Origin: Candidatus Thorarchaeota archaeon
GTDB lineage: Archaea > Asgardarchaeota > Thorarchaeia > Thorarchaeales > Thorarchaeaceae
DNA length: 64,000 bases
Assembly (NCBI GenBank): GCA_048884785.1
Contig: JBHLQM010000004.1
Span: 1 to 64,000 of the forward strand
Direction of reading: 5' to 3'
The notes beneath the pieces were generated by a model. It searched no databases and was not told where the DNA came from. It was given only the letters and a program-made list of their open reading frames with translations. The translations under genes were made by a program, and so were the position numbers. Below, piece after piece: positions 1 through 64,000 of this stretch (positions are counted from its first letter, which is position 1; every line of letters begins with the position of its first letter).

Positions 1-245
1 AGTTCGGTGAAATTGGAGCTCGAACTGGACCCAGCCAACGCATTGAACATCAATATGAATGGTGTGAACCAGAGAATGGGCAGGAATCCCCAGATCAAGA
101 CATTCGCCGGGTATCTGAATGCAATTCTCATATTCTTCTTGGCAAACACAATTGCGGCATGCCAATCCATGAGTCGGGGTTGAAAGTTCGCCAGATACTC
201 AGACTCCACCGCTCCGGAATCACTAATGGTGTCCGAAGTCTGCAT
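1..245 (-). CDS. ABC-2 type permease, N-terminal part (runs off the window)
   Basis: Hand translation from ATG at 245: MQTSDTISDSGAVESEYLANFQPRLMDWHAAIVFAKKNMRIAFRYPANVLIWGFLPILWFTPFILMF...; TAATG overlap with the stop of the ABC ATPase. Confidence 0.8.
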   Translation of the reverse strand, partial: MQTSDTISDSGAVESEYLANFQPRLMDWHAAIVFAKKNMRIAFRYPANVLIWGFLPILWFTPFILMFNALAGSSSSSNFTE

Positions 246-1237
246 TAATCTTCAATCCTCCTGCCTGTAAGTTTCAGAAACACATCATCAAGACTTGGCT
301 CTTTTATCTCAAAGTGTTCAACTTTTACTCCCGGCTTTTCATGCAATTGATTTAGAAGCCTATGGACCATTTCGTACCCGTCGTGCGCAGTCACAATCAG
401 TTCTGAGTGCCCATTTCGCTCGTTGATTGCTGCAGACATCACGTTGTCAAGTGCCTTGATTTTTTCAATCTCCGCCGTTCCGACTATCCTTATGTGGATG
501 CTATCATAGTCACGGACATCTTCTTTTAGCTCATGGGGAGTTCCAAACTTCTGAATCTCTCCCTCGTTTATGAGAGCAATCTTGTCTGCCAACATGTCTG
601 CTTCATGCATGTAATGGGTTGTCAACAGTATTGTCCTTTCTCGGAGTTCGTTTCTGATGAAGTTTCTCAAGTCAGCGGCAAATGTTGGGTCTAAACCCTG
701 TGTGGGCTCATCCAATAACAACACAGGCGGGTCATGAATGAGTGCTCGCGCAAACACGATTTTCATTCGCATTCCATGACTAAGATTCTCAGCTTTCTCA
801 TTTGCCTTGTCAAGAAGTCCCATCATCCCGAGGAGTTCATCAGCTCTCTCTTTTGCCTCGTTCTGATTCATCCTATAGAGTTTTGCAAAGAAAATTAAAT
901 TCTCTCGAGCAGAGAGTTTCCAATAAATTGATCTCTCATTTCCTTGACAGACGCCCATTGATGCTCTCGCATAGGTCGGCTCTTTCAAAACATCATATCC
1001 GTTAACGCGTGCTGTGCCCGATGTAGGAAGAACGAGCGTTGCTATGCATTTGATCAGAGTTGTCTTTCCAGCTCCATTTGGCCCTAGTAGACCGTAAACA
1101 TTGCCTTTTGGTATGTCAAGTGTAACATGCTTGAGAGCATCAACTCTCTCTTTTTCAACTGGAATGATGATTGCCTTTCTGTGGACGCTGATGAACGTCT
1201 TTGACAGGTCTTCAACCTCTACCGGAGCTCTTGACAT
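245..1237 (-). CDS. ABC transporter ATP-binding protein (DrrA/NodI-like exporter)
   Basis: Walker A GPNGAGKTT, signature LSHGM, Walker B LLLDEP, H-loop TTH, C-terminal EPSLDDVFLKLTG. Confidence 0.95.
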   Translation of the reverse strand: MSRAPVEVEDLSKTFISVHRKAIIIPVEKERVDALKHVTLDIPKGNVYGLLGPNGAGKTTLIKCIATLVLPTSGTARVNGYDVLKEPTYARASMGVCQGNERSIYWKLSARENLIFFAKLYRMNQNEAKERADELLGMMGLLDKANEKAENLSHGMRMKIVFARALIHDPPVLLLDEPTQGLDPTFAADLRNFIRNELRERTILLTTHYMHEADMLADKIALINEGEIQKFGTPHELKEDVRDYDSIHIRIVGTAEIEKIKALDNVMSAAINERNGHSELIVTAHDGYEMVHRLLNQLHEKPGVKVEHFEIKEPSLDDVFLKLTGRRIED

Positions 1238-1531
1238 CCTTCTATACTCCCAAGATTATTGGATTGGTTAACTTCAGTATTCATCGTCGGGTAAGCTGAC
1301 TAACCTAGATTAGTATTGTACTCTCGGAGGACCCGAGTACGCGACTGGCATGATCAAGTGAATCAATGCCAGACTATGACTAGAGTTCACCGGTGATCAT
1401 AATCGCACCCTTCACTTTCCGCTAATAGATTTGATATAAGAATTTTCCACTGCGCCAAAAGAACCTCAGCGCTCAAGTTTAAACTGTGCTATTGCGATAA
1501 GGTCTTAGGGAGGATAGTTTCGCAAGCCTAC

Positions 1532-2437
1532 ATGCAACTCACCCCTGATGTTATATTTGGGAGTATCGCCATTCTGATTGGCTCTGCACTCTACGCAGGC
1601 TCTGTAGTGGTATATAGGTCCCAAAAAGATGGAATTAGGCCAGTTGCTATAGCATCGATTAAGATGTGGGTTGCTCTAGGTTTCATGTCTATTCTTATTC
1701 TCCTTCCATTCACGGCCTCACCCCTAGCTGTTTCTATTCAGCAGACAATGCTACTTTCAATATCTGTTCTACTTGGCGCTGTAATTGGAGATACTCTCTA
1801 TCTCATGAGTCAGGAGCGTATAGGAGTATCCCACGCATTTCCTATCTCAATGTCATTTCCAATCTTAACCTATTTTCTTACAATTGCATTCTTGAACGAA
1901 GCATTGATACTCAGTAGATTGGCTGGAGTGTTTCTCGCAGTGGCAGGTATCATTGTCCTTTCTTGGGAGCAGGAAATAGATGAGAATGATGTAGGCAAGA
2001 AAAACGGATTAGACCGCGTCGGAGTTGTTCTTGCCCTCCTGACCGCCGTCCTCTATGCGAGTGGAACCACAATTCTGCAGGTAGGAGTCGAAGGTGTTGA
2101 TGCAGTCGTGGCAACTTTCATTCGAGTGGTTGTAGGCTCAATCGCATTCGTTCCCATCTTCATTATTGCAAAGTTTAGAGGTATGCCTTCACCAACTCGA
2201 AAGGCAGCAAAGTTCGTAGCAGCGGCGGGTTTCCTTGGAATGGCGGTTGGTTCACTACTCTATGTGACGGGAGTAAAGTATGCAGGAGCAACTATTGCAT
2301 CTGTATTGGCATCTCTATCTCCTCTCTTTGCGGTTCCGATATCCATTTTCTTTCTGAAGGAACATCTTACCAGACGAGCCTCACTCGGAGTGATTGCCAC
2401 AATTATTGGAGTTGTACTAGTTGTACTTGGAATTTAG
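1532..2437 (+). CDS. DMT/EamA family transporter
   Basis: About 10 hydrophobic helices in two repeats; SPLFAVPISIFFLKE-type ending. Confidence 0.9.
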   Translation: MQLTPDVIFGSIAILIGSALYAGSVVVYRSQKDGIRPVAIASIKMWVALGFMSILILLPFTASPLAVSIQQTMLLSISVLLGAVIGDTLYLMSQERIGVSHAFPISMSFPILTYFLTIAFLNEALILSRLAGVFLAVAGIIVLSWEQEIDENDVGKKNGLDRVGVVLALLTAVLYASGTTILQVGVEGVDAVVATFIRVVVGSIAFVPIFIIAKFRGMPSPTRKAAKFVAAAGFLGMAVGSLLYVTGVKYAGATIASVLASLSPLFAVPISIFFLKEHLTRRASLGVIATIIGVVLVVLGI

Positions 2438-2453
2438 TATCATTCTTTATTGC

Positions 2454-3404
2454 CTATGGCGCTGGCGCTAATTCAACATAGACTTCAAAGATCTCTCGAA
2501 CTCGTTGAAACTGAACTCTTAGTTTCTCCCCCACTTTCTTTCGAAGAACGGATGCTCTGAGTTCTTCCATGCTTTTGATGTCTTCGTCATTCAATCCAAT
2601 AATGACATCTCCTGGTTTCAAACCAGCTTTGAAGGACGGTCCTCTGGGTACCTCTACAAGGAGTGCCCCCTCTTCTGCATACAGACCATAATTTGCTGCA
2701 ATTGCTTTATTTAGAGTCACTCCAACAATACCCAACCAGGGTGTCTGGATTGTTCCTGTCTGAACCAACTCGTCAAATACATCCATAATCCTGTCAATCT
2801 CAATCGCAAATCCTATGCCTTGCGACCATGGGATCATGGCAGTAGGAATACCAATTAACTTCCCATCTGTATCAACCAGTGCTCCACCAGAATTTCCTGG
2901 ATTAATCGGAGCGGATGTCTGTATCAGCCCTTCAAGTAGAACCCCTTGTCCTCCAATAGACCTATCGAGCGCACTAACCATTCCGAAGGTTGCAGTTGAA
3001 CCCAATCCAAGTGGATTGCCAACAGCTATGGCAAATTGACCTGCTTTCAGCTTGCTCGATTTACCAATCTGAATGGGTTTCAGGTTATCAGCGTTAATCT
3101 TCAGTACCGCCATATCACGGGTTCGGGCTTCACCAACGACAACCGCTTTGTAATGCCGCCCGTCATGCAGAGACACGTCAACATCTCTTACATCCTCAAT
3201 GACATGTGCATTTGTAATTATGAATCCATCATCGCTTACGATAACCCCAGAACCTTGTCCTTTTACGGGAACAACCTGCGAGAAACTAATTCTTTGCAGT
3301 TTGGTCGTAGTGACACTGACGACGCTCGGTATTACTTTGTCAACAACCTCAACTATTTTTTGTTCAAGCGACTGCACCATTCTAACCACACCAACATTAA
3401 CCAT
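2454..3404 (-). CDS. htrA: HtrA/DegP-like trypsin-family serine protease with one PDZ domain
   Basis: GSGVIV, TNAH, DMAVLKI, INPGNSGG, PWLGI..GLKPGDVI; no obvious signal peptide or TM. Confidence 0.9.
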   Translation of the reverse strand: MVNVGVVRMVQSLEQKIVEVVDKVIPSVVSVTTTKLQRISFSQVVPVKGQGSGVIVSDDGFIITNAHVIEDVRDVDVSLHDGRHYKAVVVGEARTRDMAVLKINADNLKPIQIGKSSKLKAGQFAIAVGNPLGLGSTATFGMVSALDRSIGGQGVLLEGLIQTSAPINPGNSGGALVDTDGKLIGIPTAMIPWSQGIGFAIEIDRIMDVFDELVQTGTIQTPWLGIVGVTLNKAIAANYGLYAEEGALLVEVPRGPSFKAGLKPGDVIIGLNDEDIKSMEELRASVLRKKVGEKLRVQFQRVREIFEVYVELAPAP

Positions 3405-3503
3405 TGTGCATATAATGTAGAAGATATCTCTGTTTCTGCTATATTTTTATCTCCCTGTAATGAGTTCTGAAATTGCAGATCTATTGATTGAAGGATGAGC
3501 TGA

Positions 3504-4091
3504 TTGATAGAGTGGCTGAATGTCTCTTCACTCGTTGTTTTCACAATTCTCTTTACGTTCTTCTATATCAAAAGCGTTGGACCCGCAACACTAGAACAGA
3601 AGATTGGAGAAAGGGCTTGGGAAGTATGTGCTAGATACCGTTTGGCCATGGGGGTCTTTGAATTTCTGACAATCGTAAATTATGTTCTCTACTACTTCTA
3701 CCCCTTACCTCTGCCATTGCCAAACCAATTGCCATGGGACTGGTGGCTTTCCTTAGTATTTGCAGTTCTAATCGGGGTTCCTTCGGTTTATCTTATGGTC
3801 AGAGGAATGATGGATGCAGGTGAAGAAACTCTGAAACCAAGAAAAGAACATGAAATGTATGGAGGAATTTACGAACGAATGCGCCATCCCCAGGCAGTTG
3901 GTGAATCAGTTGTCTGGTTTCCCTTTGCCCTTCTTCTTCACTCTACTTTCTTGGTTCTTTATTCATTCATTTTCATTCCAATAATGTACATCTTCTGTGT
4001 CTACGAAGAGCGAGACCTGCTGATACGATTTGGCAAGTCATACGAAGAATATAGACAAGCTGTTGGTTTCTTTGGAAGAAAAAAACCATAG
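3504..4091 (+). CDS. Isoprenylcysteine carboxyl methyltransferase/PEMT-family membrane methyltransferase
   Basis: GGIYERMRHP and EERDLLIRFGKSYEEY motifs; several TM helices. Confidence 0.85.
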   Translation: MIEWLNVSSLVVFTILFTFFYIKSVGPATLEQKIGERAWEVCARYRLAMGVFEFLTIVNYVLYYFYPLPLPLPNQLPWDWWLSLVFAVLIGVPSVYLMVRGMMDAGEETLKPRKEHEMYGGIYERMRHPQAVGESVVWFPFALLLHSTFLVLYSFIFIPIMYIFCVYEERDLLIRFGKSYEEYRQAVGFFGRKKP

Positions 4092-4093
4092 GC

Positions 4094-5023
4094 GTGCTTA
4101 TGCCTCTAATGTTTCTTTATTTCGAAACCTTTTTCGGGCTCATAGTTATCTCCATGGGGAGAAACATGCAGGACGATATTTACACTGAGAGTAGCAAGCA
4201 TTTAGTGGGGAAAGTTAGGGTTTCAGGAGATCTAAAAGAGTCCATCAATAAGGCTGTGAATCTTATTGGAGGATTCGAGAAAGGCTTCAGGGCTGGAGAC
4301 ACCGTAACAATAAAGCCCAATCTAAATACTGCAGATCCCTACCCAGCTTCAAGTGCTCCAGACTTCATCAAGGCGCTAGGTGAGCTTCTTCTCGAAGCAG
4401 GAGTTTCAAAAATCAGGATAGTCGATAGTTCCACGATACGAGTCCCAGCTCGAGGTGTTGCTGAGCAGATAGGTTTGTTTGAGGTGGCTGATTCCCTTAA
4501 TGCAGAGCTTGTATTTCTTGATGAGCATGAATGGGTAAAGGTCAAGTTTCCAAAAGGAAGATACATGAAAGCAGGCTCTCTAGGGCGACCAATTGTAAAC
4601 CCGGGAAAGTTGGTGGTCGCTCCTTGCCTAAAGACTCACAAGTTAGCTAGATTTACAGGTGCTATGAAGATCTTTGTCGGCTGGCTAAAAAAGAGCGACA
4701 GGATTAAGATGCACATGAAGAATCTCGAACCAAAGATTGCTGACCTTGCATCTTACTTTAAACCAACTTTGATAGTAATGGATGCAAGAGAGTGTTTTGT
4801 TACTGGTGGTCCAACGGCAGGACAAGTTGAATGCACTGAAGTGATTCTTGCGAGTGGAGACATGGTTTCAATAGATGTCGTTGGTGTCAAAATGCTGCAG
4901 GCTCATGGGGCCAAGAATAGACTGGATATGGGTGTGTGGGATTTGCCCCAAATTCGCCATGCAGTTGAACTAGGTATTGGTGCAAAATCTGACAATGAGA
5001 TAATGATAATTGAGCAGGATTGA
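4094..5023 (+). CDS. DUF362 family protein (true start probably near 4166)
   Basis: IKPNL, LKTH, TGAMK, GGP and DMVSID motifs. Confidence 0.85.
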   Translation: MLMPLMFLYFETFFGLIVISMGRNMQDDIYTESSKHLVGKVRVSGDLKESINKAVNLIGGFEKGFRAGDTVTIKPNLNTADPYPASSAPDFIKALGELLLEAGVSKIRIVDSSTIRVPARGVAEQIGLFEVADSLNAELVFLDEHEWVKVKFPKGRYMKAGSLGRPIVNPGKLVVAPCLKTHKLARFTGAMKIFVGWLKKSDRIKMHMKNLEPKIADLASYFKPTLIVMDARECFVTGGPTAGQVECTEVILASGDMVSIDVVGVKMLQAHGAKNRLDMGVWDLPQIRHAVELGIGAKSDNEIMIIEQD

Positions 5024-5026
5024 ATC

Positions 5027-7987
5027 CTAGACAGGTTTCGGAAGCCATATTCTAAAATCTGCGCCTTCGCTTGGTCTTCCTTTCACCCTATCTGCAACGG
5101 TTATTCTTCCTCCATATTTCTCTACAATCTGTGTTGACTGATGGAGTCCCACGCCTCCATATCTTCGGGCCATGTCAAAGAGCTCCTTTTTGCGTTTGTC
5201 GCCAATGCCTGGTCCATCATCCGCAATTGAAACAACATAGCCATTGTCTTCTTCTCGCAATGATATCCACACATTCTTTGACTGCTTATTATTATGTTCA
5301 ATGGCGTTAATCAGAATATTAGTGATTAGAAGTTCCAGATAGTCATCGGCCAGAATTTGAGCGTCTGGTTTCTGGATTTCCGTATGAAAGGCTGTGTTTG
5401 CTGACCGATTCTCGAGTGCTTGTTTAACTCCAATTAATGACTTTGCCAGTGACTTTTGTACAAGGGGGATTGCAAGCAAGTTCTCAGTTGCCCTGACCTC
5501 TTCAATCAATCTGGAGCATCTCTGAACAGCTTCTTCAATTATACCAAAGAATGATGTGCGTACATCCTCTTCAGTTGCGGTTCTGAGTAATGTCGCACTG
5601 TTCATGATAACTTGGAGCTGCTGACGTATGTCATGACCCATGAGATCCAAATACAATGTGGCTCTATCCTTCTCCGTTCTGACATCCTTTTCAGCTCGTC
5701 TTCTCTCAGTGATGTCAACCCATACAGTCTGAATTGCAGATACTCCCTGGTAATCAATCACCTGAGCATAGGCTTCCATCCATCTGGTAGCTCCATCACT
5801 TCGAACAAATCTATATTCGTGTCTAGGACCTACTGGCTTCCGGCTTCTCATGGCTTCTATTCTTTCCCGAAGGATATCCCTATCTTCGGGATGCAATAAA
5901 TCCCAGACTGAATCTCCTTTCAGACCAAGCAAGTTTTCAATTGTTCGTCCAACCATATTCGCAAAGGCCTTATTGACATATAGAAATCCCTCATCGCTAA
6001 CCACCGTGAGACCCTGCAAGCTCTGCTCTGCTAATGCTCGGTATTTTGCCTCTGACCGTCTTATGGACCTCTCAGCTTCAAGTTTCTCTGTGACATCTTC
6101 CTGAGTGCCCATTATACCAACAATTTTACCCTTATCATCAAGAAGCGGAATGATCGTTGTTCTGAGCCAAGCATCATTCCCATCGGCTTGAAGCTGCTTG
6201 TCAACTCTATCATACTCGGGTGTGCCTGTTTCTATGACTCTCCGATCTATTTCACGAAATCTCTCAGCCTCTTCTCTCCTCCAAGCAAGATCAAAATCTG
6301 ATTTTCCTATAATGTTTTCAGGTGTACCTGCCCCCGAAACTCGAGCAAAGTTCTCGTTGCACCCCAGATAGATTAGTGCTGTGTCCTTCCAAAAGATGTG
6401 CTGTGGAATATGTTTCAAAACAATCTGGAGCATATCCTGTGATGTCTTTAATTCCATCTGGGCGATTTTTCGATCAGTGATATCTATAACATGGACTTGT
6501 AGTGCCTCTCTTCCACCAAAGAGGATCTTGCTTGAAAAAGCTTCAACCCATCGAACCGTCCCGTCCCGCTTTACCAAACGGTATTCATATGGAGTTGGTA
6601 CATGCTCACCAGCGTTTCGACGTTTGGCTAAATCTAATAGGTATTTCTTGTCGTCCGGATAGATGAGATTCCATTGGGTTTGTGATTCCATTGCTAGGAT
6701 TTCACCAGGCGTGTATCCGACAATTGATGCAAATGCGGGATTTACATATGTATACTTTTCATCTTGAATTACAGTTAAACCCTGAAGAGACTTTTCTGCC
6801 AGAGTCCTGTAATTCTCCTCTGATTGCTTTCTCGCTTCTTCAGCTTTTAGCGAATCGCTTATGTCTTCGAAAGCAACTATCACATACTCTATCTTCTTCT
6901 CTGATGTTTCCATTGGCAATATCTTATACTTGAAGTGGATTTCTTTCCCCCATTTGCTTACATAGGGGGCTCCTCCGGAAATGATAGAACGATTCTCAAT
7001 GCACAATCTGATATCTTCAGAAATACCTGAATCAATTAGCGGCTGGTACTCTAGAAGATTGATTTCTTTTGTATGTTCTTCTGAGGGCGAACCCAAGATT
7101 TCCAGTGCCCTAGCATTCACATCAGTAATAGTCCCATCAGGTCGGCAAGTAAGTATTCCCATCGGAGTTTCCTGAAATAGCGTTCTGTACCTCTTTTCAC
7201 TCTCTGCCAATGCCTGCTCAGATTTGCGCCTTTCTGTAATATCTACCAAAACGCCAATGAAACCATAGAGTTGCTCGTTTTGATCGTATAATCCTCTGGG
7301 TGTTGTGTATGTATACACGGACCTGCCATCTTTGGCTTTCCACTCGACTTCATAGCCTCTGATTACTCCACTCTGACGCTCCTTTCTCCATCTTTCCACG
7401 CCTGACTTAAGCTCATCAACTATCAATTCCTGAAAGTCTTTTCCAACTACTTCATCCATGGAATATCCAAGCATTCTCTCAAAGCTGGGATTTGCATATG
7501 TTATCTTCCAATTTGCATTAACTGTAATGAGTCCTTCATCCATGCTCTCTACAACTTTCCTATATCTGGCTTCACTGCGTTCGAGTGCATCTTGTGCATC
7601 CTTGATTACCGAGATATCTGTGATTATCGCAAAGGAACCTTTGTGGTTTCCAGAGTCATCAATGATAGGAGAACCTGATACTATCGTAGCTTTGGGACTG
7701 CCGTCCTTGGTGAGCCACGATAGCTCATAATCAGACGCCATCCCCTTCTCTCGTTTTCCAATATTCTTTTCAAGAATAATGCGGTTTTCTTCATCGACAA
7801 AACTCATGAGTGATTTGCCTACCATTTCCTCCGGACTATAACCCAAGATATTACAGAACCTTTTGTTCACATAGAGTAGGATCTTTCTCTCGTCAACAAC
7901 TCCAAATCCGTCATTTGTGATGTCCATGAATGCTTGATACCGACGGATGATATCTTCAGGGTGAGATTGACTTGATTTCTCATTCAT
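5027..7987 (-). CDS. Cytoplasmic sensor histidine kinase with 6 PAS domains
   Basis: Six PAS/PAC units ending in DIS/DIT/DVT; H-box LMGHDIRQ; NAIEH, DDGPGI, GGVGL. Confidence 0.93.
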   Translation of the reverse strand: MNEKSSQSHPEDIIRRYQAFMDITNDGFGVVDERKILLYVNKRFCNILGYSPEEMVGKSLMSFVDEENRIILEKNIGKREKGMASDYELSWLTKDGSPKATIVSGSPIIDDSGNHKGSFAIITDISVIKDAQDALERSEARYRKVVESMDEGLITVNANWKITYANPSFERMLGYSMDEVVGKDFQELIVDELKSGVERWRKERQSGVIRGYEVEWKAKDGRSVYTYTTPRGLYDQNEQLYGFIGVLVDITERRKSEQALAESEKRYRTLFQETPMGILTCRPDGTITDVNARALEILGSPSEEHTKEINLLEYQPLIDSGISEDIRLCIENRSIISGGAPYVSKWGKEIHFKYKILPMETSEKKIEYVIVAFEDISDSLKAEEARKQSEENYRTLAEKSLQGLTVIQDEKYTYVNPAFASIVGYTPGEILAMESQTQWNLIYPDDKKYLLDLAKRRNAGEHVPTPYEYRLVKRDGTVRWVEAFSSKILFGGREALQVHVIDITDRKIAQMELKTSQDMLQIVLKHIPQHIFWKDTALIYLGCNENFARVSGAGTPENIIGKSDFDLAWRREEAERFREIDRRVIETGTPEYDRVDKQLQADGNDAWLRTTIIPLLDDKGKIVGIMGTQEDVTEKLEAERSIRRSEAKYRALAEQSLQGLTVVSDEGFLYVNKAFANMVGRTIENLLGLKGDSVWDLLHPEDRDILRERIEAMRSRKPVGPRHEYRFVRSDGATRWMEAYAQVIDYQGVSAIQTVWVDITERRRAEKDVRTEKDRATLYLDLMGHDIRQQLQVIMNSATLLRTATEEDVRTSFFGIIEEAVQRCSRLIEEVRATENLLAIPLVQKSLAKSLIGVKQALENRSANTAFHTEIQKPDAQILADDYLELLITNILINAIEHNNKQSKNVWISLREEDNGYVVSIADDGPGIGDKRKKELFDMARRYGGVGLHQSTQIVEKYGGRITVADRVKGRPSEGADFRIWLPKPV

Positions 7988-8216
7988 AGCAATACATCCA
8001 GAGTTAGGCTAATCCAATTATCTATTAGATTCGTTCAGTATATCTTTTGCTTATCTATATCTCTCCTATTCTCCTTTTTGGCGGGATAGCACTCAGCTGT
8101 TTAGCATCCAATAATGCATTTCACAATCACTAATGGAATATGCCAATAATCCACTAGTCGCTTAGGATACTGCCAAAATTACATTCAATCTTGTAGCATC
8201 CTGTGACAATCCTTGC

Positions 8217-10847
8217 CTATTCGTTCTGCTTTGGAAGCTCCACGACGAATTTTGCCCCCATCGTATGAGTTCCCGGAATTCTATCTTCAACCCAAGTCTT
8301 CCCGTTATATCTCTCAGCAATTCTCTTGACGAGGGTAAGTCCCATTCCTGAACCCAACGTTCGCCCTTTTTCAAGTCTGCTGAAGAGATCGTCCTTCCTT
8401 TCATCGGGTATTCCTGGTCCTTTGTCAACAATTGCAACCCTCACAAAATCTGGGGATTTGCTTGTTTCCACGATAATATCGATTGCGGTTTCTTTGCCTA
8501 TATCAAATTTCAGGGCGTTGTGAACAAGATTGTAGAAGAGATCAATGAGAAACTCATCAGCCAGAACTATGACCTCTTCTGGTTTGAATTTGATATCGAT
8601 CTTTATCTCCTTCTCGGGGAATGCATGTTGCACCAGAAGTATTGCATTTGCCATAACACTATGGAGATCCAAAGGTTGAAGTGAGGGTTCTTCTTCAGCC
8701 TCCATCTTTGATAGCTTTCGGACATTCTCAATCAGCTGAATCCCTCTGCTTACTTGATCCCGAATCGCTTCAGAGTATCTAATGATTTCGGGAGGAAGCG
8801 CTTCTTCGCGAAGTAGTAGTTCCGCCCCTACCAATATTCCCTGATGAACATTATTAATATCATGCGCCATTAAATCATTAAAGAACTCAGCCCTCGCTCT
8901 AGCCTGCTCCAAATCTCTTCTAGTTTTGTTCAGTTCACTAATATCTCTCATTGTTGATAGTCTTGCAATACTGCCTTCATAATGCACATAGTCTACGTTT
9001 AGAAGAACATCAATTTCCCTTTTGTCCTTCCTGAGCATTTTTGCGTCGAAATCTCGGACTTTTCCTTCGCTGTTCAGCATTCTTCGTATTCTTTCTCTGT
9101 CAGAAGGGGCAGTATATACCTCCAATGCTGATTTCTGCTTGAATTCATCTTCGGGATAACCTAGCATCTCTAGCATTGACCAATTAATATCAAGAATTTC
9201 TCCATCTTCTCTAGAAACACCAATAGCGATAGGCGCGGCATTGAATAGCACTTGGTATTTTTCCTTCTCGGCAAGTAATTCTTCATTGGCCTTCTTCATC
9301 TCAGTTGTATCTCTAATACTTCCTAATATCCCCTTGATTTCACCATTTTCATCTTTCAAGAGAGCAGCTGAGAAGCTTGTTGGAAATACCTCACCGTTCT
9401 TTCGTTTGAAGGTATATTCCTCCTGATCAAGAAACCCATTTCTGAAAAGTTCCTTTTCTCGATCTTCAGCCTTTTCGGTTTCGAACATGCGTTCATCAAT
9501 AATCATTCTATAGGATTTTCCGACAAGTTCTTCATTTGAATACCCAAGAAGCTTCTCCGCAGCGGGATTGCATGAAGTGATGTTGAGATTTGCATCAGTA
9601 ATTATTATTCCATCCAATATTGTGTCATAAATCATTTTCAGGTGATGTTCAGAGGCTTTGAGTTCATCTTCAGCTTTTCTCATATCGGTTATATCAGTCC
9701 CTGAACTCATTGTGCCAATAATGACTCCCTCTTTATTTGTAACAGCTTTGTTATTCCATGCAATGAGTCGTGATTCTCCAGATTTTGTTATTACTAGATT
9801 CTCAAATGTATCTTCTAGTTGCACTTCTCCATTCATTATTCTTCTAAAGACATCTATCGTTCTGATGTAGTCCTCCATTGGGATAACCAAATCAAACCAA
9901 TTCCTTCCCATGACCTCTTCTTCTTCATATCCAAGTATTTCCAATCCTTTCTGATTTAGTAGCTGGATGTTGCCATCATGGTCCAATGCCACAAGCATTA
10001 CTCCTGCTACATCTAGATACATCTGAGCTCTATCTCTTTCGTCATGTAGTGCTTGCTCTGTTTTCTTTCTCTCAGTAATATCTCTGATTAATGATTGGTA
10101 GCCTACTGCTTTTCCGTTCTCAAATCGAATGGTATTAGCAATATGAAAATTGAACGAACTACCATCCTTGCGAAGTCCAATTGCCTCGAATCCTTCCTTG
10201 TTATCCTCCAGAGTCTCAAGCCTTTTTCTAAAAACCTCTATGATAGTGTCTTTCATATTTGGGTGAAGCAAGTTCGAGAAATGCATTTCTACCAGTTCCT
10301 CAGGTGTGAATCCAAACAATTCCTTGGCTTTTTCGCCAGCAAAAGTTATGTTTCCCGTAGTATCCGTAAGAAAGAGTGCATCTGCGAGATTCTCTATTAG
10401 TAGTCGATATCTTTCCTCAGAAATCTGAATTGCACTCTGAGAAAGATGCTGTTTTGTAACATCACGAATCACTGTAACAATCTGCTGCACCGATCCGTTA
10501 GTGATCAGAGGAATCTTTGTTACTTCTGTAAAAACAGATTTGCCTGAAATGAGGTTTTCCTCAGAACTTGTATGCACAACTCCGGTGGCAAAAACGTCCT
10601 GATACTCTCTAATTACGTCATTTGAAATGAATGGAAACGCATCAGAGATTCGCTTTCCAGTGATATTGGAATCGAGATGCAGCTTTTCAAGCCAGGTGGA
10701 AAATGCGGCATTCTGGAAAGCAATCACCATGTTCCCATCTATTACATGGATGGCATCACTGAGTGCCTCTAGAATTGCTTCATGTTCAATTCTGGGGTTG
10801 TGAATTTCAATAGAATCCTCAGAGGTCCCATTATGCTTCATGTGCAT
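8217..10847 (-). CDS. Cytoplasmic sensor histidine kinase with 5 PAS domains
   Basis: Five PAS/PAC units; H-box LMAHDINN; NALKF, DKGPGI, GSGMGL. Confidence 0.93.
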   Translation of the reverse strand: MHMKHNGTSEDSIEIHNPRIEHEAILEALSDAIHVIDGNMVIAFQNAAFSTWLEKLHLDSNITGKRISDAFPFISNDVIREYQDVFATGVVHTSSEENLISGKSVFTEVTKIPLITNGSVQQIVTVIRDVTKQHLSQSAIQISEERYRLLIENLADALFLTDTTGNITFAGEKAKELFGFTPEELVEMHFSNLLHPNMKDTIIEVFRKRLETLEDNKEGFEAIGLRKDGSSFNFHIANTIRFENGKAVGYQSLIRDITERKKTEQALHDERDRAQMYLDVAGVMLVALDHDGNIQLLNQKGLEILGYEEEEVMGRNWFDLVIPMEDYIRTIDVFRRIMNGEVQLEDTFENLVITKSGESRLIAWNNKAVTNKEGVIIGTMSSGTDITDMRKAEDELKASEHHLKMIYDTILDGIIITDANLNITSCNPAAEKLLGYSNEELVGKSYRMIIDERMFETEKAEDREKELFRNGFLDQEEYTFKRKNGEVFPTSFSAALLKDENGEIKGILGSIRDTTEMKKANEELLAEKEKYQVLFNAAPIAIGVSREDGEILDINWSMLEMLGYPEDEFKQKSALEVYTAPSDRERIRRMLNSEGKVRDFDAKMLRKDKREIDVLLNVDYVHYEGSIARLSTMRDISELNKTRRDLEQARARAEFFNDLMAHDINNVHQGILVGAELLLREEALPPEIIRYSEAIRDQVSRGIQLIENVRKLSKMEAEEEPSLQPLDLHSVMANAILLVQHAFPEKEIKIDIKFKPEEVIVLADEFLIDLFYNLVHNALKFDIGKETAIDIIVETSKSPDFVRVAIVDKGPGIPDERKDDLFSRLEKGRTLGSGMGLTLVKRIAERYNGKTWVEDRIPGTHTMGAKFVVELPKQNE

Positions 10848-11145
10848 TCACCATCTCAATGTCTGTATATGCTGTCTGGATCATGTAGCGAATCCAATAT
10901 CAATACAGATATGGCATTGGTTTTTCGACCAATGTACGTGTCTGAATAAAAGGAAATTTGAGAGATATCGGGTATTATGCTCTTCTAGTTCATTTCGAAC
11001 ATTTGCCATGAAATTTGCCTTTTTTGAAGATTAAACTAGCAGGTTATGGTATAACAGTCAAAGCTTTTTCACTCTTCTTTCCAAACGCAACAAATCATCA
11101 AACAAATAAGTATCTCTTGCAAAAGGAAATTCTAGCGTTTAGAGA

Positions 11146-12066
11146 GTGGAGGCTGTGGCTGAACAACCAGTTGAGGATGTAATGCCGGTAATTCATCTAT
11201 CAGTCAGGATTTCAAGACCCATGGAGGAAGTGTGGGAGAAATTTCTCAATCCTGTGATAATGACCCAATGGCTAGGAAACGAAATTAGTGCAGACATGTC
11301 TGAAGGAGGTCAGATTAGGTTTTCTGGTAAGAATGCACCTACAACACCTGAAATGGAGAATTTTTGGACTCTCAAACGGTATAAAGAACCAAGGGCAATT
11401 CTTTTCAGCTGGGGAATTTTTGGGGTTGCTACTTTATTCATCATAAGATTTGTATCGATTCCAACAGGAACCCAGATAGACCTTAAACACGGAGCCATTC
11501 CTGATGGAGCAAAGAAACTCCACCTCTCAGATCATTGGAATATTCTTCTTGCAAACTTCAAATCAGTTGTAGAGCTCGATTATCCTGCAATAAAATTCGA
11601 CTACACAGATTATCATCCGCTTCGAGTTACTCGATACGATCCGACTGAAATCAGACTAAGTGTTCTCATAAAGGCTCCTCCGCAACTCCCTTTTGATGTC
11701 TGGACTAACCCTGAAAAGCTGAAGCATTTCATTCGAGCAGATCGTCCGGTTGTCGACAGACAATATGCGGGGATCTATACTTGGTGGTCGGAAGGAAAAG
11801 GGCCTATAATATTTCGGAAGATGGAACCAGAGAAGGAGATTGAGTTCACATGGGTCTATGGTGATACACTTACATATGAGACTCTCGTGAATATTAGGTT
11901 TGAAGAGGTTGAGGATAAGACATTAGTCACTCTGCATCATCACGGATTCAAGAGCCCTGAAGCGGTTATAGGATATGATGTTGCGTGGACAAGCATTCTT
12001 GCGGAGTTAAGACTAGTGTGCGAGCTTGGAGAAAGCGGAATAACACGAATCATGGAATGGGAATAG
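11146..12066 (+). CDS. Tandem SRPBCC/AHSA1 (START-like) domain protein
   Basis: Two repeats of the form P.EVW..(T)NP..(W)...F.W...T...L.H...W...L. Confidence 0.8.
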   Translation: MEAVAEQPVEDVMPVIHLSVRISRPMEEVWEKFLNPVIMTQWLGNEISADMSEGGQIRFSGKNAPTTPEMENFWTLKRYKEPRAILFSWGIFGVATLFIIRFVSIPTGTQIDLKHGAIPDGAKKLHLSDHWNILLANFKSVVELDYPAIKFDYTDYHPLRVTRYDPTEIRLSVLIKAPPQLPFDVWTNPEKLKHFIRADRPVVDRQYAGIYTWWSEGKGPIIFRKMEPEKEIEFTWVYGDTLTYETLVNIRFEEVEDKTLVTLHHHGFKSPEAVIGYDVAWTSILAELRLVCELGESGITRIMEWE

Positions 12067-12096
12067 CCGCCATTCTACCAAACTCGGTCTCTATAG

Positions 12097-12837
12097 TTAA
12101 AAGATGAAGAGCGGCATCCCTGGATATATTAAGAGCCACATAAGAAAGGCAGTTGCCAGTGGGATGAGGAAATTGTCTGTCCATCCAATACTGAATAGCT
12201 CGATTATCATGATGACAGTCCCAATTATCGCGATTTGCCCAATTACACAAAATGGACACATATCAACTGAATAGATTAGCATGGCAAGCAGGATAGAAAT
12301 GACTGTCATTCCCCAAACTCCAAAACTACCCTCTACAGATTTTCCCCTGAACTTTCGCTTTGATATATTTCCCCCAACCGTTCTACCAACAACTTCTCCA
12401 GCTGCATCACCCCAGGCAACCGCAAGAATGGCCGCAACAAAAATCTCCGGCCGATGGAAGAATAATAGAAACGCAACCACAAAGGCAATCATGCCCATGA
12501 AACCCGATGCAAAAGTATTGAGAGAACTCTCCTTTTCTCGGCTCCCTGCAACTAGCAGCTCAGAGATCAAGCTGCTTTTGTGTGCCCAAGAATACATAAG
12601 TATCACAAGAAAGATGCCTCCAGCCAAAGCTGGACCACTGAGTGTAACGTAGTTATGTACAGTTAGTGCGATTAGTGTCCCCATACTAATGTGAACGAGC
12701 TTTCTCGGCTTCCAATGCTCAACGCCGCTATCAGCTAGTTTGTATGCAACTGCTAGAACAATTCCCCCTGCAATCCCAGTAAACATAGCAAGTAATACGT
12801 CAATTGAGGTTATTTCTCCAAAGAATAGCTCAACCAT
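12097..12837 (-). CDS. Dolichol/phytol kinase-like (CTP-dependent polyprenol kinase family) membrane protein
   Basis: RKLVH, WGDAAG, KSVEGS and DNFLIP motifs. Confidence 0.85.
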   Translation of the reverse strand: MVELFFGEITSIDVLLAMFTGIAGGIVLAVAYKLADSGVEHWKPRKLVHISMGTLIALTVHNYVTLSGPALAGGIFLVILMYSWAHKSSLISELLVAGSREKESSLNTFASGFMGMIAFVVAFLLFFHRPEIFVAAILAVAWGDAAGEVVGRTVGGNISKRKFRGKSVEGSFGVWGMTVISILLAMLIYSVDMCPFCVIGQIAIIGTVIMIIELFSIGWTDNFLIPLATAFLMWLLIYPGMPLFIF

Positions 12838-12891
12838 ATTTCTCCCACAAATGTCAGGCTGAAATGCATTTCATTCTATCTATACTCTATA

Positions 12892-13746
12892 TCATTTTTG
12901 ACAGCTGGGGCAAAGATAGGTGGGGCCCCCTTCAAACATCAGACGTTCTATAGCAGTGCCACATTTTGGACAGTTTTTGTCCCGAAGATGACCTCCAATA
13001 AAAGGTGTATGCGATCCGCGAGTCCCAAAGAGATCTGAAAAGCTATCTTTTCCTCCTTTGCTGATTCTTGCCTCAGTTACTTTCCTGATAGCTCTGTATA
13101 GAGCTTGTTTCTCCTTCCCAGTCAATGTTGACGATTTCTTCTTTGGATGCAAACCTGCAATGTACGCAATCTCTTGAAATCCAGCATTTCCAAATCCAAC
13201 AACTATGGCTTCTTTGCCTACCATGAGTGCCTTAAGGCTCCTGTCTTTGGTTGAAACCTCTTTTTTGAGATAATCCTCAGTAAATTCCTCTTCCAAAGGA
13301 GAAACTCCTTGCAGGAAATCTCGCCTGTAAGAGTAATTTTTCTCTAGATTGATATCATCTGCAGCATAAACAAGTCCGTAGCCTTTTAGCTGAACCGTGA
13401 AGAATGTGCCATCAAAGAAATCAATCCTAAGGTGAAACTTCTTTGGAAGTGAATCGTTAGTTTCATGGTATCTCAGCTCTCCGCCCATCTCAGGTGCCAG
13501 AAGAAGATTCATTGAATCTGTCAAGCTAATGCGAATCACTGTTCCTCTTCCAGTGATATTTCTAACAGAGCATCCAATCAGCTTTCCATATTCGTTGATA
13601 TCTTGATTAAAGAACTTGATTTTTTGGAGTTTCTCATAATTCTTGATTTGCAGGTCCTTAATCTTCTTAGATACCAAGAGATTATTCATTTGCATTGCAA
13701 GTATTTTGATTTCTGGCATCTCAATGCTCAACAAATATTCCCCCAT
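12892..13746 (-). CDS. Fpg/Nei-family DNA glycosylase-like protein (divergent)
   Basis: N-terminal IEMPE, H2TH GFGN..QEI...GLHP, C-terminal zinc finger CPKC..CPSC. Confidence 0.85.
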   Translation of the reverse strand: MGEYLLSIEMPEIKILAMQMNNLLVSKKIKDLQIKNYEKLQKIKFFNQDINEYGKLIGCSVRNITGRGTVIRISLTDSMNLLLAPEMGGELRYHETNDSLPKKFHLRIDFFDGTFFTVQLKGYGLVYAADDINLEKNYSYRRDFLQGVSPLEEEFTEDYLKKEVSTKDRSLKALMVGKEAIVVGFGNAGFQEIAYIAGLHPKKKSSTLTGKEKQALYRAIRKVTEARISKGGKDSFSDLFGTRGSHTPFIGGHLRDKNCPKCGTAIERLMFEGGPTYLCPSCQK

Positions 13747-13831
13747 ATTGATTAGATCATATTGTGCTGCTTGCTCTTGGATATTTTCATTTAAATCAGC
13801 CAGTTTTCTATTCTAGACTAGCTAGTGAATT

Positions 13832-14473
13832 GTGCTGTTCCTAAGATTGATATTGAAGATTCATCCCTCCGGAAATATGTCCCGCAAACATAGACAAGCA
13901 AGCGCAAAGGAATCCGCGATTGAGATGCTTGAGATTGCACACTGCAACCTCCTGGAATCATTCCAAGGTCTACGACCCGAGGATGTCTACAAGCAGATTC
14001 ATCCCGAAGCGAATCCAATAGGTTGGATTATTGGGCATTGCATTGTTCACATGCATTGGATGATTAACCTTACATATATGCAGGAGAGAGTGTTTTCTGA
14101 AGAGGTCTGCCACTATTACAGATATGGTACCACAAAGGACGAGATTCTCGCTGACAACCCTCCAATCTCCTTTCTTGAGCTAATTGATGACTACCTTCAC
14201 ACGTATGATTCCGCATTGAAGTTTCTACACACTCTGGATGATGAAACATTTCATCAGGGCTTTGGAGGCGAGAACTATGAAACACTGCTACAATCATTCA
14301 AGCGAGTTTCATTCCATTATATGGGCCATGTTGGACAGATTGTTCTGCTTCGAAGAATACTGGGGAATCCTGGTCTGAGTTTTGTTGATGCCATTGTGAA
14401 ACAGCGCCGTGATACTGTTGAACATGATTGGAGCGAATGGTGGAACGCGCACAGGGAGGAATTCAAGCTTTAG
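13832..14473 (+). CDS. DinB/DUF664-family four-helix protein (start probably ATG 13877)
   Basis: NPIGWIIGH and FHYMGHVGQI His triad. Confidence 0.85.
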   Translation: MLFLRLILKIHPSGNMSRKHRQASAKESAIEMLEIAHCNLLESFQGLRPEDVYKQIHPEANPIGWIIGHCIVHMHWMINLTYMQERVFSEEVCHYYRYGTTKDEILADNPPISFLELIDDYLHTYDSALKFLHTLDDETFHQGFGGENYETLLQSFKRVSFHYMGHVGQIVLLRRILGNPGLSFVDAIVKQRRDTVEHDWSEWWNAHREEFKL

Positions 14474-14511
14474 GAATTTGGCATCTCCATACATCATAGA
14501 GGAAAAAAAGA

Positions 14512-15750
14512 ATGATTGAAATATCAAAGGATCTCGCCAGACAATTCGTTCTCGATATACAGGGTCTAAGAACTGAAAAGCCTGCCAAGTCAGTTCTAGA
14601 CGTTGCAAAGAGAATTCACAATATCCAGATTGATACGATATCAGTAGTGAGTCGAAGTCACAACCTCATAACCTACAACCGACTTCAAGAATATACTGAA
14701 GGGGATCTTTGGAAATATCTGGAACGAAAGAAGCTATTCGAGTATTGGTCGCATGCCCTCTGTTTGATGCCTATGAAATCATACCCATTCTATGCTTGGG
14801 TCACCAAATCATACCCTGAGAAACTCTGGTCATATTTTAACCAATGGGCAAGTAAGAATCAGGATATCATTCAAGATGTATACCGGATTGTGAAAGCAAA
14901 CGGACCTACAGCCAGTCAAGATGTTGGAAAGAGAGAAGGGCGTTCGAAAGGCTGGTGGGACATGAAAGCAGAACGCATGGCCCTTGACTATCTATTCTAC
15001 GAGGGCAAAGTCATGGTGAGCTTCAGGAAGGGTTTTCAGAAGTACTTCGACCTAACCGAGCGAGTACTACCTCCGAATATCAATCATGAGCCTCTTAGTG
15101 AGGAAGAGGTTCCGGTATATCTCGTGGATACAATTCTGTCAAGTTTAGGCATTGCTAGCTACAGAGATATCAAGTCATATATGGGAACACTGGCGGCTAA
15201 GGAGCTGTGGGGAGGTAGAAGGAATCGAATTGAAGATCACTTGGATGAGAGAGTCAAAGATGGAGATATCGTAGAGATTAAAATCCCTGGATTCGTAGAT
15301 AGGAATTTCACTACTCGAAAATATGCAAGGATTCTTCAAGACATGCAGGTATCCAGCAGCGATAGGGCTCCAGTTAAGTTACTTAGCCCCTTTGATAATA
15401 TACTTCGAGAGAGGCACTATCCACGCCAGCTATGGGATTTTGATTATACACTTGAATGCTACACTCCTCCCAAGAAGAGGGTATACGGATACTATGTCCT
15501 CCCAATTCTGGACCAAAACGACCTTCGAGGACGCGTCGATGCCAAAGTCCATCGTCAAAGAAGAACTTTAGAGCTGATATCGGTCTATCTTGAATCACCG
15601 GAACTTCATACTCCTGAGGCCCTGAATAGGTTCATTATCGGTATGAAGAATTTTGCAGCATTCCATTATTGTGAGGCAATTGAGGTGGGCAAGGTGTATC
15701 CTGTATCTCTTCAAGAAGAAATCAAACAAAATCTCTTGAACACCTCGTAA
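14512..15750 (+). CDS. YcaQ/AlkZ-like (HTH_42) interstrand-crosslink DNA glycosylase
   Basis: IQIDTISVVSRSH (QxD), FEYWSH, LLSPFDN, ECYTPPKKRVYGYY. Confidence 0.9.
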   Translation: MIEISKDLARQFVLDIQGLRTEKPAKSVLDVAKRIHNIQIDTISVVSRSHNLITYNRLQEYTEGDLWKYLERKKLFEYWSHALCLMPMKSYPFYAWVTKSYPEKLWSYFNQWASKNQDIIQDVYRIVKANGPTASQDVGKREGRSKGWWDMKAERMALDYLFYEGKVMVSFRKGFQKYFDLTERVLPPNINHEPLSEEEVPVYLVDTILSSLGIASYRDIKSYMGTLAAKELWGGRRNRIEDHLDERVKDGDIVEIKIPGFVDRNFTTRKYARILQDMQVSSSDRAPVKLLSPFDNILRERHYPRQLWDFDYTLECYTPPKKRVYGYYVLPILDQNDLRGRVDAKVHRQRRTLELISVYLESPELHTPEALNRFIIGMKNFAAFHYCEAIEVGKVYPVSLQEEIKQNLLNTS

Positions 15751-15873
15751 AATTTCACATTGCGCTAACCTTATTTTGTCGAATGCAATACTGCAGAGTA
15801 GAAACGACGTGATGAGGGACCATCGGAATATCATCATGAATACACGCCATTTGCCCATCGAGGATGAAAATAG

Positions 15874-16458
15874 ATGAGAGATCAAGACGACGGAAGCAAA
15901 GTAATGAAAGCAGTCTTGATTGGAGACGGAGCAGTTGGAAAGACTAGCATTAGGCGTAATTATCTGGGGGATGAATTTATCGAAGGGCATATTGCGACAA
16001 TTGGTGTAGATCTGGCTACAAAGCGGGTTCTGTTTAATCAAGAGATTGTCAAATTCATCATTTGGGACCTGGCAGGTCAGCCATCCTTCAAACAGGTTCG
16101 AGGCCACTATTATCATGGCTGCAACGGTATCGTCCTTGTGTATTCCGTTGTTGACCGTGATTCCTTTGATAACGCATCAAAATGGCTGGTAGAAGCCTAC
16201 AATAACATGGGTCCTTTACCTCCGACTGTCATTGTTGGGAATAAAACAGATCTCAGAGAACGCGTGTCTCCTGACAAGCGTGTGACTGCAGAAGAAGGCA
16301 GGAAATTCACAGATTACTTCATGCAAAAGCTTGGAGTTCCAGCCGTCTTTAAAGAAACGTCAGCGCTGACCGGATATAATATTGAAAACACCTTTCATGA
16401 CTTACTGCAAATGATGTCTGATGCTGAAAGCGATGAGTCAGACTTGTTTATTGGCTAG
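15874..16458 (+). CDS. Rab-like small GTPase (Ras superfamily)
   Basis: G1 GDGAVGKTS, TIGVD, G3 WDLAGQ, G4 NKTD, G5 ETSAL; no C-terminal Cys. Confidence 0.93.
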   Translation: MRDQDDGSKVMKAVLIGDGAVGKTSIRRNYLGDEFIEGHIATIGVDLATKRVLFNQEIVKFIIWDLAGQPSFKQVRGHYYHGCNGIVLVYSVVDRDSFDNASKWLVEAYNNMGPLPPTVIVGNKTDLRERVSPDKRVTAEEGRKFTDYFMQKLGVPAVFKETSALTGYNIENTFHDLLQMMSDAESDESDLFIG

Positions 16459-16491
16459 GAAAAGGCGTTTGTCCCATGTATATCGTATTTC

Positions 16492-16830
16492 TTGCAGCTC
16501 ACGCCGATACATATCCTGATGGATATATCCCATACGATAGTTTTATATATCGAGGTAGGCAAGAGGTACTATTTCTGTGCACAATACTGCAAAGATACCT
16601 TTGATGCCAATCCATCGGAATACCAAGAAGCTGATACTTCAGATGTGGAAGATGTAGAAGAGGTATCCACCATTGCTGTTGACCCTATATGCAAAATGGA
16701 TGTGGATGTTGCGACAGCGAATCTGATTAGTGAGTATCAGGACAAGAAATACTACTTCTGCGCGCAATATTGCAAGGACACATTTGATTCGAATCCAGAG
16801 CCCTATAAAGATCAAGATAGAAGACCCTAG
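16492..16830 (+). CDS. YHS/TRASH metal-binding domain protein; first of two repeats is 5'-truncated or frameshifted
   Basis: DPICKM...YYFCAQYCKDTF in copy 2; copy 1 has only the YYFCAQYCKDTF half; start uncertain. Confidence 0.75.
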   Translation: MQLTPIHILMDISHTIVLYIEVGKRYYFCAQYCKDTFDANPSEYQEADTSDVEDVEEVSTIAVDPICKMDVDVATANLISEYQDKKYYFCAQYCKDTFDSNPEPYKDQDRRP

Positions 16831-16875
16831 AGCACACTTAAATCTCGGCTTGCTTATGGCATCCTCCGCGATGTA

Positions 16876-18267
16876 ATGGCGTTGCGGAGGATGAAACTGG
16901 TGCTATCATTTCCGAGAAAAGTCGCATACGGCATGGGTCGGTTTGGGTCTTCTTTTCTATTGACACTCACCGGATTGACCAGCTTCTACATATATGGGGC
17001 AAAGTTCGAACTTAACTGGTTCTTGGCAGGAGTTTCTCTAGCCACCTCATATGTTATAATTGGACTGAGCCACTGGTGGACTGGCTATTTTAGTGATAAA
17101 TTCAAATCACGATGGGGCCGGAGAAAACCGTTTGTGATTTTGGGCGCTCCGGGACTGGCAGTAACAGGATTCCTGCTATTTGTACCAAACTGGTTTCTAA
17201 ATACTGCAGATCCAACAATCGAATTGTCAGTATTTGGCTACTACCTTCTCTTCCTCTGTTCTTTCAAATTCTTCTACGCTTTTCTACTAACGGCATTTCA
17301 AGCTTGGATGCCTGAGATTACCACTGAAGATGAAAGACCCTTAGTGTCAAGTATGCAAAACACTGCGAACTGGATTGCCAATGGATTAGGAGTGGTTCTG
17401 GGTTTCATCACACCTCTCCTATTTGTTACAGAACCCCTACCTGGTTTGAGCACTATAGGATTAGTAATGATTTTGGCATTCTGTGGAATAACAATTCTAT
17501 TCTACCTTCCATCAATTGTTTGGATTCGTGAGCCGGATGGTCTTGTGATTCCAGAGCGCAATATGATTGCGGAAACCAGGACAGTCCTGGAAAACAGAAC
17601 TTATGTTGGTTGGATGTTGGTTGTAGGCTTCCTGTCCTTTTCATTCTCAGCAGTAACTGCCCAAATTGTTGGATTTGCTCAGGAAGTTCTCTTGCTTGAT
17701 ACACTGGGTAAGCTGCTCCCTCCGGCAATGGCACTGTTAGTATCAATAATGGTATTCCTTTACATCTGGATTAAAGCGATCGGACGCTTTGGCAAAGGAA
17801 GGACTACTATCGTTTCAATGATTGTGCTGGCTATTATTCTGGCTATCATACCCTGGATAGCAGAGATTGGCCGCAACTCCGATGCAGTCCTAGTTGCCAC
17901 TTTTCTCTTTGTGCCTCTTGCTGCTTGCATGGCAGTCTATTATCTCATGAGCTATATTGTTCCAGCGGACATCGTTCATGTGGACTCATTGACTTCAGGT
18001 GTTGATAGGGCCGGAATGTATGAGGGATTCAAAGGTGTACCATTGAATATGTTTCAGGCTGCTTCTTCGCTCTTCCTCGGATGGTTCATGGCGGAAACGG
18101 TCGCCACGACTGGCAGCAATGTATTTGGATTGACATGGTGGGGCCCAATATTTGCTCCATTCCTAATCATTGCAGCAGCGATTCTCTATTTTGTTGATAT
18201 TGATCCGGATTTTGAAACATTGAGGGAAGGTCGTCTGAATGTTGCGTCAGAAACTGATGCGCAATAG
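16876..18267 (+). CDS. MFS transporter, glycoside-pentoside-hexuronide (MelB-like) type
   Basis: GYFSDKFKSRWGRRKPF, PEITTEDER, RAGMYEG; about 12 TM. Confidence 0.9.
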   Translation: MALRRMKLVLSFPRKVAYGMGRFGSSFLLTLTGLTSFYIYGAKFELNWFLAGVSLATSYVIIGLSHWWTGYFSDKFKSRWGRRKPFVILGAPGLAVTGFLLFVPNWFLNTADPTIELSVFGYYLLFLCSFKFFYAFLLTAFQAWMPEITTEDERPLVSSMQNTANWIANGLGVVLGFITPLLFVTEPLPGLSTIGLVMILAFCGITILFYLPSIVWIREPDGLVIPERNMIAETRTVLENRTYVGWMLVVGFLSFSFSAVTAQIVGFAQEVLLLDTLGKLLPPAMALLVSIMVFLYIWIKAIGRFGKGRTTIVSMIVLAIILAIIPWIAEIGRNSDAVLVATFLFVPLAACMAVYYLMSYIVPADIVHVDSLTSGVDRAGMYEGFKGVPLNMFQAASSLFLGWFMAETVATTGSNVFGLTWWGPIFAPFLIIAAAILYFVDIDPDFETLREGRLNVASETDAQ

Positions 18268-18280
18268 GATCTAGATTCCT

Positions 18281-18360
18281 GAGGAGGGCTTCTATATGGC
18301 TCTCCTCAAAATCAAACCTATAAAAGAGCCAAAAAAAGGACCACTTTAACGCGAGAGTGG
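18281..18360. terminator. Hairpins and A/T tracts between convergent genes (likely terminator region)
   Basis: GAGGAGGGCT/GGCTCTCCTC stem at 18281-18307; CCACT/AGTGG stem followed on the minus strand by a T7 tract. Confidence 0.5.
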
Positions 18361-18381
18361 GAGGATGTTTCTTCTTCAGTA

Positions 18382-18645
18382 TCACTTAGAAGTTTCTCGC
18401 CACTTCTTTGTTTTAGCCCGCGCATCTTTTTCATTTCGAGCTACTGCAGCGGCTGATTCGACATCCCGTATCTGTTTATTCTTGTCAACGAAAACAACAA
18501 GCTGATGGCTATTCGAGCATTTGGCTTTGGTCTTCATGGGATAACGTCTGGCGTTCTCGAATGATTTCTCCAATATTTCAACAAAAACAAGGGTAGGTTC
18601 CGAGCAAAATGGGCATTGAAATGGATGCAGCTTTATTTTCGCCAT
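18382..18645 (-). CDS. Small putative Zn-binding protein co-transcribed with a GTPase
   Basis: CPFC...CSNSH..VFVDKNKQIRDVE; starts 5 bp after the GTPase stop. Confidence 0.7.
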   Translation of the reverse strand: MAKIKLHPFQCPFCSEPTLVFVEILEKSFENARRYPMKTKAKCSNSHQLVVFVDKNKQIRDVESAAAVARNEKDARAKTKKWRETSK

Positions 18646-18649
18646 TATG

Positions 18650-19183
18650 CTAATATCCCTTTTCTATATGCTTCTCCAAGAGAAGGGATGCCATTGCTTG
18701 GAAAGCTTCCTTTACCCCTTCCCCTGTCTTAGCCGAGGTTTCAAAATACTTTGCGCCAAGCTGTGCTGCATATTCAGCACCTTGTTCAGGCAGGACTCCA
18801 GATCCTGGTTCTCTCTCGTCAATCTGATTGCCCAGAACAACTATATCACAGCCAGCTACAGATTCCTTGAGCCTGCCGATCCAATCATCCAATCCATACA
18901 TTGTTAGAGGCCTGCTTGCATCAAAAACTGCAATCGCAAGCTTGGAACCCCGAAAGTAGTCAGATACTACTTCTCTGAATCGTGGTTGGCCACCAAGGTC
19001 CCAAAGCAGAAGAGTGACTTCATTTTCTCCCACCGATATCTTCTTTGTTGCCAGATTTACTCCTATGGTCATCTTCATGCTTTCATCAAATCGGTCTTCG
19101 GTATACCGCACAACTAGACTCGTCTTGCCTACTCCGCCTTCCCCCACCAGTACAACTTTGAATACTGAACCTCTGGCGTTCAC
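18650..19183 (-). CDS. Rab-like small GTPase
   Basis: GEGGVGKTS, TIGVN, WDLGGQ, variant G4 NQID, ETSAK. Confidence 0.92.
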   Translation of the reverse strand: MNARGSVFKVVLVGEGGVGKTSLVVRYTEDRFDESMKMTIGVNLATKKISVGENEVTLLLWDLGGQPRFREVVSDYFRGSKLAIAVFDASRPLTMYGLDDWIGRLKESVAGCDIVVLGNQIDEREPGSGVLPEQGAEYAAQLGAKYFETSAKTGEGVKEAFQAMASLLLEKHIEKGY

Positions 19184-19248
19184 AGTCGAGCCCCTTTGGA
19201 AGCAAGAGTCTTATCGTATAAGAACCTATTCCGAATAATAGGTACTCT

Positions 19249-19929
19249 TTGCACAATCCTGGTGTATGTTTCCTTGAAGAAGTTATCTTTGTGGAAGTAA
19301 AACTTGCTTACATCATCATGCTAAAAGAGCAGTCAAGAGTCACAATTCTTAGGTGTTCTGCTATGTCGAAGCTCGAGATTAATCCTGGAGTATCTCCATA
19401 TCCAATGCCTGTTGTTTTGGTTGGAGCAGATGTCCACAAGAAGCCCAATTTTATGGCAGTTGCATGGTTCAATAAGATGAATGGGCGGCCTCCAGTTTGG
19501 GCCGTTTCTATAGGAAAGAAGCAGTATACACTCATTGGAATAAGGGAAAACAGAACATTCAGCATTAACTTCCCTTCAACCAAACATATGCAAGTTACGG
19601 ATTACTGTGGTATATATTCTGGTCGAGATGTGGATAAGTCGTCGCTTTTCAATGTGTTCTATGGCAAGGTTGGTACAGCTCCAATGATAAACGAAGCCAC
19701 ATTAACAATTGAACTTGAGGTTGTCGATATTATGGAGTCCCTCGAAGTATGTGATATTGTCTTGGGGGAGGTGAAGGCTGCATACACAGAGGAAGAATAT
19801 CAGAGTAACGGGATTCTTGATCCAAGGAAATTGGACCCATTTGTATTGACACAGCCTGACAACCACTACTGGAGTATTGGAGAAATAGTTGGCAACGCTT
19901 TCAAAGATGGAAAGAACTATTCAACTTGA
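19249..19929 (+). CDS. Flavin reductase/flavoredoxin family protein (start probably 19363)
   Basis: YPMPVVLVG, NFMAVAW, DYCGIYSGRDVDK, APMI. Confidence 0.9.
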   Translation: MHNPGVCFLEEVIFVEVKLAYIIMLKEQSRVTILRCSAMSKLEINPGVSPYPMPVVLVGADVHKKPNFMAVAWFNKMNGRPPVWAVSIGKKQYTLIGIRENRTFSINFPSTKHMQVTDYCGIYSGRDVDKSSLFNVFYGKVGTAPMINEATLTIELEVVDIMESLEVCDIVLGEVKAAYTEEEYQSNGILDPRKLDPFVLTQPDNHYWSIGEIVGNAFKDGKNYST

Positions 19930-20709
19930 CAGACTGAATCCGTTTCTGAAAATGCTTTGTCGATAGCACGCCTTTATGCACTTTCCACAGATATCTTTCT
20001 CGATTCCTTTTGATATGAGATGGAGGATGTATCTTCTGCAGTTCTCCCTATAGTCTGGCAGAATGCTTCTATTCTTTATGAATGAACAAGCCTCTTCGCA
20101 GGCAGTGCAATCGCCGCATTTTGAATCAATCCTAGTCCCACGAATGAGAGGGAGTGATACGATAGCCGAAGAGAACCGGATCGCGCAACTGAACCTATCA
20201 TGGATGATTAGTTGATTCTTACCTCTCCATCCTAAACCTGCGCATTCAGCAACAGTCCTGTGTGATATGACCATTGGGAAATAGTCATGCACATGATTGA
20301 TATCACTAATTATTCCTCCAATTGTTGCAGAGAGCGGAATTCCATCAAAGCGCTTTGCCATTTCACGTGAGAGCTCGTTTAGAAGTCCATTGATTCGATG
20401 ATACTCTCTGGCATATTCATTCCATCTTTGATAATCAATCCCTGATTCATTGGATACATCTATGTGATCAATGAAGGGGTCTTTATAGGCGATAGCCATG
20501 GATACAAACGAGCCTCTTTCGAATAAACTATCAAACGATTTTCCACTGATGGCTTTGAGCTTCTCTCTCTGAATTGGCATTAATTCAGTGAAGACTTCTT
20601 GAAAACTGGCTACTCCTATATCTCCTTTTTCTCCTACATTCTCAAGATAGCCGAAAAAGAACTCTCTCACAAGCTGTGTGTTTCTTTTTCTCTCATCTGA
20701 TTCTGTCAA
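19921..20709 (-). CDS. QueG/reductive-dehalogenase-like Fe-S protein
   Basis: SHRTVAECAGLGWRGKNQL, CGDCTACEEAC, C..CGKCIKAC. Confidence 0.8.
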   Translation of the reverse strand: MTESDERKRNTQLVREFFFGYLENVGEKGDIGVASFQEVFTELMPIQREKLKAISGKSFDSLFERGSFVSMAIAYKDPFIDHIDVSNESGIDYQRWNEYAREYHRINGLLNELSREMAKRFDGIPLSATIGGIISDINHVHDYFPMVISHRTVAECAGLGWRGKNQLIIHDRFSCAIRFSSAIVSLPLIRGTRIDSKCGDCTACEEACSFIKNRSILPDYRENCRRYILHLISKGIEKDICGKCIKACYRQSIFRNGFSLSS

Positions 20710-20917
20710 TTAGCCACCTCTTTGATGTGTGTTGATTTTTGAGAATGACTGACGAAGAAGACATGTGGTTGCCTCCTTGCTGAATGTGGTTTCTTAAGGA
20801 AGTTTTTCAACAGCTCGTAGATTCAGCTGATATCTATATTCAGTATAAAAGTAGTCCGTCAGTTATCGAATCAAAAGTGTTTCTGCACCCAGGAAATTGA
20901 ATCCTCATTCCGTTTGG

Positions 20918-21376
20918 TCAGGATAAGAAAAAGTCGTAGAAATTCTCCGATTTTTTGAATCCCAATCTTTCGTATATCTTCTCACTCATCCTTGTTGAAT
21001 GAAGTGAAACCTTGCCAACATTCCTATTTTTGCACATGTTGATGAAGAATTCCATTAACTCTGTGGCTAGCCCTTTCAACCGATAATCTGGTTCAACAAA
21101 TATGTTGAGAATATAGGCGCATTTACCAGTCCTATTTCGCTTATCCGGTAGGACTTGGCTGAAGCTAATGACACCCCCCGCAACGACTACTTCGTCCCTG
21201 AGAAGAACATAAATCTCAGGCTCATCTGTCCATTCGTTCTCTAGAAACTCTCTTGCAACTTCTTCTGTGATTTTAAGATCAGTGTCGTTCCATCCCATTG
21301 TTCTGAACATCTCAATACGGTGTCGTAAAATCCAACTGATGTGATTCTTAGTGGCTTTGAGTATACAAGAACTCAT
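20918..21376 (-). CDS. GNAT acetyltransferase
   Basis: NIFVEPDYRLKGLAT; IYERLGF. Confidence 0.9.
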   Translation of the reverse strand: MSSCILKATKNHISWILRHRIEMFRTMGWNDTDLKITEEVAREFLENEWTDEPEIYVLLRDEVVVAGGVISFSQVLPDKRNRTGKCAYILNIFVEPDYRLKGLATELMEFFINMCKNRNVGKVSLHSTRMSEKIYERLGFKKSENFYDFFLS

Positions 21377-21437
21377 ACTTCATCTTGGTGGATTGAAAAC
21401 CTGGTAGTTTTCACCTTGCTGCTTGACGCATATACTG

Positions 21438-22391
21438 TTATTGAGGGGGTGGTCTATCGCACGCGTCTCCTGCTAAAAGTTTGGGCTCCTTTCTTATTTG
21501 ATATAACCTTAGAAGCCCTATTGGTACAACGATTGCCAACCAAATGATGATATCACCTATTGTGGCGATAAGAAAACTCTCATCCATAGGATCAAGAAGT
21601 ATCTGACCCAGTTTCATCATTTTCACAAGGGGGAACACAAGAATTAGGCCAAACGCCTGCTTGAGCTGAACAGCGTTAACCCTGGATGCGAGTGCGGGGC
21701 CAATTTGAGCTCCAACTACCATTCCGATTCCTAGCGCAATTGCGTAAAAGGGATCAATATGCCCTCCAAAATAATTTCTGACAGTTCCAGAAGCAGAGGT
21801 AAAAATCATTACGAACATTGATGTTGCCGCCGCTGCGTGAATTGGCAATCCCATTAGAACTGTTAGAACCGGTACTACTATCGCGCCTCCTCCGATTCCC
21901 AGTAACCCTGCTGAAATTCCCCCAACAAAGCCTCCGACCAATGAGAGGGCAAGTCTACTTCTTGATATTCTAGAAAAGTCAAAAGCTGCAACATCGTCAG
22001 ATTCCCCCTTTTTTTTGGCGAACAGCATCTTGATTGCAACAGGAAACAGTGTAACACCAAAAATCAATCTGAGAATATAATCATCCATAATGAGTTCACG
22101 AAGTAAAACCCCGATGAGAGAACCTGGTACTGTCATCACTGCCAGGAAAAGGCCCGGTTTAATTATGATCGGACGAGGGGTCTGGCGATAATATGGAATT
22201 GTGCTCGCAACTGCAACGAAAAGGGCGGCAACCAGAGATGTTGCTGGGGCTGTCTGTGCTGTAAGACCGAATATGATAATTAGTAACGGGGTATTCATGA
22301 TGCCTCCACCAATCCCAACCATGGATGAGACGGTGCCGACAGCAACTGCAAATGCGGCTATTAGTAGGATTTCAACGACAATGTCTTGCAA
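21438..22391 (-). CDS. TauE/SafE (TSUP) family transporter
   Basis: Two GIGGG repeats, ATS motifs, multiple TM. Confidence 0.9.
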   Translation of the reverse strand: MQDIVVEILLIAAFAVAVGTVSSMVGIGGGIMNTPLLIIIFGLTAQTAPATSLVAALFVAVASTIPYYRQTPRPIIIKPGLFLAVMTVPGSLIGVLLRELIMDDYILRLIFGVTLFPVAIKMLFAKKKGESDDVAAFDFSRISRSRLALSLVGGFVGGISAGLLGIGGGAIVVPVLTVLMGLPIHAAAATSMFVMIFTSASGTVRNYFGGHIDPFYAIALGIGMVVGAQIGPALASRVNAVQLKQAFGLILVFPLVKMMKLGQILLDPMDESFLIATIGDIIIWLAIVVPIGLLRLYQIRKEPKLLAGDACDRPPPQ

Positions 22392-22448
22392 AATAGGCTG
22401 CTCCTCAATTGCCTGCGAAAAGGTCTCCTACTTAAACAGTTCCTTAGA

Positions 22449-22883
22449 TCAGATCGGTGTCTTTCTTCTACCAATCCAGTAGCACCCAGAGAGTGCAATC
22501 ATAACTCCGAATAGTAGTATGCTCAGACCCAGATTCTCATAGTACATAATACCTCCCGAGAGCGAGAGTACCACGAATCCTGCAATAATAATGATGAATC
22601 CGATGATTGCAACAATCCGTCCCGGTCTAGTATTGTATGACAGGAATTCGGGAGTAGGCTCTTTCATTGTAATAGTGGGTTTATGAGAGACGTCCACTTT
22701 CGCTCTGAAGTATCTGCGTCCATCCTCAGTCAGATAACCATCCAGTTTCCCCTCTGCTGTCAGTTCTTCAAGTAGTGACCTAGTTGTGTCTTCATCAGCT
22801 CCGATTTTCTCTGCAAGGATTTGAATGGCACTAATATCATGATCCATAATTAGCTGGACGAGTGTCTCCTTCATGTCACTCAT
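22449..22883 (-). CDS. Winged-helix (PCI-like) domain protein with two C-terminal TM helices
   Basis: LAEKIG..LEEL.AEGKLDGYL winged-helix pattern, then 2 hydrophobic helices. Confidence 0.6.
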   Translation of the reverse strand: MSDMKETLVQLIMDHDISAIQILAEKIGADEDTTRSLLEELTAEGKLDGYLTEDGRRYFRAKVDVSHKPTITMKEPTPEFLSYNTRPGRIVAIIGFIIIIAGFVVLSLSGGIMYYENLGLSILLFGVMIALSGCYWIGRRKTPI

Positions 22884-22960
22884 GAGATTCTCTCCGAAAA
22901 CCAGATTCGTTGCATCGATGAAATAAATGTAGCGAACCGAGCGATGAATTTAAGTGGCAA

Positions 22961-23224
22961 TTGTGAGCTTATTTCACAAAATATAGCTTTAACGACAATT
23001 TAGACGACCCAATACTCAAAAACACATTTGATTTAACAATATAACCAAATTCACAGATAACTTACATTATACTAAAATGGATATCTCACAAGTTACAAAT
23101 TCTATCTATGTATTTCCATCCAATTACAGAAAACACAACAATTTGAGCAAATTCACAATAATAAACGGACATCTTTTTATGTACCTAGTACGAAAAATTT
23201 CCAATTGTAACTCAACAGTTACAA
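22961..23224. promoter_or_regulatory. AT-rich divergent promoter region with palindromic operator-like sites
   Basis: TTGTGA-N7-TCACAA (22961-22979), TTGTAAC-N6-GTTACAA (23205-23224), repeated CAAATTCACA, TATA-like TTTTTATGTA near 23174. Confidence 0.5.
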
Positions 23225-23254
23225 CAAAATCCGAGAAGACCGGAGAATCAAATA

Positions 23255-24637
23255 ATGGTATACTATACCGATTCCCCTAAAATCAATAGGCGCCTAGTAG
23301 CGGGTTATTACCTGTTCCTATGCCTCGTTGGTTTCGCGGTACTTCTAGGACCAACCGGTGCCGGCATTCCAATTACTATAATTGGAGCTGACGGCCGTGA
23401 TCACGAGCTAGCAGTTCCAGGGAGTCAAACCGACCCTGCTGTGTGCGATAGTTGTCATTCAAATCAGTATGACAATTGGAGCACGACTGCTCATGCAACC
23501 CATATGGGATCATTTACCAATGGGACTGGTGATTATGTCACCATAGGTTCCCGTAATTACACTGAAACATTCTTCAACGCATCTTGCGCTGAATGTCACA
23601 CTTCTGGCTACAATACGACTGACAAGACGTATGATGCTCTTGGTGTGAATTGTTTTGCATGTCATGACGCAGCAGGCTCTATTGACTACAATGGCACAAA
23701 CTGTGAGAATTGTCACCGCCAGAGCGGACCGACACATCCAAATCAGGCTGCTGCCTATCAGAACTCCAAACACGCTAACTCGCTCGCAGACCTCAGAGCT
23801 AGCGGTCATGCAGGTTCTTCCTGTATGCACTGCATGTCCACTGAAGGATTCATTCACCAGGATGACGACTTCGACCCCAATGATTTGAGTACAAATCCAA
23901 TTGGGTGTCCAGCCTGTCACTCTGTCCACAGTGAATGGTCTGAAGACGGACCTAGCATGATCCGTGCAGTGAACGCCACAGAACTGTGTGGTCTTTGCCA
24001 CGTGGGTTCAAGGCATACTACATACAACATCTTCTATGGTGGTCCTCATCATCTAGCAGGTGTTCAGTGTATCGACTGTCACGGCTATGATCGTGTTAAT
24101 GTTTCTGATCCTAACTCCTACTTCCTCAATCACACCTTCGTTGTAAAGCCAGATCTTGCATGTGGCCAGAGCGATGAGTGCCATGAGGGTATGGAGGAGT
24201 GGGCTCTCAACCAGCTTGAGAGCATCCAGAGCGCATTTGATGCTCTCGTGGATGAGATTACAACTGAGGCTGAGGATCTGTATGACATTGTAGTTGCCTA
24301 CAATGAAACAGATGGTGCTGATCACGATCTAGTAGCTGAAGTCGTAGACATCATTGACTCTGTTGAGCGCGTTGTTACTCAACAGTTAGGTGACCTCTCT
24401 GGTGGATTCCATGATGCACCAGGAATTATGGCCGACCTGAATGGTGCCTACGTTGATCTACTCAATGCAAAAGCCTACTTCTACGAGAATACCCCACCTG
24501 ACACAGTAACTGTCACTGTGACTACCACAACCACAGTCACTGTACCTGGCGGAGATACTCTCTTATTGGTTGGAGGCAGCGTTGGTGGTATCGTCATCGG
24601 TTTGATCCTAGGCGTACTAGTTGGCAGACGCCGCTAG
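23255..24637 (+). CDS. Membrane-anchored exported multiheme cytochrome c (NrfA/c552-like C-terminal helical bundle)
   Basis: N-terminal hydrophobic signal; 7 CxxCH + CMHCM + CGQSDECH; helical region with SGGFHDAP; Thr-rich linker, TM helix, RRR end. Confidence 0.92.
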   Translation: MVYYTDSPKINRRLVAGYYLFLCLVGFAVLLGPTGAGIPITIIGADGRDHELAVPGSQTDPAVCDSCHSNQYDNWSTTAHATHMGSFTNGTGDYVTIGSRNYTETFFNASCAECHTSGYNTTDKTYDALGVNCFACHDAAGSIDYNGTNCENCHRQSGPTHPNQAAAYQNSKHANSLADLRASGHAGSSCMHCMSTEGFIHQDDDFDPNDLSTNPIGCPACHSVHSEWSEDGPSMIRAVNATELCGLCHVGSRHTTYNIFYGGPHHLAGVQCIDCHGYDRVNVSDPNSYFLNHTFVVKPDLACGQSDECHEGMEEWALNQLESIQSAFDALVDEITTEAEDLYDIVVAYNETDGADHDLVAEVVDIIDSVERVVTQQLGDLSGGFHDAPGIMADLNGAYVDLLNAKAYFYENTPPDTVTVTVTTTTTVTVPGGDTLLLVGGSVGGIVIGLILGVLVGRRR

Positions 24638-24668
24638 TTTAGCGAAACAAGAGAATAGTATGGTCGGT

Positions 24669-24699
24669 GGGATGTTCTACATCCCTCCCTTCCTTTTTT
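24669..24699 (+). terminator. Hairpin plus pyrimidine/U-tract after the cytochrome gene
   Basis: GGGATGT-TCT-ACATCCC followed by tcccttcctttttt. Confidence 0.6.
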
Positions 24700-24802
24700 C
24701 TCTAACGAGTTCTGTAGAATATATTGGGTTCTGCTTTTTGACATGTTCTAGTTTCCATTTTTATTAATTTGAAGAACCCACGTAAAAGGTGAAGACACGA
24801 AA

Positions 24803-27007
24803 ATGAAGCATAGATATTCACTGATAATCTCAATAATCGTACTAATGGTACTGGGGAATGCCTTTCCCATTGTATCTAACCATGAAGAAGATCAAATAAT
24901 CGTTCAGGAGAACGGCAATTTTCAAATTGCCCAGGAATACAACATAAGTACCTACCTCCAGTATTCGGATGCCGCTTTGATTATGATGTTGGAAAATCTC
25001 TACAATAGCTCGGACGGGTCACTTTGGCGTTCTGCAGACTACAGGTGGGAAATAATAGACCTCTTGCCAAGTCTTGCAGACTATTATTGGGCAATATCCA
25101 GTCTCGAACGAATGTATGAGGTGTCCGTAGTCGAGGGTGCGCCGAACGCTACTATCTCAGTAATCTTAAGTCGACTCGCAAACAAGATGGTTGAATACTT
25201 CAAGGATGATGCGTATCTTGGGTATATTGTCAATCTCTTTTCGCACCCTGTAGTTCAAACAACAAAACGACCTGGGGTTCAAGCTTATGCATATCAAGCC
25301 TTGAAGATTGCTGAATCAGTGAATAGCTCACTTGATTTCACAGAGGCAAAACAGAGTGCTATTGACTGTCTTGTCGAGATGCTTTATGATTCTCAGTTCG
25401 GAGGATTTCATTTCTTTACAATGAGGAATGGCTCGCTTTCTGTGCCGGGCAACATATTTGAAGTCTATCCAAATGATGGAAAGAGGCTTGATCATCTCGC
25501 TCTTGGTGCAATGGCGCTCTACGAAGCTGGTGTGGAGCAGAACAATGCAACTCTTATTGCTATGGCAAATTCGTCGATGTCTTTTCTGACTCGACATATG
25601 AAGGAGTCATTGCAGGGTAACTATTTCGGTTTGAAATTGGCAGTCAATAGAACGGGACATGACCTTGCAGTCATTGCAGGAACTAGACCAGGGAACACGG
25701 TAGTAAGTGATGTTAATGCAATCGCCATTCGGGCACTACTTAGGGCTTACAATGTAACTGGCAACTCAACCTATCTTGCTTTGGCTGAAACCACAATTGA
25801 TGCACTAATGAATTATAGTTGGGATGACGAGAAAGGAGGATTCTTTGCAGAAACACTATATGGTGAGCCCTTCGACCCGCTTGATGATGAGGATGTGAAG
25901 CTCTACAAGTATTCAGAAATACAATTCCAACTTGTCATTACCATGGAAGAATTGTATGAGCTGACTTCTAACCTATTCTTCATTCGGATTTCAATTGATG
26001 TGCTTGATTTGGTTCTGAGCAGGCTATGGGATGTAGAGTATGGAGGGTTTATTCAGAATGCCAATGGCGATTGGGAATCATTTACAGATGACTGGAAATG
26101 GCATCACACTAGTAATCAAGCGCTTTCAGTTCTTGCATTGCAGAGGATGTGGAGATATGGTCTTCCTATTATCTCCTCAGTCAGGATAAATCCGGTTTCC
26201 CCTAGGCCAACAGATGATGTTTGGGTTTCTGCAACCGCATTGGACAATGATGGAATAGATATGGTATATGTGAATTACACATGTGAAATTGGAGAAGCCA
26301 GTTCAGAGGGTTCACTTCAGCTCGCGCCGAATCCTGAGATTGGAGGTCTGTATAATAGCACGTTTGGCACGTTTAATGATACGGCCAGAGTCAATTTCTA
26401 CGTGATAGCAAATGATACACTTGGGAATGCCTACGTCGCTGGAGTCTATTATTTCATTGTAAGAGCTGACAATTTTGAACCGCTGATAGAGCTGCGTAGA
26501 ATATATCCCGATGTCGTACACGGAGGTGACATTGTTCGGCTTGAGTTTGGTACCTATGAATTTCCAATCCATAGTGCTACATTGTGCTGCACTCTCTATT
26601 GGAAATTGGGGGCCGCGGCATATGCACCTATTAACACAACACTCGTTGGAGTAGACGAAAACAATCTTGTTTGGCAGATAGACCTTGGTCCGTTCCAGGC
26701 AGGCGATGTGATATCTTATTATTGTATGGCTGTTGATGAAACAGGTAATTGGGGGGTTAGCCCCTTCTATAGACTCACCATTACTGATGTCACATATATT
26801 TCGCCACTTGCCGCCTGGCAAATTGTTGCAACAATTGGCCTCGTTTCTGCGCCAGGAGCAGGCGTTGCATACGTTTGGTCAAAGAAGAGGTTCGCACGTG
26901 AACAGCAACGAACGTTGAAGAAAGAGGCCCGCAAGAGAGGTCGTAGAAGTAGAGGAAAGGGCGGATCTCGATCAAGATCTCGCAGTGGATCTGAAGGAGG
27001 TAATTAG
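24803..27007 (+). CDS. Exported (alpha/alpha)6-barrel protein (AGE/GH76/YyaL-like) with Ig-like domains, TM anchor and R/S-rich basic tail
   Basis: Signal peptide; repeated LYD/WD..GGF motifs; beta-rich C-terminal repeats; TM; RKRGRRSRGKGGSRSRSRS. Confidence 0.65.
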   Translation: MKHRYSLIISIIVLMVLGNAFPIVSNHEEDQIIVQENGNFQIAQEYNISTYLQYSDAALIMMLENLYNSSDGSLWRSADYRWEIIDLLPSLADYYWAISSLERMYEVSVVEGAPNATISVILSRLANKMVEYFKDDAYLGYIVNLFSHPVVQTTKRPGVQAYAYQALKIAESVNSSLDFTEAKQSAIDCLVEMLYDSQFGGFHFFTMRNGSLSVPGNIFEVYPNDGKRLDHLALGAMALYEAGVEQNNATLIAMANSSMSFLTRHMKESLQGNYFGLKLAVNRTGHDLAVIAGTRPGNTVVSDVNAIAIRALLRAYNVTGNSTYLALAETTIDALMNYSWDDEKGGFFAETLYGEPFDPLDDEDVKLYKYSEIQFQLVITMEELYELTSNLFFIRISIDVLDLVLSRLWDVEYGGFIQNANGDWESFTDDWKWHHTSNQALSVLALQRMWRYGLPIISSVRINPVSPRPTDDVWVSATALDNDGIDMVYVNYTCEIGEASSEGSLQLAPNPEIGGLYNSTFGTFNDTARVNFYVIANDTLGNAYVAGVYYFIVRADNFEPLIELRRIYPDVVHGGDIVRLEFGTYEFPIHSATLCCTLYWKLGAAAYAPINTTLVGVDENNLVWQIDLGPFQAGDVISYYCMAVDETGNWGVSPFYRLTITDVTYISPLAAWQIVATIGLVSAPGAGVAYVWSKKRFAREQQRTLKKEARKRGRRSRGKGGSRSRSRSGSEGGN

Positions 27008-29104
27008 ATGGATTTTGGAACAATATTATTGATTATCGCTGTGGTTATCGGACTCGTTGATATCACCGTTATGATGATTGGTCCGCGACTCAGTGGCTAT
27101 GAATCGATTTCATTAGGAATGAGTATCATTGCAGGCCTATCGGCTATTGGAGCATTACTTTGGATGGCTGGGTTGATATTTGGTAATCAATTCCAGTATG
27201 AATACGTCTGGCAGACGACTTCAAGTAGTTCAGATACGATGCTGAAGATATCTGCACTCTGGGCTGGAGCTTCAGGTTCCCTACTATTCTGGACAATGCT
27301 CTCATTTGTTCTCTATCTTGGATTTAGAATAACTGCTCGCGGATATGAAGATGATACGATTGTCTATCGGGCGGCTATCATCATGGCAGTTGAATCTGTT
27401 TTGATAGCAATCAATGCAATTCTAGCTGATCCATTTAGGATGATTGAAGGCCTTGGTCCGAGTGAGGGTCTGGGACTGAATCCTCTACTAAGAACATTCT
27501 GGAATGCAATTCACCCGCCAATTGTCTTCATCGCTTATGCTCTCATTATGGTTCCTTTTGCAATAAAGCTAGCAGGATTTACGGTAAGAACTGATGATAG
27601 AAATCAAGACAAGATTCCTATCATCGAGTCTATTTCAAACCTTATGACAGTGCTTGCCTGGGTCATGCTTTCGCTTGGCATTGTGATTGGTGGCTACTGG
27701 GCATACATTGTACTCGGTTGGGGTGGCTATTGGGCCTGGGACCCTGTTGAAACAACATCATTGATACCTTGGCTTTTACTGACAGGGTACTATCACGCAA
27801 AAGCCCTTTTCAGGAAGAATGATGTTCTAAGAGACTCTTTCTTGGTCTTTGCCTTTTTGACTGTGCTGTTTGCCACATGGGTCACAAGGAGCGGAGTATT
27901 GAATTCCGTGCATGGATTCCAAATATCAATTATCAGCTGGACCATGCTGGCAACGTTACTAGGGAACTTCATTGTCGCTACCATTGTGACTTTATGGTCA
28001 GGCTATAGAGATATTGAAGACGATGATGAAGACTCGACAACTTCAGAGGAGGGGAGCAATGAATCTCCTCAGAGAAAAGGACTTCTTGAAACTATTGTGG
28101 GTCCGTCTTTGCGTCGGTTCTCAATCAAACTTGCCCTCCTTGGCATCATTATTGTCACCACTAGCTCGACAATCGGTGTCCTATTGCCTGCTGTTTTGAA
28201 TATTGGAGTCGTCCTGGCTAATCCTAGTGCGCCCATGGAGGAAATGGTATCAGTAGGCCTGGAATTCTTCAAAGCAGGATTCTACTTCAGCACCATTTTC
28301 TTGTTGACATCAGCATTCTATTGTATGGATACATCCTTGATTACAAACAAAGTAAAAGGAATCCTGGTTGCAATTCTGGTGGGAATTGGTGGAATATTGG
28401 GAATCTTGTCGCTTCTTGATACAAATCTGACTCTGCCAACCAACTACTGGCCTGCGAATATCCTGATCCCGATAGCAGTTGGCGCTGTTGCCTACATCGT
28501 GATCGTATTCGTACGAACCATGGCCGGAAAAGAAAAGGGCGTCTTCACCATGAGAAAAATGGGTAGAGTCATGCTGCATATGGGCATGGTGATTCTAATA
28601 CTTGGTGTCTTCATGAGCGAGAATGTCACCTATGAATCAAACGACATGTATCTTCAGGATGATGTGAAGATGATTGGTCCAGGTATTTACCTCATGGTTG
28701 AAGACATAAACCTCCTATACTTCCATGACCAAACGAATTTCAAAATGGTTGTAACGGTTATAGTGATAGAAGGGGACATTGCGGTTGGAATAGGATTTGC
28801 CGTGATTGAAGGACATCCTGAATGGGGGTCTGTTTCTCATTCTGTGTATTTGCAATCAAATGCGGTCAGAGACGTGTTTGTTGCTATTACAGGATTCTCA
28901 CAACCGCTTCCAAATACTCTGGCAGTCACACTCCATGCGAAAGTATTACCATTCGTTTCGTTTGTATGGATAGGATCCTTCTTCATGATTGCGGCAATGC
29001 TACCAATGATTGGTATTGAACTAAGGAATCTGCGAAAGACCGAATCGGGTTCGGAAGATGAGTCAGATGAGCCCCAAAATTTGGAAATCAGGGAGGAGCA
29101 ATAG
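27008..29104 (+). CDS. ccmF: Cytochrome c heme lyase CcmF
   Basis: LWAGASGSLLFW, GLNPLL, IHPP, WGGYWAWDPVE, TRSG..SVH, HMG. Confidence 0.95.
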   Translation: MDFGTILLIIAVVIGLVDITVMMIGPRLSGYESISLGMSIIAGLSAIGALLWMAGLIFGNQFQYEYVWQTTSSSSDTMLKISALWAGASGSLLFWTMLSFVLYLGFRITARGYEDDTIVYRAAIIMAVESVLIAINAILADPFRMIEGLGPSEGLGLNPLLRTFWNAIHPPIVFIAYALIMVPFAIKLAGFTVRTDDRNQDKIPIIESISNLMTVLAWVMLSLGIVIGGYWAYIVLGWGGYWAWDPVETTSLIPWLLLTGYYHAKALFRKNDVLRDSFLVFAFLTVLFATWVTRSGVLNSVHGFQISIISWTMLATLLGNFIVATIVTLWSGYRDIEDDDEDSTTSEEGSNESPQRKGLLETIVGPSLRRFSIKLALLGIIIVTTSSTIGVLLPAVLNIGVVLANPSAPMEEMVSVGLEFFKAGFYFSTIFLLTSAFYCMDTSLITNKVKGILVAILVGIGGILGILSLLDTNLTLPTNYWPANILIPIAVGAVAYIVIVFVRTMAGKEKGVFTMRKMGRVMLHMGMVILILGVFMSENVTYESNDMYLQDDVKMIGPGIYLMVEDINLLYFHDQTNFKMVVTVIVIEGDIAVGIGFAVIEGHPEWGSVSHSVYLQSNAVRDVFVAITGFSQPLPNTLAVTLHAKVLPFVSFVWIGSFFMIAAMLPMIGIELRNLRKTESGSEDESDEPQNLEIREEQ

Positions 29105-29201
29105 GTTACAAATAATCTCTATCTAGACCCTTTCTGCTGACTGTAGGTGTGAAACCGAACATTCAAGAGAGGGTCTTGCATTATTTTTTCTATGCGTTGG
29201 G

Positions 29202-29834
29202 ATGAGTTCAATGATACGCATACTGGGAATTTCGGGGAGTCCACGGACAGGTGGAAACACAACCACGATGGTGAAAGCTGCTCTGAAAGCAGCTGGAAAG
29301 GAAGGCGCTGAAACACGTCTAATTGAACTTGGCGAATTGAGAATTGAGGCATGCAAGCATCAAGCAGAGTGTTATGAACTTGGCAGATGTGTACAAGATG
29401 ATGATCTCAACATGATTGCAAAGGCAATGGATGTCGCTGATGGCATTATTTTTGGATCACCTGCATATACTGCATCCGTGCCGGGTCCGATGAAGAATAT
29501 GTTCGATCGAATCGGAAGATTTGCCAACTTCAGAGGAAAAGTTGCTGCGCCGTTAGTAGTGGGTAGACGATCAGGAATGGACATCACAGCCATTGAATTG
29601 CTATTCTTTATGTATGTGAAGGAGATGATAGTACCCGGAAGTCCATATTGGCCTTCTGGCTTTGCATTGCATGTCGGAGATATACTGGGTGATACTGAAG
29701 CAATGATGGCTGCAGAAGATGCAGGGTATCGTGTTGCGGTACTGGCCAAATACATCAAAGAAAAGCCTCTTCCTTGGATGCAACCTCATCCGAATGGTGA
29801 ATATCGACCAGCTTTCGGAGATGACTGGAGATAA
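29202..29834 (+). CDS. Iron-sulfur flavoprotein/flavodoxin family
   Basis: ISGSPRTGGNT, GSPAY, MKNMFDR; Cys motif CKHQAECYELGRC. Confidence 0.88.
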   Translation: MSSMIRILGISGSPRTGGNTTTMVKAALKAAGKEGAETRLIELGELRIEACKHQAECYELGRCVQDDDLNMIAKAMDVADGIIFGSPAYTASVPGPMKNMFDRIGRFANFRGKVAAPLVVGRRSGMDITAIELLFFMYVKEMIVPGSPYWPSGFALHVGDILGDTEAMMAAEDAGYRVAVLAKYIKEKPLPWMQPHPNGEYRPAFGDDWR

Positions 29835-29896
29835 CTCCTATAGGGTGAGAAGACCCTCTTCAACTTCAACCCATACCCACTACAGGTCTGGATTCT

Positions 29897-30289
29897 TCAT
29901 GAAGTTGTCGTGGTAGTCGCCTCATACTTACTTGGGCACTGGGCAAGTAACTCAGACGCAATTATCAGGTGTGCTGATTGAAGAAGGCCAATTGCAACTA
30001 TGTCTTGGTCATCAGTCAGGTTGGGTAGTTCTCCCTCAACAAGCACAGTAATGGTATGTTGCTCGCCATAGATAATAAGCGTAATGTTCTCAAGGCCAAG
30101 CGAGAGTGACCCTGGTAAAAGCTTTCCCTTGACTTGAATAGTTCTACCCATATACGCATCAGGATTCTGTACAACAAGGTCAACACTCAGATAGGGATCA
30201 ACAAACATTGTGAGCATGCCATATGATACACCCACAATTGTCACTACAAGTATCGCAGCAATAGCTAATACTCTGGTCCTTTTCTTCAC
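29897..30289 (-). CDS. ccmE: Heme chaperone CcmE, CxxxY (System I*) type
   Basis: N-terminal TM, OB-fold-like core, AQCPSKY. Confidence 0.93.
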   Translation of the reverse strand: MKKRTRVLAIAAILVVTIVGVSYGMLTMFVDPYLSVDLVVQNPDAYMGRTIQVKGKLLPGSLSLGLENITLIIYGEQHTITVLVEGELPNLTDDQDIVAIGLLQSAHLIIASELLAQCPSKYEATTTTTS

Positions 30290-30294
30290 CTAGT

Positions 30295-30432
30295 TCACTC
30301 CTGATCCAAGTTCTGGGTGAATTTCTTCATTTTAGATTCTAGCCTCATCATCCTAACAAACAGGTAGAAGAGGAAAATCAATATTCCGCCCCAAAGGATT
30401 GAAGCCACTGCGAACAATTCTATTTGCTGCAT
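30295..30432 (-). CDS. ccmD: CcmD-like single-TM protein, 45 aa (not in ORF track)
   Basis: MQQIELFAVASILWGGILIFLFYLFVRMMRLESKMKKFTQNLDQE; sits exactly between ccmC and ccmE. Confidence 0.75.
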   Translation of the reverse strand: MQQIELFAVASILWGGILIFLFYLFVRMMRLESKMKKFTQNLDQE

Positions 30433-30433
30433 C

Positions 30434-31105
30434 TTACCAACTCCTTGTCAATCTATACTCGGTAAACTTCTCTGTTGCTGAATCAAGACGGTATGTCAAA
30501 TCAAGCAAAACTATGTAGATCAGCGTGATTGCTATTACTGCTACACCCAAAGTCATTCCATGTGCAGCACCCATCTGCAGGCCGCCCGGTGTGACAACAA
30601 TAGGATGCAGCGTATTCCAAATGTGTATAGAGATATAGCTAAGTACAACTGCAGGGAACGCCACGATTCCGAATATTGATCCATATTGAGCCCTGACATC
30701 TCTATCACTGACTGATGCCCTGTATACCAGTAGGCAGGCATATGCTATCCATAGGATAAGAGTAGTTGTTTCTCGCGGGTCCCAATTCCAGGGCGAGCCC
30801 CATGTGGCATCGGCCCATATCATTCCGCTAAGTAGAGTGATTGTTGTGAATAATAGACCCAGCTGAATTGATGCGCCTCCTAAAACATCGTATCTGAGTT
30901 CCTGTTTCCAAAGGTACATCAAACTACACACAAGAGTGACTCCGAATGCAAGATATGCCACCCATGCCGGAGCTACGTGCTGGAAAAAGATTCGGATCAG
31001 TTCGCCAAGATTGAGCTCAGGTGGTGCAAAGATCCATGTCATATAGATGTAGACCACTCCGACGACCGCAGTCACCAGGTATAATATGATTCGTGGTAAC
31101 CTCAC
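30434..31105 (-). CDS. ccmC: Heme exporter CcmC
   Basis: RIFFQHV, WADATWGSPWNWDPRET (WWD domain), WNTLHP. Confidence 0.95.
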   Translation of the reverse strand: MRLPRIILYLVTAVVGVVYIYMTWIFAPPELNLGELIRIFFQHVAPAWVAYLAFGVTLVCSLMYLWKQELRYDVLGGASIQLGLLFTTITLLSGMIWADATWGSPWNWDPRETTTLILWIAYACLLVYRASVSDRDVRAQYGSIFGIVAFPAVVLSYISIHIWNTLHPIVVTPGGLQMGAAHGMTLGVAVIAITLIYIVLLDLTYRLDSATEKFTEYRLTRSW

Positions 31106-31175
31106 AGAGTCACGTCCCGACGTAATACGGGCTCGATAAAGGGTTCAGATATGAAGCTTTCGTTCAAATACAATT

Positions 31176-31850
31176 TCACGTAGTTAGTGCGTAATGAAAC
31201 ACTGTTGCAGATAAAGTGACCATAACAAACATGTGCCCTGCAAGAAGTTCCAGTAGGAAACTGAGTTCAATAATTCCAGGTCCAACAGCAAGTCCACGCG
31301 TTAATTCTACGAGCAATATTAATGCTGACGTTGCAGTTGGAAAGTAGACAAGCGGAAATATTGTCGCTTTGGACTCGGATGGCATGGTCAATGCAGATGC
31401 CATGGAACCAACAGCCGCGAGATCCAAGGTTCCTATTATGAAAGTGGCATATAGCATGGGCTCTAAAAGATTCAGATTGAAACCCAGCAAAGCCATTGTG
31501 ATTGGTATAAGAAATATTTCTACAATCCCCATCAGGACAAATCCATAAATCACCTTTCCAAAATAAACAGCCCATGCAGGGATTGGAGCTATGCTCAAAC
31601 CCTTGAGCGTCCCTGTTTCAACCTCGGACAGAAAGACAGGTGCAAATCCAAACATACCTGTCAGGAATATGATGACCCATAGCATTGCACCTCCAATCTC
31701 AGGATCCACGTCACCACCCATACCAAAGGAAAATGCCAAGACTGCAATGAGGGCAAACAGAAACATAGCAAAGACTTCGAAAGGTCGCCTAATCTGAGTC
31801 AGGATGTCTTTCTTGGCAATTGCTAATGCTGCCGAGATGGAAGATGTCAT
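31176..31850 (-). CDS. ccmB: Heme exporter permease CcmB
   Basis: AKKD..R, EVETGTL.GL, YFGK, six TM; lies between ccmA and ccmC. Confidence 0.9.
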   Translation of the reverse strand: MTSSISAALAIAKKDILTQIRRPFEVFAMFLFALIAVLAFSFGMGGDVDPEIGGAMLWVIIFLTGMFGFAPVFLSEVETGTLKGLSIAPIPAWAVYFGKVIYGFVLMGIVEIFLIPITMALLGFNLNLLEPMLYATFIIGTLDLAAVGSMASALTMPSESKATIFPLVYFPTATSALILLVELTRGLAVGPGIIELSFLLELLAGHMFVMVTLSATVFHYALTT

Positions 31851-31861
31851 CTATAATTACC

Positions 31862-32551
31862 TCAGAGTGTGTAGTCGAACTTGTCTATGGCTCCGTGTGC
31901 ATAAACAGTTCCCTTCTTCAACGTCAGAAATGTATCACAAATTGCTGAACCGCGTTCCAAGTTGTGTGTAGTCAAGATTGTTGTTCTAGAGTTTCTTTGC
32001 TCCTCAAGAAACTTGGAGAAGATATCTGATGACTCGGTGTCTAAACCCGAGTACGGCTCATCTAGAAGATAGAGTTCAGGCTCATGGATGGTACTTCTAA
32101 TAATATCAAATCTTTTCCTTAGACCTGTTGAGAGATTCTTTGTTGGCTCATCAAGCCATGTTTTAACATCAAACCTTTTTGCCAGCTCCTCTGCCCTTGT
32201 ATCAACTTGGTCCTTCTCAAGGCCGTATAGCTTGCCAAAGAAATGTAGATTCTCCCGACTCGATAATTCCGGATAAAGGAGCGGTTTATCGCCAACAAGT
32301 CCAATGTGTCCCCTAACTGGAACAGGATCTTCATCAGGGTCCATTCCCAATACCAGAATACTGCCACCATGGGGTTTCAAAAGAGTGGAGATGATTCGCA
32401 TAAGAGTTGTCTTTCCTGCTCCATTGGCACCAAATAGGCCGTGGATACCTTTCCTTTCTATGGCGAATGATACTTTCTTCAAGGCAACCCGGTATCCATA
32501 TCTTCGTGTCAGGTCTTTTGCCTCAACTGCATAATTACTCATGGCGGTCAC
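31862..32551 (-). CDS. ccmA: Heme exporter ATPase CcmA
   Basis: GANGAGKTT, LSTG, LLDEPYSGLD, TTH; first gene of the ccm operon. Confidence 0.88.
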   Translation of the reverse strand: MTAMSNYAVEAKDLTRRYGYRVALKKVSFAIERKGIHGLFGANGAGKTTLMRIISTLLKPHGGSILVLGMDPDEDPVPVRGHIGLVGDKPLLYPELSSRENLHFFGKLYGLEKDQVDTRAEELAKRFDVKTWLDEPTKNLSTGLRKRFDIIRSTIHEPELYLLDEPYSGLDTESSDIFSKFLEEQRNSRTTILTTHNLERGSAICDTFLTLKKGTVYAHGAIDKFDYTL

Positions 32552-32683
32552 CTTGTTGACGAACTTCTAGAACTCACTGATTCTCTTTTGAGTGTGACGG
32601 GTGGTCCCATTTAGCGGGTAAACTTTGCTGGAAGATTTGCATACGAATACATTTACCCGATACGGAATGAGGCTGGTGAGTAC

Positions 32684-32809
32684 ATGGCTACAGTTTCAGA
32701 GATCCACGATGGTGCGGAGAGGGTGGAGTTTCTGAAAAGTCAAGGTGAATGGAAAAGCCCTGAGATGCATGGGACCGGAGCCAGTTCGCCTAGAACGCCA
32801 TTTCCTTGA
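32684..32809 (+). CDS. Possible 41-aa small ORF (overlaps a structured element)
   Basis: GGTGAG SD-like site, then MATVSEIHDGAERVEFLKSQGEWKSPEMHGTGASSPRTPFP*. Confidence 0.25.
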   Translation: MATVSEIHDGAERVEFLKSQGEWKSPEMHGTGASSPRTPFP

Positions 32810-32999
32810 TTATTATTGTCAAGTTCTTTGTTTCAATCAAAAGCTGATAAACTCAATTTACTCAAGCCTGCGTTTGGACATTAACACATTGGTTAATCTT
32901 CTATTATTCCAAACCAATTTCAATAATTTGGTAATATAATTAGAATCTCAGGCCAATACTTATTATGATATTGTGCTGTAGTTCAAGAAATGATGGAGG

Positions 33000-33920
33000 G
33001 TGTCGATGACAATCGCACTGACTTTCACAACTACTGCTGGGGACAATGATCAGGATTTACCACTTGATCAAAGAGAAGTGGAACGAATAAAGGTCACTTT
33101 CTCAGAAAATGTTGAAAAAATCAACCTAAGTAGAAAGGATATAGTACACATCGACCTGAGTCCACTAAGTTCGTGTGCTAACCTTAAAAATCTCAGTTTA
33201 GATGGAAATCTGCTTCGAGAAATTGATCTGACACCACTCAGCTCATGTACTGCTTTCGAGATTCTAAATTTGGAACACAATCTGTTTCAGACTATTGATC
33301 TCACTCCTCTCAGTTCTTGCGTTTGCATTAAGGAGCTTTTTCTTGATCGAAACAAACTCAAGAGAATCGATCTCACACCTCTAATTTCATTTAGTAATCT
33401 TCAAAAGCTTACGTTGGGTGAGAACCAGCTTCAGAACATTGATCTCTCGCCTCTACGTTCATGCACTAAACTTAATTGGATATATTTAGCAAAAAACCAG
33501 TTTGAGATTATTGATATATCTTCTCTGAGTTCATGTACTGAGTTACAGTATCTCAATCTGGGAAGTAACCAATTAGAGAGCATTGACCTTACTCCACTCA
33601 GTAATTGCACCTCTCTTCAAGATCTCGAATTAGGATACAATCAGCTTCAAAAGATAGATCTCACTCCTCTCAGTTCTTGTACAAGTCTTCAAGAGCTCTG
33701 GTTGGAAGAAAATCAACTTCAGGAGATAGATCTCACTCCTCTCAGTTCCTGTGTAGACCTTGTCTTTCTCAATTTGAAAGGGAATTCTCTTGAAAGCATT
33801 GATCTCACTCCATTAGGATTTTGCGCAAATCTTCAAGAAGTCAACTTATCTAAGAATAGACTCAAAACCGTAGATTGCTCTCCTCTTCACTCTGATGAAA
33901 TTGTAATACTTATCGACTGA
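33000..33920 (+). CDS. Leucine-rich repeat protein, about 11 x 24-aa repeats
   Basis: LxxLxLxxNxLxxIDLTPLSSCxx; recurring DNA unit gatctcactcctctcagttc at 72-bp period. Confidence 0.95.
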   Translation: MSMTIALTFTTTAGDNDQDLPLDQREVERIKVTFSENVEKINLSRKDIVHIDLSPLSSCANLKNLSLDGNLLREIDLTPLSSCTAFEILNLEHNLFQTIDLTPLSSCVCIKELFLDRNKLKRIDLTPLISFSNLQKLTLGENQLQNIDLSPLRSCTKLNWIYLAKNQFEIIDISSLSSCTELQYLNLGSNQLESIDLTPLSNCTSLQDLELGYNQLQKIDLTPLSSCTSLQELWLEENQLQEIDLTPLSSCVDLVFLNLKGNSLESIDLTPLGFCANLQEVNLSKNRLKTVDCSPLHSDEIVILID

Positions 33921-34298
33921 TTTGTGTTTTCTTTGAAGCTCATTCAAGGTTTTGGGTGGAGATGGGATTATTTCTCAAGTACTGAAAGGATTTGCGTGCA
34001 CGTATAGAAACATGCAAGACAACTTGATACACATCTTTTGTTAGTTAGTTCTGCAAATCACGAAACAACTTTCGATTAATCGGTCGATGGTCACTTCAAA
34101 AGAGAGGGGAATAAGTCAATTGAAGTTCAATGTTAAGCGAGCGTCATCTGTGCGCAGTACATTGACTATTGTTTTGCTATTCATGATGATTATCACGACA
34201 CAGAGTGTTCTGGCTTTTAATATGAATAATAATGTCCGGACATCTCTGCTGTTTTTACTTATTTTAGCAGAAGGTACTGGAGTTGAGATGTGTGTTCA

Positions 34299-36035
34299 CT
34301 AATGGAATATTTTTCTTCCCAGTCTAAGGAATGGTCCGCCGATTGTCAGCACGAAGGTTATGGGTATCCAGTTTATGATTTCTATCGCTGCAACCCCAAT
34401 AATCAATCCAATGCCAAAGGCCAGTATTGCACTAGTTAGGTCAGTCACAATTATCCAGGGGACATATGCTGAAATGACGTCACCAACAAGGATTCCTGCA
34501 ATCCAAAGCACCAGAGGAACTGCAATTGCTGCAATGACAAGGATCAGGATATTGAAACGGAACGAGAGCTGGATAGGTCCAGGAAAGACTTTCGATGGAT
34601 TCATCATTCTTTTTGGGTCCGTTTTGCCCTTGACACGTGCCATACCAGCATATTCATGCTTTCCATAATATGACCTGGAATGGGCTACATTCCACATTCC
34701 AATAGAATATGCTCTTCCGCCATCACGCAAGCCCAAATTGATGAAGTCCAGAGATCTATACCACCCCATTAGGAATGATATCTTCTTTCTCTCATCATCT
34801 AGAAACCATGCAAGAACCGCCACTTCTCCTTCATCTGTCACAGCACCCTCGAAAGCATATTTTTCACCCTTGAAATGCTTGTCAGCACGTTCAATGAATG
34901 AAACCATATTCTTCAAAGGCACATAGACTTCAGATGGAGCCAAGCTCGGTCCGAGACGCTTGATTCTCATTGGATAGAATCTCTCAGCCCATTCATGTTC
35001 CCCAATGTGTTCCGGTTCAACAAATCCGAAGTTATCCTTAACCACTTGTTTGAATACAGTTTCTTCGAAAGCAGTGTCGCTCTCAGACCCCTCAAATGCA
35101 CAAAGAATCACCCATTTGGAGCTGGTTTCAGGGGCCAATCCGACATCATGCAACATATCATAGAACCCGTCTGTTATGAAATGCAGATAGAAGGGATTCG
35201 TCTTGTTCATGAGATCTTGCATCGCCCATATCATCTGTTCTTTTGTCTTGAAGGAAGCCACAAGAGGACGGATTGTCTGGAGTCTCATGATTTTTAGTAC
35301 GACCTTGGTTATGACGCCTAGTGTACCATTGCTATCTACAAAGAGAGAAGTTGCATCCATCTCATGTTCGTCCACCTCTCCAACTGCCCATTGATACTCA
35401 TCTTCAGCGGGGAAGAATCTGTAATCTTCTCCGGAATAGGTTTCGATGAAAGACTGTGGCGGATTCGCTGTGCGAATGATCTCCCCATCTGGGAGCACTA
35501 CTTCTAGGTCAACAACCTGGTCTCTCACGCCGCCGTACTTAGTGCTGCCAATTCCAGTGCCTCCAGCTGCAACCCATCCTCCAACAGTGCTCGATGGAGC
35601 GCTTGAGGGATATGCCCGAACCGTCAAGCCTTCATCCTCCAGCTCCTCCAGCAATTTGCCCCAGATAATTCCAGCACCTACCTCAACAGTCATGTTGCCT
35701 AGATTGATGTTATGGATTTGATTCATCCTTGTCATTTCAATTGCCAGTCCACCCTTAGTAGGCAAGGCGCCTCCGTATCCGCTAGTGCCATGTCCTCGGG
35801 GGATGATTGGTATCTTTTCTTTCAAGCAATACTTCAGAAGATTCGATACAACCTCTGAGCTCATGGGTTGTGCTACTGCGTCAACCTCTGTTTTTAGTAG
35901 GTCATTGACCAATCCAGGAAGTGCCCCTACATCATGTGAGTAGAGCTTTCTCATATATTCCTCCGAAGAGAAGAAATCCTCACCAACTATGTCTGCAAGT
36001 TGCCTAATCTGTATCTCCCTTAGCATCTTAACCAC
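34299..36035 (-). CDS. FAD-binding (PCMH/GlcD-like) oxidoreductase with C-terminal TM helices, paralog 3
   Basis: PRGHGTSGYGG, YPSSAPSSTVGGW, GTLGVITK, DPKRMMNP; hydrophobic tail. Confidence 0.88.
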   Translation of the reverse strand: MVKMLREIQIRQLADIVGEDFFSSEEYMRKLYSHDVGALPGLVNDLLKTEVDAVAQPMSSEVVSNLLKYCLKEKIPIIPRGHGTSGYGGALPTKGGLAIEMTRMNQIHNINLGNMTVEVGAGIIWGKLLEELEDEGLTVRAYPSSAPSSTVGGWVAAGGTGIGSTKYGGVRDQVVDLEVVLPDGEIIRTANPPQSFIETYSGEDYRFFPAEDEYQWAVGEVDEHEMDATSLFVDSNGTLGVITKVVLKIMRLQTIRPLVASFKTKEQMIWAMQDLMNKTNPFYLHFITDGFYDMLHDVGLAPETSSKWVILCAFEGSESDTAFEETVFKQVVKDNFGFVEPEHIGEHEWAERFYPMRIKRLGPSLAPSEVYVPLKNMVSFIERADKHFKGEKYAFEGAVTDEGEVAVLAWFLDDERKKISFLMGWYRSLDFINLGLRDGGRAYSIGMWNVAHSRSYYGKHEYAGMARVKGKTDPKRMMNPSKVFPGPIQLSFRFNILILVIAAIAVPLVLWIAGILVGDVISAYVPWIIVTDLTSAILAFGIGLIIGVAAIEIINWIPITFVLTIGGPFLRLGRKIFH

Positions 36036-36038
36036 CTG

Positions 36039-37220
36039 TTAAAGTCCCAGTGCTTCCACGACAATCTGAGATAGGTCCTTGAATTCAATCTTGGAACTCA
36101 TGCTCTCGATACCATCCATGAATGACATGGTACACGATGGGCACTCGCTGGCCAAGACATCTGCTTCAACTCTCTCAGCAGCTTTAATTCTGCGTTCTGA
36201 TATACGGACTGACATGAGTGGGTTTGTTCCCTTTAGCAGTCCACCTCCACCGCAACAGTCTGCTTTATTCCTTGTGTGTTTCATCTCAATGAGTTTTAAT
36301 CCAGGAATTGCGTTGAGAACTTCTCGAGAGTCGTTGTAGATATTTTGATGACGGCCGAGTTCACATGGATCATGCCAAGCTACTGAGTGATTGAATTCTT
36401 TTTCAAACTTCAATTTTCCTTCTCTGAGCATCCGTGCTGCGAACTGGGAGAATGAAAGAAACTCTATTCCCTGTGTTGATTCTTTCCCGAGCATGTGTGG
36501 ATATTCCTCACTGAATGCTCGATGACAGCCAGGACAGTTGAACACCACTGTTTTTACCCCTAGTCTGCGAAGCTCACTTAGGTGGTGTTCTGCAAGCTCT
36601 CTGGCTTTATCCCACTCACCTCCTACGAAGTAGGGATTTCCACAGCAATACTCTTCTTGCCCAAGAATCGTGAATTCGATACCGAGGTGATCAAAGAGCT
36701 TCATTGTATTTTCACCGAGCGATGCTAGAGTGCCTTTGAAGGATATATTACATCCTGCGAAATATGCGACCTCGGCCGAAACGCCAATTCTACCTTCAGT
36801 TAGGTCGTCAACCATATCTGTCCAAAGGGTTCTATCCTCTTGATCGAGGTCCATTATGTTCCTGCTGTTCTGGATAGAAGTATCCAGGAATTTAACAATC
36901 TCTGGCCATTCGCCGAGCTGATTGATTTCATGTCGAATCTGTTGCCAGAATCTAAGCAGAGGAATATTTGTCTGACATATCTCCTGACAGGCACCACACA
37001 AAGTGCATTTGAAAATCCTATCTGCGAAATCTGGTGGAATGGACTTATTCTTCAGCAAGAGCTCCCGAAGCTGATATAGTTTGCCTCTCGGAGATTGTGA
37101 ATCCCATAATGTGTCGTTGTAAGCTGGGCATACAAAGGTGCAGAACCCGCACCTTGCACAGACAAGAGGCTCGACATCAAGAGCCTCTTTCCTCAGCTTT
37201 TCAAAGGTCTTAGTTCCCAT
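36039..37220 (-). CDS. HdrD/GlcF-like Fe-S protein (2x[4Fe-4S] + 2 CCG domains), paralog 3
   Basis: CARCGFCTFVCP, CTLCGACQEIC, CCG..CPGC, HDPC..CCGGGG..CPSC. Confidence 0.92.
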   Translation of the reverse strand: MGTKTFEKLRKEALDVEPLVCARCGFCTFVCPAYNDTLWDSQSPRGKLYQLRELLLKNKSIPPDFADRIFKCTLCGACQEICQTNIPLLRFWQQIRHEINQLGEWPEIVKFLDTSIQNSRNIMDLDQEDRTLWTDMVDDLTEGRIGVSAEVAYFAGCNISFKGTLASLGENTMKLFDHLGIEFTILGQEEYCCGNPYFVGGEWDKARELAEHHLSELRRLGVKTVVFNCPGCHRAFSEEYPHMLGKESTQGIEFLSFSQFAARMLREGKLKFEKEFNHSVAWHDPCELGRHQNIYNDSREVLNAIPGLKLIEMKHTRNKADCCGGGGLLKGTNPLMSVRISERRIKAAERVEADVLASECPSCTMSFMDGIESMSSKIEFKDLSQIVVEALGL

Positions 37221-37233
37221 TGGTAATCTCCTC

Positions 37234-37731
37234 TTATGGCCACGGTAATCCGAGCCAATCTAGTATCGGCTCGAGAATGGATGTATTATAGACTGCAATG
37301 CCGCCCATGGCACCCATGATCATCATCAGGGCACCGCCTACGATTACTAGTATTCCATAGATTAAGAAACCTGAAGTTGTATCCCAGACTCTATCACCAA
37401 GCTTAGCTCTGATGAAAATTAGGAAAACATAGATTTGCATTGTAACTGCAGACCAAAGTATCTTAAATCTCATGTATGGATTATCAAGCAGTGCTTCCAT
37501 TGGCCAGTCCATGAATCCTGTCACTGCTCCAGCTATCAATCCGAGAAATCCGATTATACTTCCCCAGTAGATGAAGATATCAAATTCATGGAAGATCTTC
37601 GCCATTCGAGTTCCAGGTGTCCTGATTCCTTCTCTGAATACAAGCCTCATAATGAGGCTGCATATTGCCAGAACTGCTGCCGCTGTTAGTATTCCAGTGT
37701 GGAAGTGTACAAATACGGGATGTAATGCCAT
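37234..37731 (-). CDS. DUF2231-like four-TM membrane protein
   Basis: N-terminal LHPVFVHF motif, 4 TM. Confidence 0.7.
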   Translation of the reverse strand: MALHPVFVHFHTGILTAAAVLAICSLIMRLVFREGIRTPGTRMAKIFHEFDIFIYWGSIIGFLGLIAGAVTGFMDWPMEALLDNPYMRFKILWSAVTMQIYVFLIFIRAKLGDRVWDTTSGFLIYGILVIVGGALMMIMGAMGGIAVYNTSILEPILDWLGLPWP

Positions 37732-37741
37732 TTGATATCAC

Positions 37742-38344
37742 CTACTTTGTCCTCTTAACCATAATGACTGCAAAAGCAATCATAATGACTGCAACAATCG
37801 GATTGATGATGTACATCAACATAGTCCATGTTTCTACTGGATCAACCGTTGTTGGTGTTGTGGGTGTCGTTGGTGTAGTAAAGGTTGTAGCTGTGTTTTC
37901 TGCAACATCAACGTTCACGAGCAGATTTGCAGACAAACTACTTGCGGCGGCAATCCAGATTTCAATTGTATATGTACCCGCCGCTATTGGTGTTACGATT
38001 AGATCGAATGCAATCTCCCCTTCAGCAACATCTGTGTCGTCTGCTGAATCATCTTGCACCTCGAGTACTGAGAAAAGGAACTGATCATTATTAGACCACG
38101 AGCTGACAATCTTTAGATAATCAACTCCATTTGATCCATCGATTGTGAGCGTGAACGGAACACCTACCATTGCATCAACAGTTCCTGTTGCATTAGAAGC
38201 AAGTGTCAATACACTAGTGTTCGTATGGCAATCTGCACATTGAGCATTTTGTGCTGGATATGCCAATGCCATAGAAGCACTGGCTACAAATAGTGCCAGA
38301 AAACCTGTTACGAGAAGTACTCGTTTGGCAAGCTTTAGTTTCAT
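37742..38344 (-). CDS. Exported monoheme cytochrome c with beta-sandwich domain, Thr/Pro linker and C-terminal TM (start re-called to ATG 38344)
   Basis: Signal MKLKLAKR..SMALA/YP, CADCH (38225-38239), TTPTTPTTPTT, TM plus KRTK. Confidence 0.82.
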   Translation of the reverse strand: MKLKLAKRVLLVTGFLALFVASASMALAYPAQNAQCADCHTNTSVLTLASNATGTVDAMVGVPFTLTIDGSNGVDYLKIVSSWSNNDQFLFSVLEVQDDSADDTDVAEGEIAFDLIVTPIAAGTYTIEIWIAAASSLSANLLVNVDVAENTATTFTTPTTPTTPTTVDPVETWTMLMYIINPIVAVIMIAFAVIMVKRTK

Positions 38345-38469
38345 TTTTGGAGCTCCTGATAACTTTGGGATTCGACATAAGCTCAATAATTGAGTGATAT
38401 ATCGATGTCTGCGTTTCGTTTCGAAATCAAATTTGGGTATTTTAGGGTATCGGAATAAAACCACCGAAG

Positions 38470-40191
38470 TCACTTCAGACGTAGCAGTCTGCTAAATCCG
38501 CGTAGTAATGGTATTCCGAGCTTCAACGCTGTGGATAATGAAAGTATGCGAATGAACAAAAATCCTATGATACCACCTAAAATTCCTAGAAAGAATGCAA
38601 TGGGCAATGGAATCGAAGGTATAATTGGATTCCAAAGCAGAGTAGATAGCCATGTCCAGCCAAGAAATTGAGGACCGAATGCTTGGAGAATAACTAGAAC
38701 CGCAAATCCTGATAAAAAGCCAAAAGCTAGAGACTCCTTTGCAGCCTTCACTCTCCCCCCAAAAACCTTAGTCGGATTTACTAGATTTTCTGGGTCGATG
38801 GAGCGCTTTGCACTTTTCAATTTTCGTAGATAGGGTGTCCCGTAAAACTCGTCTGCAAAGGGTACATTCCATAAGGCCACTGCATAGGGCTTTCCTCCAT
38901 GAGTTTTTGCAAGCCTTGCCAAATCGAATGATCTGTACCAACCCAGAGTGTAGGCAATCTTCTTGCGTTCGTCATCAAGTATCCAGACCAAGAAAGATGC
39001 CGCTCCATCTCTGGATATTGTGCCTTCAATTGCTGCATTAGAATTCCTAAGAGCTTTACTTGTGTCCTCAAACATTTCAGGAATGGATTTCAATGGGAGG
39101 ATTGCCTCAGCAGGCACTAGGCTTGGTCCGAGGCTTTTGATCCTGAGAGGGTACAGACGTTCTCGCCAGTAAAACTGACTTCTATTATTGTCTAGCAGAA
39201 TTCCATTATGAGCTTCAACGATGCTTTCAATCTTCTCAACAGCATCCTCAACCTCATACACGATATCCAGTAGAGCCCCTGAGAGTATGAACTTTCCAAA
39301 CTCTGCTTTTCTGATTCGAAGAGATAGTAATTTGGATGAATAGGTATCGGTAAGATATCGAAGATGATAGGGATTCACTTTAGCAGTGATCTCAGCCGCA
39401 GCGGCAACCATGCTAGAAATATCTTCAAATGAGCACGCGAATGATCTAAACATGAGTTTTGGGATTAATCGCAGAGTGACTTTTGTGATGAATCCAAACA
39501 CACCATATGTCTCCATGAAGAGTTGATGGGGATCGATATCTTTTGTATCATCATCTTGCCCAAGTTTAGCATTTAGCCAATCCATTCCTCTTTCTGAATC
39601 CTCGGCAAGTTGGTCTTCTCCACTAAGTACAACCTTCCCAGTTCGTGCAAGCAGTCCGTTAGGAAGCACTACCTCAATCCCTACAACTTGGTCCTTAATG
39701 TTGCCATATTTGGCAGAACCGATTCCGACCCCACCACTAGCAACAAAGCCCCCAACTGTTGCAGCAGCTGCACTCGAAGGATACACCGGAAGTGTCAGTC
39801 CAACCCGTTCGAGGAACATCAGCAACTCTCGCCAAGTTATACCTGCTTCAACTGTTACAAGTAAGTTGTATTCATCAATATGCAGTATCTTTGCCATCTG
39901 AAGCATACTTATGCAAACTCCACCCTTTGTGGGCAATGTCCCTCCCCATCCTGATGTTCCGCTACCCCGTGGAACAACGGGTATCTTTTGCCCCTGCAGG
40001 TATTCGATTAGGTGCATAAGGGATTTTACTGTGACAGGTTGAATGACTAAATCGAACTGACCTGAGATTATTTGATTTGCCATGGGTGGCAGACTCGAAA
40101 TGTCCTTTGCATACAATGTTCTTGATTCAGCATCAGTGGTCACATTATCTGCACCCACAATATCCTCAATCTTCTGAACATTGATTTTCAC
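38470..40191 (-). CDS. FAD-binding (GlcD-like) oxidoreductase with C-terminal TM helices, paralog 2
   Basis: PRGSGTSGWGG, YPSSAAAATVGGF, RLYPLRIKSLGPS, DPENLVNP. Confidence 0.88.
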   Translation of the reverse strand: MKINVQKIEDIVGADNVTTDAESRTLYAKDISSLPPMANQIISGQFDLVIQPVTVKSLMHLIEYLQGQKIPVVPRGSGTSGWGGTLPTKGGVCISMLQMAKILHIDEYNLLVTVEAGITWRELLMFLERVGLTLPVYPSSAAAATVGGFVASGGVGIGSAKYGNIKDQVVGIEVVLPNGLLARTGKVVLSGEDQLAEDSERGMDWLNAKLGQDDDTKDIDPHQLFMETYGVFGFITKVTLRLIPKLMFRSFACSFEDISSMVAAAAEITAKVNPYHLRYLTDTYSSKLLSLRIRKAEFGKFILSGALLDIVYEVEDAVEKIESIVEAHNGILLDNNRSQFYWRERLYPLRIKSLGPSLVPAEAILPLKSIPEMFEDTSKALRNSNAAIEGTISRDGAASFLVWILDDERKKIAYTLGWYRSFDLARLAKTHGGKPYAVALWNVPFADEFYGTPYLRKLKSAKRSIDPENLVNPTKVFGGRVKAAKESLAFGFLSGFAVLVILQAFGPQFLGWTWLSTLLWNPIIPSIPLPIAFFLGILGGIIGFLFIRILSLSTALKLGIPLLRGFSRLLRLK

Positions 40192-41423
40192 GAAGGCGAA
40201 CCCCCCTTTGTTTCATCGAGTGCCTCGGCAACCAGTTCTGATATGCTTTGAACCTGTATTGAATAGTTCATTGTTTGCGTTGCTACATCAAGCGCCTGTA
40301 TGCATCTTGGGCATTCTGTTATTACACGGGATGCAGGCATAATAGAAATGTCTCGAAGCCGCATTTCAGAGATCTGCGATGAAAGTAAAGGGTCTGCAAT
40401 ATTCAGAAGTCCGTGTGTTCCACAGCACCTCGTGTCCTCCTTTGAGTGCAGCATGTCGATATTATACACTCCAGGAATCCTATCAATCACCTCTCTAGGT
40501 TCCTGTATAATCTTCAATGCTCTTGAGGAAATGCACGGATCATGATAGGTCACAGTGATATTGGGCAAATCTCTATAATTCAAAAGTTTCTCGGAATTAA
40601 GTTTCTTGATGAATTGAGAGAGTGTTAAGAGTTCGAATTCACGCTGAAGAGGTACCTTCCAAGATTGGGTGAATGTTATTGGCCAATGGTTTATGCATGA
40701 TGGACAACTAAACACAATTCTCTCAACACCAAGCTCTCTCATCATTGTCAGGTTCTTCTCTCCAAATTCTGGAGCATCATCACGGTTTCCTCCCCATATG
40801 AGGGGCGCGCCACAGCATACTTCTTTCTCACCAAGTAATGTATAATCGATACCTGCATGCTCCATTATTCTGATAACCGATTGAGTCATGCCCTGAAGTC
40901 TTGGTTTCAGGGAAGCGTTACACCCTATGAAGAATGCGGTCTTCGATGGACTCTCAATCCTATCTTTAATATCAATATCTAGGCCTTCTGCCCACAACAT
41001 CCTCGAAGGTGGTCCCATCGAGAACGGGTCTCCGTACTTGAGTACCGATTTACAGGTAAACGCTATAGAGGGTGGTACCAATCCTTCTTTCCACGCAATA
41101 CCTCTCATCAATTCCCAAAATCTATCCAATCTAAGGCTTGTTGTGCAAATTGAAGAGCAATGTTCGCAAAGAGAGCAAAGAAAGAGGTTCCTTACGTATT
41201 CTTCATCAAATCTCTTCTTGCCCTCGAGCACAAGCTTGGTAGTTTGAAGTCTTCCTCGAGGACCATATGCCTCCCAACGAAGCTGTCTGAATGTAGGACA
41301 GACCATTGTGCAATTACCACACGAAGCGCAGATGTATGGATCTGTTTCATGTCCTGTCCCTTCGAGATTTTTCAGACGACTCATCATTGGTCCTCTTCGA
41401 TTGTATCTAGCTATAAGCACCAA
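40188..41423 (-). CDS. HdrD/GlcF-like Fe-S protein, paralog 2
   Basis: CASCGNCTMVCP, CSLCEHCSSIC, CCG..CPSC, HDPC..CCG..CPRC. Confidence 0.92.
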   Translation of the reverse strand: MVLIARYNRRGPMMSRLKNLEGTGHETDPYICASCGNCTMVCPTFRQLRWEAYGPRGRLQTTKLVLEGKKRFDEEYVRNLFLCSLCEHCSSICTTSLRLDRFWELMRGIAWKEGLVPPSIAFTCKSVLKYGDPFSMGPPSRMLWAEGLDIDIKDRIESPSKTAFFIGCNASLKPRLQGMTQSVIRIMEHAGIDYTLLGEKEVCCGAPLIWGGNRDDAPEFGEKNLTMMRELGVERIVFSCPSCINHWPITFTQSWKVPLQREFELLTLSQFIKKLNSEKLLNYRDLPNITVTYHDPCISSRALKIIQEPREVIDRIPGVYNIDMLHSKEDTRCCGTHGLLNIADPLLSSQISEMRLRDISIMPASRVITECPRCIQALDVATQTMNYSIQVQSISELVAEALDETKGGSPS

Positions 41424-41494
41424 GTGTTAGTGTGGAATCTTTTGTCGGTGGCAGCTGCTATCTACCACCGACAATCTATTTTTTTTGGTCGCAA

Positions 41495-42823
41495 TTAAGC
41501 ATAGTCTTGGGTCATTTCCTGAGCACAGGCAATTCCAGACTTGGATGCAGCTTCCATAGAGGCATAATAATGGCCGCAATTGGCATATGCGCCAGCAACA
41601 TAGAGCCCTTTAACTCCGGTGCGGTTGGTCTTGAGCCTCTGAGACATTATTCCAGGTGGTTGTGAGAGCACGGACCTCCAAATCTTCCAGCTCTTCTTCC
41701 AAGTTATCTTTTCTTCAATTCCTGGAATCAGAGTCTTTAGCTCATTCAGGATTTCACGTGTTGCCTCACTATCATCCATCTTTAGTAGATCTTCATCAAT
41801 TGACGTCACAGTAAGTAGTGATTCTCCAATCGGTGCCAAGACCCCTGAAACACGTTTCGCTTCAGCCATTATGTGGATTTTCTTTCCAGGAATAAAGCCG
41901 CCCACATTGAAGTCAAGCACACGTGAGGAAAGACCAAAGTATGCCACAATGGACGGGCGGTACGAAAACTTCCTGACTGCAGATGTGAAGTCACTCGGAA
42001 GCTTGTTCATTTCAACAAAATTCGGAAGCAGATCAATGGGGGTCGTGACAACAACTGCATCGGCATCAACAGTATAGTCTTTACCTTCTTGTTCATACTC
42101 AAGCCCCACAACTTTCCCATCGTCTATGATAACCTGCTTTACTGCACAGTTAACTTTTGGTTCAATGGCGAAATTTCGAGCCTGAAGCATTAGTGTATAT
42201 GGAACACTTCCCAATCCACCTCTTTCAGGATACATTGCTTGAAATCCATCTTCGTAGGCAAACCTCAGTTGCTCCGAGTATAGGTATTGACCAGCAGAAA
42301 CTTGGTCGGGCTTCATGAAAGTGACAGTTCTAATAAGCGGGTCATAGAAATTCTCTTGTATGGACTCTGGGATATGATCCTCTGCATACTCTGAAAATGT
42401 CATCTTATCCAACTCCAAGAAATTCTCCTGAGTTCGTTTGAGGTTTTCCTGAACCAGCCGTCCCAGTGTGACACGTTCAGTTGGTCCTACAAGCCCAAAT
42501 TTGGCAAGATCAACGACCGATTTCCGTATCATATGTTTCTCGCCAGCCTTTAGCCACACTGCTCCTTCTCCTACGACCGTCATGCGGACTCCGCTGCGCT
42601 CAAGTATCGGTATAAGAGACTTGAAACCACCTACAAAGAAGTGAAGTCCTTGGTCAAAGACATACCCCGATTCTGTAAAAGATCTGGCACGACCCCCTAC
42701 AGTCGGTTCCTTCTCAAGGATTGTACATCTGGCTTTCAGCCCTTTTAGCTCAAGTGCACAGCTAAATCCAGCGATGCCTGCTCCTACGATTACAACCCTT
42801 GGTGCCTTTCTTGTGTCGCTCAT
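41495..42823 (-). CDS. FAD-dependent oxidoreductase, phytoene desaturase/HpnE/amine-oxidase superfamily
   Basis: VGAGIAG, EKEPTVGGR, FDQGLH, YPERGG, GLYVAGAY..SMEAASKSG. Confidence 0.85.
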   Translation of the reverse strand: MSDTRKAPRVVIVGAGIAGFSCALELKGLKARCTILEKEPTVGGRARSFTESGYVFDQGLHFFVGGFKSLIPILERSGVRMTVVGEGAVWLKAGEKHMIRKSVVDLAKFGLVGPTERVTLGRLVQENLKRTQENFLELDKMTFSEYAEDHIPESIQENFYDPLIRTVTFMKPDQVSAGQYLYSEQLRFAYEDGFQAMYPERGGLGSVPYTLMLQARNFAIEPKVNCAVKQVIIDDGKVVGLEYEQEGKDYTVDADAVVVTTPIDLLPNFVEMNKLPSDFTSAVRKFSYRPSIVAYFGLSSRVLDFNVGGFIPGKKIHIMAEAKRVSGVLAPIGESLLTVTSIDEDLLKMDDSEATREILNELKTLIPGIEEKITWKKSWKIWRSVLSQPPGIMSQRLKTNRTGVKGLYVAGAYANCGHYYASMEAASKSGIACAQEMTQDYA

Positions 42824-42855
42824 TGATGTTTCCTCGGTTTATTTCATTACTATAT

Positions 42856-43980
42856 TCACTCGCCGACTAATGACGATTGCGCAAGGTCAAGAATCAATTC
42901 GTCGAGTTGAATTACTTCCAGATTCGTATCCCGTGCACAATAGCTGAGATTCTTGAAACAGGATATGCATGTGGTTATAATTCCATCCACTCCTATCTCA
43001 ACAGCTTCAGCCACTCTGTTCTTTCCAATTGACTCTGCAAGATCTGGGTCTATTACACTCACAAAACCCCCGCAACAATTTGAGTTCTCTCGATTGTTTG
43101 GGAGTTCTGTAAATTCAAGCCCAGGAATCGCGTTGATAATGGTTCTAGGTGGCTCATAAATACCCAACGCTCTACCAAGATGGCAAGAATCGTGGAATGT
43201 GTATGACCCCTCTTTTCCTTTAAAGGTAAGTACACCATTGTTTACCATATCTGCAAGAACTTCCACAGTATGATGGATTTTGATGTCAAAATTCTCTATC
43301 ACATGAGGATAATGTTCAGCAAGAGTCCCAAAGCATCCACCACATCCAGTAATTATGTGATCAACTCCTGCTTTCTTGAACATTGAATAGTTCTTTCTGA
43401 TGATGGATTCAAATCCCTCATCATCTCCCGCCCAGTAGTTCATGAGACCACAGCATACTTCGCTGGGAACGTATCCAACATTGACCTTGAGTTTCTGCAT
43501 CATATCTACAACCATCTCAGGTTGATCTGGATACCAGAATGAACCCATGCATCCTGAGAATATTGCCGTGTTGGATTCGGGAGGAAGCTCGAGGTCTTCA
43601 GCCCACACTGTCCTTTCATCTGCCTCAAACCCAACGAAGGGCGTTCCTTCTTTTTTCAGCCATTCGAGCACCTTCATTAGCCCCTCTGATAAGGACCCGC
43701 CTGTTCCTAGAAGATTAGCTTTTGCATCATGCCAAATTGTCGTAACCGGAACTCCAGCAGGACAAATCGCTTCACACCGCCGGCAATCCGCGCAATAGAG
43801 TCTGTTTAAGAGTTCCTGAGGCGGCTTCCTCATCTTCTCAGCATATGCCCTAAGAGCTCTGATCTTCCCTCCAGGACTATCAAGTTCAGAACCAAGTTGC
43901 TTGTACATGGGACAGAAGTCCCGACAGTAATTACATGAGCCACAATGTCTTAGTACATCGGTCTTGAGGTCTACCTTCAT
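42856..43980 (-). CDS. HdrD/GlcF-like Fe-S protein, paralog 1
   Basis: CGSCNYCRDFCP, CADCRRCEAICP, CCG..CGGC, HDSC..CCG..CISC. Confidence 0.92.
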   Translation of the reverse strand: MKVDLKTDVLRHCGSCNYCRDFCPMYKQLGSELDSPGGKIRALRAYAEKMRKPPQELLNRLYCADCRRCEAICPAGVPVTTIWHDAKANLLGTGGSLSEGLMKVLEWLKKEGTPFVGFEADERTVWAEDLELPPESNTAIFSGCMGSFWYPDQPEMVVDMMQKLKVNVGYVPSEVCCGLMNYWAGDDEGFESIIRKNYSMFKKAGVDHIITGCGGCFGTLAEHYPHVIENFDIKIHHTVEVLADMVNNGVLTFKGKEGSYTFHDSCHLGRALGIYEPPRTIINAIPGLEFTELPNNRENSNCCGGFVSVIDPDLAESIGKNRVAEAVEIGVDGIITTCISCFKNLSYCARDTNLEVIQLDELILDLAQSSLVGE

Positions 43981-43986
43981 TTATTT

Positions 43987-45501
43987 TCACCTCGCTACAA
44001 ACTTGCCAAGCCGCCTGAAGGCAGCAGCAAGAACAAACAGAACGTTCATCCTTCCATATGATGTCATGCAGGTGGTTATTCTGTCTGGATTCATAATGTT
44101 TCTCGCGTCCAGAGACGCCTTTCTTTCCTTCATCACGGATTGTCTCTCTGGATATGCCCGTTTCATGTATATTGAATTCTGAAGACCTATGGTATAAGGT
44201 CCTCCTCCTCGTTTGATCGCCCTTTTCATCATTTTATGCAGGATTCCTTTGCTTGAAATGAATTCAAGATATTTGTCAGGATTCAGCATTGCCATAAGTT
44301 CAAGTCGCATCATGCTTGATGTACCAAGCATCCCAAACCATATAGCTGGTACCTTGTGTGTCTTCTTGGTCTTTTCATAGGCTTTCAGGAGGTCGTAGAC
44401 ATGTTCAACACTCACCCAGAGTTCCTGAAACATCAGAGTATGGCAATGCTCCTTTGGATTGAACTCACAATCAAAACGTAGGTCCCATTCCTTCGCTGAA
44501 TACTCGTTTCCGAGGAATGTCCCTCCGCTTTCAGAGACGATTTGTTCGATCTCACTGAGAGGTGCCTTGGAGCTGTTCTCTACATATGAAACCGTTAGAA
44601 CATATCTTCCCTTCTCGAGTGGATTGCTGAAGCTCTGGAAAGGTTGGTCTGCTATCTTGAGATACAGTGGTTTTTGAGTAGTTCCTGAAATACCCCTCAT
44701 GGCGTTACATACATGCTCCAGGTAGGCAAAGCCATAACTCAGGGTGTTGATTCTTGGTGCCAATGGTCGTATCCTAAGCGTTGCTTCAACGATTACGCCC
44801 AAAATACCATACGAAGCATTGTAGATATCGATATCTTCCCCCTCTATTATCGAGATGGATCCGTCAGGCAAAACAACCTTTAGTTGAATGATATTGTCCT
44901 TGAGAGTGCCATATAACGGGGTTCCGATTCCGGCCTTTCCTCCGCACCCGATCCAGCCGCCAACTACGGCTGACTTTGCACTCGAAGGATATATCCCTAG
45001 TTCAAAATTTTGCTTTGCCAATGCTTCGTCAAGAGCAGTGAATGTGACTCCTGGCTCAATAGTGACGGTTCCTTCCTTTGGATTTATTTCAAGAATCCTA
45101 TTCATCCTCTTCAAATCCAAGGAGATTCCTCCCCTTGATGGGCTTGAGGAACCCAGACAACTGGAGGCGCCTCCCCGCGGGATTACTGGAATCTTATGCG
45201 CACTGGCAATTTCTATGATTTCTCTCACATGGTCTGTTGTTTCAACTCGTACTACATAATCTGCTAGATACCTCAACTTCCATCGGTAATGGAACTGTGG
45301 AAGAGCTGCTGGATCTCCACTATAGACAATTCTCTCTAGCTCCATATCTGAGGCGTTTGTGAAACCCACAACACCAGCTAGTTTCTTGAGAATCAGCTCT
45401 TTCTCTGATACTTTGCTGGTCGGAACATCAATGAGTTGCTCTTGGGCCTGTGTTTGTTGAGTTGTACTTTCGTTTTCTTCAGCCATTTTATCACATCCCA
45501 A
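43987..45501 (-). CDS. FAD-binding (GlcD-like) oxidoreductase, paralog 1
   Basis: PRGGASSCLG, YPSSAKSAVVGGW, GILGVIVEATL, DARNIMNP. Confidence 0.88.
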   Translation of the reverse strand: MGCDKMAEENESTTQQTQAQEQLIDVPTSKVSEKELILKKLAGVVGFTNASDMELERIVYSGDPAALPQFHYRWKLRYLADYVVRVETTDHVREIIEIASAHKIPVIPRGGASSCLGSSSPSRGGISLDLKRMNRILEINPKEGTVTIEPGVTFTALDEALAKQNFELGIYPSSAKSAVVGGWIGCGGKAGIGTPLYGTLKDNIIQLKVVLPDGSISIIEGEDIDIYNASYGILGVIVEATLRIRPLAPRINTLSYGFAYLEHVCNAMRGISGTTQKPLYLKIADQPFQSFSNPLEKGRYVLTVSYVENSSKAPLSEIEQIVSESGGTFLGNEYSAKEWDLRFDCEFNPKEHCHTLMFQELWVSVEHVYDLLKAYEKTKKTHKVPAIWFGMLGTSSMMRLELMAMLNPDKYLEFISSKGILHKMMKRAIKRGGGPYTIGLQNSIYMKRAYPERQSVMKERKASLDARNIMNPDRITTCMTSYGRMNVLFVLAAAFRRLGKFVAR

Positions 45502-46729
45502 AGAAGATACCCAGGAACATACCCGTCATTCCCAAAATTGTCCACAAAACCACGGCAGGCAATCCAAGATTGCATGTTTTCCAGCCTGCTATATGAGTGA
45601 GAAAGGCCAACGTACCCAAAATCATACTCACTATTCCAAGCCAAATATGCCAGGAATGAATAAACAATGTCAGATTGGCTACACTGATCAGATATGCAGG
45701 ATTCATGGCGGTCCATGTTGAGGGATCTTCTTGGAAAAGCCAAATGACGTTGATGCTTGTCAGGATATAGGCTATACTGAGCATTATTCCATGCATTCGT
45801 GTGAATCGTTCTTCATCGTAATATTCCAGAGCCGTACCAATATAGGCAATAACCAACGCAGGTCCTCCAAGAAGCCAGCCATAATGCATTTGTGGTAGCG
45901 GTTCAGGTGGGAAATTGCCAACAATGTATTCTTCTTCCCAAGAAACGGATTCAACTCCATCTGTGTCAATTGCTACAATTCTAAAAACGATGTAAGTATA
46001 CAATGGAAATTCGGGAATTGTACCAACATAGTATCCATTACTTAGAGTCATCGATTGATTTGTCCATGTCGATCTATTATCAGTGCTATACTGCAGTTTG
46101 ACCTCACTGATGCCAACCTCGGAGGTTACATTTGTTCGGACTGCGACTGACTCGGTATCAAGAGGAATCAATGGTGTAGCATTGATTAACAGGATTGCAG
46201 GTCCTGCTCCTGGAGGTGGAAGAACAGTTACAGCAATTTGGATACTTATTCCATTAGGTATACCCTGCACCCCAAAAGCCTGAAGTGTATAGGACCCGGG
46301 AGAGGTTGGGGCTGTAATTGTATAATTGACTTCTACTTGGTCAGTATCGGCATCCATATCTGCCGCATCTCCATCATTAACTGTACCCTCAGATCCGAGC
46401 GAACCATAGGTGAACTCGGCATTATCCCCAACTGCTGAGGGAAACTTCAGGGTGAGAGCATTCTCTCCTGTCACACCAACGACTTGAATAACAATGCTAA
46501 AGCTTGCCTCAGTTTCTACGCTTATTGCAGTGGTGGATGCAGAAACACTCATCCCTGATGAGCTATCATGACAAGGGGATGCAGTGCATGCATCGTTTCG
46601 ACTAGGGTATGCCAAAGCTGAACCCGCAAGTAGAACCAAAACAAGAGTAATCGAAGTAATAAGAATTCCATATCGGACTTGCTTCTTCACATTTTTCACC
46701 CGGTTTATGTGGAGACTGTTTGCCAACAA
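45491..46729 (-). CDS. Fusion of exported cytochrome c-like domain (CX4CH), Ig-like domain and cytochrome b561-like four-TM domain (start probably GTG 46690)
   Basis: Signal ..GSALA/YP, CTASPCH, beta-rich domains; C-terminal TMs carrying QMH, RMHG, SWHIWLG, THIAG. Confidence 0.7.
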   Translation of the reverse strand: MLANSLHINRVKNVKKQVRYGILITSITLVLVLLAGSALAYPSRNDACTASPCHDSSSGMSVSASTTAISVETEASFSIVIQVVGVTGENALTLKFPSAVGDNAEFTYGSLGSEGTVNDGDAADMDADTDQVEVNYTITAPTSPGSYTLQAFGVQGIPNGISIQIAVTVLPPPGAGPAILLINATPLIPLDTESVAVRTNVTSEVGISEVKLQYSTDNRSTWTNQSMTLSNGYYVGTIPEFPLYTYIVFRIVAIDTDGVESVSWEEEYIVGNFPPEPLPQMHYGWLLGGPALVIAYIGTALEYYDEERFTRMHGIMLSIAYILTSINVIWLFQEDPSTWTAMNPAYLISVANLTLFIHSWHIWLGIVSMILGTLAFLTHIAGWKTCNLGLPAVVLWTILGMTGMFLGIFFGM

Positions 46730-46936
46730 GTTTCGTTTCGTGCATATGGGCTATAAATCCTTACTGTTTTGTAGAAGCGTTCTAAGCAGGCAAAACCAAT
46801 AAATTACGAATTCTTCTTTAAACTTAGATTCATGTTCCAAATAGTAACTAAGAGAATTAAGGCTACAAAGTTTCGAAAGACGAATCCAACAACAGAAAGG
46901 CTTCCAGAAACTCAGCATCTAAATCCGTCTTTTCAA

Positions 46937-48499
46937 TCAAGACACTATAATATCAGGAAACATGGAAACTGCCAGATCATTGAGATACTTCATGCTTGGA
47001 GCCTTAGCCGTTTCTTGCACCTGTCGCAGCAACATATGCATATCATCAAACCGTCCCTGTTTCCTGCGAAGCTCAGCCTTTAATAGCAGGGCACGAGCCG
47101 CAATGCCGGGGAAGTCATTCTTCTCGGCATGCTCAATCAATTTTGCCATCCAAGGACCCGACAGATCTGTGCCTTTTTTCATAGACTTATCTGTGAGCAT
47201 TTTGATCTCAATCTCTGTGAGGTTGAGGAGGCAAATACTTCCGGCAACCAGCTTTAAATCGTTCTCCAGATTCTCAAACTCATCTCTGAGGACATTGAAG
47301 GCACCATCAAGATTGCCCTTTGCTTTTTCAAGAATACCTCCAACCAGATGAAGAATCTTCATTGTTCCTGAATCCCCACACCTCGCTGCAGCATTGGATG
47401 CAGCTGCAAGCTCTGCCTCAGCCTCATCATATTTACCGAGGTTGACAAAAGCCCAAGCCAACTGGACGTGCGAAGAAGCACGGTGCCGATTTGATGAGTA
47501 GAAGCTATTTTTTGCCATTTGAAGAGCTTCTTCACCTTTACCCATTTGATTATACAAATGTGCAATAACGATGTTGTAGAATTGCGGTGGGAAACCGATT
47601 TTTTCTCCGATTGCCCTAGCATCCAATTGATAATCGATTGCAGCACTTAGTTCTCCTCGAGCTTGCATGATATGGCCCAATTGGTGTTGAACTATACCTA
47701 TCATATCTCTGTATCCTAGCTTTTCGCCAAGTTCCCGAGATGAACCAAGAAGGTCAAGCGCTTGTTCTGTGTCTGTTTCCTTCACCATATTGGCAATATC
47801 GCAAAGGAGACCTGCAACCAATATCTGGTCATCGAACTCCCTTGCTATAGTAAGTGCCTGTCTGCTTCTATCCACTGCTTGCTCAAAATTCCATTCTCTA
47901 TGATGCTTCATGGCTTCTATAGCTAGAAGACCTGCTTTGAAAAATGCCAAGTCCTTATTGTTTTCTATACTATTGGTAACTGCTTCAATTGGCTTGATGT
48001 CCACATCAAACTCAGAAAAATATCGTTCAGCTTCCATTCTCCAAGTCAAATAGAGATGGCATGTTATCCAATCATTCGGAGAAGATATCAATCCTCGTTT
48101 CAAGGATTCTTTCAAGGCATCCCATTTGACTGATTCATCTCTCATAGACCTAATTAGTAGCAGTAAAGGTGACGCCAACTCAGGCACCCTACCAGCACAC
48201 TCCAGTTTATCAACTAGGATGAAGTAGCCTGTCCGGAAGGAAAAGTAAACGGCAAAATACTCCAGCAAGGGAGGCGAGGGCTGAGCACAGACTCTGTCGC
48301 ATAATTTCTCTGTGAAATCTCCAAAGTCCTCTGACTCCTCCATGACTGACTGGAGTATGGATCTTGTTTCATCATCGACATGAGGAAAGCACATGGTTAT
48401 AGTTCCGATTGGCTTCACGCTCAGTGCCTCCAGACAATTGAAATCGATATGAGATTGCTGAAGTTCCCAATTAACCTTTTGAAGTATTTCAGGCATCAT
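46937..48499 (-). CDS. TPR-repeat protein (start probably GTG 48418, KPIGTITMCFP)
   Basis: Repeated helical TPR-like units (LGHIMQARGELSAAI, LAWAFVNLGKYDEAE). Confidence 0.8.
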   Translation of the reverse strand: MMPEILQKVNWELQQSHIDFNCLEALSVKPIGTITMCFPHVDDETRSILQSVMEESEDFGDFTEKLCDRVCAQPSPPLLEYFAVYFSFRTGYFILVDKLECAGRVPELASPLLLLIRSMRDESVKWDALKESLKRGLISSPNDWITCHLYLTWRMEAERYFSEFDVDIKPIEAVTNSIENNKDLAFFKAGLLAIEAMKHHREWNFEQAVDRSRQALTIAREFDDQILVAGLLCDIANMVKETDTEQALDLLGSSRELGEKLGYRDMIGIVQHQLGHIMQARGELSAAIDYQLDARAIGEKIGFPPQFYNIVIAHLYNQMGKGEEALQMAKNSFYSSNRHRASSHVQLAWAFVNLGKYDEAEAELAAASNAAARCGDSGTMKILHLVGGILEKAKGNLDGAFNVLRDEFENLENDLKLVAGSICLLNLTEIEIKMLTDKSMKKGTDLSGPWMAKLIEHAEKNDFPGIAARALLLKAELRRKQGRFDDMHMLLRQVQETAKAPSMKYLNDLAVSMFPDIIVS

Positions 48500-48558
48500 T
48501 CAAGACTGATCGCATTATAGACCTAGCTTCGTCACAAAAGGGAGAAGCTCATGTTGGT

Positions 48559-49980
48559 TCAGATTGTTTTATGCTTGATAGAAAGACGGATTACATTGGC
48601 AAGGGCCCGAGCTGCACGTTGTGGACTAGCAAATACAGGAATACCTGCCTCCTCCAGCTGGACTTGTCCAGGAGGAATTCTTCCTACTGGAGCATTCATA
48701 ATGCTGATGACAAGTTTATCACTATTCTCTGATGAGTTTATGATTTCTCTAACAGGCATTCCTCCTCCTATACCCTCTTGAAAATTAGGAGCAAACACAG
48801 TGACTATTGTATCAAAGGTGTCATCATTCATTAGGATTTCAAATGCGCTGGCGAAGACTTTTGGTTCTGCCCATGCCTTTGCGAGTAGATCTACAGGGTT
48901 CTTAATTTCCATTTCAATTGGCATATCAAGAACAGCATCAATTTTTCGCTGAGTCTCCTGAGGTGGCATCGGAAGAATTGCACCTTTTTCCTCCAGAGTC
49001 TGAGCGACAATCAACGCCAAACCTAACGTATGCGTTATAATTCCAACCCGTTTACTTTGTGCTCTTTTTGAGGTCATCGATAGAATCTTCGCCGTGTCCA
49101 TCATATCTTGAATGCTATCTACTTCCAGGCCACCTGCTTGCTTCACGGCTGCGGAATATATCTCTGGCTGGCCTGCAAGGCTCCCTGTATGGCTTAGAGC
49201 AGCCTGACGAGAAACAGGAGTCTTTCCAACTTTAAAAACCAATACTGGCTTCTTCGGGGTAGTAAGCAGCATTTCTTGATACATTTCTCTTCCCAGTTCA
49301 GTTCCTTCAATGAACAGGCAAATCACGCTAGTTTCTGAATCATCTCGGAAAAATTGGAGCAGATCATGAAAATCAATGTTCACTCGATTGCCTACACTAA
49401 CGAATTTCGAAATTCCGAGGTTGGAATCCACTGCGCTGTATAGCATTGAGCCGCATACTCCGCCGCTCTGACTAACGATTGCGGTTCTTCCTTTCTGAAC
49501 GGGAATTGGATGAGGAAAGAATGTTGCATTAAGATTCAAATTGATGTTCCCTGCTCCAAGGCAATTGGGGCCAACAACAGCTATCTTTGCATCATCAACA
49601 ATCTGCTTAATGCGCTGTTGTTCCTTTTCTCCCTCAGGTCCAAGCTCCTTATACCCAGCTGCGAAGATTATTACCGAAGGCACATTTGCCTGTGCAGCAT
49701 CAAGCAGAGCTTGTGGTACGAATACTTCTCTCACACAGATTAACGCCAAGTCTATCTGAACTGGAATCGCAGTTATGCTAGCGTAGCATTGTGCATTTCC
49801 AATTTTAGATATTCTTGGATTGACTGGAAAGGTATTGCCTTCAAATCCCCGAAGGGCCAATAGAGCGAGGGCTCCCAGTCGCTCGGGCTTATCAGATGCT
49901 CCAACAACTGCAATGTTTCTTGGATTGAAAAGATGATGGAGTGAGTCAATTTTCCAATTCACTGATTTGTGCCTCCGCAA
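48559..49980 (-). CDS. acdA: ADP-forming acyl/acetate-CoA ligase alpha subunit
   Basis: IAVVGAS, GPNCLG, SQSG, SVGN, SHTGSL phospho-His, NPVDL. Confidence 0.88.
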   Translation of the reverse strand: MRRHKSVNWKIDSLHHLFNPRNIAVVGASDKPERLGALALLALRGFEGNTFPVNPRISKIGNAQCYASITAIPVQIDLALICVREVFVPQALLDAAQANVPSVIIFAAGYKELGPEGEKEQQRIKQIVDDAKIAVVGPNCLGAGNINLNLNATFFPHPIPVQKGRTAIVSQSGGVCGSMLYSAVDSNLGISKFVSVGNRVNIDFHDLLQFFRDDSETSVICLFIEGTELGREMYQEMLLTTPKKPVLVFKVGKTPVSRQAALSHTGSLAGQPEIYSAAVKQAGGLEVDSIQDMMDTAKILSMTSKRAQSKRVGIITHTLGLALIVAQTLEEKGAILPMPPQETQRKIDAVLDMPIEMEIKNPVDLLAKAWAEPKVFASAFEILMNDDTFDTIVTVFAPNFQEGIGGGMPVREIINSSENSDKLVISIMNAPVGRIPPGQVQLEEAGIPVFASPQRAARALANVIRLSIKHKTI

Positions 49981-50021
49981 TCACTGCAAGAAGCTAATTC
50001 TTCAATTGCTATGTTTCTCCA

Positions 50022-51110
50022 CTATCCCTTGTATTCTTTTAGAGCCTTTTGAAGCATTTTTAGTCCATGAATGAGCTCTTCTTTCTCGCCGCCATATCCT
50101 AAACGGAAATGCTCATCCATCTCAAGACCATAGCCTGGAACTACAAAGGTTCTATATTTCTGAACCAGAAGCTCGCAAAGCCTTCGTGTAGAGCCACCGG
50201 TCTTGAATCTTGGAGCCGCGACCACTCCTCCCTCAGGCTCAATCCATTCAAGCCAATCTTGGTTATTCATCCAGTCCTTCAAGATAGCATAGTTTTCAAA
50301 CATTCTCTTCCTGATAGGTTTAATCAGCTTTTCTCGTTTCTTCAGCACCTCTAATGAGATCGCCTCACCGAGTGATGAGTTGCAGATGGTCATTTGTTCC
50401 CGAACAGCTCTGATCCCTTCAACTATTGGCAAATCTGCAACTGCCCATCCTATTCGTATTCCAGGAAGACCATATACTTTAGACATACTGGTTAGACTTA
50501 TTGCATTCTTGCTTAGAGTAGCTGCTAGCGGAGGCGGTTGACCGAAAGTGAGATCGCGGTAGGTCTCGTCCACCATGAGATAGAAATCATTTGATTCCGC
50601 TATTTCTATCGCCTGTAGAAGTGTTTCTTCGTCGATTTGGGATCCGGTAGGATTGTTTGGATGAGTAAGTGTAACTAGTCGAGTGTTAGGCTTCACCATC
50701 TTTTGTAGTTCCTTCAAATCCGGCTTGAAACGGTCTTCCCACTTAAGACGCAGAAGAGAGTGGTTTCTTCCTAGAGACCTTGGAACCTCATATAAAGAGG
50801 GATAAGTTGGGTGTTCAATAATCATGTGATCGTCAGGTCCTACAAGATGTGCAATGATGCAGAAGTTTGCTTCACTTGCGCCAGTGGTCACTGCAACATT
50901 TTCTCCTGAAAGACTCTGGTACTGAGCTGCAATCAAGCTTCTCAGCTTCGGGTGACCGAGATGATATCCATACCGAAGTTCCACTTCATTCAGGTCAATG
51001 TTTAGGTCCTTGACTGAGAGATACTTGACACCACTTTCACCAATGTCATAATCAACCTCGAATTGGTATGAATCGAACCAATCTTCAAGGGGCATTCTCT
51101 TGAAAACCAT
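50022..51110 (-). CDS. PLP-dependent aminotransferase class I/II
   Basis: HPNNPTG, DETY, SMSKVYGLPGIRIGW, FRLGY. Confidence 0.92.
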   Translation of the reverse strand: MVFKRMPLEDWFDSYQFEVDYDIGESGVKYLSVKDLNIDLNEVELRYGYHLGHPKLRSLIAAQYQSLSGENVAVTTGASEANFCIIAHLVGPDDHMIIEHPTYPSLYEVPRSLGRNHSLLRLKWEDRFKPDLKELQKMVKPNTRLVTLTHPNNPTGSQIDEETLLQAIEIAESNDFYLMVDETYRDLTFGQPPPLAATLSKNAISLTSMSKVYGLPGIRIGWAVADLPIVEGIRAVREQMTICNSSLGEAISLEVLKKREKLIKPIRKRMFENYAILKDWMNNQDWLEWIEPEGGVVAAPRFKTGGSTRRLCELLVQKYRTFVVPGYGLEMDEHFRLGYGGEKEELIHGLKMLQKALKEYKG

Positions 51111-51162
51111 TATGAGGCCTCAAATTCTCCTCTACTGCGGACTAGGATATATAGATTGGCCC

Positions 51163-51687
51163 CTAGCCAGAAATTGAGTCAGCTGTTTTTAGGGCAGGTA
51201 CAACAATTATGCGTCTTAACAGCTCTCGCAAATATTGACTGCTTCTAGCCCTTCGTGCAATCACAGGGCTAATCTCATAGTAAAGAAATACCATGAATCG
51301 ACCTAGGTAGTTCGAAAGAAGGAAATCGTCTCTGAATAACCTTAACCGATTGATCTCAGAATTAAGTGAAGTACCATAAACTGCAGTAGCGATAAAGCAG
51401 TCGGACTCATGTTCATTACAGAGTATCTCTTCTCCAATTATCTTTGCCTTATGCTTGTCACACATGTAGACTGTTTTGTTGCATGTTATGCATTGACCAA
51501 CAGGGTTCACTCCATCATGTAGAGGAATGCCACACCTATCACAATACCTTTGCTTGAAACCATCATCTAGGCTTGCACCACACTTGTGACACTCTGCGGC
51601 ATCACTAGGATTTCCCATCCCGCAGTATCGACATTCGATAATCTCTGGCATCTTTTTCCCCCTTTTATTTGGCAATCTTTTAGGCAA
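51163..51687 (-). CDS. Zinc-ribbon protein with C-terminal CFI-box-CTERM domain (start probably ATG 51651)
   Basis: CRYC..CHKC, CDRC..CITC..CDKH..CNEH; CFIATAVYG...LRLFRD...YYEISP. Confidence 0.75.
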   Translation of the reverse strand: MPKRLPNKRGKKMPEIIECRYCGMGNPSDAAECHKCGASLDDGFKQRYCDRCGIPLHDGVNPVGQCITCNKTVYMCDKHKAKIIGEEILCNEHESDCFIATAVYGTSLNSEINRLRLFRDDFLLSNYLGRFMVFLYYEISPVIARRARSSQYLRELLRRIIVVPALKTADSISG

Positions 51688-51824
51688 ATACCAGCAATTT
51701 CTAATTAGCTAATTACTAGGCTAATCATATGGTGTCCTGATTAAGGTTATTAGTTGAAAATTCTAATATTGCATATATGATTTGTCCCGGAATTCCGAAA
51801 GACAAATAGCACGCCACCACGTTT

Positions 51825-54800
51825 TTGGAATTCCTTGGGGGTGGGATGATCATGACTGAGAGAGGTACAGAGCGAGCCGCGCGCGTTGCCGATGTCATGC
51901 AGACTTTAGCACGTATCTTAGTTCTTGTAATAATAATTCCAACTGCAATTCTGTTGGCTGTTTATTACCTGCTAATGGGACTGATACCCGACAATTTGAT
52001 TCGGATGATGTTCTCCCTCACATTTGGCCTTGGCATTGCAGGTGGATTTGTTGCCCGAATGGAGCGTCCTCTTTTGGGAAGCTCGATTGTGACCCTAGCC
52101 GCCATTTTTGGTGCTGTTTCCCTAGCGATTTTTTGGAGTTCCCTCTTCAGCTCGATTGCTGTGCTTCATGTTTACTTAATCGTATTATTGGGAATACTAA
52201 GCTATCTCCATAGGGTTCATGTCATTCCGCCTTGGAGATGGATAAAGATTCGTTCGTTATTAGGAATCTCAATTAGTGCATCAGCACCTCTAGCGTCGAT
52301 TATTCTGTTTCAAGGTATGGGACTGCAAGCTCCTCACATAATTTCAATCTCCATGCTCATTCTATGGGTATACACCGCAGGTGGCCAGTATTATCTTCGA
52401 GCCCTTCGGTTGGGTCCAGCTAGTGCTTTGTTCCTATCCCTTAGCGTATCATTTCTAGTATTGCAGTATCATCTTGATACGTGTCCAGCATCAGATATTC
52501 TATTGAGCATGTCAGTAGCTTTTCTTGGTTTTGGAGGAGGTTTGTTTGTAGTTTCACAGATTCTGCGATTCATTCAGAAATCAATATCCCTGCGTACCAT
52601 ATCTTCTCGTGAAAGGAAACATCGAGAAGGCATTCTCGATAATTATCCAGAGCAGGGAGACGAGCTACCTGATGCGTTTCCGGAATGGATTATCAGGTCA
52701 AAACACGCGCAGGCAATATCTGGAATTGCGATGCTCGCCATTGCGGCAGGCATTCCGGTATACTTTCTATGGATGGCCCAATCTACAACTTGGGGAGTTG
52801 AACCCAGTTTCTTGAATTTGTTCGTGCCGCTCGCATTCTTGGCATTCCTTCTAACATTGATTCCATCACCTGTTCTTTTTCGATTAGGAGGAATCATGCA
52901 AAGGTCAACTGAGAGCAATATAGTAAAGGGAATCGGGCTTCTCATGGTATTGGATGCATCTCTCGCATCATACATTTGGACCCAATTTTGGTTTTTCTCT
53001 CTTATGCAGTCTATTACATTCTCTTTCATCCTCCTAATAACTGGGCTAACAGGTGTCTTTGAGCGAATTCGTGCACTCTGGAAAAGAGTGGGATATGAAC
53101 TCCTGTACCAAATCAAAAAACTAAGACACTGGATTTCAGGGCATCTTGTTCACACTGGAGTTGCGGTAGATTCTGTGATCACATTATTCGTTATGTCATT
53201 TCTTTATCCATTTCTATATCCGCTGCCAAATATGATTGCACCTTTGCTTCTACTTTCAGTAGTTCTATTCACTCTCATTGCTATGGCTGGAGTTGCAGCA
53301 TTACGGATGCTACCTAAGAGAATTCAATTCGCTTCCATAGGGTGGTCCATCCTACTGATTTCAGGTAGCTTGCTGACATATTGGTATCTGACTTACATTG
53401 TTAATATGGAACTAATGCCCTGCCTAGCGTACTCTTCTCTCTGGTTTATTGGCATGGCTGCTCTGCAAAAAGCAAACCTCTCCCGTCCGTTGGTTTCTAT
53501 TCCGGTTGCTTTTGGAGTTCTTGGAACACTCTATCATCTTGTTCCATTGGAGTACAATTATTCATCTATCACATATCCGTGGATCACCATTACCTCAGCA
53601 ATTCTTCTTCTTGGCCTTGTTCTCCATAAAGAGTATATCAGATTTCTCGGTGCAAGTTATAGATTACTTGCTGCCACAGGTAGAAGGATTTACAATGTAA
53701 TCTCGAGGGCTGCCCATGTTATCATTAGTGTTCTAACTCGTTTCGCCACAGCTGCTAGGCGTGTGCTTGTACGTGTAGGAGGTTTCATCTATCGCGGTGC
53801 AGTATTCATTGGACTCCAGCTTCTGAGATTCGTCCTTGCCGTATATACAATAATCATTGTCATTGCAATTGCACATTTCGGATACAATGTTGTCTTTATT
53901 ACAGGAACCTACGAGCCATGGTTTCTTTTCTCTTCTCTTTCACTAGTATTCTTCATTGCTCTATCACCTTCTCTCTATTTTAGAGAACGACACAAGACAC
54001 CTTTGCTGAAGATTGTCATTATTGGAATTGGGCTTACATTAGGCGGTTTTGTGTTTGGTCTAATTTCCTCTCTGCATTTCTGGTTGCGCATTCCTCTATC
54101 CATCGCGTCAGTTCTTGCCTTCTGGACATTAACCCGAAAAGGGTTGCCTGAAAAATCCAGGGATGTTCTTCCTGTGGCAACATGGCTTGCAGTTCTTTCC
54201 GCCATTTCCCTTATGACCTGGCTGACATCCTTTGAAGCCTCATTGGTCGTTGCATCTATAACTACGGCTTTTATCACCGGAGTTGGGTTTTTGCCTATCA
54301 GGATTCAAACCAAACTTGCACGCGTTTCAAGCCTCCTTTACCTAGTTTTGTCTGTTCCTTCGGGAGCAGCCATGGCATTCATGTATACATCGGACTACGT
54401 TCTTTCACTGCTTGTTATCGCAGCTCTTCCAGCTGCAGTACTTTATCGGCAATACTCGAGCGGTCTAGAATTCCTGGCGGGCAAGCTTGCAGCTGGATTC
54501 AGGATTCTGGCATCTGCATTATTGCATGCTTTGAGAATCATAGCACAAAGATTGTCTATTGCAGTGAGATACATATTGATCGTACTCGCGGCAAACATCA
54601 TTCCTGCTACAGGAGTCTTCAGCATTGCCATTTCATTCGTTATAATGCAGGCCCTTCCGCAGTACGTCCAAGTCTGGTTTCTTGGAGTAACAACTAGGTT
54701 GCTTGTTTTCATTCTTCTGACAATGATTCTCTGGTTGCCCGCTCTGCTCATTCGGCATCGCGACTTTCCTCTCTTGTTGTCGGGTGTATTGATAACAATA

Positions 54801-57800
54801 GCAGGCTCGATGGGTGCTCTTTCACTTAGCTTTCTTTTGCCATTGGGATTTCTAAGAGCCTTCCTGCTATCAATTGCGCTAACTTCATTCATCCTTGCAC
54901 TATCTACGCCAGGAATCGAACGAATAGGGTCTCGAAAGGCACCTTCTTCAGTATCATTTTCAGCTCTTCTCTTGTTCTGTCTTGACCTACTCTCTCTAGA
55001 CTTTCCTCTAACCCTTGGTATTCTTGCATTCAGCTTTGCAGTCCTTTCTGCACCATTCTTAAGTAGAATAAACCAGTTTCGGGTCGTCTATCCAATAGCC
55101 ACTGCATCTTCAATTGCCCTAGTATTCTACTACTTTGTACTGCCTATTACTGATCTTTGGTTGACTATTAGTTTATGTGTTGCATTCGAAGCACTACTTC
55201 TTTCAATTCCGAATGAAATTCGATCATGGCAGCTGTGGTGGTTGCTCTCCATCTCCATAGGTTATGCCATCTTCTCAATCATGAATACGGCTCCATATCT
55301 AGGAGCTTTTATCGCAATTCTCATTTCCACTGAACTGATTCACCTGACTCCTGATATAGAATACAGATTCACAGAATACGGTGAAGCATTGAGTGTCATG
55401 AGGGGTTTTCTATTAACTGCCTCAGCTGGGCTAATTCTCTCACCAATCTTATCGGTAGAGCTTGTTGCAGAAATCTGCTTGACAGTATTCCTAATTGTAT
55501 TTTCAGCTTCAATCTGGAACGGAGCATCAGCAAAATCAAGAACGATCTTCCTTGACGCCACGGGAGTATCTCTATCTCTATTATCATTCACATTCTTGTC
55601 GGCACTGCTGGAAGTACACTGGTTGCTCGTTCTCTATATTTCCATCCCGCCAATTTTTGCTGCACTTATTTATGCTTCAACATCAGGTGTCGCACAAAGT
55701 CATCATTGGACCGCACTAAAGGGCGTTGCAGTGCTTTCTATCTCATTGGCATGGTTCAGTGTATATCAAACGGTTGAATCTATTTTACTGGGACTTCCAA
55801 CTGGTCTGTTTATCGCAATCGCTTTATCCTACTGGAATCCTTGGGGCGGGAGTGTGCAAGGGAAGGGTCCAAGTCCTCTCGTGGGGGCTTTCATTTTGCT
55901 GATTGAATCAATCTGGGTATTTTATTCCGTAGTTATATTCTCACTATCTGGGAGTTTGATTCTTCTCGGTGCTTCTCTACTTCCAATTATCCTACTTGGA
56001 TTTCCATTAAGGAACATGATTAGCTGGATGCAGTTTGAATTGATCTGGGATGCAATCTCTGCCTCAATCGCTGTAAGCACCGGATCAATCCTCTCAGGGT
56101 GGGATATTGCATCGCTGACATTTCCACCAAATTTGGCTCTTCTCTTGGGCTGGAGTCTAAGTCTATACTCAATTTTTTCATTATCTGTGACTCATCTCAG
56201 CGAGAAAAGACAAAATCTTCAGACTGAAGAGAAAGTGAGTCATCTGACATGGACTCCTGCAATTCTTGGTTGGACTATTCTCGGATATGCGTACTCCGCA
56301 ATCTTTGAGTTAATCCCATCATTTCAGCTCGGGGTATCCTGGCTGTCTTTCTGCATCTCATCGCTTATTTTTGTAACATTGCATCCCAATCCCTCTTCCA
56401 ACCTTAAAATCGCAATTAACATGCTTGTTTCTACAGCACTTGCCTATTTCACATGGATTACTTTTAGCTGGGTTGACTCACTTTATTCTTTCATTTTTTC
56501 CGTTGGCGTATGGTATCTATTTGGCCTTCCAGTACTTGCAGCTCCTACCTACAGTCTATTTCGCAGAGCGTACGCTTTTATCACTACACATAGTGAAAAC
56601 ATCGCTCTAGGTCTGCCAGTTATAATTGGCTTATGGTTTGGAGCTACATTTCTTCTAGATACAACATGTCCCGCAATTCTTGGTATTGGTGTAAGAAATT
56701 GTTTTCAAGCCTTGGCAATTGGAGCGCTTACTGTTGGTGGCCTTTATCTACTAGAAGGCATGACGCTTAATGGAAATCTCTCATCGAGAGTCAAGCAGCC
56801 ATCAGTAACAATACTGGGACGAGGAGTGTTTGTGTTGCTGCTTGCCATTTACCTTCCTGAGGTTTTCGTTGCGTTTGATTTAGTTTTATACTACCTTGCA
56901 GGTTCTGCTGCAGTCTCGTTCTTTGTGATGTTTTTCCTAAATCTTATCCTTGGCTTCCGCGAGGCAATGAGGAGGTCTCTCATGATTGCTGGAGTTCTTC
57001 TGTTGCCGTCACTTATGGTGGGATTAATGATATTCAATGCATTTCCTCTCCTGGAGTCAATACTACTAGCCTCGTTTGCAAGCTTTCTGGTTGAGAGCCC
57101 CCTCTTCGAAGTCCAGATTAGACGATTCTTTGGAGCTTTGAGAAATGTAGCTACACTCGTTTCAAATGCACTAAGAAAGCTTGGTCATGCAATCAAGCAG
57201 TTTTTCCTTCGCTTTGGATATATCAACTGGATTGCTTTCTCTGCTGGATTCACTATCTGTCTTTCCTGGTTGTCATACCCATTCTTCAGCGAATTTCTCA
57301 ATATGAATCCCCTGAGTTTTGCCTATGTGATTCCTAGCATAGGGATACCAATTCTTGTGCTTGGTTTTCTTTTGCTGAGCATATCCATAATCAGACGTAC
57401 CGTTAGATCTTCATTTGGTTCTGCATCATTCATGATTGCACTTTTTGGAGCAGCAACTACAGGGACATCATGGCTGTTTGACCATGGATTTATGCTGGAA
57501 TCAACGGCAGTTGGCGTAATCCTCGTATGCCTGTCCATTCTGATTTTCATGCGAGAGCGCCATATAATGGGTAGGTGGGTTTCTGCAATTTGGAGCCCAA
57601 TCCCCCTCTCACTTGGCGTCCTTATATTCAGTTTTATTTATCCGGTTGGTTCACCTATTGAATTGCTGCCGCTTGCATTATCTGTATCAGCAATGATTGG
57701 TCTATTTCTCTTATTGCTCTCTGCTTACTCCAGATTGATGCCTAATCGAGTAAAGACTCCTCTCTGGGTCATGACAGGTGCATCGTCTGCGATTGCTACA

Positions 57801-58148
57801 TACATGGTATCTGTGGAAGCCTCATTCCCTGTATTGGCAAGCATTTACCTAGCTGTATTTGTGATGTCTTGGGTGATGTTTCCCCTCACGCATAGGCAAT
57901 ATCGACATCTATTCAATGCACCTCTATTCTTTGCGCTCACGGGCTTTGCATTTACTTTTGTTTTCGGTGAGTATTATCAAGGTCTTTTATTGGCATTGGC
58001 TTCGTTTCTTCTATTCATTGTGCTCTTTGTGAAGGAGCGAGAACCCCGAAATCCAAAACTTGCCTATCTACGTCTCTTTATGCTGATGGTACTTCTCGCT
58101 TTCATTGCAGTATTCGGGATCACAATGCTCGGGGTATTAATGACGTAG
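51825..58148 (+). CDS. Giant polytopic membrane protein (2107 aa), function unknown
   Basis: Nearly continuous hydrophobic helices with short loops; several long basic amphipathic segments. Confidence 0.85.
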   Translation: MEFLGGGMIMTERGTERAARVADVMQTLARILVLVIIIPTAILLAVYYLLMGLIPDNLIRMMFSLTFGLGIAGGFVARMERPLLGSSIVTLAAIFGAVSLAIFWSSLFSSIAVLHVYLIVLLGILSYLHRVHVIPPWRWIKIRSLLGISISASAPLASIILFQGMGLQAPHIISISMLILWVYTAGGQYYLRALRLGPASALFLSLSVSFLVLQYHLDTCPASDILLSMSVAFLGFGGGLFVVSQILRFIQKSISLRTISSRERKHREGILDNYPEQGDELPDAFPEWIIRSKHAQAISGIAMLAIAAGIPVYFLWMAQSTTWGVEPSFLNLFVPLAFLAFLLTLIPSPVLFRLGGIMQRSTESNIVKGIGLLMVLDASLASYIWTQFWFFSLMQSITFSFILLITGLTGVFERIRALWKRVGYELLYQIKKLRHWISGHLVHTGVAVDSVITLFVMSFLYPFLYPLPNMIAPLLLLSVVLFTLIAMAGVAALRMLPKRIQFASIGWSILLISGSLLTYWYLTYIVNMELMPCLAYSSLWFIGMAALQKANLSRPLVSIPVAFGVLGTLYHLVPLEYNYSSITYPWITITSAILLLGLVLHKEYIRFLGASYRLLAATGRRIYNVISRAAHVIISVLTRFATAARRVLVRVGGFIYRGAVFIGLQLLRFVLAVYTIIIVIAIAHFGYNVVFITGTYEPWFLFSSLSLVFFIALSPSLYFRERHKTPLLKIVIIGIGLTLGGFVFGLISSLHFWLRIPLSIASVLAFWTLTRKGLPEKSRDVLPVATWLAVLSAISLMTWLTSFEASLVVASITTAFITGVGFLPIRIQTKLARVSSLLYLVLSVPSGAAMAFMYTSDYVLSLLVIAALPAAVLYRQYSSGLEFLAGKLAAGFRILASALLHALRIIAQRLSIAVRYILIVLAANIIPATGVFSIAISFVIMQALPQYVQVWFLGVTTRLLVFILLTMILWLPALLIRHRDFPLLLSGVLITIAGSMGALSLSFLLPLGFLRAFLLSIALTSFILALSTPGIERIGSRKAPSSVSFSALLLFCLDLLSLDFPLTLGILAFSFAVLSAPFLSRINQFRVVYPIATASSIALVFYYFVLPITDLWLTISLCVAFEALLLSIPNEIRSWQLWWLLSISIGYAIFSIMNTAPYLGAFIAILISTELIHLTPDIEYRFTEYGEALSVMRGFLLTASAGLILSPILSVELVAEICLTVFLIVFSASIWNGASAKSRTIFLDATGVSLSLLSFTFLSALLEVHWLLVLYISIPPIFAALIYASTSGVAQSHHWTALKGVAVLSISLAWFSVYQTVESILLGLPTGLFIAIALSYWNPWGGSVQGKGPSPLVGAFILLIESIWVFYSVVIFSLSGSLILLGASLLPIILLGFPLRNMISWMQFELIWDAISASIAVSTGSILSGWDIASLTFPPNLALLLGWSLSLYSIFSLSVTHLSEKRQNLQTEEKVSHLTWTPAILGWTILGYAYSAIFELIPSFQLGVSWLSFCISSLIFVTLHPNPSSNLKIAINMLVSTALAYFTWITFSWVDSLYSFIFSVGVWYLFGLPVLAAPTYSLFRRAYAFITTHSENIALGLPVIIGLWFGATFLLDTTCPAILGIGVRNCFQALAIGALTVGGLYLLEGMTLNGNLSSRVKQPSVTILGRGVFVLLLAIYLPEVFVAFDLVLYYLAGSAAVSFFVMFFLNLILGFREAMRRSLMIAGVLLLPSLMVGLMIFNAFPLLESILLASFASFLVESPLFEVQIRRFFGALRNVATLVSNALRKLGHAIKQFFLRFGYINWIAFSAGFTICLSWLSYPFFSEFLNMNPLSFAYVIPSIGIPILVLGFLLLSISIIRRTVRSSFGSASFMIALFGAATTGTSWLFDHGFMLESTAVGVILVCLSILIFMRERHIMGRWVSAIWSPIPLSLGVLIFSFIYPVGSPIELLPLALSVSAMIGLFLLLLSAYSRLMPNRVKTPLWVMTGASSAIATYMVSVEASFPVLASIYLAVFVMSWVMFPLTHRQYRHLFNAPLFFALTGFAFTFVFGEYYQGLLLALASFLLFIVLFVKEREPRNPKLAYLRLFMLMVLLAFIAVFGITMLGVLMT

Positions 58149-58150
58149 GA

Positions 58151-58627
58151 CTAGAATTCTTTATCGGTACAGTACCCTCTCTGAACTCTTCCGGGTACTC
58201 CCTCGAAGGTACGTCCATTGCCTGAGTGGTGTTTAGATTTTCGCCGCAGGACCCCCATGAATGGTTTGCTCATATCTAAAACATGATCGGAAGTATCAAT
58301 GGGATGTTCCAGTTCGAAAAATTGCCCGCTATATCCTCGAGCTAATTGCATTGATTCATTGTATACTGTAATTCTGCCGTTTCTCAGGAGATAGCCTTTT
58401 TCCACCTCAATCTCATCTATTTCATCATTCCAAAGAATAAGGTCTATCTGTGCAGTTTCATCAGCAACTTTGGCTTGAGCTACTCTGTAGCTCTTCCCGG
58501 ATTTCTTTGACCTTACTATTCTAGGCGTGTTTAGCTCAACTACCTTAAAACGGACTGAAATCCTGTGGCTAGTAATCTTTAGTTGGTTGATCTTTAGATT
58601 GTTTTCTACTATTTCTTCTTGAGGCAT
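58151..58627 (-). CDS. Single OB-fold ssDNA-binding (SSB/RPA-like) protein with basic tail
   Basis: VAQAKVADETAQIDLILWND motif. Confidence 0.8.
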   Translation of the reverse strand: MPQEEIVENNLKINQLKITSHRISVRFKVVELNTPRIVRSKKSGKSYRVAQAKVADETAQIDLILWNDEIDEIEVEKGYLLRNGRITVYNESMQLARGYSGQFFELEHPIDTSDHVLDMSKPFMGVLRRKSKHHSGNGRTFEGVPGRVQRGYCTDKEF

Positions 58628-58821
58628 TTCTAATTGACCACACTATAATATTCTTCTACTGAGGTTAAGAACACCTACTCGTTGAGAATTCAGAGTTCCG
58701 CCTATACTTTCCGACACAATTGGCTCTAGAACCTTCTCGCTCCAACTTCTGCAATTCAGTACGATTCATAAGGCACTCAGCTTAAAATACGCCAAACCTC
58801 ATACAACTGGATAGAATACGA

Positions 58822-59223
58822 ATGACAGTCCGCATATTTCTTGTTGATGATGAACCAGCGGTACCAAAACTTGTGGGCATCTACCTCAGAAGCTTTCTTG
58901 ATGATTTTGAGGTCATGAGCTCAACCAGCGGATTGAAGGCGATTGAGAAGATTTCCCTAATCGTGAGGGGTGGCTACTTAGACAGAATTCCTGATATCAC
59001 CGTCCTCGATTTTAGAATGCCAGGAATGGGTGGACTTGAAACTGCGTCAAAACTAAAGGAGTTAGGTGTTCCTAATATCTATATTCTCACAGCGTACATC
59101 AGCCCTGAACTAATAGAAGCAGCAACAACTATTGGAGTAAAGGGAATAATGAGAAAGAGTGAGGGTTTCAAAGAGATAGCTCGTCGAATTGCAGATGCGG
59201 CTAGAGCATTACAAACCTCATGA
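58822..59223 (+). CDS. Stand-alone response regulator receiver
   Basis: LVDDE, LDFRMPGMGG, LTAY, conserved Lys. Confidence 0.9.
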   Translation: MTVRIFLVDDEPAVPKLVGIYLRSFLDDFEVMSSTSGLKAIEKISLIVRGGYLDRIPDITVLDFRMPGMGGLETASKLKELGVPNIYILTAYISPELIEAATTIGVKGIMRKSEGFKEIARRIADAARALQTS

Positions 59224-59277
59224 TTTATCAACAAAACCCTTTTCAGAATGCAGCAATCTATTGATTTGCTTGAATAA

Positions 59278-60909
59278 GTGGAGGTATCTGATTTGGCACG
59301 CTCTCACTCTAAAATTGCATTTGCGTTATTTGCTCTATTCTTTGCTATGCTATTCATTTCTGGCTCTATGTCAACAGCGCAGGCACAGAGTTTCGGAGAT
59401 GACTGGATTGAAGATGAGGATGAAAAACTGCATATCCTCTTGACATTTGATGGTAGGTCGGCAACTACGGCAACTGAATCTAATCCTATAGTCATACCTC
59501 GAAATGAACCAATGGAACTACATCTAGAAATCAATGTGACCAATGATGTTCCACTTAATGTTAGTGGAGTGATAACTTTTTACTTCAATGATATTCCAGT
59601 GCTTCCTATTCAAATCCAGAATCCTGTTACGGAATCTGCATGGGTGCCTGTTGATCCAGTTTTAGGCATTATCCCAGTCACTTACCTATTCAATCTAAGT
59701 GATTATCTTGAAGTAGGCCCTGTTGATTTGATGACAGGGATATACCAGTCCCGATTATCTTTCAGCTTTTATGAAATAGATCCTTCTGATTCCGTGCGTT
59801 CATCAGTGTTACATACTGTTTACACAGAGTTTTATTTTATACTCCCTGTTGAGAATCCTCTACAGGTGATTACCACCGTTGCAGGTTTGATAACAACTGG
59901 CTCCACTATTGCTGCTGTAGGTGGAGTTGGTTTGAATATACAAAAGATACTCGAGGCTATCCAGACAGCTCACAAAGCTAAAAGTATTCACAAGAAAACG
60001 GGAGAAATTAGATCTCTTCCAAATCTAATGGTTATAGGTGCTCTCCCATTGCTTTTCTCTATGCTATCGAGTATGGTTTCAGTTAAGAAAAAGAAGAGAA
60101 AAGATGCTGTTGAAGATCAACCTGATAGCGTTAGTGAATATCGTCTCAGGCAAAGACTACGCGAAACAGCTCCTGAGGCCTGGCAAGTTGATAAATGTCC
60201 AAGATGCAAACGCGACTGGGACAAGAAAACAAACACCTGCAAGAAGTGCAAGATTGATGTTGATACCGGGCGGCAAGAATACGCTGAGTACCTTTCAACT
60301 AAGACTGAGAAAGCTATCAAAGTTGTAGGGAAGAAGAAATCAATTTCTATTCAAAAACTCTCAAAAGCAATCAAAACCAACGAGTATAACGCCGGAGTCA
60401 TTGGAGCTGCAATGGTGGATACTGGCGTAACAGAGATACAAAAGATTGACACGCCATTCAGGAGTTTTATTATCAATATTGGTGGTCTAATCTTTCTAAT
60501 CCTAACTTGGCAACAGCTACTTGGTGGTGCCGCAAGTAAGTTCCAGACCACACTGACATTTGTGGGTGCTGGGCTCTCTCTCGCAGTTATCATAGCTCTC
60601 TACGTAGCTAGAAAAACTCAGATCGAGAAGCTCAGAGTTGAAGTCGAGGATGGGGGTAAGCTAATGCCAACTGAGGCGGAGAGAGAGGCCAAAGATGAAA
60701 TCCCTGAAGCTGAATCGCTCCCGTCAGAGGACGAGCCGTACGAAGAAGCAACCGATGAGGAAACAGCAGACGAAGAATCTGACGATTATGCGGATGAAGA
60801 AGTATCTGAATTACAGGAGGAGATTGACGAAGAATGGTCTGAAGATTCCGATCTTGATGATGACTCAGATTCATTGCCTCCAGAGCGACTTGACAAAGAG
60901 AGGAAATAG
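59278..60909 (+). CDS. Hypothetical membrane protein: exported beta domain, TMs, zinc ribbon, acidic tail
   Basis: Signal-like N-terminus; CPRC..CKKC; D/E-rich C-terminus. Confidence 0.75.
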   Translation: MEVSDLARSHSKIAFALFALFFAMLFISGSMSTAQAQSFGDDWIEDEDEKLHILLTFDGRSATTATESNPIVIPRNEPMELHLEINVTNDVPLNVSGVITFYFNDIPVLPIQIQNPVTESAWVPVDPVLGIIPVTYLFNLSDYLEVGPVDLMTGIYQSRLSFSFYEIDPSDSVRSSVLHTVYTEFYFILPVENPLQVITTVAGLITTGSTIAAVGGVGLNIQKILEAIQTAHKAKSIHKKTGEIRSLPNLMVIGALPLLFSMLSSMVSVKKKKRKDAVEDQPDSVSEYRLRQRLRETAPEAWQVDKCPRCKRDWDKKTNTCKKCKIDVDTGRQEYAEYLSTKTEKAIKVVGKKKSISIQKLSKAIKTNEYNAGVIGAAMVDTGVTEIQKIDTPFRSFIINIGGLIFLILTWQQLLGGAASKFQTTLTFVGAGLSLAVIIALYVARKTQIEKLRVEVEDGGKLMPTEAEREAKDEIPEAESLPSEDEPYEEATDEETADEESDDYADEEVSELQEEIDEEWSEDSDLDDDSDSLPPERLDKERK

Positions 60910-60918
60910 ATGCCTATT

Positions 60919-60962
60919 GTGGTAGCAGGGGTAGCCTGCCCCGCTACCATCTGACTCTTTTA
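60919..60962 (+). terminator. GC-rich hairpin followed by T-tract
   Basis: GTGGTAGC-A-GGGGT..GCCCC-GCTACCAT, then ctgactctttta. Confidence 0.55.
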
Positions 60963-61131
60963 TTCCTAATACCCCGAATCATCCCTGGGTTTCTCTGTTG
61001 GTTTACTCCCGATTATCCCGACTGCCTTACTTCGTTTGGCATTTGGCATATATGGATTCTGAATAGCAATGTCCTATATTGGTAAGAGTGATTAGGGAGG
61101 AGATTCAGCAATGGGCAAGGGATGAACTGCT

Positions 61132-62493
61132 ATGGTCAATCACATTGCCATTATAGGATGTGGTGCTGCTGGTGCGACAGCGGCAATGCAAGCCCGCAAA
61201 TTCAATCGTGATGTCAAGATTTCTATCTTCAATACTGAGAAGTATTCTCAGTACTCTCGATGCGGTCTTCCATATACAATCTCTGGTAAAGTCAAGGAGT
61301 TTGAAGATTTGGTCCTCATGGCTCCTGAAAATTGGAATGCAATCAAAGTGGAAGCGTACCTCGGATCAATAGTCACAGAGATTGAACATGAAAAACGAGT
61401 TCTAAGCTATGAAGGTACTGATGGAATAGGGAGTATAGAATATGATGCTTTGATATTTGCTACAGGAGCAGAAAATGCTGATCCACCCATCAAAGGATTA
61501 GAAAAACAACGCGTATACGGGTTGCGAACACTTGATGATGCAAAGGCACTCGCTGTTGAAGCCGAAAAGGCGAGGAATATTGTTGTTGTTGGAGGCGGTC
61601 TTGTGGGCATGGAAACCGCAGAGGCATTTCACGAACGAGGTGTGAGTGTAACGGTAATTGAATTCTTACCCAATATCCTATTGGCAATGGTGGACCCCGA
61701 TTATGCAACAATTGTTGAAGATCATTGCATTGAGCATGGTATTGAGATTCTTACAAATACAGCAGCTCAGGAAATCCTCGGAGGAGATGCCCCTGAAGCT
61801 GTTCTGGCAAAAAGCAGAGTTACAAATGAAAGTATTACAATCCCAGCCGATGCCGTTGTTGTTGCCACAGGTGTTAGGGCAAAAACTGAGCTGGCTCAGA
61901 AAATTGGAGTCAAGGTTGGCCCAACTCGAGGAATAATAGTCGATGAAAACATGATGACGAATATCGACAAGGTGTATGCATGTGGGGACTGTGCTGAGCA
62001 TGTAGATTTCATAACCCGAAAGCCCATGACTGGAGGGCTTGGTACAGTTGCAGTAAGACAAGGCCGTGTTGCTGGAATCAACGCTGCAGGAGGAGATGTT
62101 TCATTCCCTGGAATTGTTGGAGCAAAAGTAACAAAGCTTTTTGGCATGGAGATTGCAAGTACCGGACTTACTGAAGATTTAGCAAAGCGATTTGAAGTAG
62201 AAGTTGCAAAGGGTTCGATTAAGGGGGGAACAAAGCCACCATATTATGTCGGCGGTCATGAATTAAAAGTGAAGACATATTATAACAAAGAAACAGGCAA
62301 GCTCGTCGGAGGACAACTCCTCGGCGTGGAAGATGCTGCAATGAGGATTAATGTGATAACCCTTGGAATACAGCAGAATATCGATGCATTAGATCTATTT
62401 GACTTCGAAAACTGCTATGCACCGGCTATATGCGACACATGGGATCCATTGGTCCAATCGGCTGATGCCGCACGTCGAAGATTAAAGCTATAG
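61132..62493 (+). CDS. NADH oxidase/CoA-disulfide reductase family flavoprotein
   Basis: GCGAAG, redox Cys in SRCGLPY, GGGLVG, YACGDC, C-terminal YAP. Confidence 0.92.
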   Translation: MVNHIAIIGCGAAGATAAMQARKFNRDVKISIFNTEKYSQYSRCGLPYTISGKVKEFEDLVLMAPENWNAIKVEAYLGSIVTEIEHEKRVLSYEGTDGIGSIEYDALIFATGAENADPPIKGLEKQRVYGLRTLDDAKALAVEAEKARNIVVVGGGLVGMETAEAFHERGVSVTVIEFLPNILLAMVDPDYATIVEDHCIEHGIEILTNTAAQEILGGDAPEAVLAKSRVTNESITIPADAVVVATGVRAKTELAQKIGVKVGPTRGIIVDENMMTNIDKVYACGDCAEHVDFITRKPMTGGLGTVAVRQGRVAGINAAGGDVSFPGIVGAKVTKLFGMEIASTGLTEDLAKRFEVEVAKGSIKGGTKPPYYVGGHELKVKTYYNKETGKLVGGQLLGVEDAAMRINVITLGIQQNIDALDLFDFENCYAPAICDTWDPLVQSADAARRRLKL

Positions 62494-62520
62494 AGTTAGG
62501 GGCGATAGGTGGTTTTCCTC

Positions 62521-62979
62521 TCATGTCCCTGGGCCTGCAATGATATGTGCATTGTCTAGAGCGTATTGAAGGGAGCTAAGCTGGGTAGGCGAGCCCACGA
62601 CAATGATTACTTTCTCAATCTGACACCCTTTCTGACAATGTGTGTGAATTGCCCGTACTATCTCTTCGGCCACTTCCCAGCTAGGTATTCGTGATGTTTC
62701 AAATCCGGTTGTGAAAAAACATACTGATTTCTCAGAGAGCGAATCAGCCTTTTCTAGAGCATTTGTTACAGCATTGAACAGATTCTTTCTTCTTTGAGGA
62801 TCCCCCATTGATATGGAAGGCCAAAAGTCTCTATTTCTTGCAGAACTCGATTCTTGGATTGTGATACCCATGCCCAACCCTATCTCTATGTTCTTTGTAG
62901 CAACTGATAGGCCAATGTCTTTATCATCAAAAGGTCCCATTTGCGCCTTTACAGATATTTCCTGGAACAACCACTCCAT
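62521..62979 (-). CDS. Degenerate macro-domain-like protein
   Basis: NAL..AD....KSVCF..TG....IP..EVAEEIV..I pattern. Confidence 0.5.
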   Translation of the reverse strand: MEWLFQEISVKAQMGPFDDKDIGLSVATKNIEIGLGMGITIQESSSARNRDFWPSISMGDPQRRKNLFNAVTNALEKADSLSEKSVCFFTTGFETSRIPSWEVAEEIVRAIHTHCQKGCQIEKVIIVVGSPTQLSSLQYALDNAHIIAGPGT

Positions 62980-63167
62980 TTTCTGACCCCTTGTCCTATG
63001 TTACCCACCATCTATTGCATTTATTCAGCAATTAATGTCCATTCAATATGTCATCATTCCGTAAAAAAATAGCTGTAATGAGCGAAAATATCTCACATGA
63101 GGGATCGCATTCCAAACCCAGGGACTACCCTAGTCAGAGCACAATCCTTTTTGGTGGAAAGTAAGTC

Positions 63168-63761
63168 TTGCGCTTGGCGAGAAACCTGAACGATGTAACT
63201 CATGAGGAATACCTGCATCTCTGTAAGAAATATGGCACTCCAATGAAGTGTCATTTTGAGGCTAAATTCCTAGATTTTGAATGCGACCTCGTCCGATCAA
63301 GCTCCTCAAAGGGGCGACAACATGACATAACATGCTTCATTCCACGTGATGATGGGTGGGTCACTATTCAGAAGCATGCATACTCAGGGACCGGAATTTT
63401 CAGAGCACCTTCTGGGGGAGCTCATTTTGGCGAATCTCTCGAGATTGCGGCAGAGCGGGAGATGAAGGAAGAAACTGGATTGGATATTGAACTGAAGCAT
63501 TTCATGGTAGATATCTCGCTTGAAGTTAAGTGCAGCGAAGGAATTATTCCATGGAGGTCTCTAGTGTTTCTTGCGGAAGCTGTGGGCGGTGAGATGAAGG
63601 CCATTGATACCGATGAGATATCCGATGTGAGGGTGTCTCTTAGAGAGGACATGCTTGGACCAATCAATCAGCTTATGGAGAACTCAGGCTGGGGAGGTTT
63701 TGCGTACAGGGCTTTCCTTACAACTAAGTTCTTTGAAGCACTAGATGGTGAGCGAAAGTAG
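63168..63761 (+). CDS. NUDIX hydrolase
   Basis: Nudix box GGAHFGESLEIAAEREMKEETGL. Confidence 0.92.
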   Translation: MRLARNLNDVTHEEYLHLCKKYGTPMKCHFEAKFLDFECDLVRSSSSKGRQHDITCFIPRDDGWVTIQKHAYSGTGIFRAPSGGAHFGESLEIAAEREMKEETGLDIELKHFMVDISLEVKCSEGIIPWRSLVFLAEAVGGEMKAIDTDEISDVRVSLREDMLGPINQLMENSGWGGFAYRAFLTTKFFEALDGERK

Positions 63762-63780
63762 GAATACCTGTTATCCCGAT

Positions 63781-64000
63781 TTATTGATTCCATTTGCTCA
63801 GTGCTCGCTCCATGCACTCGATTGCTGCAAGGATGTGTGGTTTAGCATCTACCAGCAATTGGGATCCCATTGTCCTTTTTTCAACGGTGAATTCCTCCCC
63901 TTTCCAATTTCTCTCAACGCTAAATGGAAACAGTTCTGAGAATATCCTTAGTTTCTCAGCTGCATGCTTGTACTGATGCGATGCTTCAGCAAGATCTTCA
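63781..64000 (-). CDS. C-terminal part of a hypothetical protein (start outside the window)
   Basis: Open minus frame ...EDLAEASHQYKHAAEKLRIFSELFPF...ECMERALSKWNQ* ending at TAA 63781-63783. Confidence 0.65.
   Translation of the reverse strand, partial: EDLAEASHQYKHAAEKLRIFSELFPFSVERNWKGEEFTVEKRTMGSQLLVDAKPHILAAIECMERALSKWNQ

Follow-up and report, generated by a model that had tools for sequence, protein, structure and literature searches.

In sulfate reducers and Archaeoglobus, the Tmc, Hmc, DsrMKJOP and Hme complexes combine a cytochrome c on the outer face of the membrane with a membrane-integral subunit and, in the cytoplasm, an HdrD-like CCG protein. OcwA and OmhA are cytochromes of extracellular electron transfer in Gram-positive bacteria, and OcwA (structure 6I5B) is a surface terminal reductase of Thermincola potens (PMC6703420). 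Mycobacterial EtfD (Rv0338c/MSMEG_0690; PDB 9OJN) carries electrons from a flavoprotein through an Fe-S/CCG part and a bis-His haem b to menaquinone (PMC13083937). Here we compare these systems, the GlcDEF and Dld-type D-lactate dehydrogenases, and the System I haem maturation pathway (CcmABCDEFGH) with a locus in a 64-kb stretch of archaeal DNA (the window).

A preliminary description of the window had proposed an Asgard origin. This was borne out, specifically as Thorarchaeota, by the source names of close homologues and by the window's Ras-like GTPase and LRR genes. The description had also placed a multihaem cytochrome, Ccm genes, FAD and HdrD/GlcF proteins and a desaturase-like protein in one locus. 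We found all of these gene classes within a ~23-kb island (23255–46729), at the coordinates given below. The gene content, motifs, topology signals, linkage and common presence that we report were read directly from the genomes. We found no paper on the island as a whole, so to this extent the term "undescribed" stands, but public records already name the multihaem gene NrfA.

The island begins with a multihaem cytochrome c of the OcwA/NrfA family (23255–24637, plus strand; Pfam Cytochrome_C554, c3_2, C7 and C552). Alignment of nine orthologues showed nine haem-motif positions, namely seven CxxCH, one CMHC[M/Q] and one CX5CH, the latter two being invariant. A conserved hydrophobic TM or signal segment lies at the N-terminus, and the C-terminus consists of a Thr-rich linker, a TM helix and RRR, in keeping with the surface anchoring proposed earlier. 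Among solved structures, OcwA was the best profile match (E = 1.4e-18), followed by NrfA (E = 1.5e-12) and OmhA (6QVM; E = 5.3e-12). The protein has its nine haem-motif positions in the same order as OcwA, a C-terminal helical region, and a predicted surface location in a host without an outer membrane. It differs from OcwA and OmhA in the fifth motif (CMHC[M/Q], not CxxCH), the last motif (CX5CH), the variable spacing of the first motif and the archaeal-style C-terminal anchor after the linker, and identity reaches only ~25–30%, in the matching regions. We counted the function of these nearest solved relatives in favour of an outward path to the cell surface. The adjacent gene encodes a secreted 734-aa protein (24803–27007, plus strand) that weakly matches C5-epimerase and cellobiose epimerase. 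It has beta domains, and its C-terminal anchor carries a basic tail. Its Atlas model resembles AGE-family barrels (TM-score 0.75–0.82, depending on the target), which suggests an (alpha/alpha)6 AGE-epimerase-like barrel. In all cases the multihaem gene and ccmF flank this gene, an arrangement kept in 8 loci.

We then consider the maturation genes. CcmF, the System I haem lyase (27008–29104, plus strand; Pfam Cytochrom_C_asm, 6e-27), carries a WWD motif and HPP/SVHGF-type histidines. It is followed by a flavoprotein of the NADPH-dependent FMN reductase family (29202–29834, plus strand; Pfam FMN_red, 3.8e-33), whose gene most relatives keep between ccmF and ccmE (G005, G020, G004, G023, G011 and a second copy on contig C92). 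The minus strand encodes the haem chaperone CcmE (29897–30289; Pfam CcmE, 7.9e-12), CcmC (30434–31105; Pfam Cytochrom_C_asm, 3.3e-29; WWD motif WGSPWNWDPRE), CcmB (31176–31850; Pfam CcmB, 1.9e-19) and the ABC ATPase CcmA (31862–32551; Pfam ABC_tran). Translation of the ccmC–ccmE gap yielded a CcmD candidate of 45 aa with a single TM helix and a basic tail (30295–30432, minus strand). The island thus has its own maturation machinery, as had been claimed. Its CcmA, B, C, E and F, the WWD motifs and the candidate CcmD resemble System I, whereas its CcmE is of the Cys type (CxxxY, here CPSKY in place of HxxxY) and CcmG and CcmH are absent from the island. The host also differs in having no haem synthesis genes: ALAD, HemC, ferrochelatase and AhbD were not found in the 91%-complete genome, and just one of the 24 family genomes yielded ALAD. 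Every haem would therefore need to be imported.

The dehydrogenase, membrane and haem genes (n = 10) form a single tight minus-strand operon running from 46729 to 34299, with intergenic gaps of −11 to 71 nt. Three FAD oxidoreductases and three HdrD/GlcF proteins had been proposed, and all six are present, the former as FAD_binding_4/FAD-oxidase_C proteins and the latter each with Fer4 and two CCG domains. GlcD1 (34299–36035) and GlcD2 (38470–40191) each end in two TM segments, and GlcD3 (43987–45501) has none. Among solved proteins, the cytoplasmic GlcD1 comes closest to D-lactate dehydrogenase, LctD and glycolate oxidase; all GlcD matches are far below equivalog cut-offs (151 vs 568 bits). 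The HdrD-like partners are GlcF1 (36039–37220; two 4Fe-4S motifs), GlcF2 (40188–41423) and GlcF3 (42856–43980). The best solved relative of GlcF1 is EtfD (9OJN; E = 1.4e-30), and its NCBIfam similarity to TmcB, HmcF, DsrK and LdhH is sub-threshold (TmcB, 108 bits vs a cut-off of 735). The desaturase-like flavoprotein has an amine-oxidase fold (41495–42823; Amino_oxidase match, HpnE/phytoene-desaturase-like) and shows the highest conservation in the operon (72–85% identity).

These pairs share with GlcDEF and Dld-type D-lactate dehydrogenases a FAD_binding_4 and FAD-oxidase_C flavoprotein joined to a Fer4 and CCG protein. In contrast to GlcDEF, the island has no GlcE, its flavoproteins have extra C-terminal TM helices, and the pairs appear coupled to haem proteins. 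The likeness to EtfD lies in two 4Fe-4S motifs and two CCG domains fed by a cytoplasmic flavoprotein, and in a small helical membrane part with His-ligated haem b, which is putative here. EtfD, however, is one polypeptide with five TM helices that ends in menaquinone, whereas the Fe-S part in the island is a separate soluble protein, its partner is a GlcD-type flavoprotein rather than ETF, and its membrane parts belong to unrelated 4-TM families, one being a fusion with an exported haem-c domain. The island also shares the overall plan of the Tmc, Hmc, DsrMKJOP and Hme complexes, although its membrane subunits do not resemble NarI/HdrE, it includes an attached FAD dehydrogenase, and the flow is probably outward.

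Two exported monohaem cytochromes had been proposed, and the operon encodes both candidates. One, the 412-aa p412, has a signal peptide, a C..CH motif, two beta-sandwich ectodomains and a domain of four TM helices that represents a new family (45491–46690, minus strand; the ORF opens at 46729, and 46690 is probably the real start). The C..CH is invariant across the family with varying spacing (CX2, CX4 or CX5; here CTASPCH). The other, cyt243 (37742–38344, minus strand; 38344 probably the real start), is a beta-sandwich protein with CADCH, a T/P-rich linker and a C-terminal anchor, and its ectodomain and that of p412 are homologues (E = 4.6e-6). Both His-bearing 4-TM proteins of the preliminary description were also found. 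The 165-aa mem165 (37234–37731, minus strand) has its N-terminus outside and invariant H4, H9, H11 and H48; it is a divergent DUF2231 protein (E = 0.022), and one orthologue passes the Pfam cut-off. The "b561-like" label for p412 was unsupported: its 4-TM domain matches no Pfam family, and a relation to known haem b proteins was not detectable. Within this domain, H282, H313 and H361 are invariant family-wide and H358 is nearly so; conservation of H379 and C386 is confined to the Thorarchaeota clade. Judged by positive-inside counts, the outer face would hold H282 and H358/H361, and the inner face H313 and H379. Because just one inner-face His is invariant in the wider family, a two-haem relay inside one monomer is not assured. 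The invariant histidines point to putative haem b on both p412 and mem165.

To place the island among relatives, we compared it across the 24 family genomes. The multihaem cytochrome, CcmF, full-length p412 and mem165 occur in the same 10 genomes, and p412 and mem165 also in two that are 60% and 74% complete. The remaining 12 have none of the four, the sole exception being a weak tail match of the multihaem query in one genome (G012). Gene order from the multihaem gene to p412 is fully colinear in three further genera (G005, G020 and, over two contigs, G016); in a fourth (G011), the island is rearranged and still linked on one contig. In the three colinear genomes, the operon runs directly into ccmA, with GlcD1 and ccmA 59–85 nt apart on the same strand. 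An LRR gene lies between CcmA and GlcD1 in the window (33000–33920), on the opposite strand; from comparison with the relatives' gene order, we rejected it as an island member and regard it as a lineage-specific insertion.

Diverged paralogues in the same genome keep the module: one has a 4-TM gene with GlcD3-like and GlcF genes, and a second has a CxxCH protein, DUF2231, GlcF1-like and GlcD1-like genes adjoining ccmA. GlcD3 overlaps or follows the 4-TM gene in every copy. Relatives have up to five dehydrogenase pairs, compared to three here. A second Asgard family encodes, at ~30% identity, a ~290-aa protein that combines a 'CH' motif with one beta domain and the 4-TM domain. GlcD3-like and GlcF-like genes come next, and genes for CcmF, A, B, E and C border this core module. 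Linkage in relatives, which had been named beforehand as a check, thus held in gene order across genera, in common presence and absence, and in the core module with Ccm genes in the second family. On this comparative evidence, we conclude that the island is one conserved accessory system in some Thorarchaeota.

From these features we infer cofactors, contacts, flow direction, substrates and acceptor. It is about evenly balanced, in our judgement, whether the island forms a transmembrane electron-transfer system running from flavin and Fe-S proteins through 4-TM proteins and exported haem to the nine-haem cytochrome. In such a system, the three cytoplasmic pairs would oxidise small organic substrates, most likely D-2-hydroxyacids (e.g. 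D-lactate or glycolate). GlcD1 and GlcD2 may dock to the membrane by their own C-terminal helices, GlcD3/GlcF3 through the p412 4-TM domain, and GlcD1/GlcF1 through the DUF2231 protein. Electrons would cross the membrane in the His-rich 4-TM proteins, probably on His-ligated haem b, and pass to the exported monohaem beta-sandwich domain (fused to the 4-TM domain in p412, separate in cyt243). The anchored OcwA-like cytochrome would finally reduce an external acceptor. CcmABC(D)EF would load haem, presumably scavenged, onto the exported proteins, and ATP would come from substrate-level phosphorylation.

The route across the membrane could instead involve quinone. The GlcD/GlcF pairs would then be ordinary substrate:quinone oxidoreductases (like GlpC, LdhH, GlcF and EtfD), with the 4-TM and DUF2231 proteins as quinone-reducing anchors and a quinol pool reducing the exported cytochromes. 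EtfD, the closest solved relative, does end in menaquinone (PMC13083937), but it also wires a flavoprotein to membrane haem b, which we counted for direct haem transfer. Elsewhere in the genome, contig C11 carries a MenA-like prenyltransferase just over the TIGR00751 cut-off (105 vs 102 bits), genes resembling geranylgeranyl reductase and the polyprenyl synthase IdsA, and a complex-I-like operon whose first gene is a GlcD-NuoB fusion; all of them adjoin a third, paralogous GlcD/GlcF cluster, and the MenA-like, synthase and complex-I-like genes suggest that a lipid carrier may exist. Nevertheless, MqnA and MenB were not found in the genome, we noticed no known quinol dehydrogenase (NapC/NrfH/CymA or bc-type) in the island, and in two Asgard families the haem-c ectodomain and the 4-TM domain are fused, which argues for direct hand-over. 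We therefore regard the quinone route as unlikely. Still less probable is inward flow, in which a partner cell, reduced minerals or the product of an external hydrogenase or formate dehydrogenase would supply electrons with which the cytoplasmic CCG proteins drive a reduction, as in Tmc, Hmc or DsrMKJOP. The combination of CCG protein, membrane protein and outer cytochrome c matches that architecture, as does the sub-threshold similarity of GlcF1, and a redox loop running inward would conserve energy. Yet every CCG protein has as its partner a FAD_binding_4 flavoprotein whose characterised relatives oxidise 2-hydroxyacids, and no gene for a DsrC-like or heterodisulfide-type acceptor was seen in the island.

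A separate question, compatible with either route, is whether the multihaem protein reduces soluble nitrite, hydroxylamine or a sulfur oxyanion rather than minerals or partner cells. The public NrfA label implies the former, PGAP and IMG list its orthologues as nitrite reductase c552, and there are the partial Pfam C552 match and the NrfA profile match. OcwA itself slowly reduces nitrite and hydroxylamine, and the unusual CMHC[M/Q] sits at the position of its fifth haem, described as a high-spin active-site haem (PMC6703420). A review also names Thorarchaeia among possible nitrite or nitrate reducers (PMC12806544). Against this stand nine haem positions rather than five, the absence of CxxCK, the higher score of OcwA, the predicted membrane or surface anchoring at both ends, and the absence of NrfH and NrfBCD partners from the island. 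A soluble acceptor is therefore possible, though we find it doubtful. We strongly disfavour the view that the Ccm/multihaem unit merely neighbours the flavin/Fe-S operon, with no common function. The LRR gene separates the units in the window and they lie on different contigs in several relatives, but they are present or absent together throughout the family, in three genera they adjoin each other directly on one strand, and Ccm genes adjoin the core module again in the second Asgard family. The flavin/Fe-S operon also encodes two haem c candidates of its own, both Ccm-type substrates, which speaks against mere neighbourhood.

If the proposed outward path from the flavin and Fe-S pairs to the nine-haem cytochrome is correct, a supposedly fermentative Asgard lineage could pass electrons across its membrane.

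The preliminary description had placed flavin and Fe-S dehydrogenases, exported cytochromes c and a cytochrome maturation system in one locus, and our ORF list and Pfam and NCBIfam scans confirmed this gene inventory. We observed a ten-gene operon on the minus strand (46729 to 34299) in which neighbouring genes are spaced by −11 to 71 nt. Its order is p412 (an exported 'CH'-motif beta-sandwich ectodomain joined to a 4-TM domain), GlcD3, GlcF3, an amine-oxidase-fold flavoprotein, GlcF2, GlcD2, cyt243 (an exported CADCH protein), mem165 (a 165-aa 4-TM protein), GlcF1 and GlcD1. All three GlcD flavoproteins contain FAD_binding_4 and FAD-oxidase_C domains; GlcD1 and GlcD2 also carry two extra hydrophobic segments at the C-terminus, which are absent in GlcD3. 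GlcF1, GlcF2 and GlcF3 each have the two 4Fe-4S motifs and two CCG domains of HdrD/GlcF-type proteins, and Pfam detected CCG (two stretches) and Fer4_8 in all three (E = 1e-31 to 1e-36). Because none of the GlcD and GlcF proteins has a signal peptide, we place them in the cytoplasm. A sigma-70 promoter and terminator scan, a model unsuited to archaea, performed no better than on shuffled sequence.

Among solved structures, GlcD1 is closest to D-lactate dehydrogenase, LctD and glycolate oxidase. As these are 2-hydroxyacid enzymes, sequence comparison points to D-2-hydroxyacids as the most likely substrates of the GlcD proteins. Assignment to GlcDEF glycolate oxidase or the GlcD equivalog was rejected: scores of 151.5 and 133.7 bits fell far short of the cut-off of 567.9 (TIGR00387/PRK11230), and there is no GlcE gene.

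We then assigned the exported proteins of the operon. The true length of cyt243 (37742..38344, minus strand) is probably ~200 aa, with an internal ATG as start. Its signal peptide is followed directly by a single CxxCH; a beta-rich domain comes next, and a T/P-rich linker leads to the C-terminal anchor. The ectodomain of p412 (45491..46690, minus strand) is homologous to cyt243 (BLAST E = 4.6e-6). Its Cys..Cys-His is invariant in 25 orthologues, with variable spacing (CX2, CX4 or CX5). The AlphaFold model of p412 showed two beta-sandwiches and four TM helices, and a Foldseek search with the whole protein retrieved only generic Ig/FN3 sandwiches. The ectodomain gave a sub-threshold NCBIfam match to Reeler / 'choice-of-anchor V' (E = 0.0018).

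The 4-TM domain of p412 had been described as b561-like, a label that our data do not support. Cytochromes b561 (Pfam PF03188) have six TM helices, and helices 2-5 carry four conserved His; p412 has four TM helices and no Pfam match even at E up to 10. A DUF420 assignment (Atlas score 0.78) was dropped on the same Pfam result. A search of 1.8 billion representatives yielded only 21 relatives of the domain. It is modelled as a plain four-helix bundle (pLDDT 89), with no Foldseek match below E 0.2 when searched alone and only generic four-helix bundles by VIA-align (Z up to 12.3). The generic bundles found by these two methods include cytochrome oxidase subunit III and designed bundles, and neither method gave a specific structural relative or an assignable haem b fold. 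In 28 family members, H282 and H361 on the outer face and H313 on the inner face never vary, and H358 is nearly invariant; H379 and C386 occur only in the Thorarchaeota clade. We infer that this domain could bind haem b.

The second membrane protein, mem165 (37234..37731, minus strand), appears by sequence to be a divergent DUF2231. It aligned over positions 3-133 of the 139 in PF09990 at 15.2 bits (E = 0.022), below the Pfam cut-off, and its orthologue P0159 (70% identity) scored 27.3 against a cut-off of 26.4. H4, H9, H11 and H48 are invariant, and positive-inside counts put the N-terminus outside. No homology was detectable between mem165 and the 4-TM domain of p412 (hhalign probability 0.3%), so the 'fused versus split' pattern is limited to the ectodomain.

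The multihaem cytochrome (460 aa; 23255-24637, plus strand) contains CxxCH seven times, plus CX5CH and CMHC[M/Q], both of them invariant, giving nine motif positions in the alignment of nine orthologues. With a profile of these orthologues, the best solved relative was OcwA of Thermincola (6I5B; E = 1.4e-18), followed by NrfA and OmhA. The 6I5B match came in three pieces that together span motifs 1-9, one of them a motif without a proximal His. OcwA is a nonahaem terminal reductase of the cell surface, and its fifth haem position is described as a high-spin active-site haem (PMC6703420). We took nine haem motifs in OcwA order and a C-terminal helical bundle to define the OcwA type. The nine positions align in OcwA order, with CMHC[M/Q] (23822-23836) at the fifth CxxCH of OcwA. 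In this motif the internal His is invariant, and the place of the proximal His is taken by Met in 8/9 orthologues and by Gln in 1/9.

All 133 database homologues of this protein at E up to 1e-5 are in Thorarchaeota-type records, and many are automatically named 'nitrite reductase c552'. The NCBI and IMG pipelines name its orthologues 'ammonia-forming cytochrome c nitrite reductase subunit c552'. NrfA is defined by five haems, a CxxCK (or CxxCH) catalytic first haem and a C552 family match over the whole protein. The island protein has nine positions instead of five and no CxxCK, and Pfam C552 matched only residues 252-344 at 22.7 bits, under the cut-off of 24.1, which does not fit NrfA. NCBIfam gave only sub-threshold matches, to other multihaem families. 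The NrfA annotation is thus likely a mis-annotation, and any claim of nitrite reduction in Thorarchaeota that depends on it should be re-examined. Independently of the electron route, a soluble N or S compound may be the acceptor; we regard this as possible, at somewhat below one chance in three.

Between the multihaem gene and ccmF lies, invariably, the gene for p734, a secreted 734-aa protein (24803-27007, plus strand) that combines an (alpha/alpha)6 AGE-epimerase-like barrel with beta domains and ends in an extremely basic tail. CcmF (27008-29104, plus strand; Pfam Cytochrom_C_asm) and an FMN_red flavoprotein (29202-29834, plus strand) follow. CcmE, a CcmD candidate (45 aa, single helix; 30295-30432), CcmC, CcmB and CcmA are on the minus strand, convergent to these genes. 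Pfam ABC_tran, CcmB, Cytochrom_C_asm (twice) and CcmE all scored above cut-offs. WWD motifs are present in CcmC (WGSPWNWDPRE) and CcmF (GYWAWDPVE). The haem-binding site of CcmE is CPSKY (Cys in xxxY context), a variant that we take to be the archaeal/Desulfovibrio type. We found neither a thioredoxin-like (CcmG) nor a CcmH gene for thiol reduction among the island ORFs. The FMN_red flavoprotein has a C-x5-C-x5-C stretch and in most relatives keeps its place among the ccm genes; it might be a source of reductant for handling haem.

ALAD, HemC, ferrochelatase and AhbD were not found in the 91%-complete genome, so haem would have to come from outside. ALAD was present in 1/24 family genomes, an 80%-complete bin of 670 contigs. 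Probably all tetrapyrroles, not haem alone, are scavenged. The full Ccm system is retained despite the haem synthesis genes not being found.

We compared the island across 24 genomes of the family. Two genomes keep the order multihaem gene, p734, CcmF, (FMN_red), CcmE-C-B-A, GlcD1 ... p412 in full colinearity: G005, of the same genus, and G020, of another genus (47-86% identity). In G016 the order is colinear across two contig ends. In G011 the whole island lies on one 46.7-kb contig in rearranged order, with five GlcD/GlcF pairs. ccmA follows GlcD1 by 59-85 nt on the same strand in G005, G016 and G020. Only in the present genome does an opposite-strand LRR-repeat gene (33000-33920) part them, which makes this gene an insertion. 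The same ten genomes carry the multihaem gene and CcmF; full-length p412 and mem165 occur in those ten plus two more (60% and 74% complete). None of these four genes was found in the other 12/24 (all but one at least 90% complete), save that the multihaem query gave one weak match, to its tail, in G012, and none in 16 genomes of other families. These genomes are kin and so not independent samples, and the pattern spans five genera. Gene order kept across genera, together with shared presence and absence, bears out the preliminary description of one linked locus.

The genes flanking the island are not conserved, save the ADP-forming acetyl-CoA synthetase alpha subunit (48559-49980) that adjoins p412, whose adjacency is kept only within the genus. 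The island borders therefore agree with 23255-46729. Island GC (0.44) equals that of the flanks, and composition gave no signal of recent transfer. The window also encodes an Asgard-typical small GTPase of the Ras/Roc family (18650-19183).

Further copies were present in the same genome. A second island copy, 50-72% identical, is spread over three small contigs (C102, C92 and C95; L044, L043 and L041), and its 4-TM protein is stand-alone (136 aa) without a haem ectodomain. A third, partial cluster is on contig C11. Both copies keep the two module types: 4-TM protein with GlcD3-like and GlcF proteins, and CxxCH protein with DUF2231, GlcF1-like and GlcD1-like proteins. We consider bin contamination unlikely. 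G011 has both module types on one contig, so the second copy probably consists of true paralogues; G016 (2% contamination) has two multihaem genes. On C11 (L042 1763-3703, L045 6919-18524), a 646-aa ORF encodes a GlcD-like flavoprotein fused to NuoB, and this fusion heads a complete complex-I-like operon without NuoEFG, which may be a 2-hydroxyacid-fed proton pump. Near this operon are a secreted protein of 1330 aa whose N-terminal domain bears CGNCH and a further 4-TM/GlcD/GlcF set.

To define the range of the 4-TM family, we used P0240, a remote relative, as the query against 300 genomes of the phylum. The family was found in 34/76 genomes of the Thorarchaeota family, confined to the same five genera, in 19/68 genomes of a second family and in 3/7 of a third, and in no other family among the 300. 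In five loci of the second family, a gene whose product combines a signal peptide with a 'CH' motif, a beta domain and a 4-TM domain is followed directly by GlcD3-like and GlcF-like genes and flanked by CcmF, CcmA, CcmB, CcmE and CcmC, at ~30% identity. In this family the motif mostly reads HxxCH or xxxCH and has only one Cys, unlike CxxCH. At L056-L060, HxxCH/xxxCH occurs in the 4-TM fusion protein and in secreted proteins 217-955 aa long, all amid ccm genes. In Asgard archaea, HxxCH/xxxCH may serve to attach haem through a single thioether.

We propose that electrons would pass from an FAD dehydrogenase to an Fe-S/CCG protein, a His-rich 4-TM protein, an exported monohaem domain and finally the OcwA-like surface cytochrome. 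The island would then be a split, flavoprotein-fed version of the EtfD / Tmc-Hmc-Dsr plan. EtfD (9OJN) is the closest solved relative of the GlcF proteins (E = 1.4e-30), and its Fe-S and CCG clusters link a cytoplasmic flavoprotein via bis-His haem b to menaquinone (PMC13083937). Tmc, Hmc and DsrMKJOP have a similar overall plan, but the island scored far under their NCBIfam cut-offs (TmcB, 108 vs 735 bits; HmcF, 80 vs 750; DsrK, 59 vs 400), and its membrane proteins match no NarI/HdrE-like cytochrome b family. We put the chance that the island encodes such a direct haem relay at about even. The preliminary description had left haem b or quinone open at the membrane step. A MenA-like prenyltransferase (just above the TIGR00751 cut-off), a polyprenyl synthase, a geranylgeranyl-reductase-like gene and the complex-I-like genes lie on C11 beside the paralogous cluster, and make a lipid-soluble carrier possible. 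MqnA and MenB were not found in the genome, and we hold a quinone-mediated route to be improbable.

Outward electron flow consumes membrane potential. Flow to the outside would let low-energy oxidations proceed, with ATP supplied by substrate-level phosphorylation. An acetyl-CoA synthetase as neighbour is consistent with this, but its adjacency is not conserved beyond the genus. Inward flow appears quite unlikely to us. It is also conceivable that the Ccm/multihaem unit and the flavin/Fe-S operon, parted here by the LRR-repeat gene, are unrelated neighbours. The strongest argument for the exported domain being a Ccm substrate paired with flavin/Fe-S proteins is the recurrence of the divergent core in a second family, and we give mere coincidence of neighbours very little credence. 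A wider and speculative reading, which we would not expect to hold in full, is that at least two Asgard families share a quinone-free flavoprotein-to-surface haem relay of unrecognised membrane families ('CH' beta-sandwich and His-rich 4-TM), one with an HxxCH-type motif matured by archaeal Ccm in cells unable to make haem.

Thorarchaeota and most other Asgard lineages, Heimdallarchaeia excepted, are said to live by fermentation or acetogenesis, their electron-transport chain being incomplete (10.1101/385732); Thorarchaeia are characterised as anaerobes, and Helarchaeota are reported to lack multihaem cytochromes (PMC9723726). Our literature search found no paper on the island as a whole, and in this sense it is undescribed; its multihaem gene, however, is publicly named as a nitrite reductase, and a review passage citing Liu et al. 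2018 considers nitrite or nitrate reduction by Thorarchaeia possible (PMC12806544). The principle of flavoprotein, HdrD-like protein, membrane haem and outer cytochrome c is already known. New here are the membrane families, the fusion to an exported haem domain, the multiple input modules and the host lineage.

The island would provide a concrete gene set for cultivation attempts. It also draws attention to membrane-protein families that are new and possibly to a non-canonical motif for haem attachment. If the proposal is true, a conserved, self-maturing route from dehydrogenase to surface would add anaerobic respiration or direct interspecies electron transfer to the Thorarchaeota, and lactate-type substrates would be oxidisable without NAD-linked sinks. 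A quinone-free relay, if true, would deliver electrons directly to minerals or partner cells and would offer a physical basis for the syntrophic electron transfer of eukaryote-origin models.
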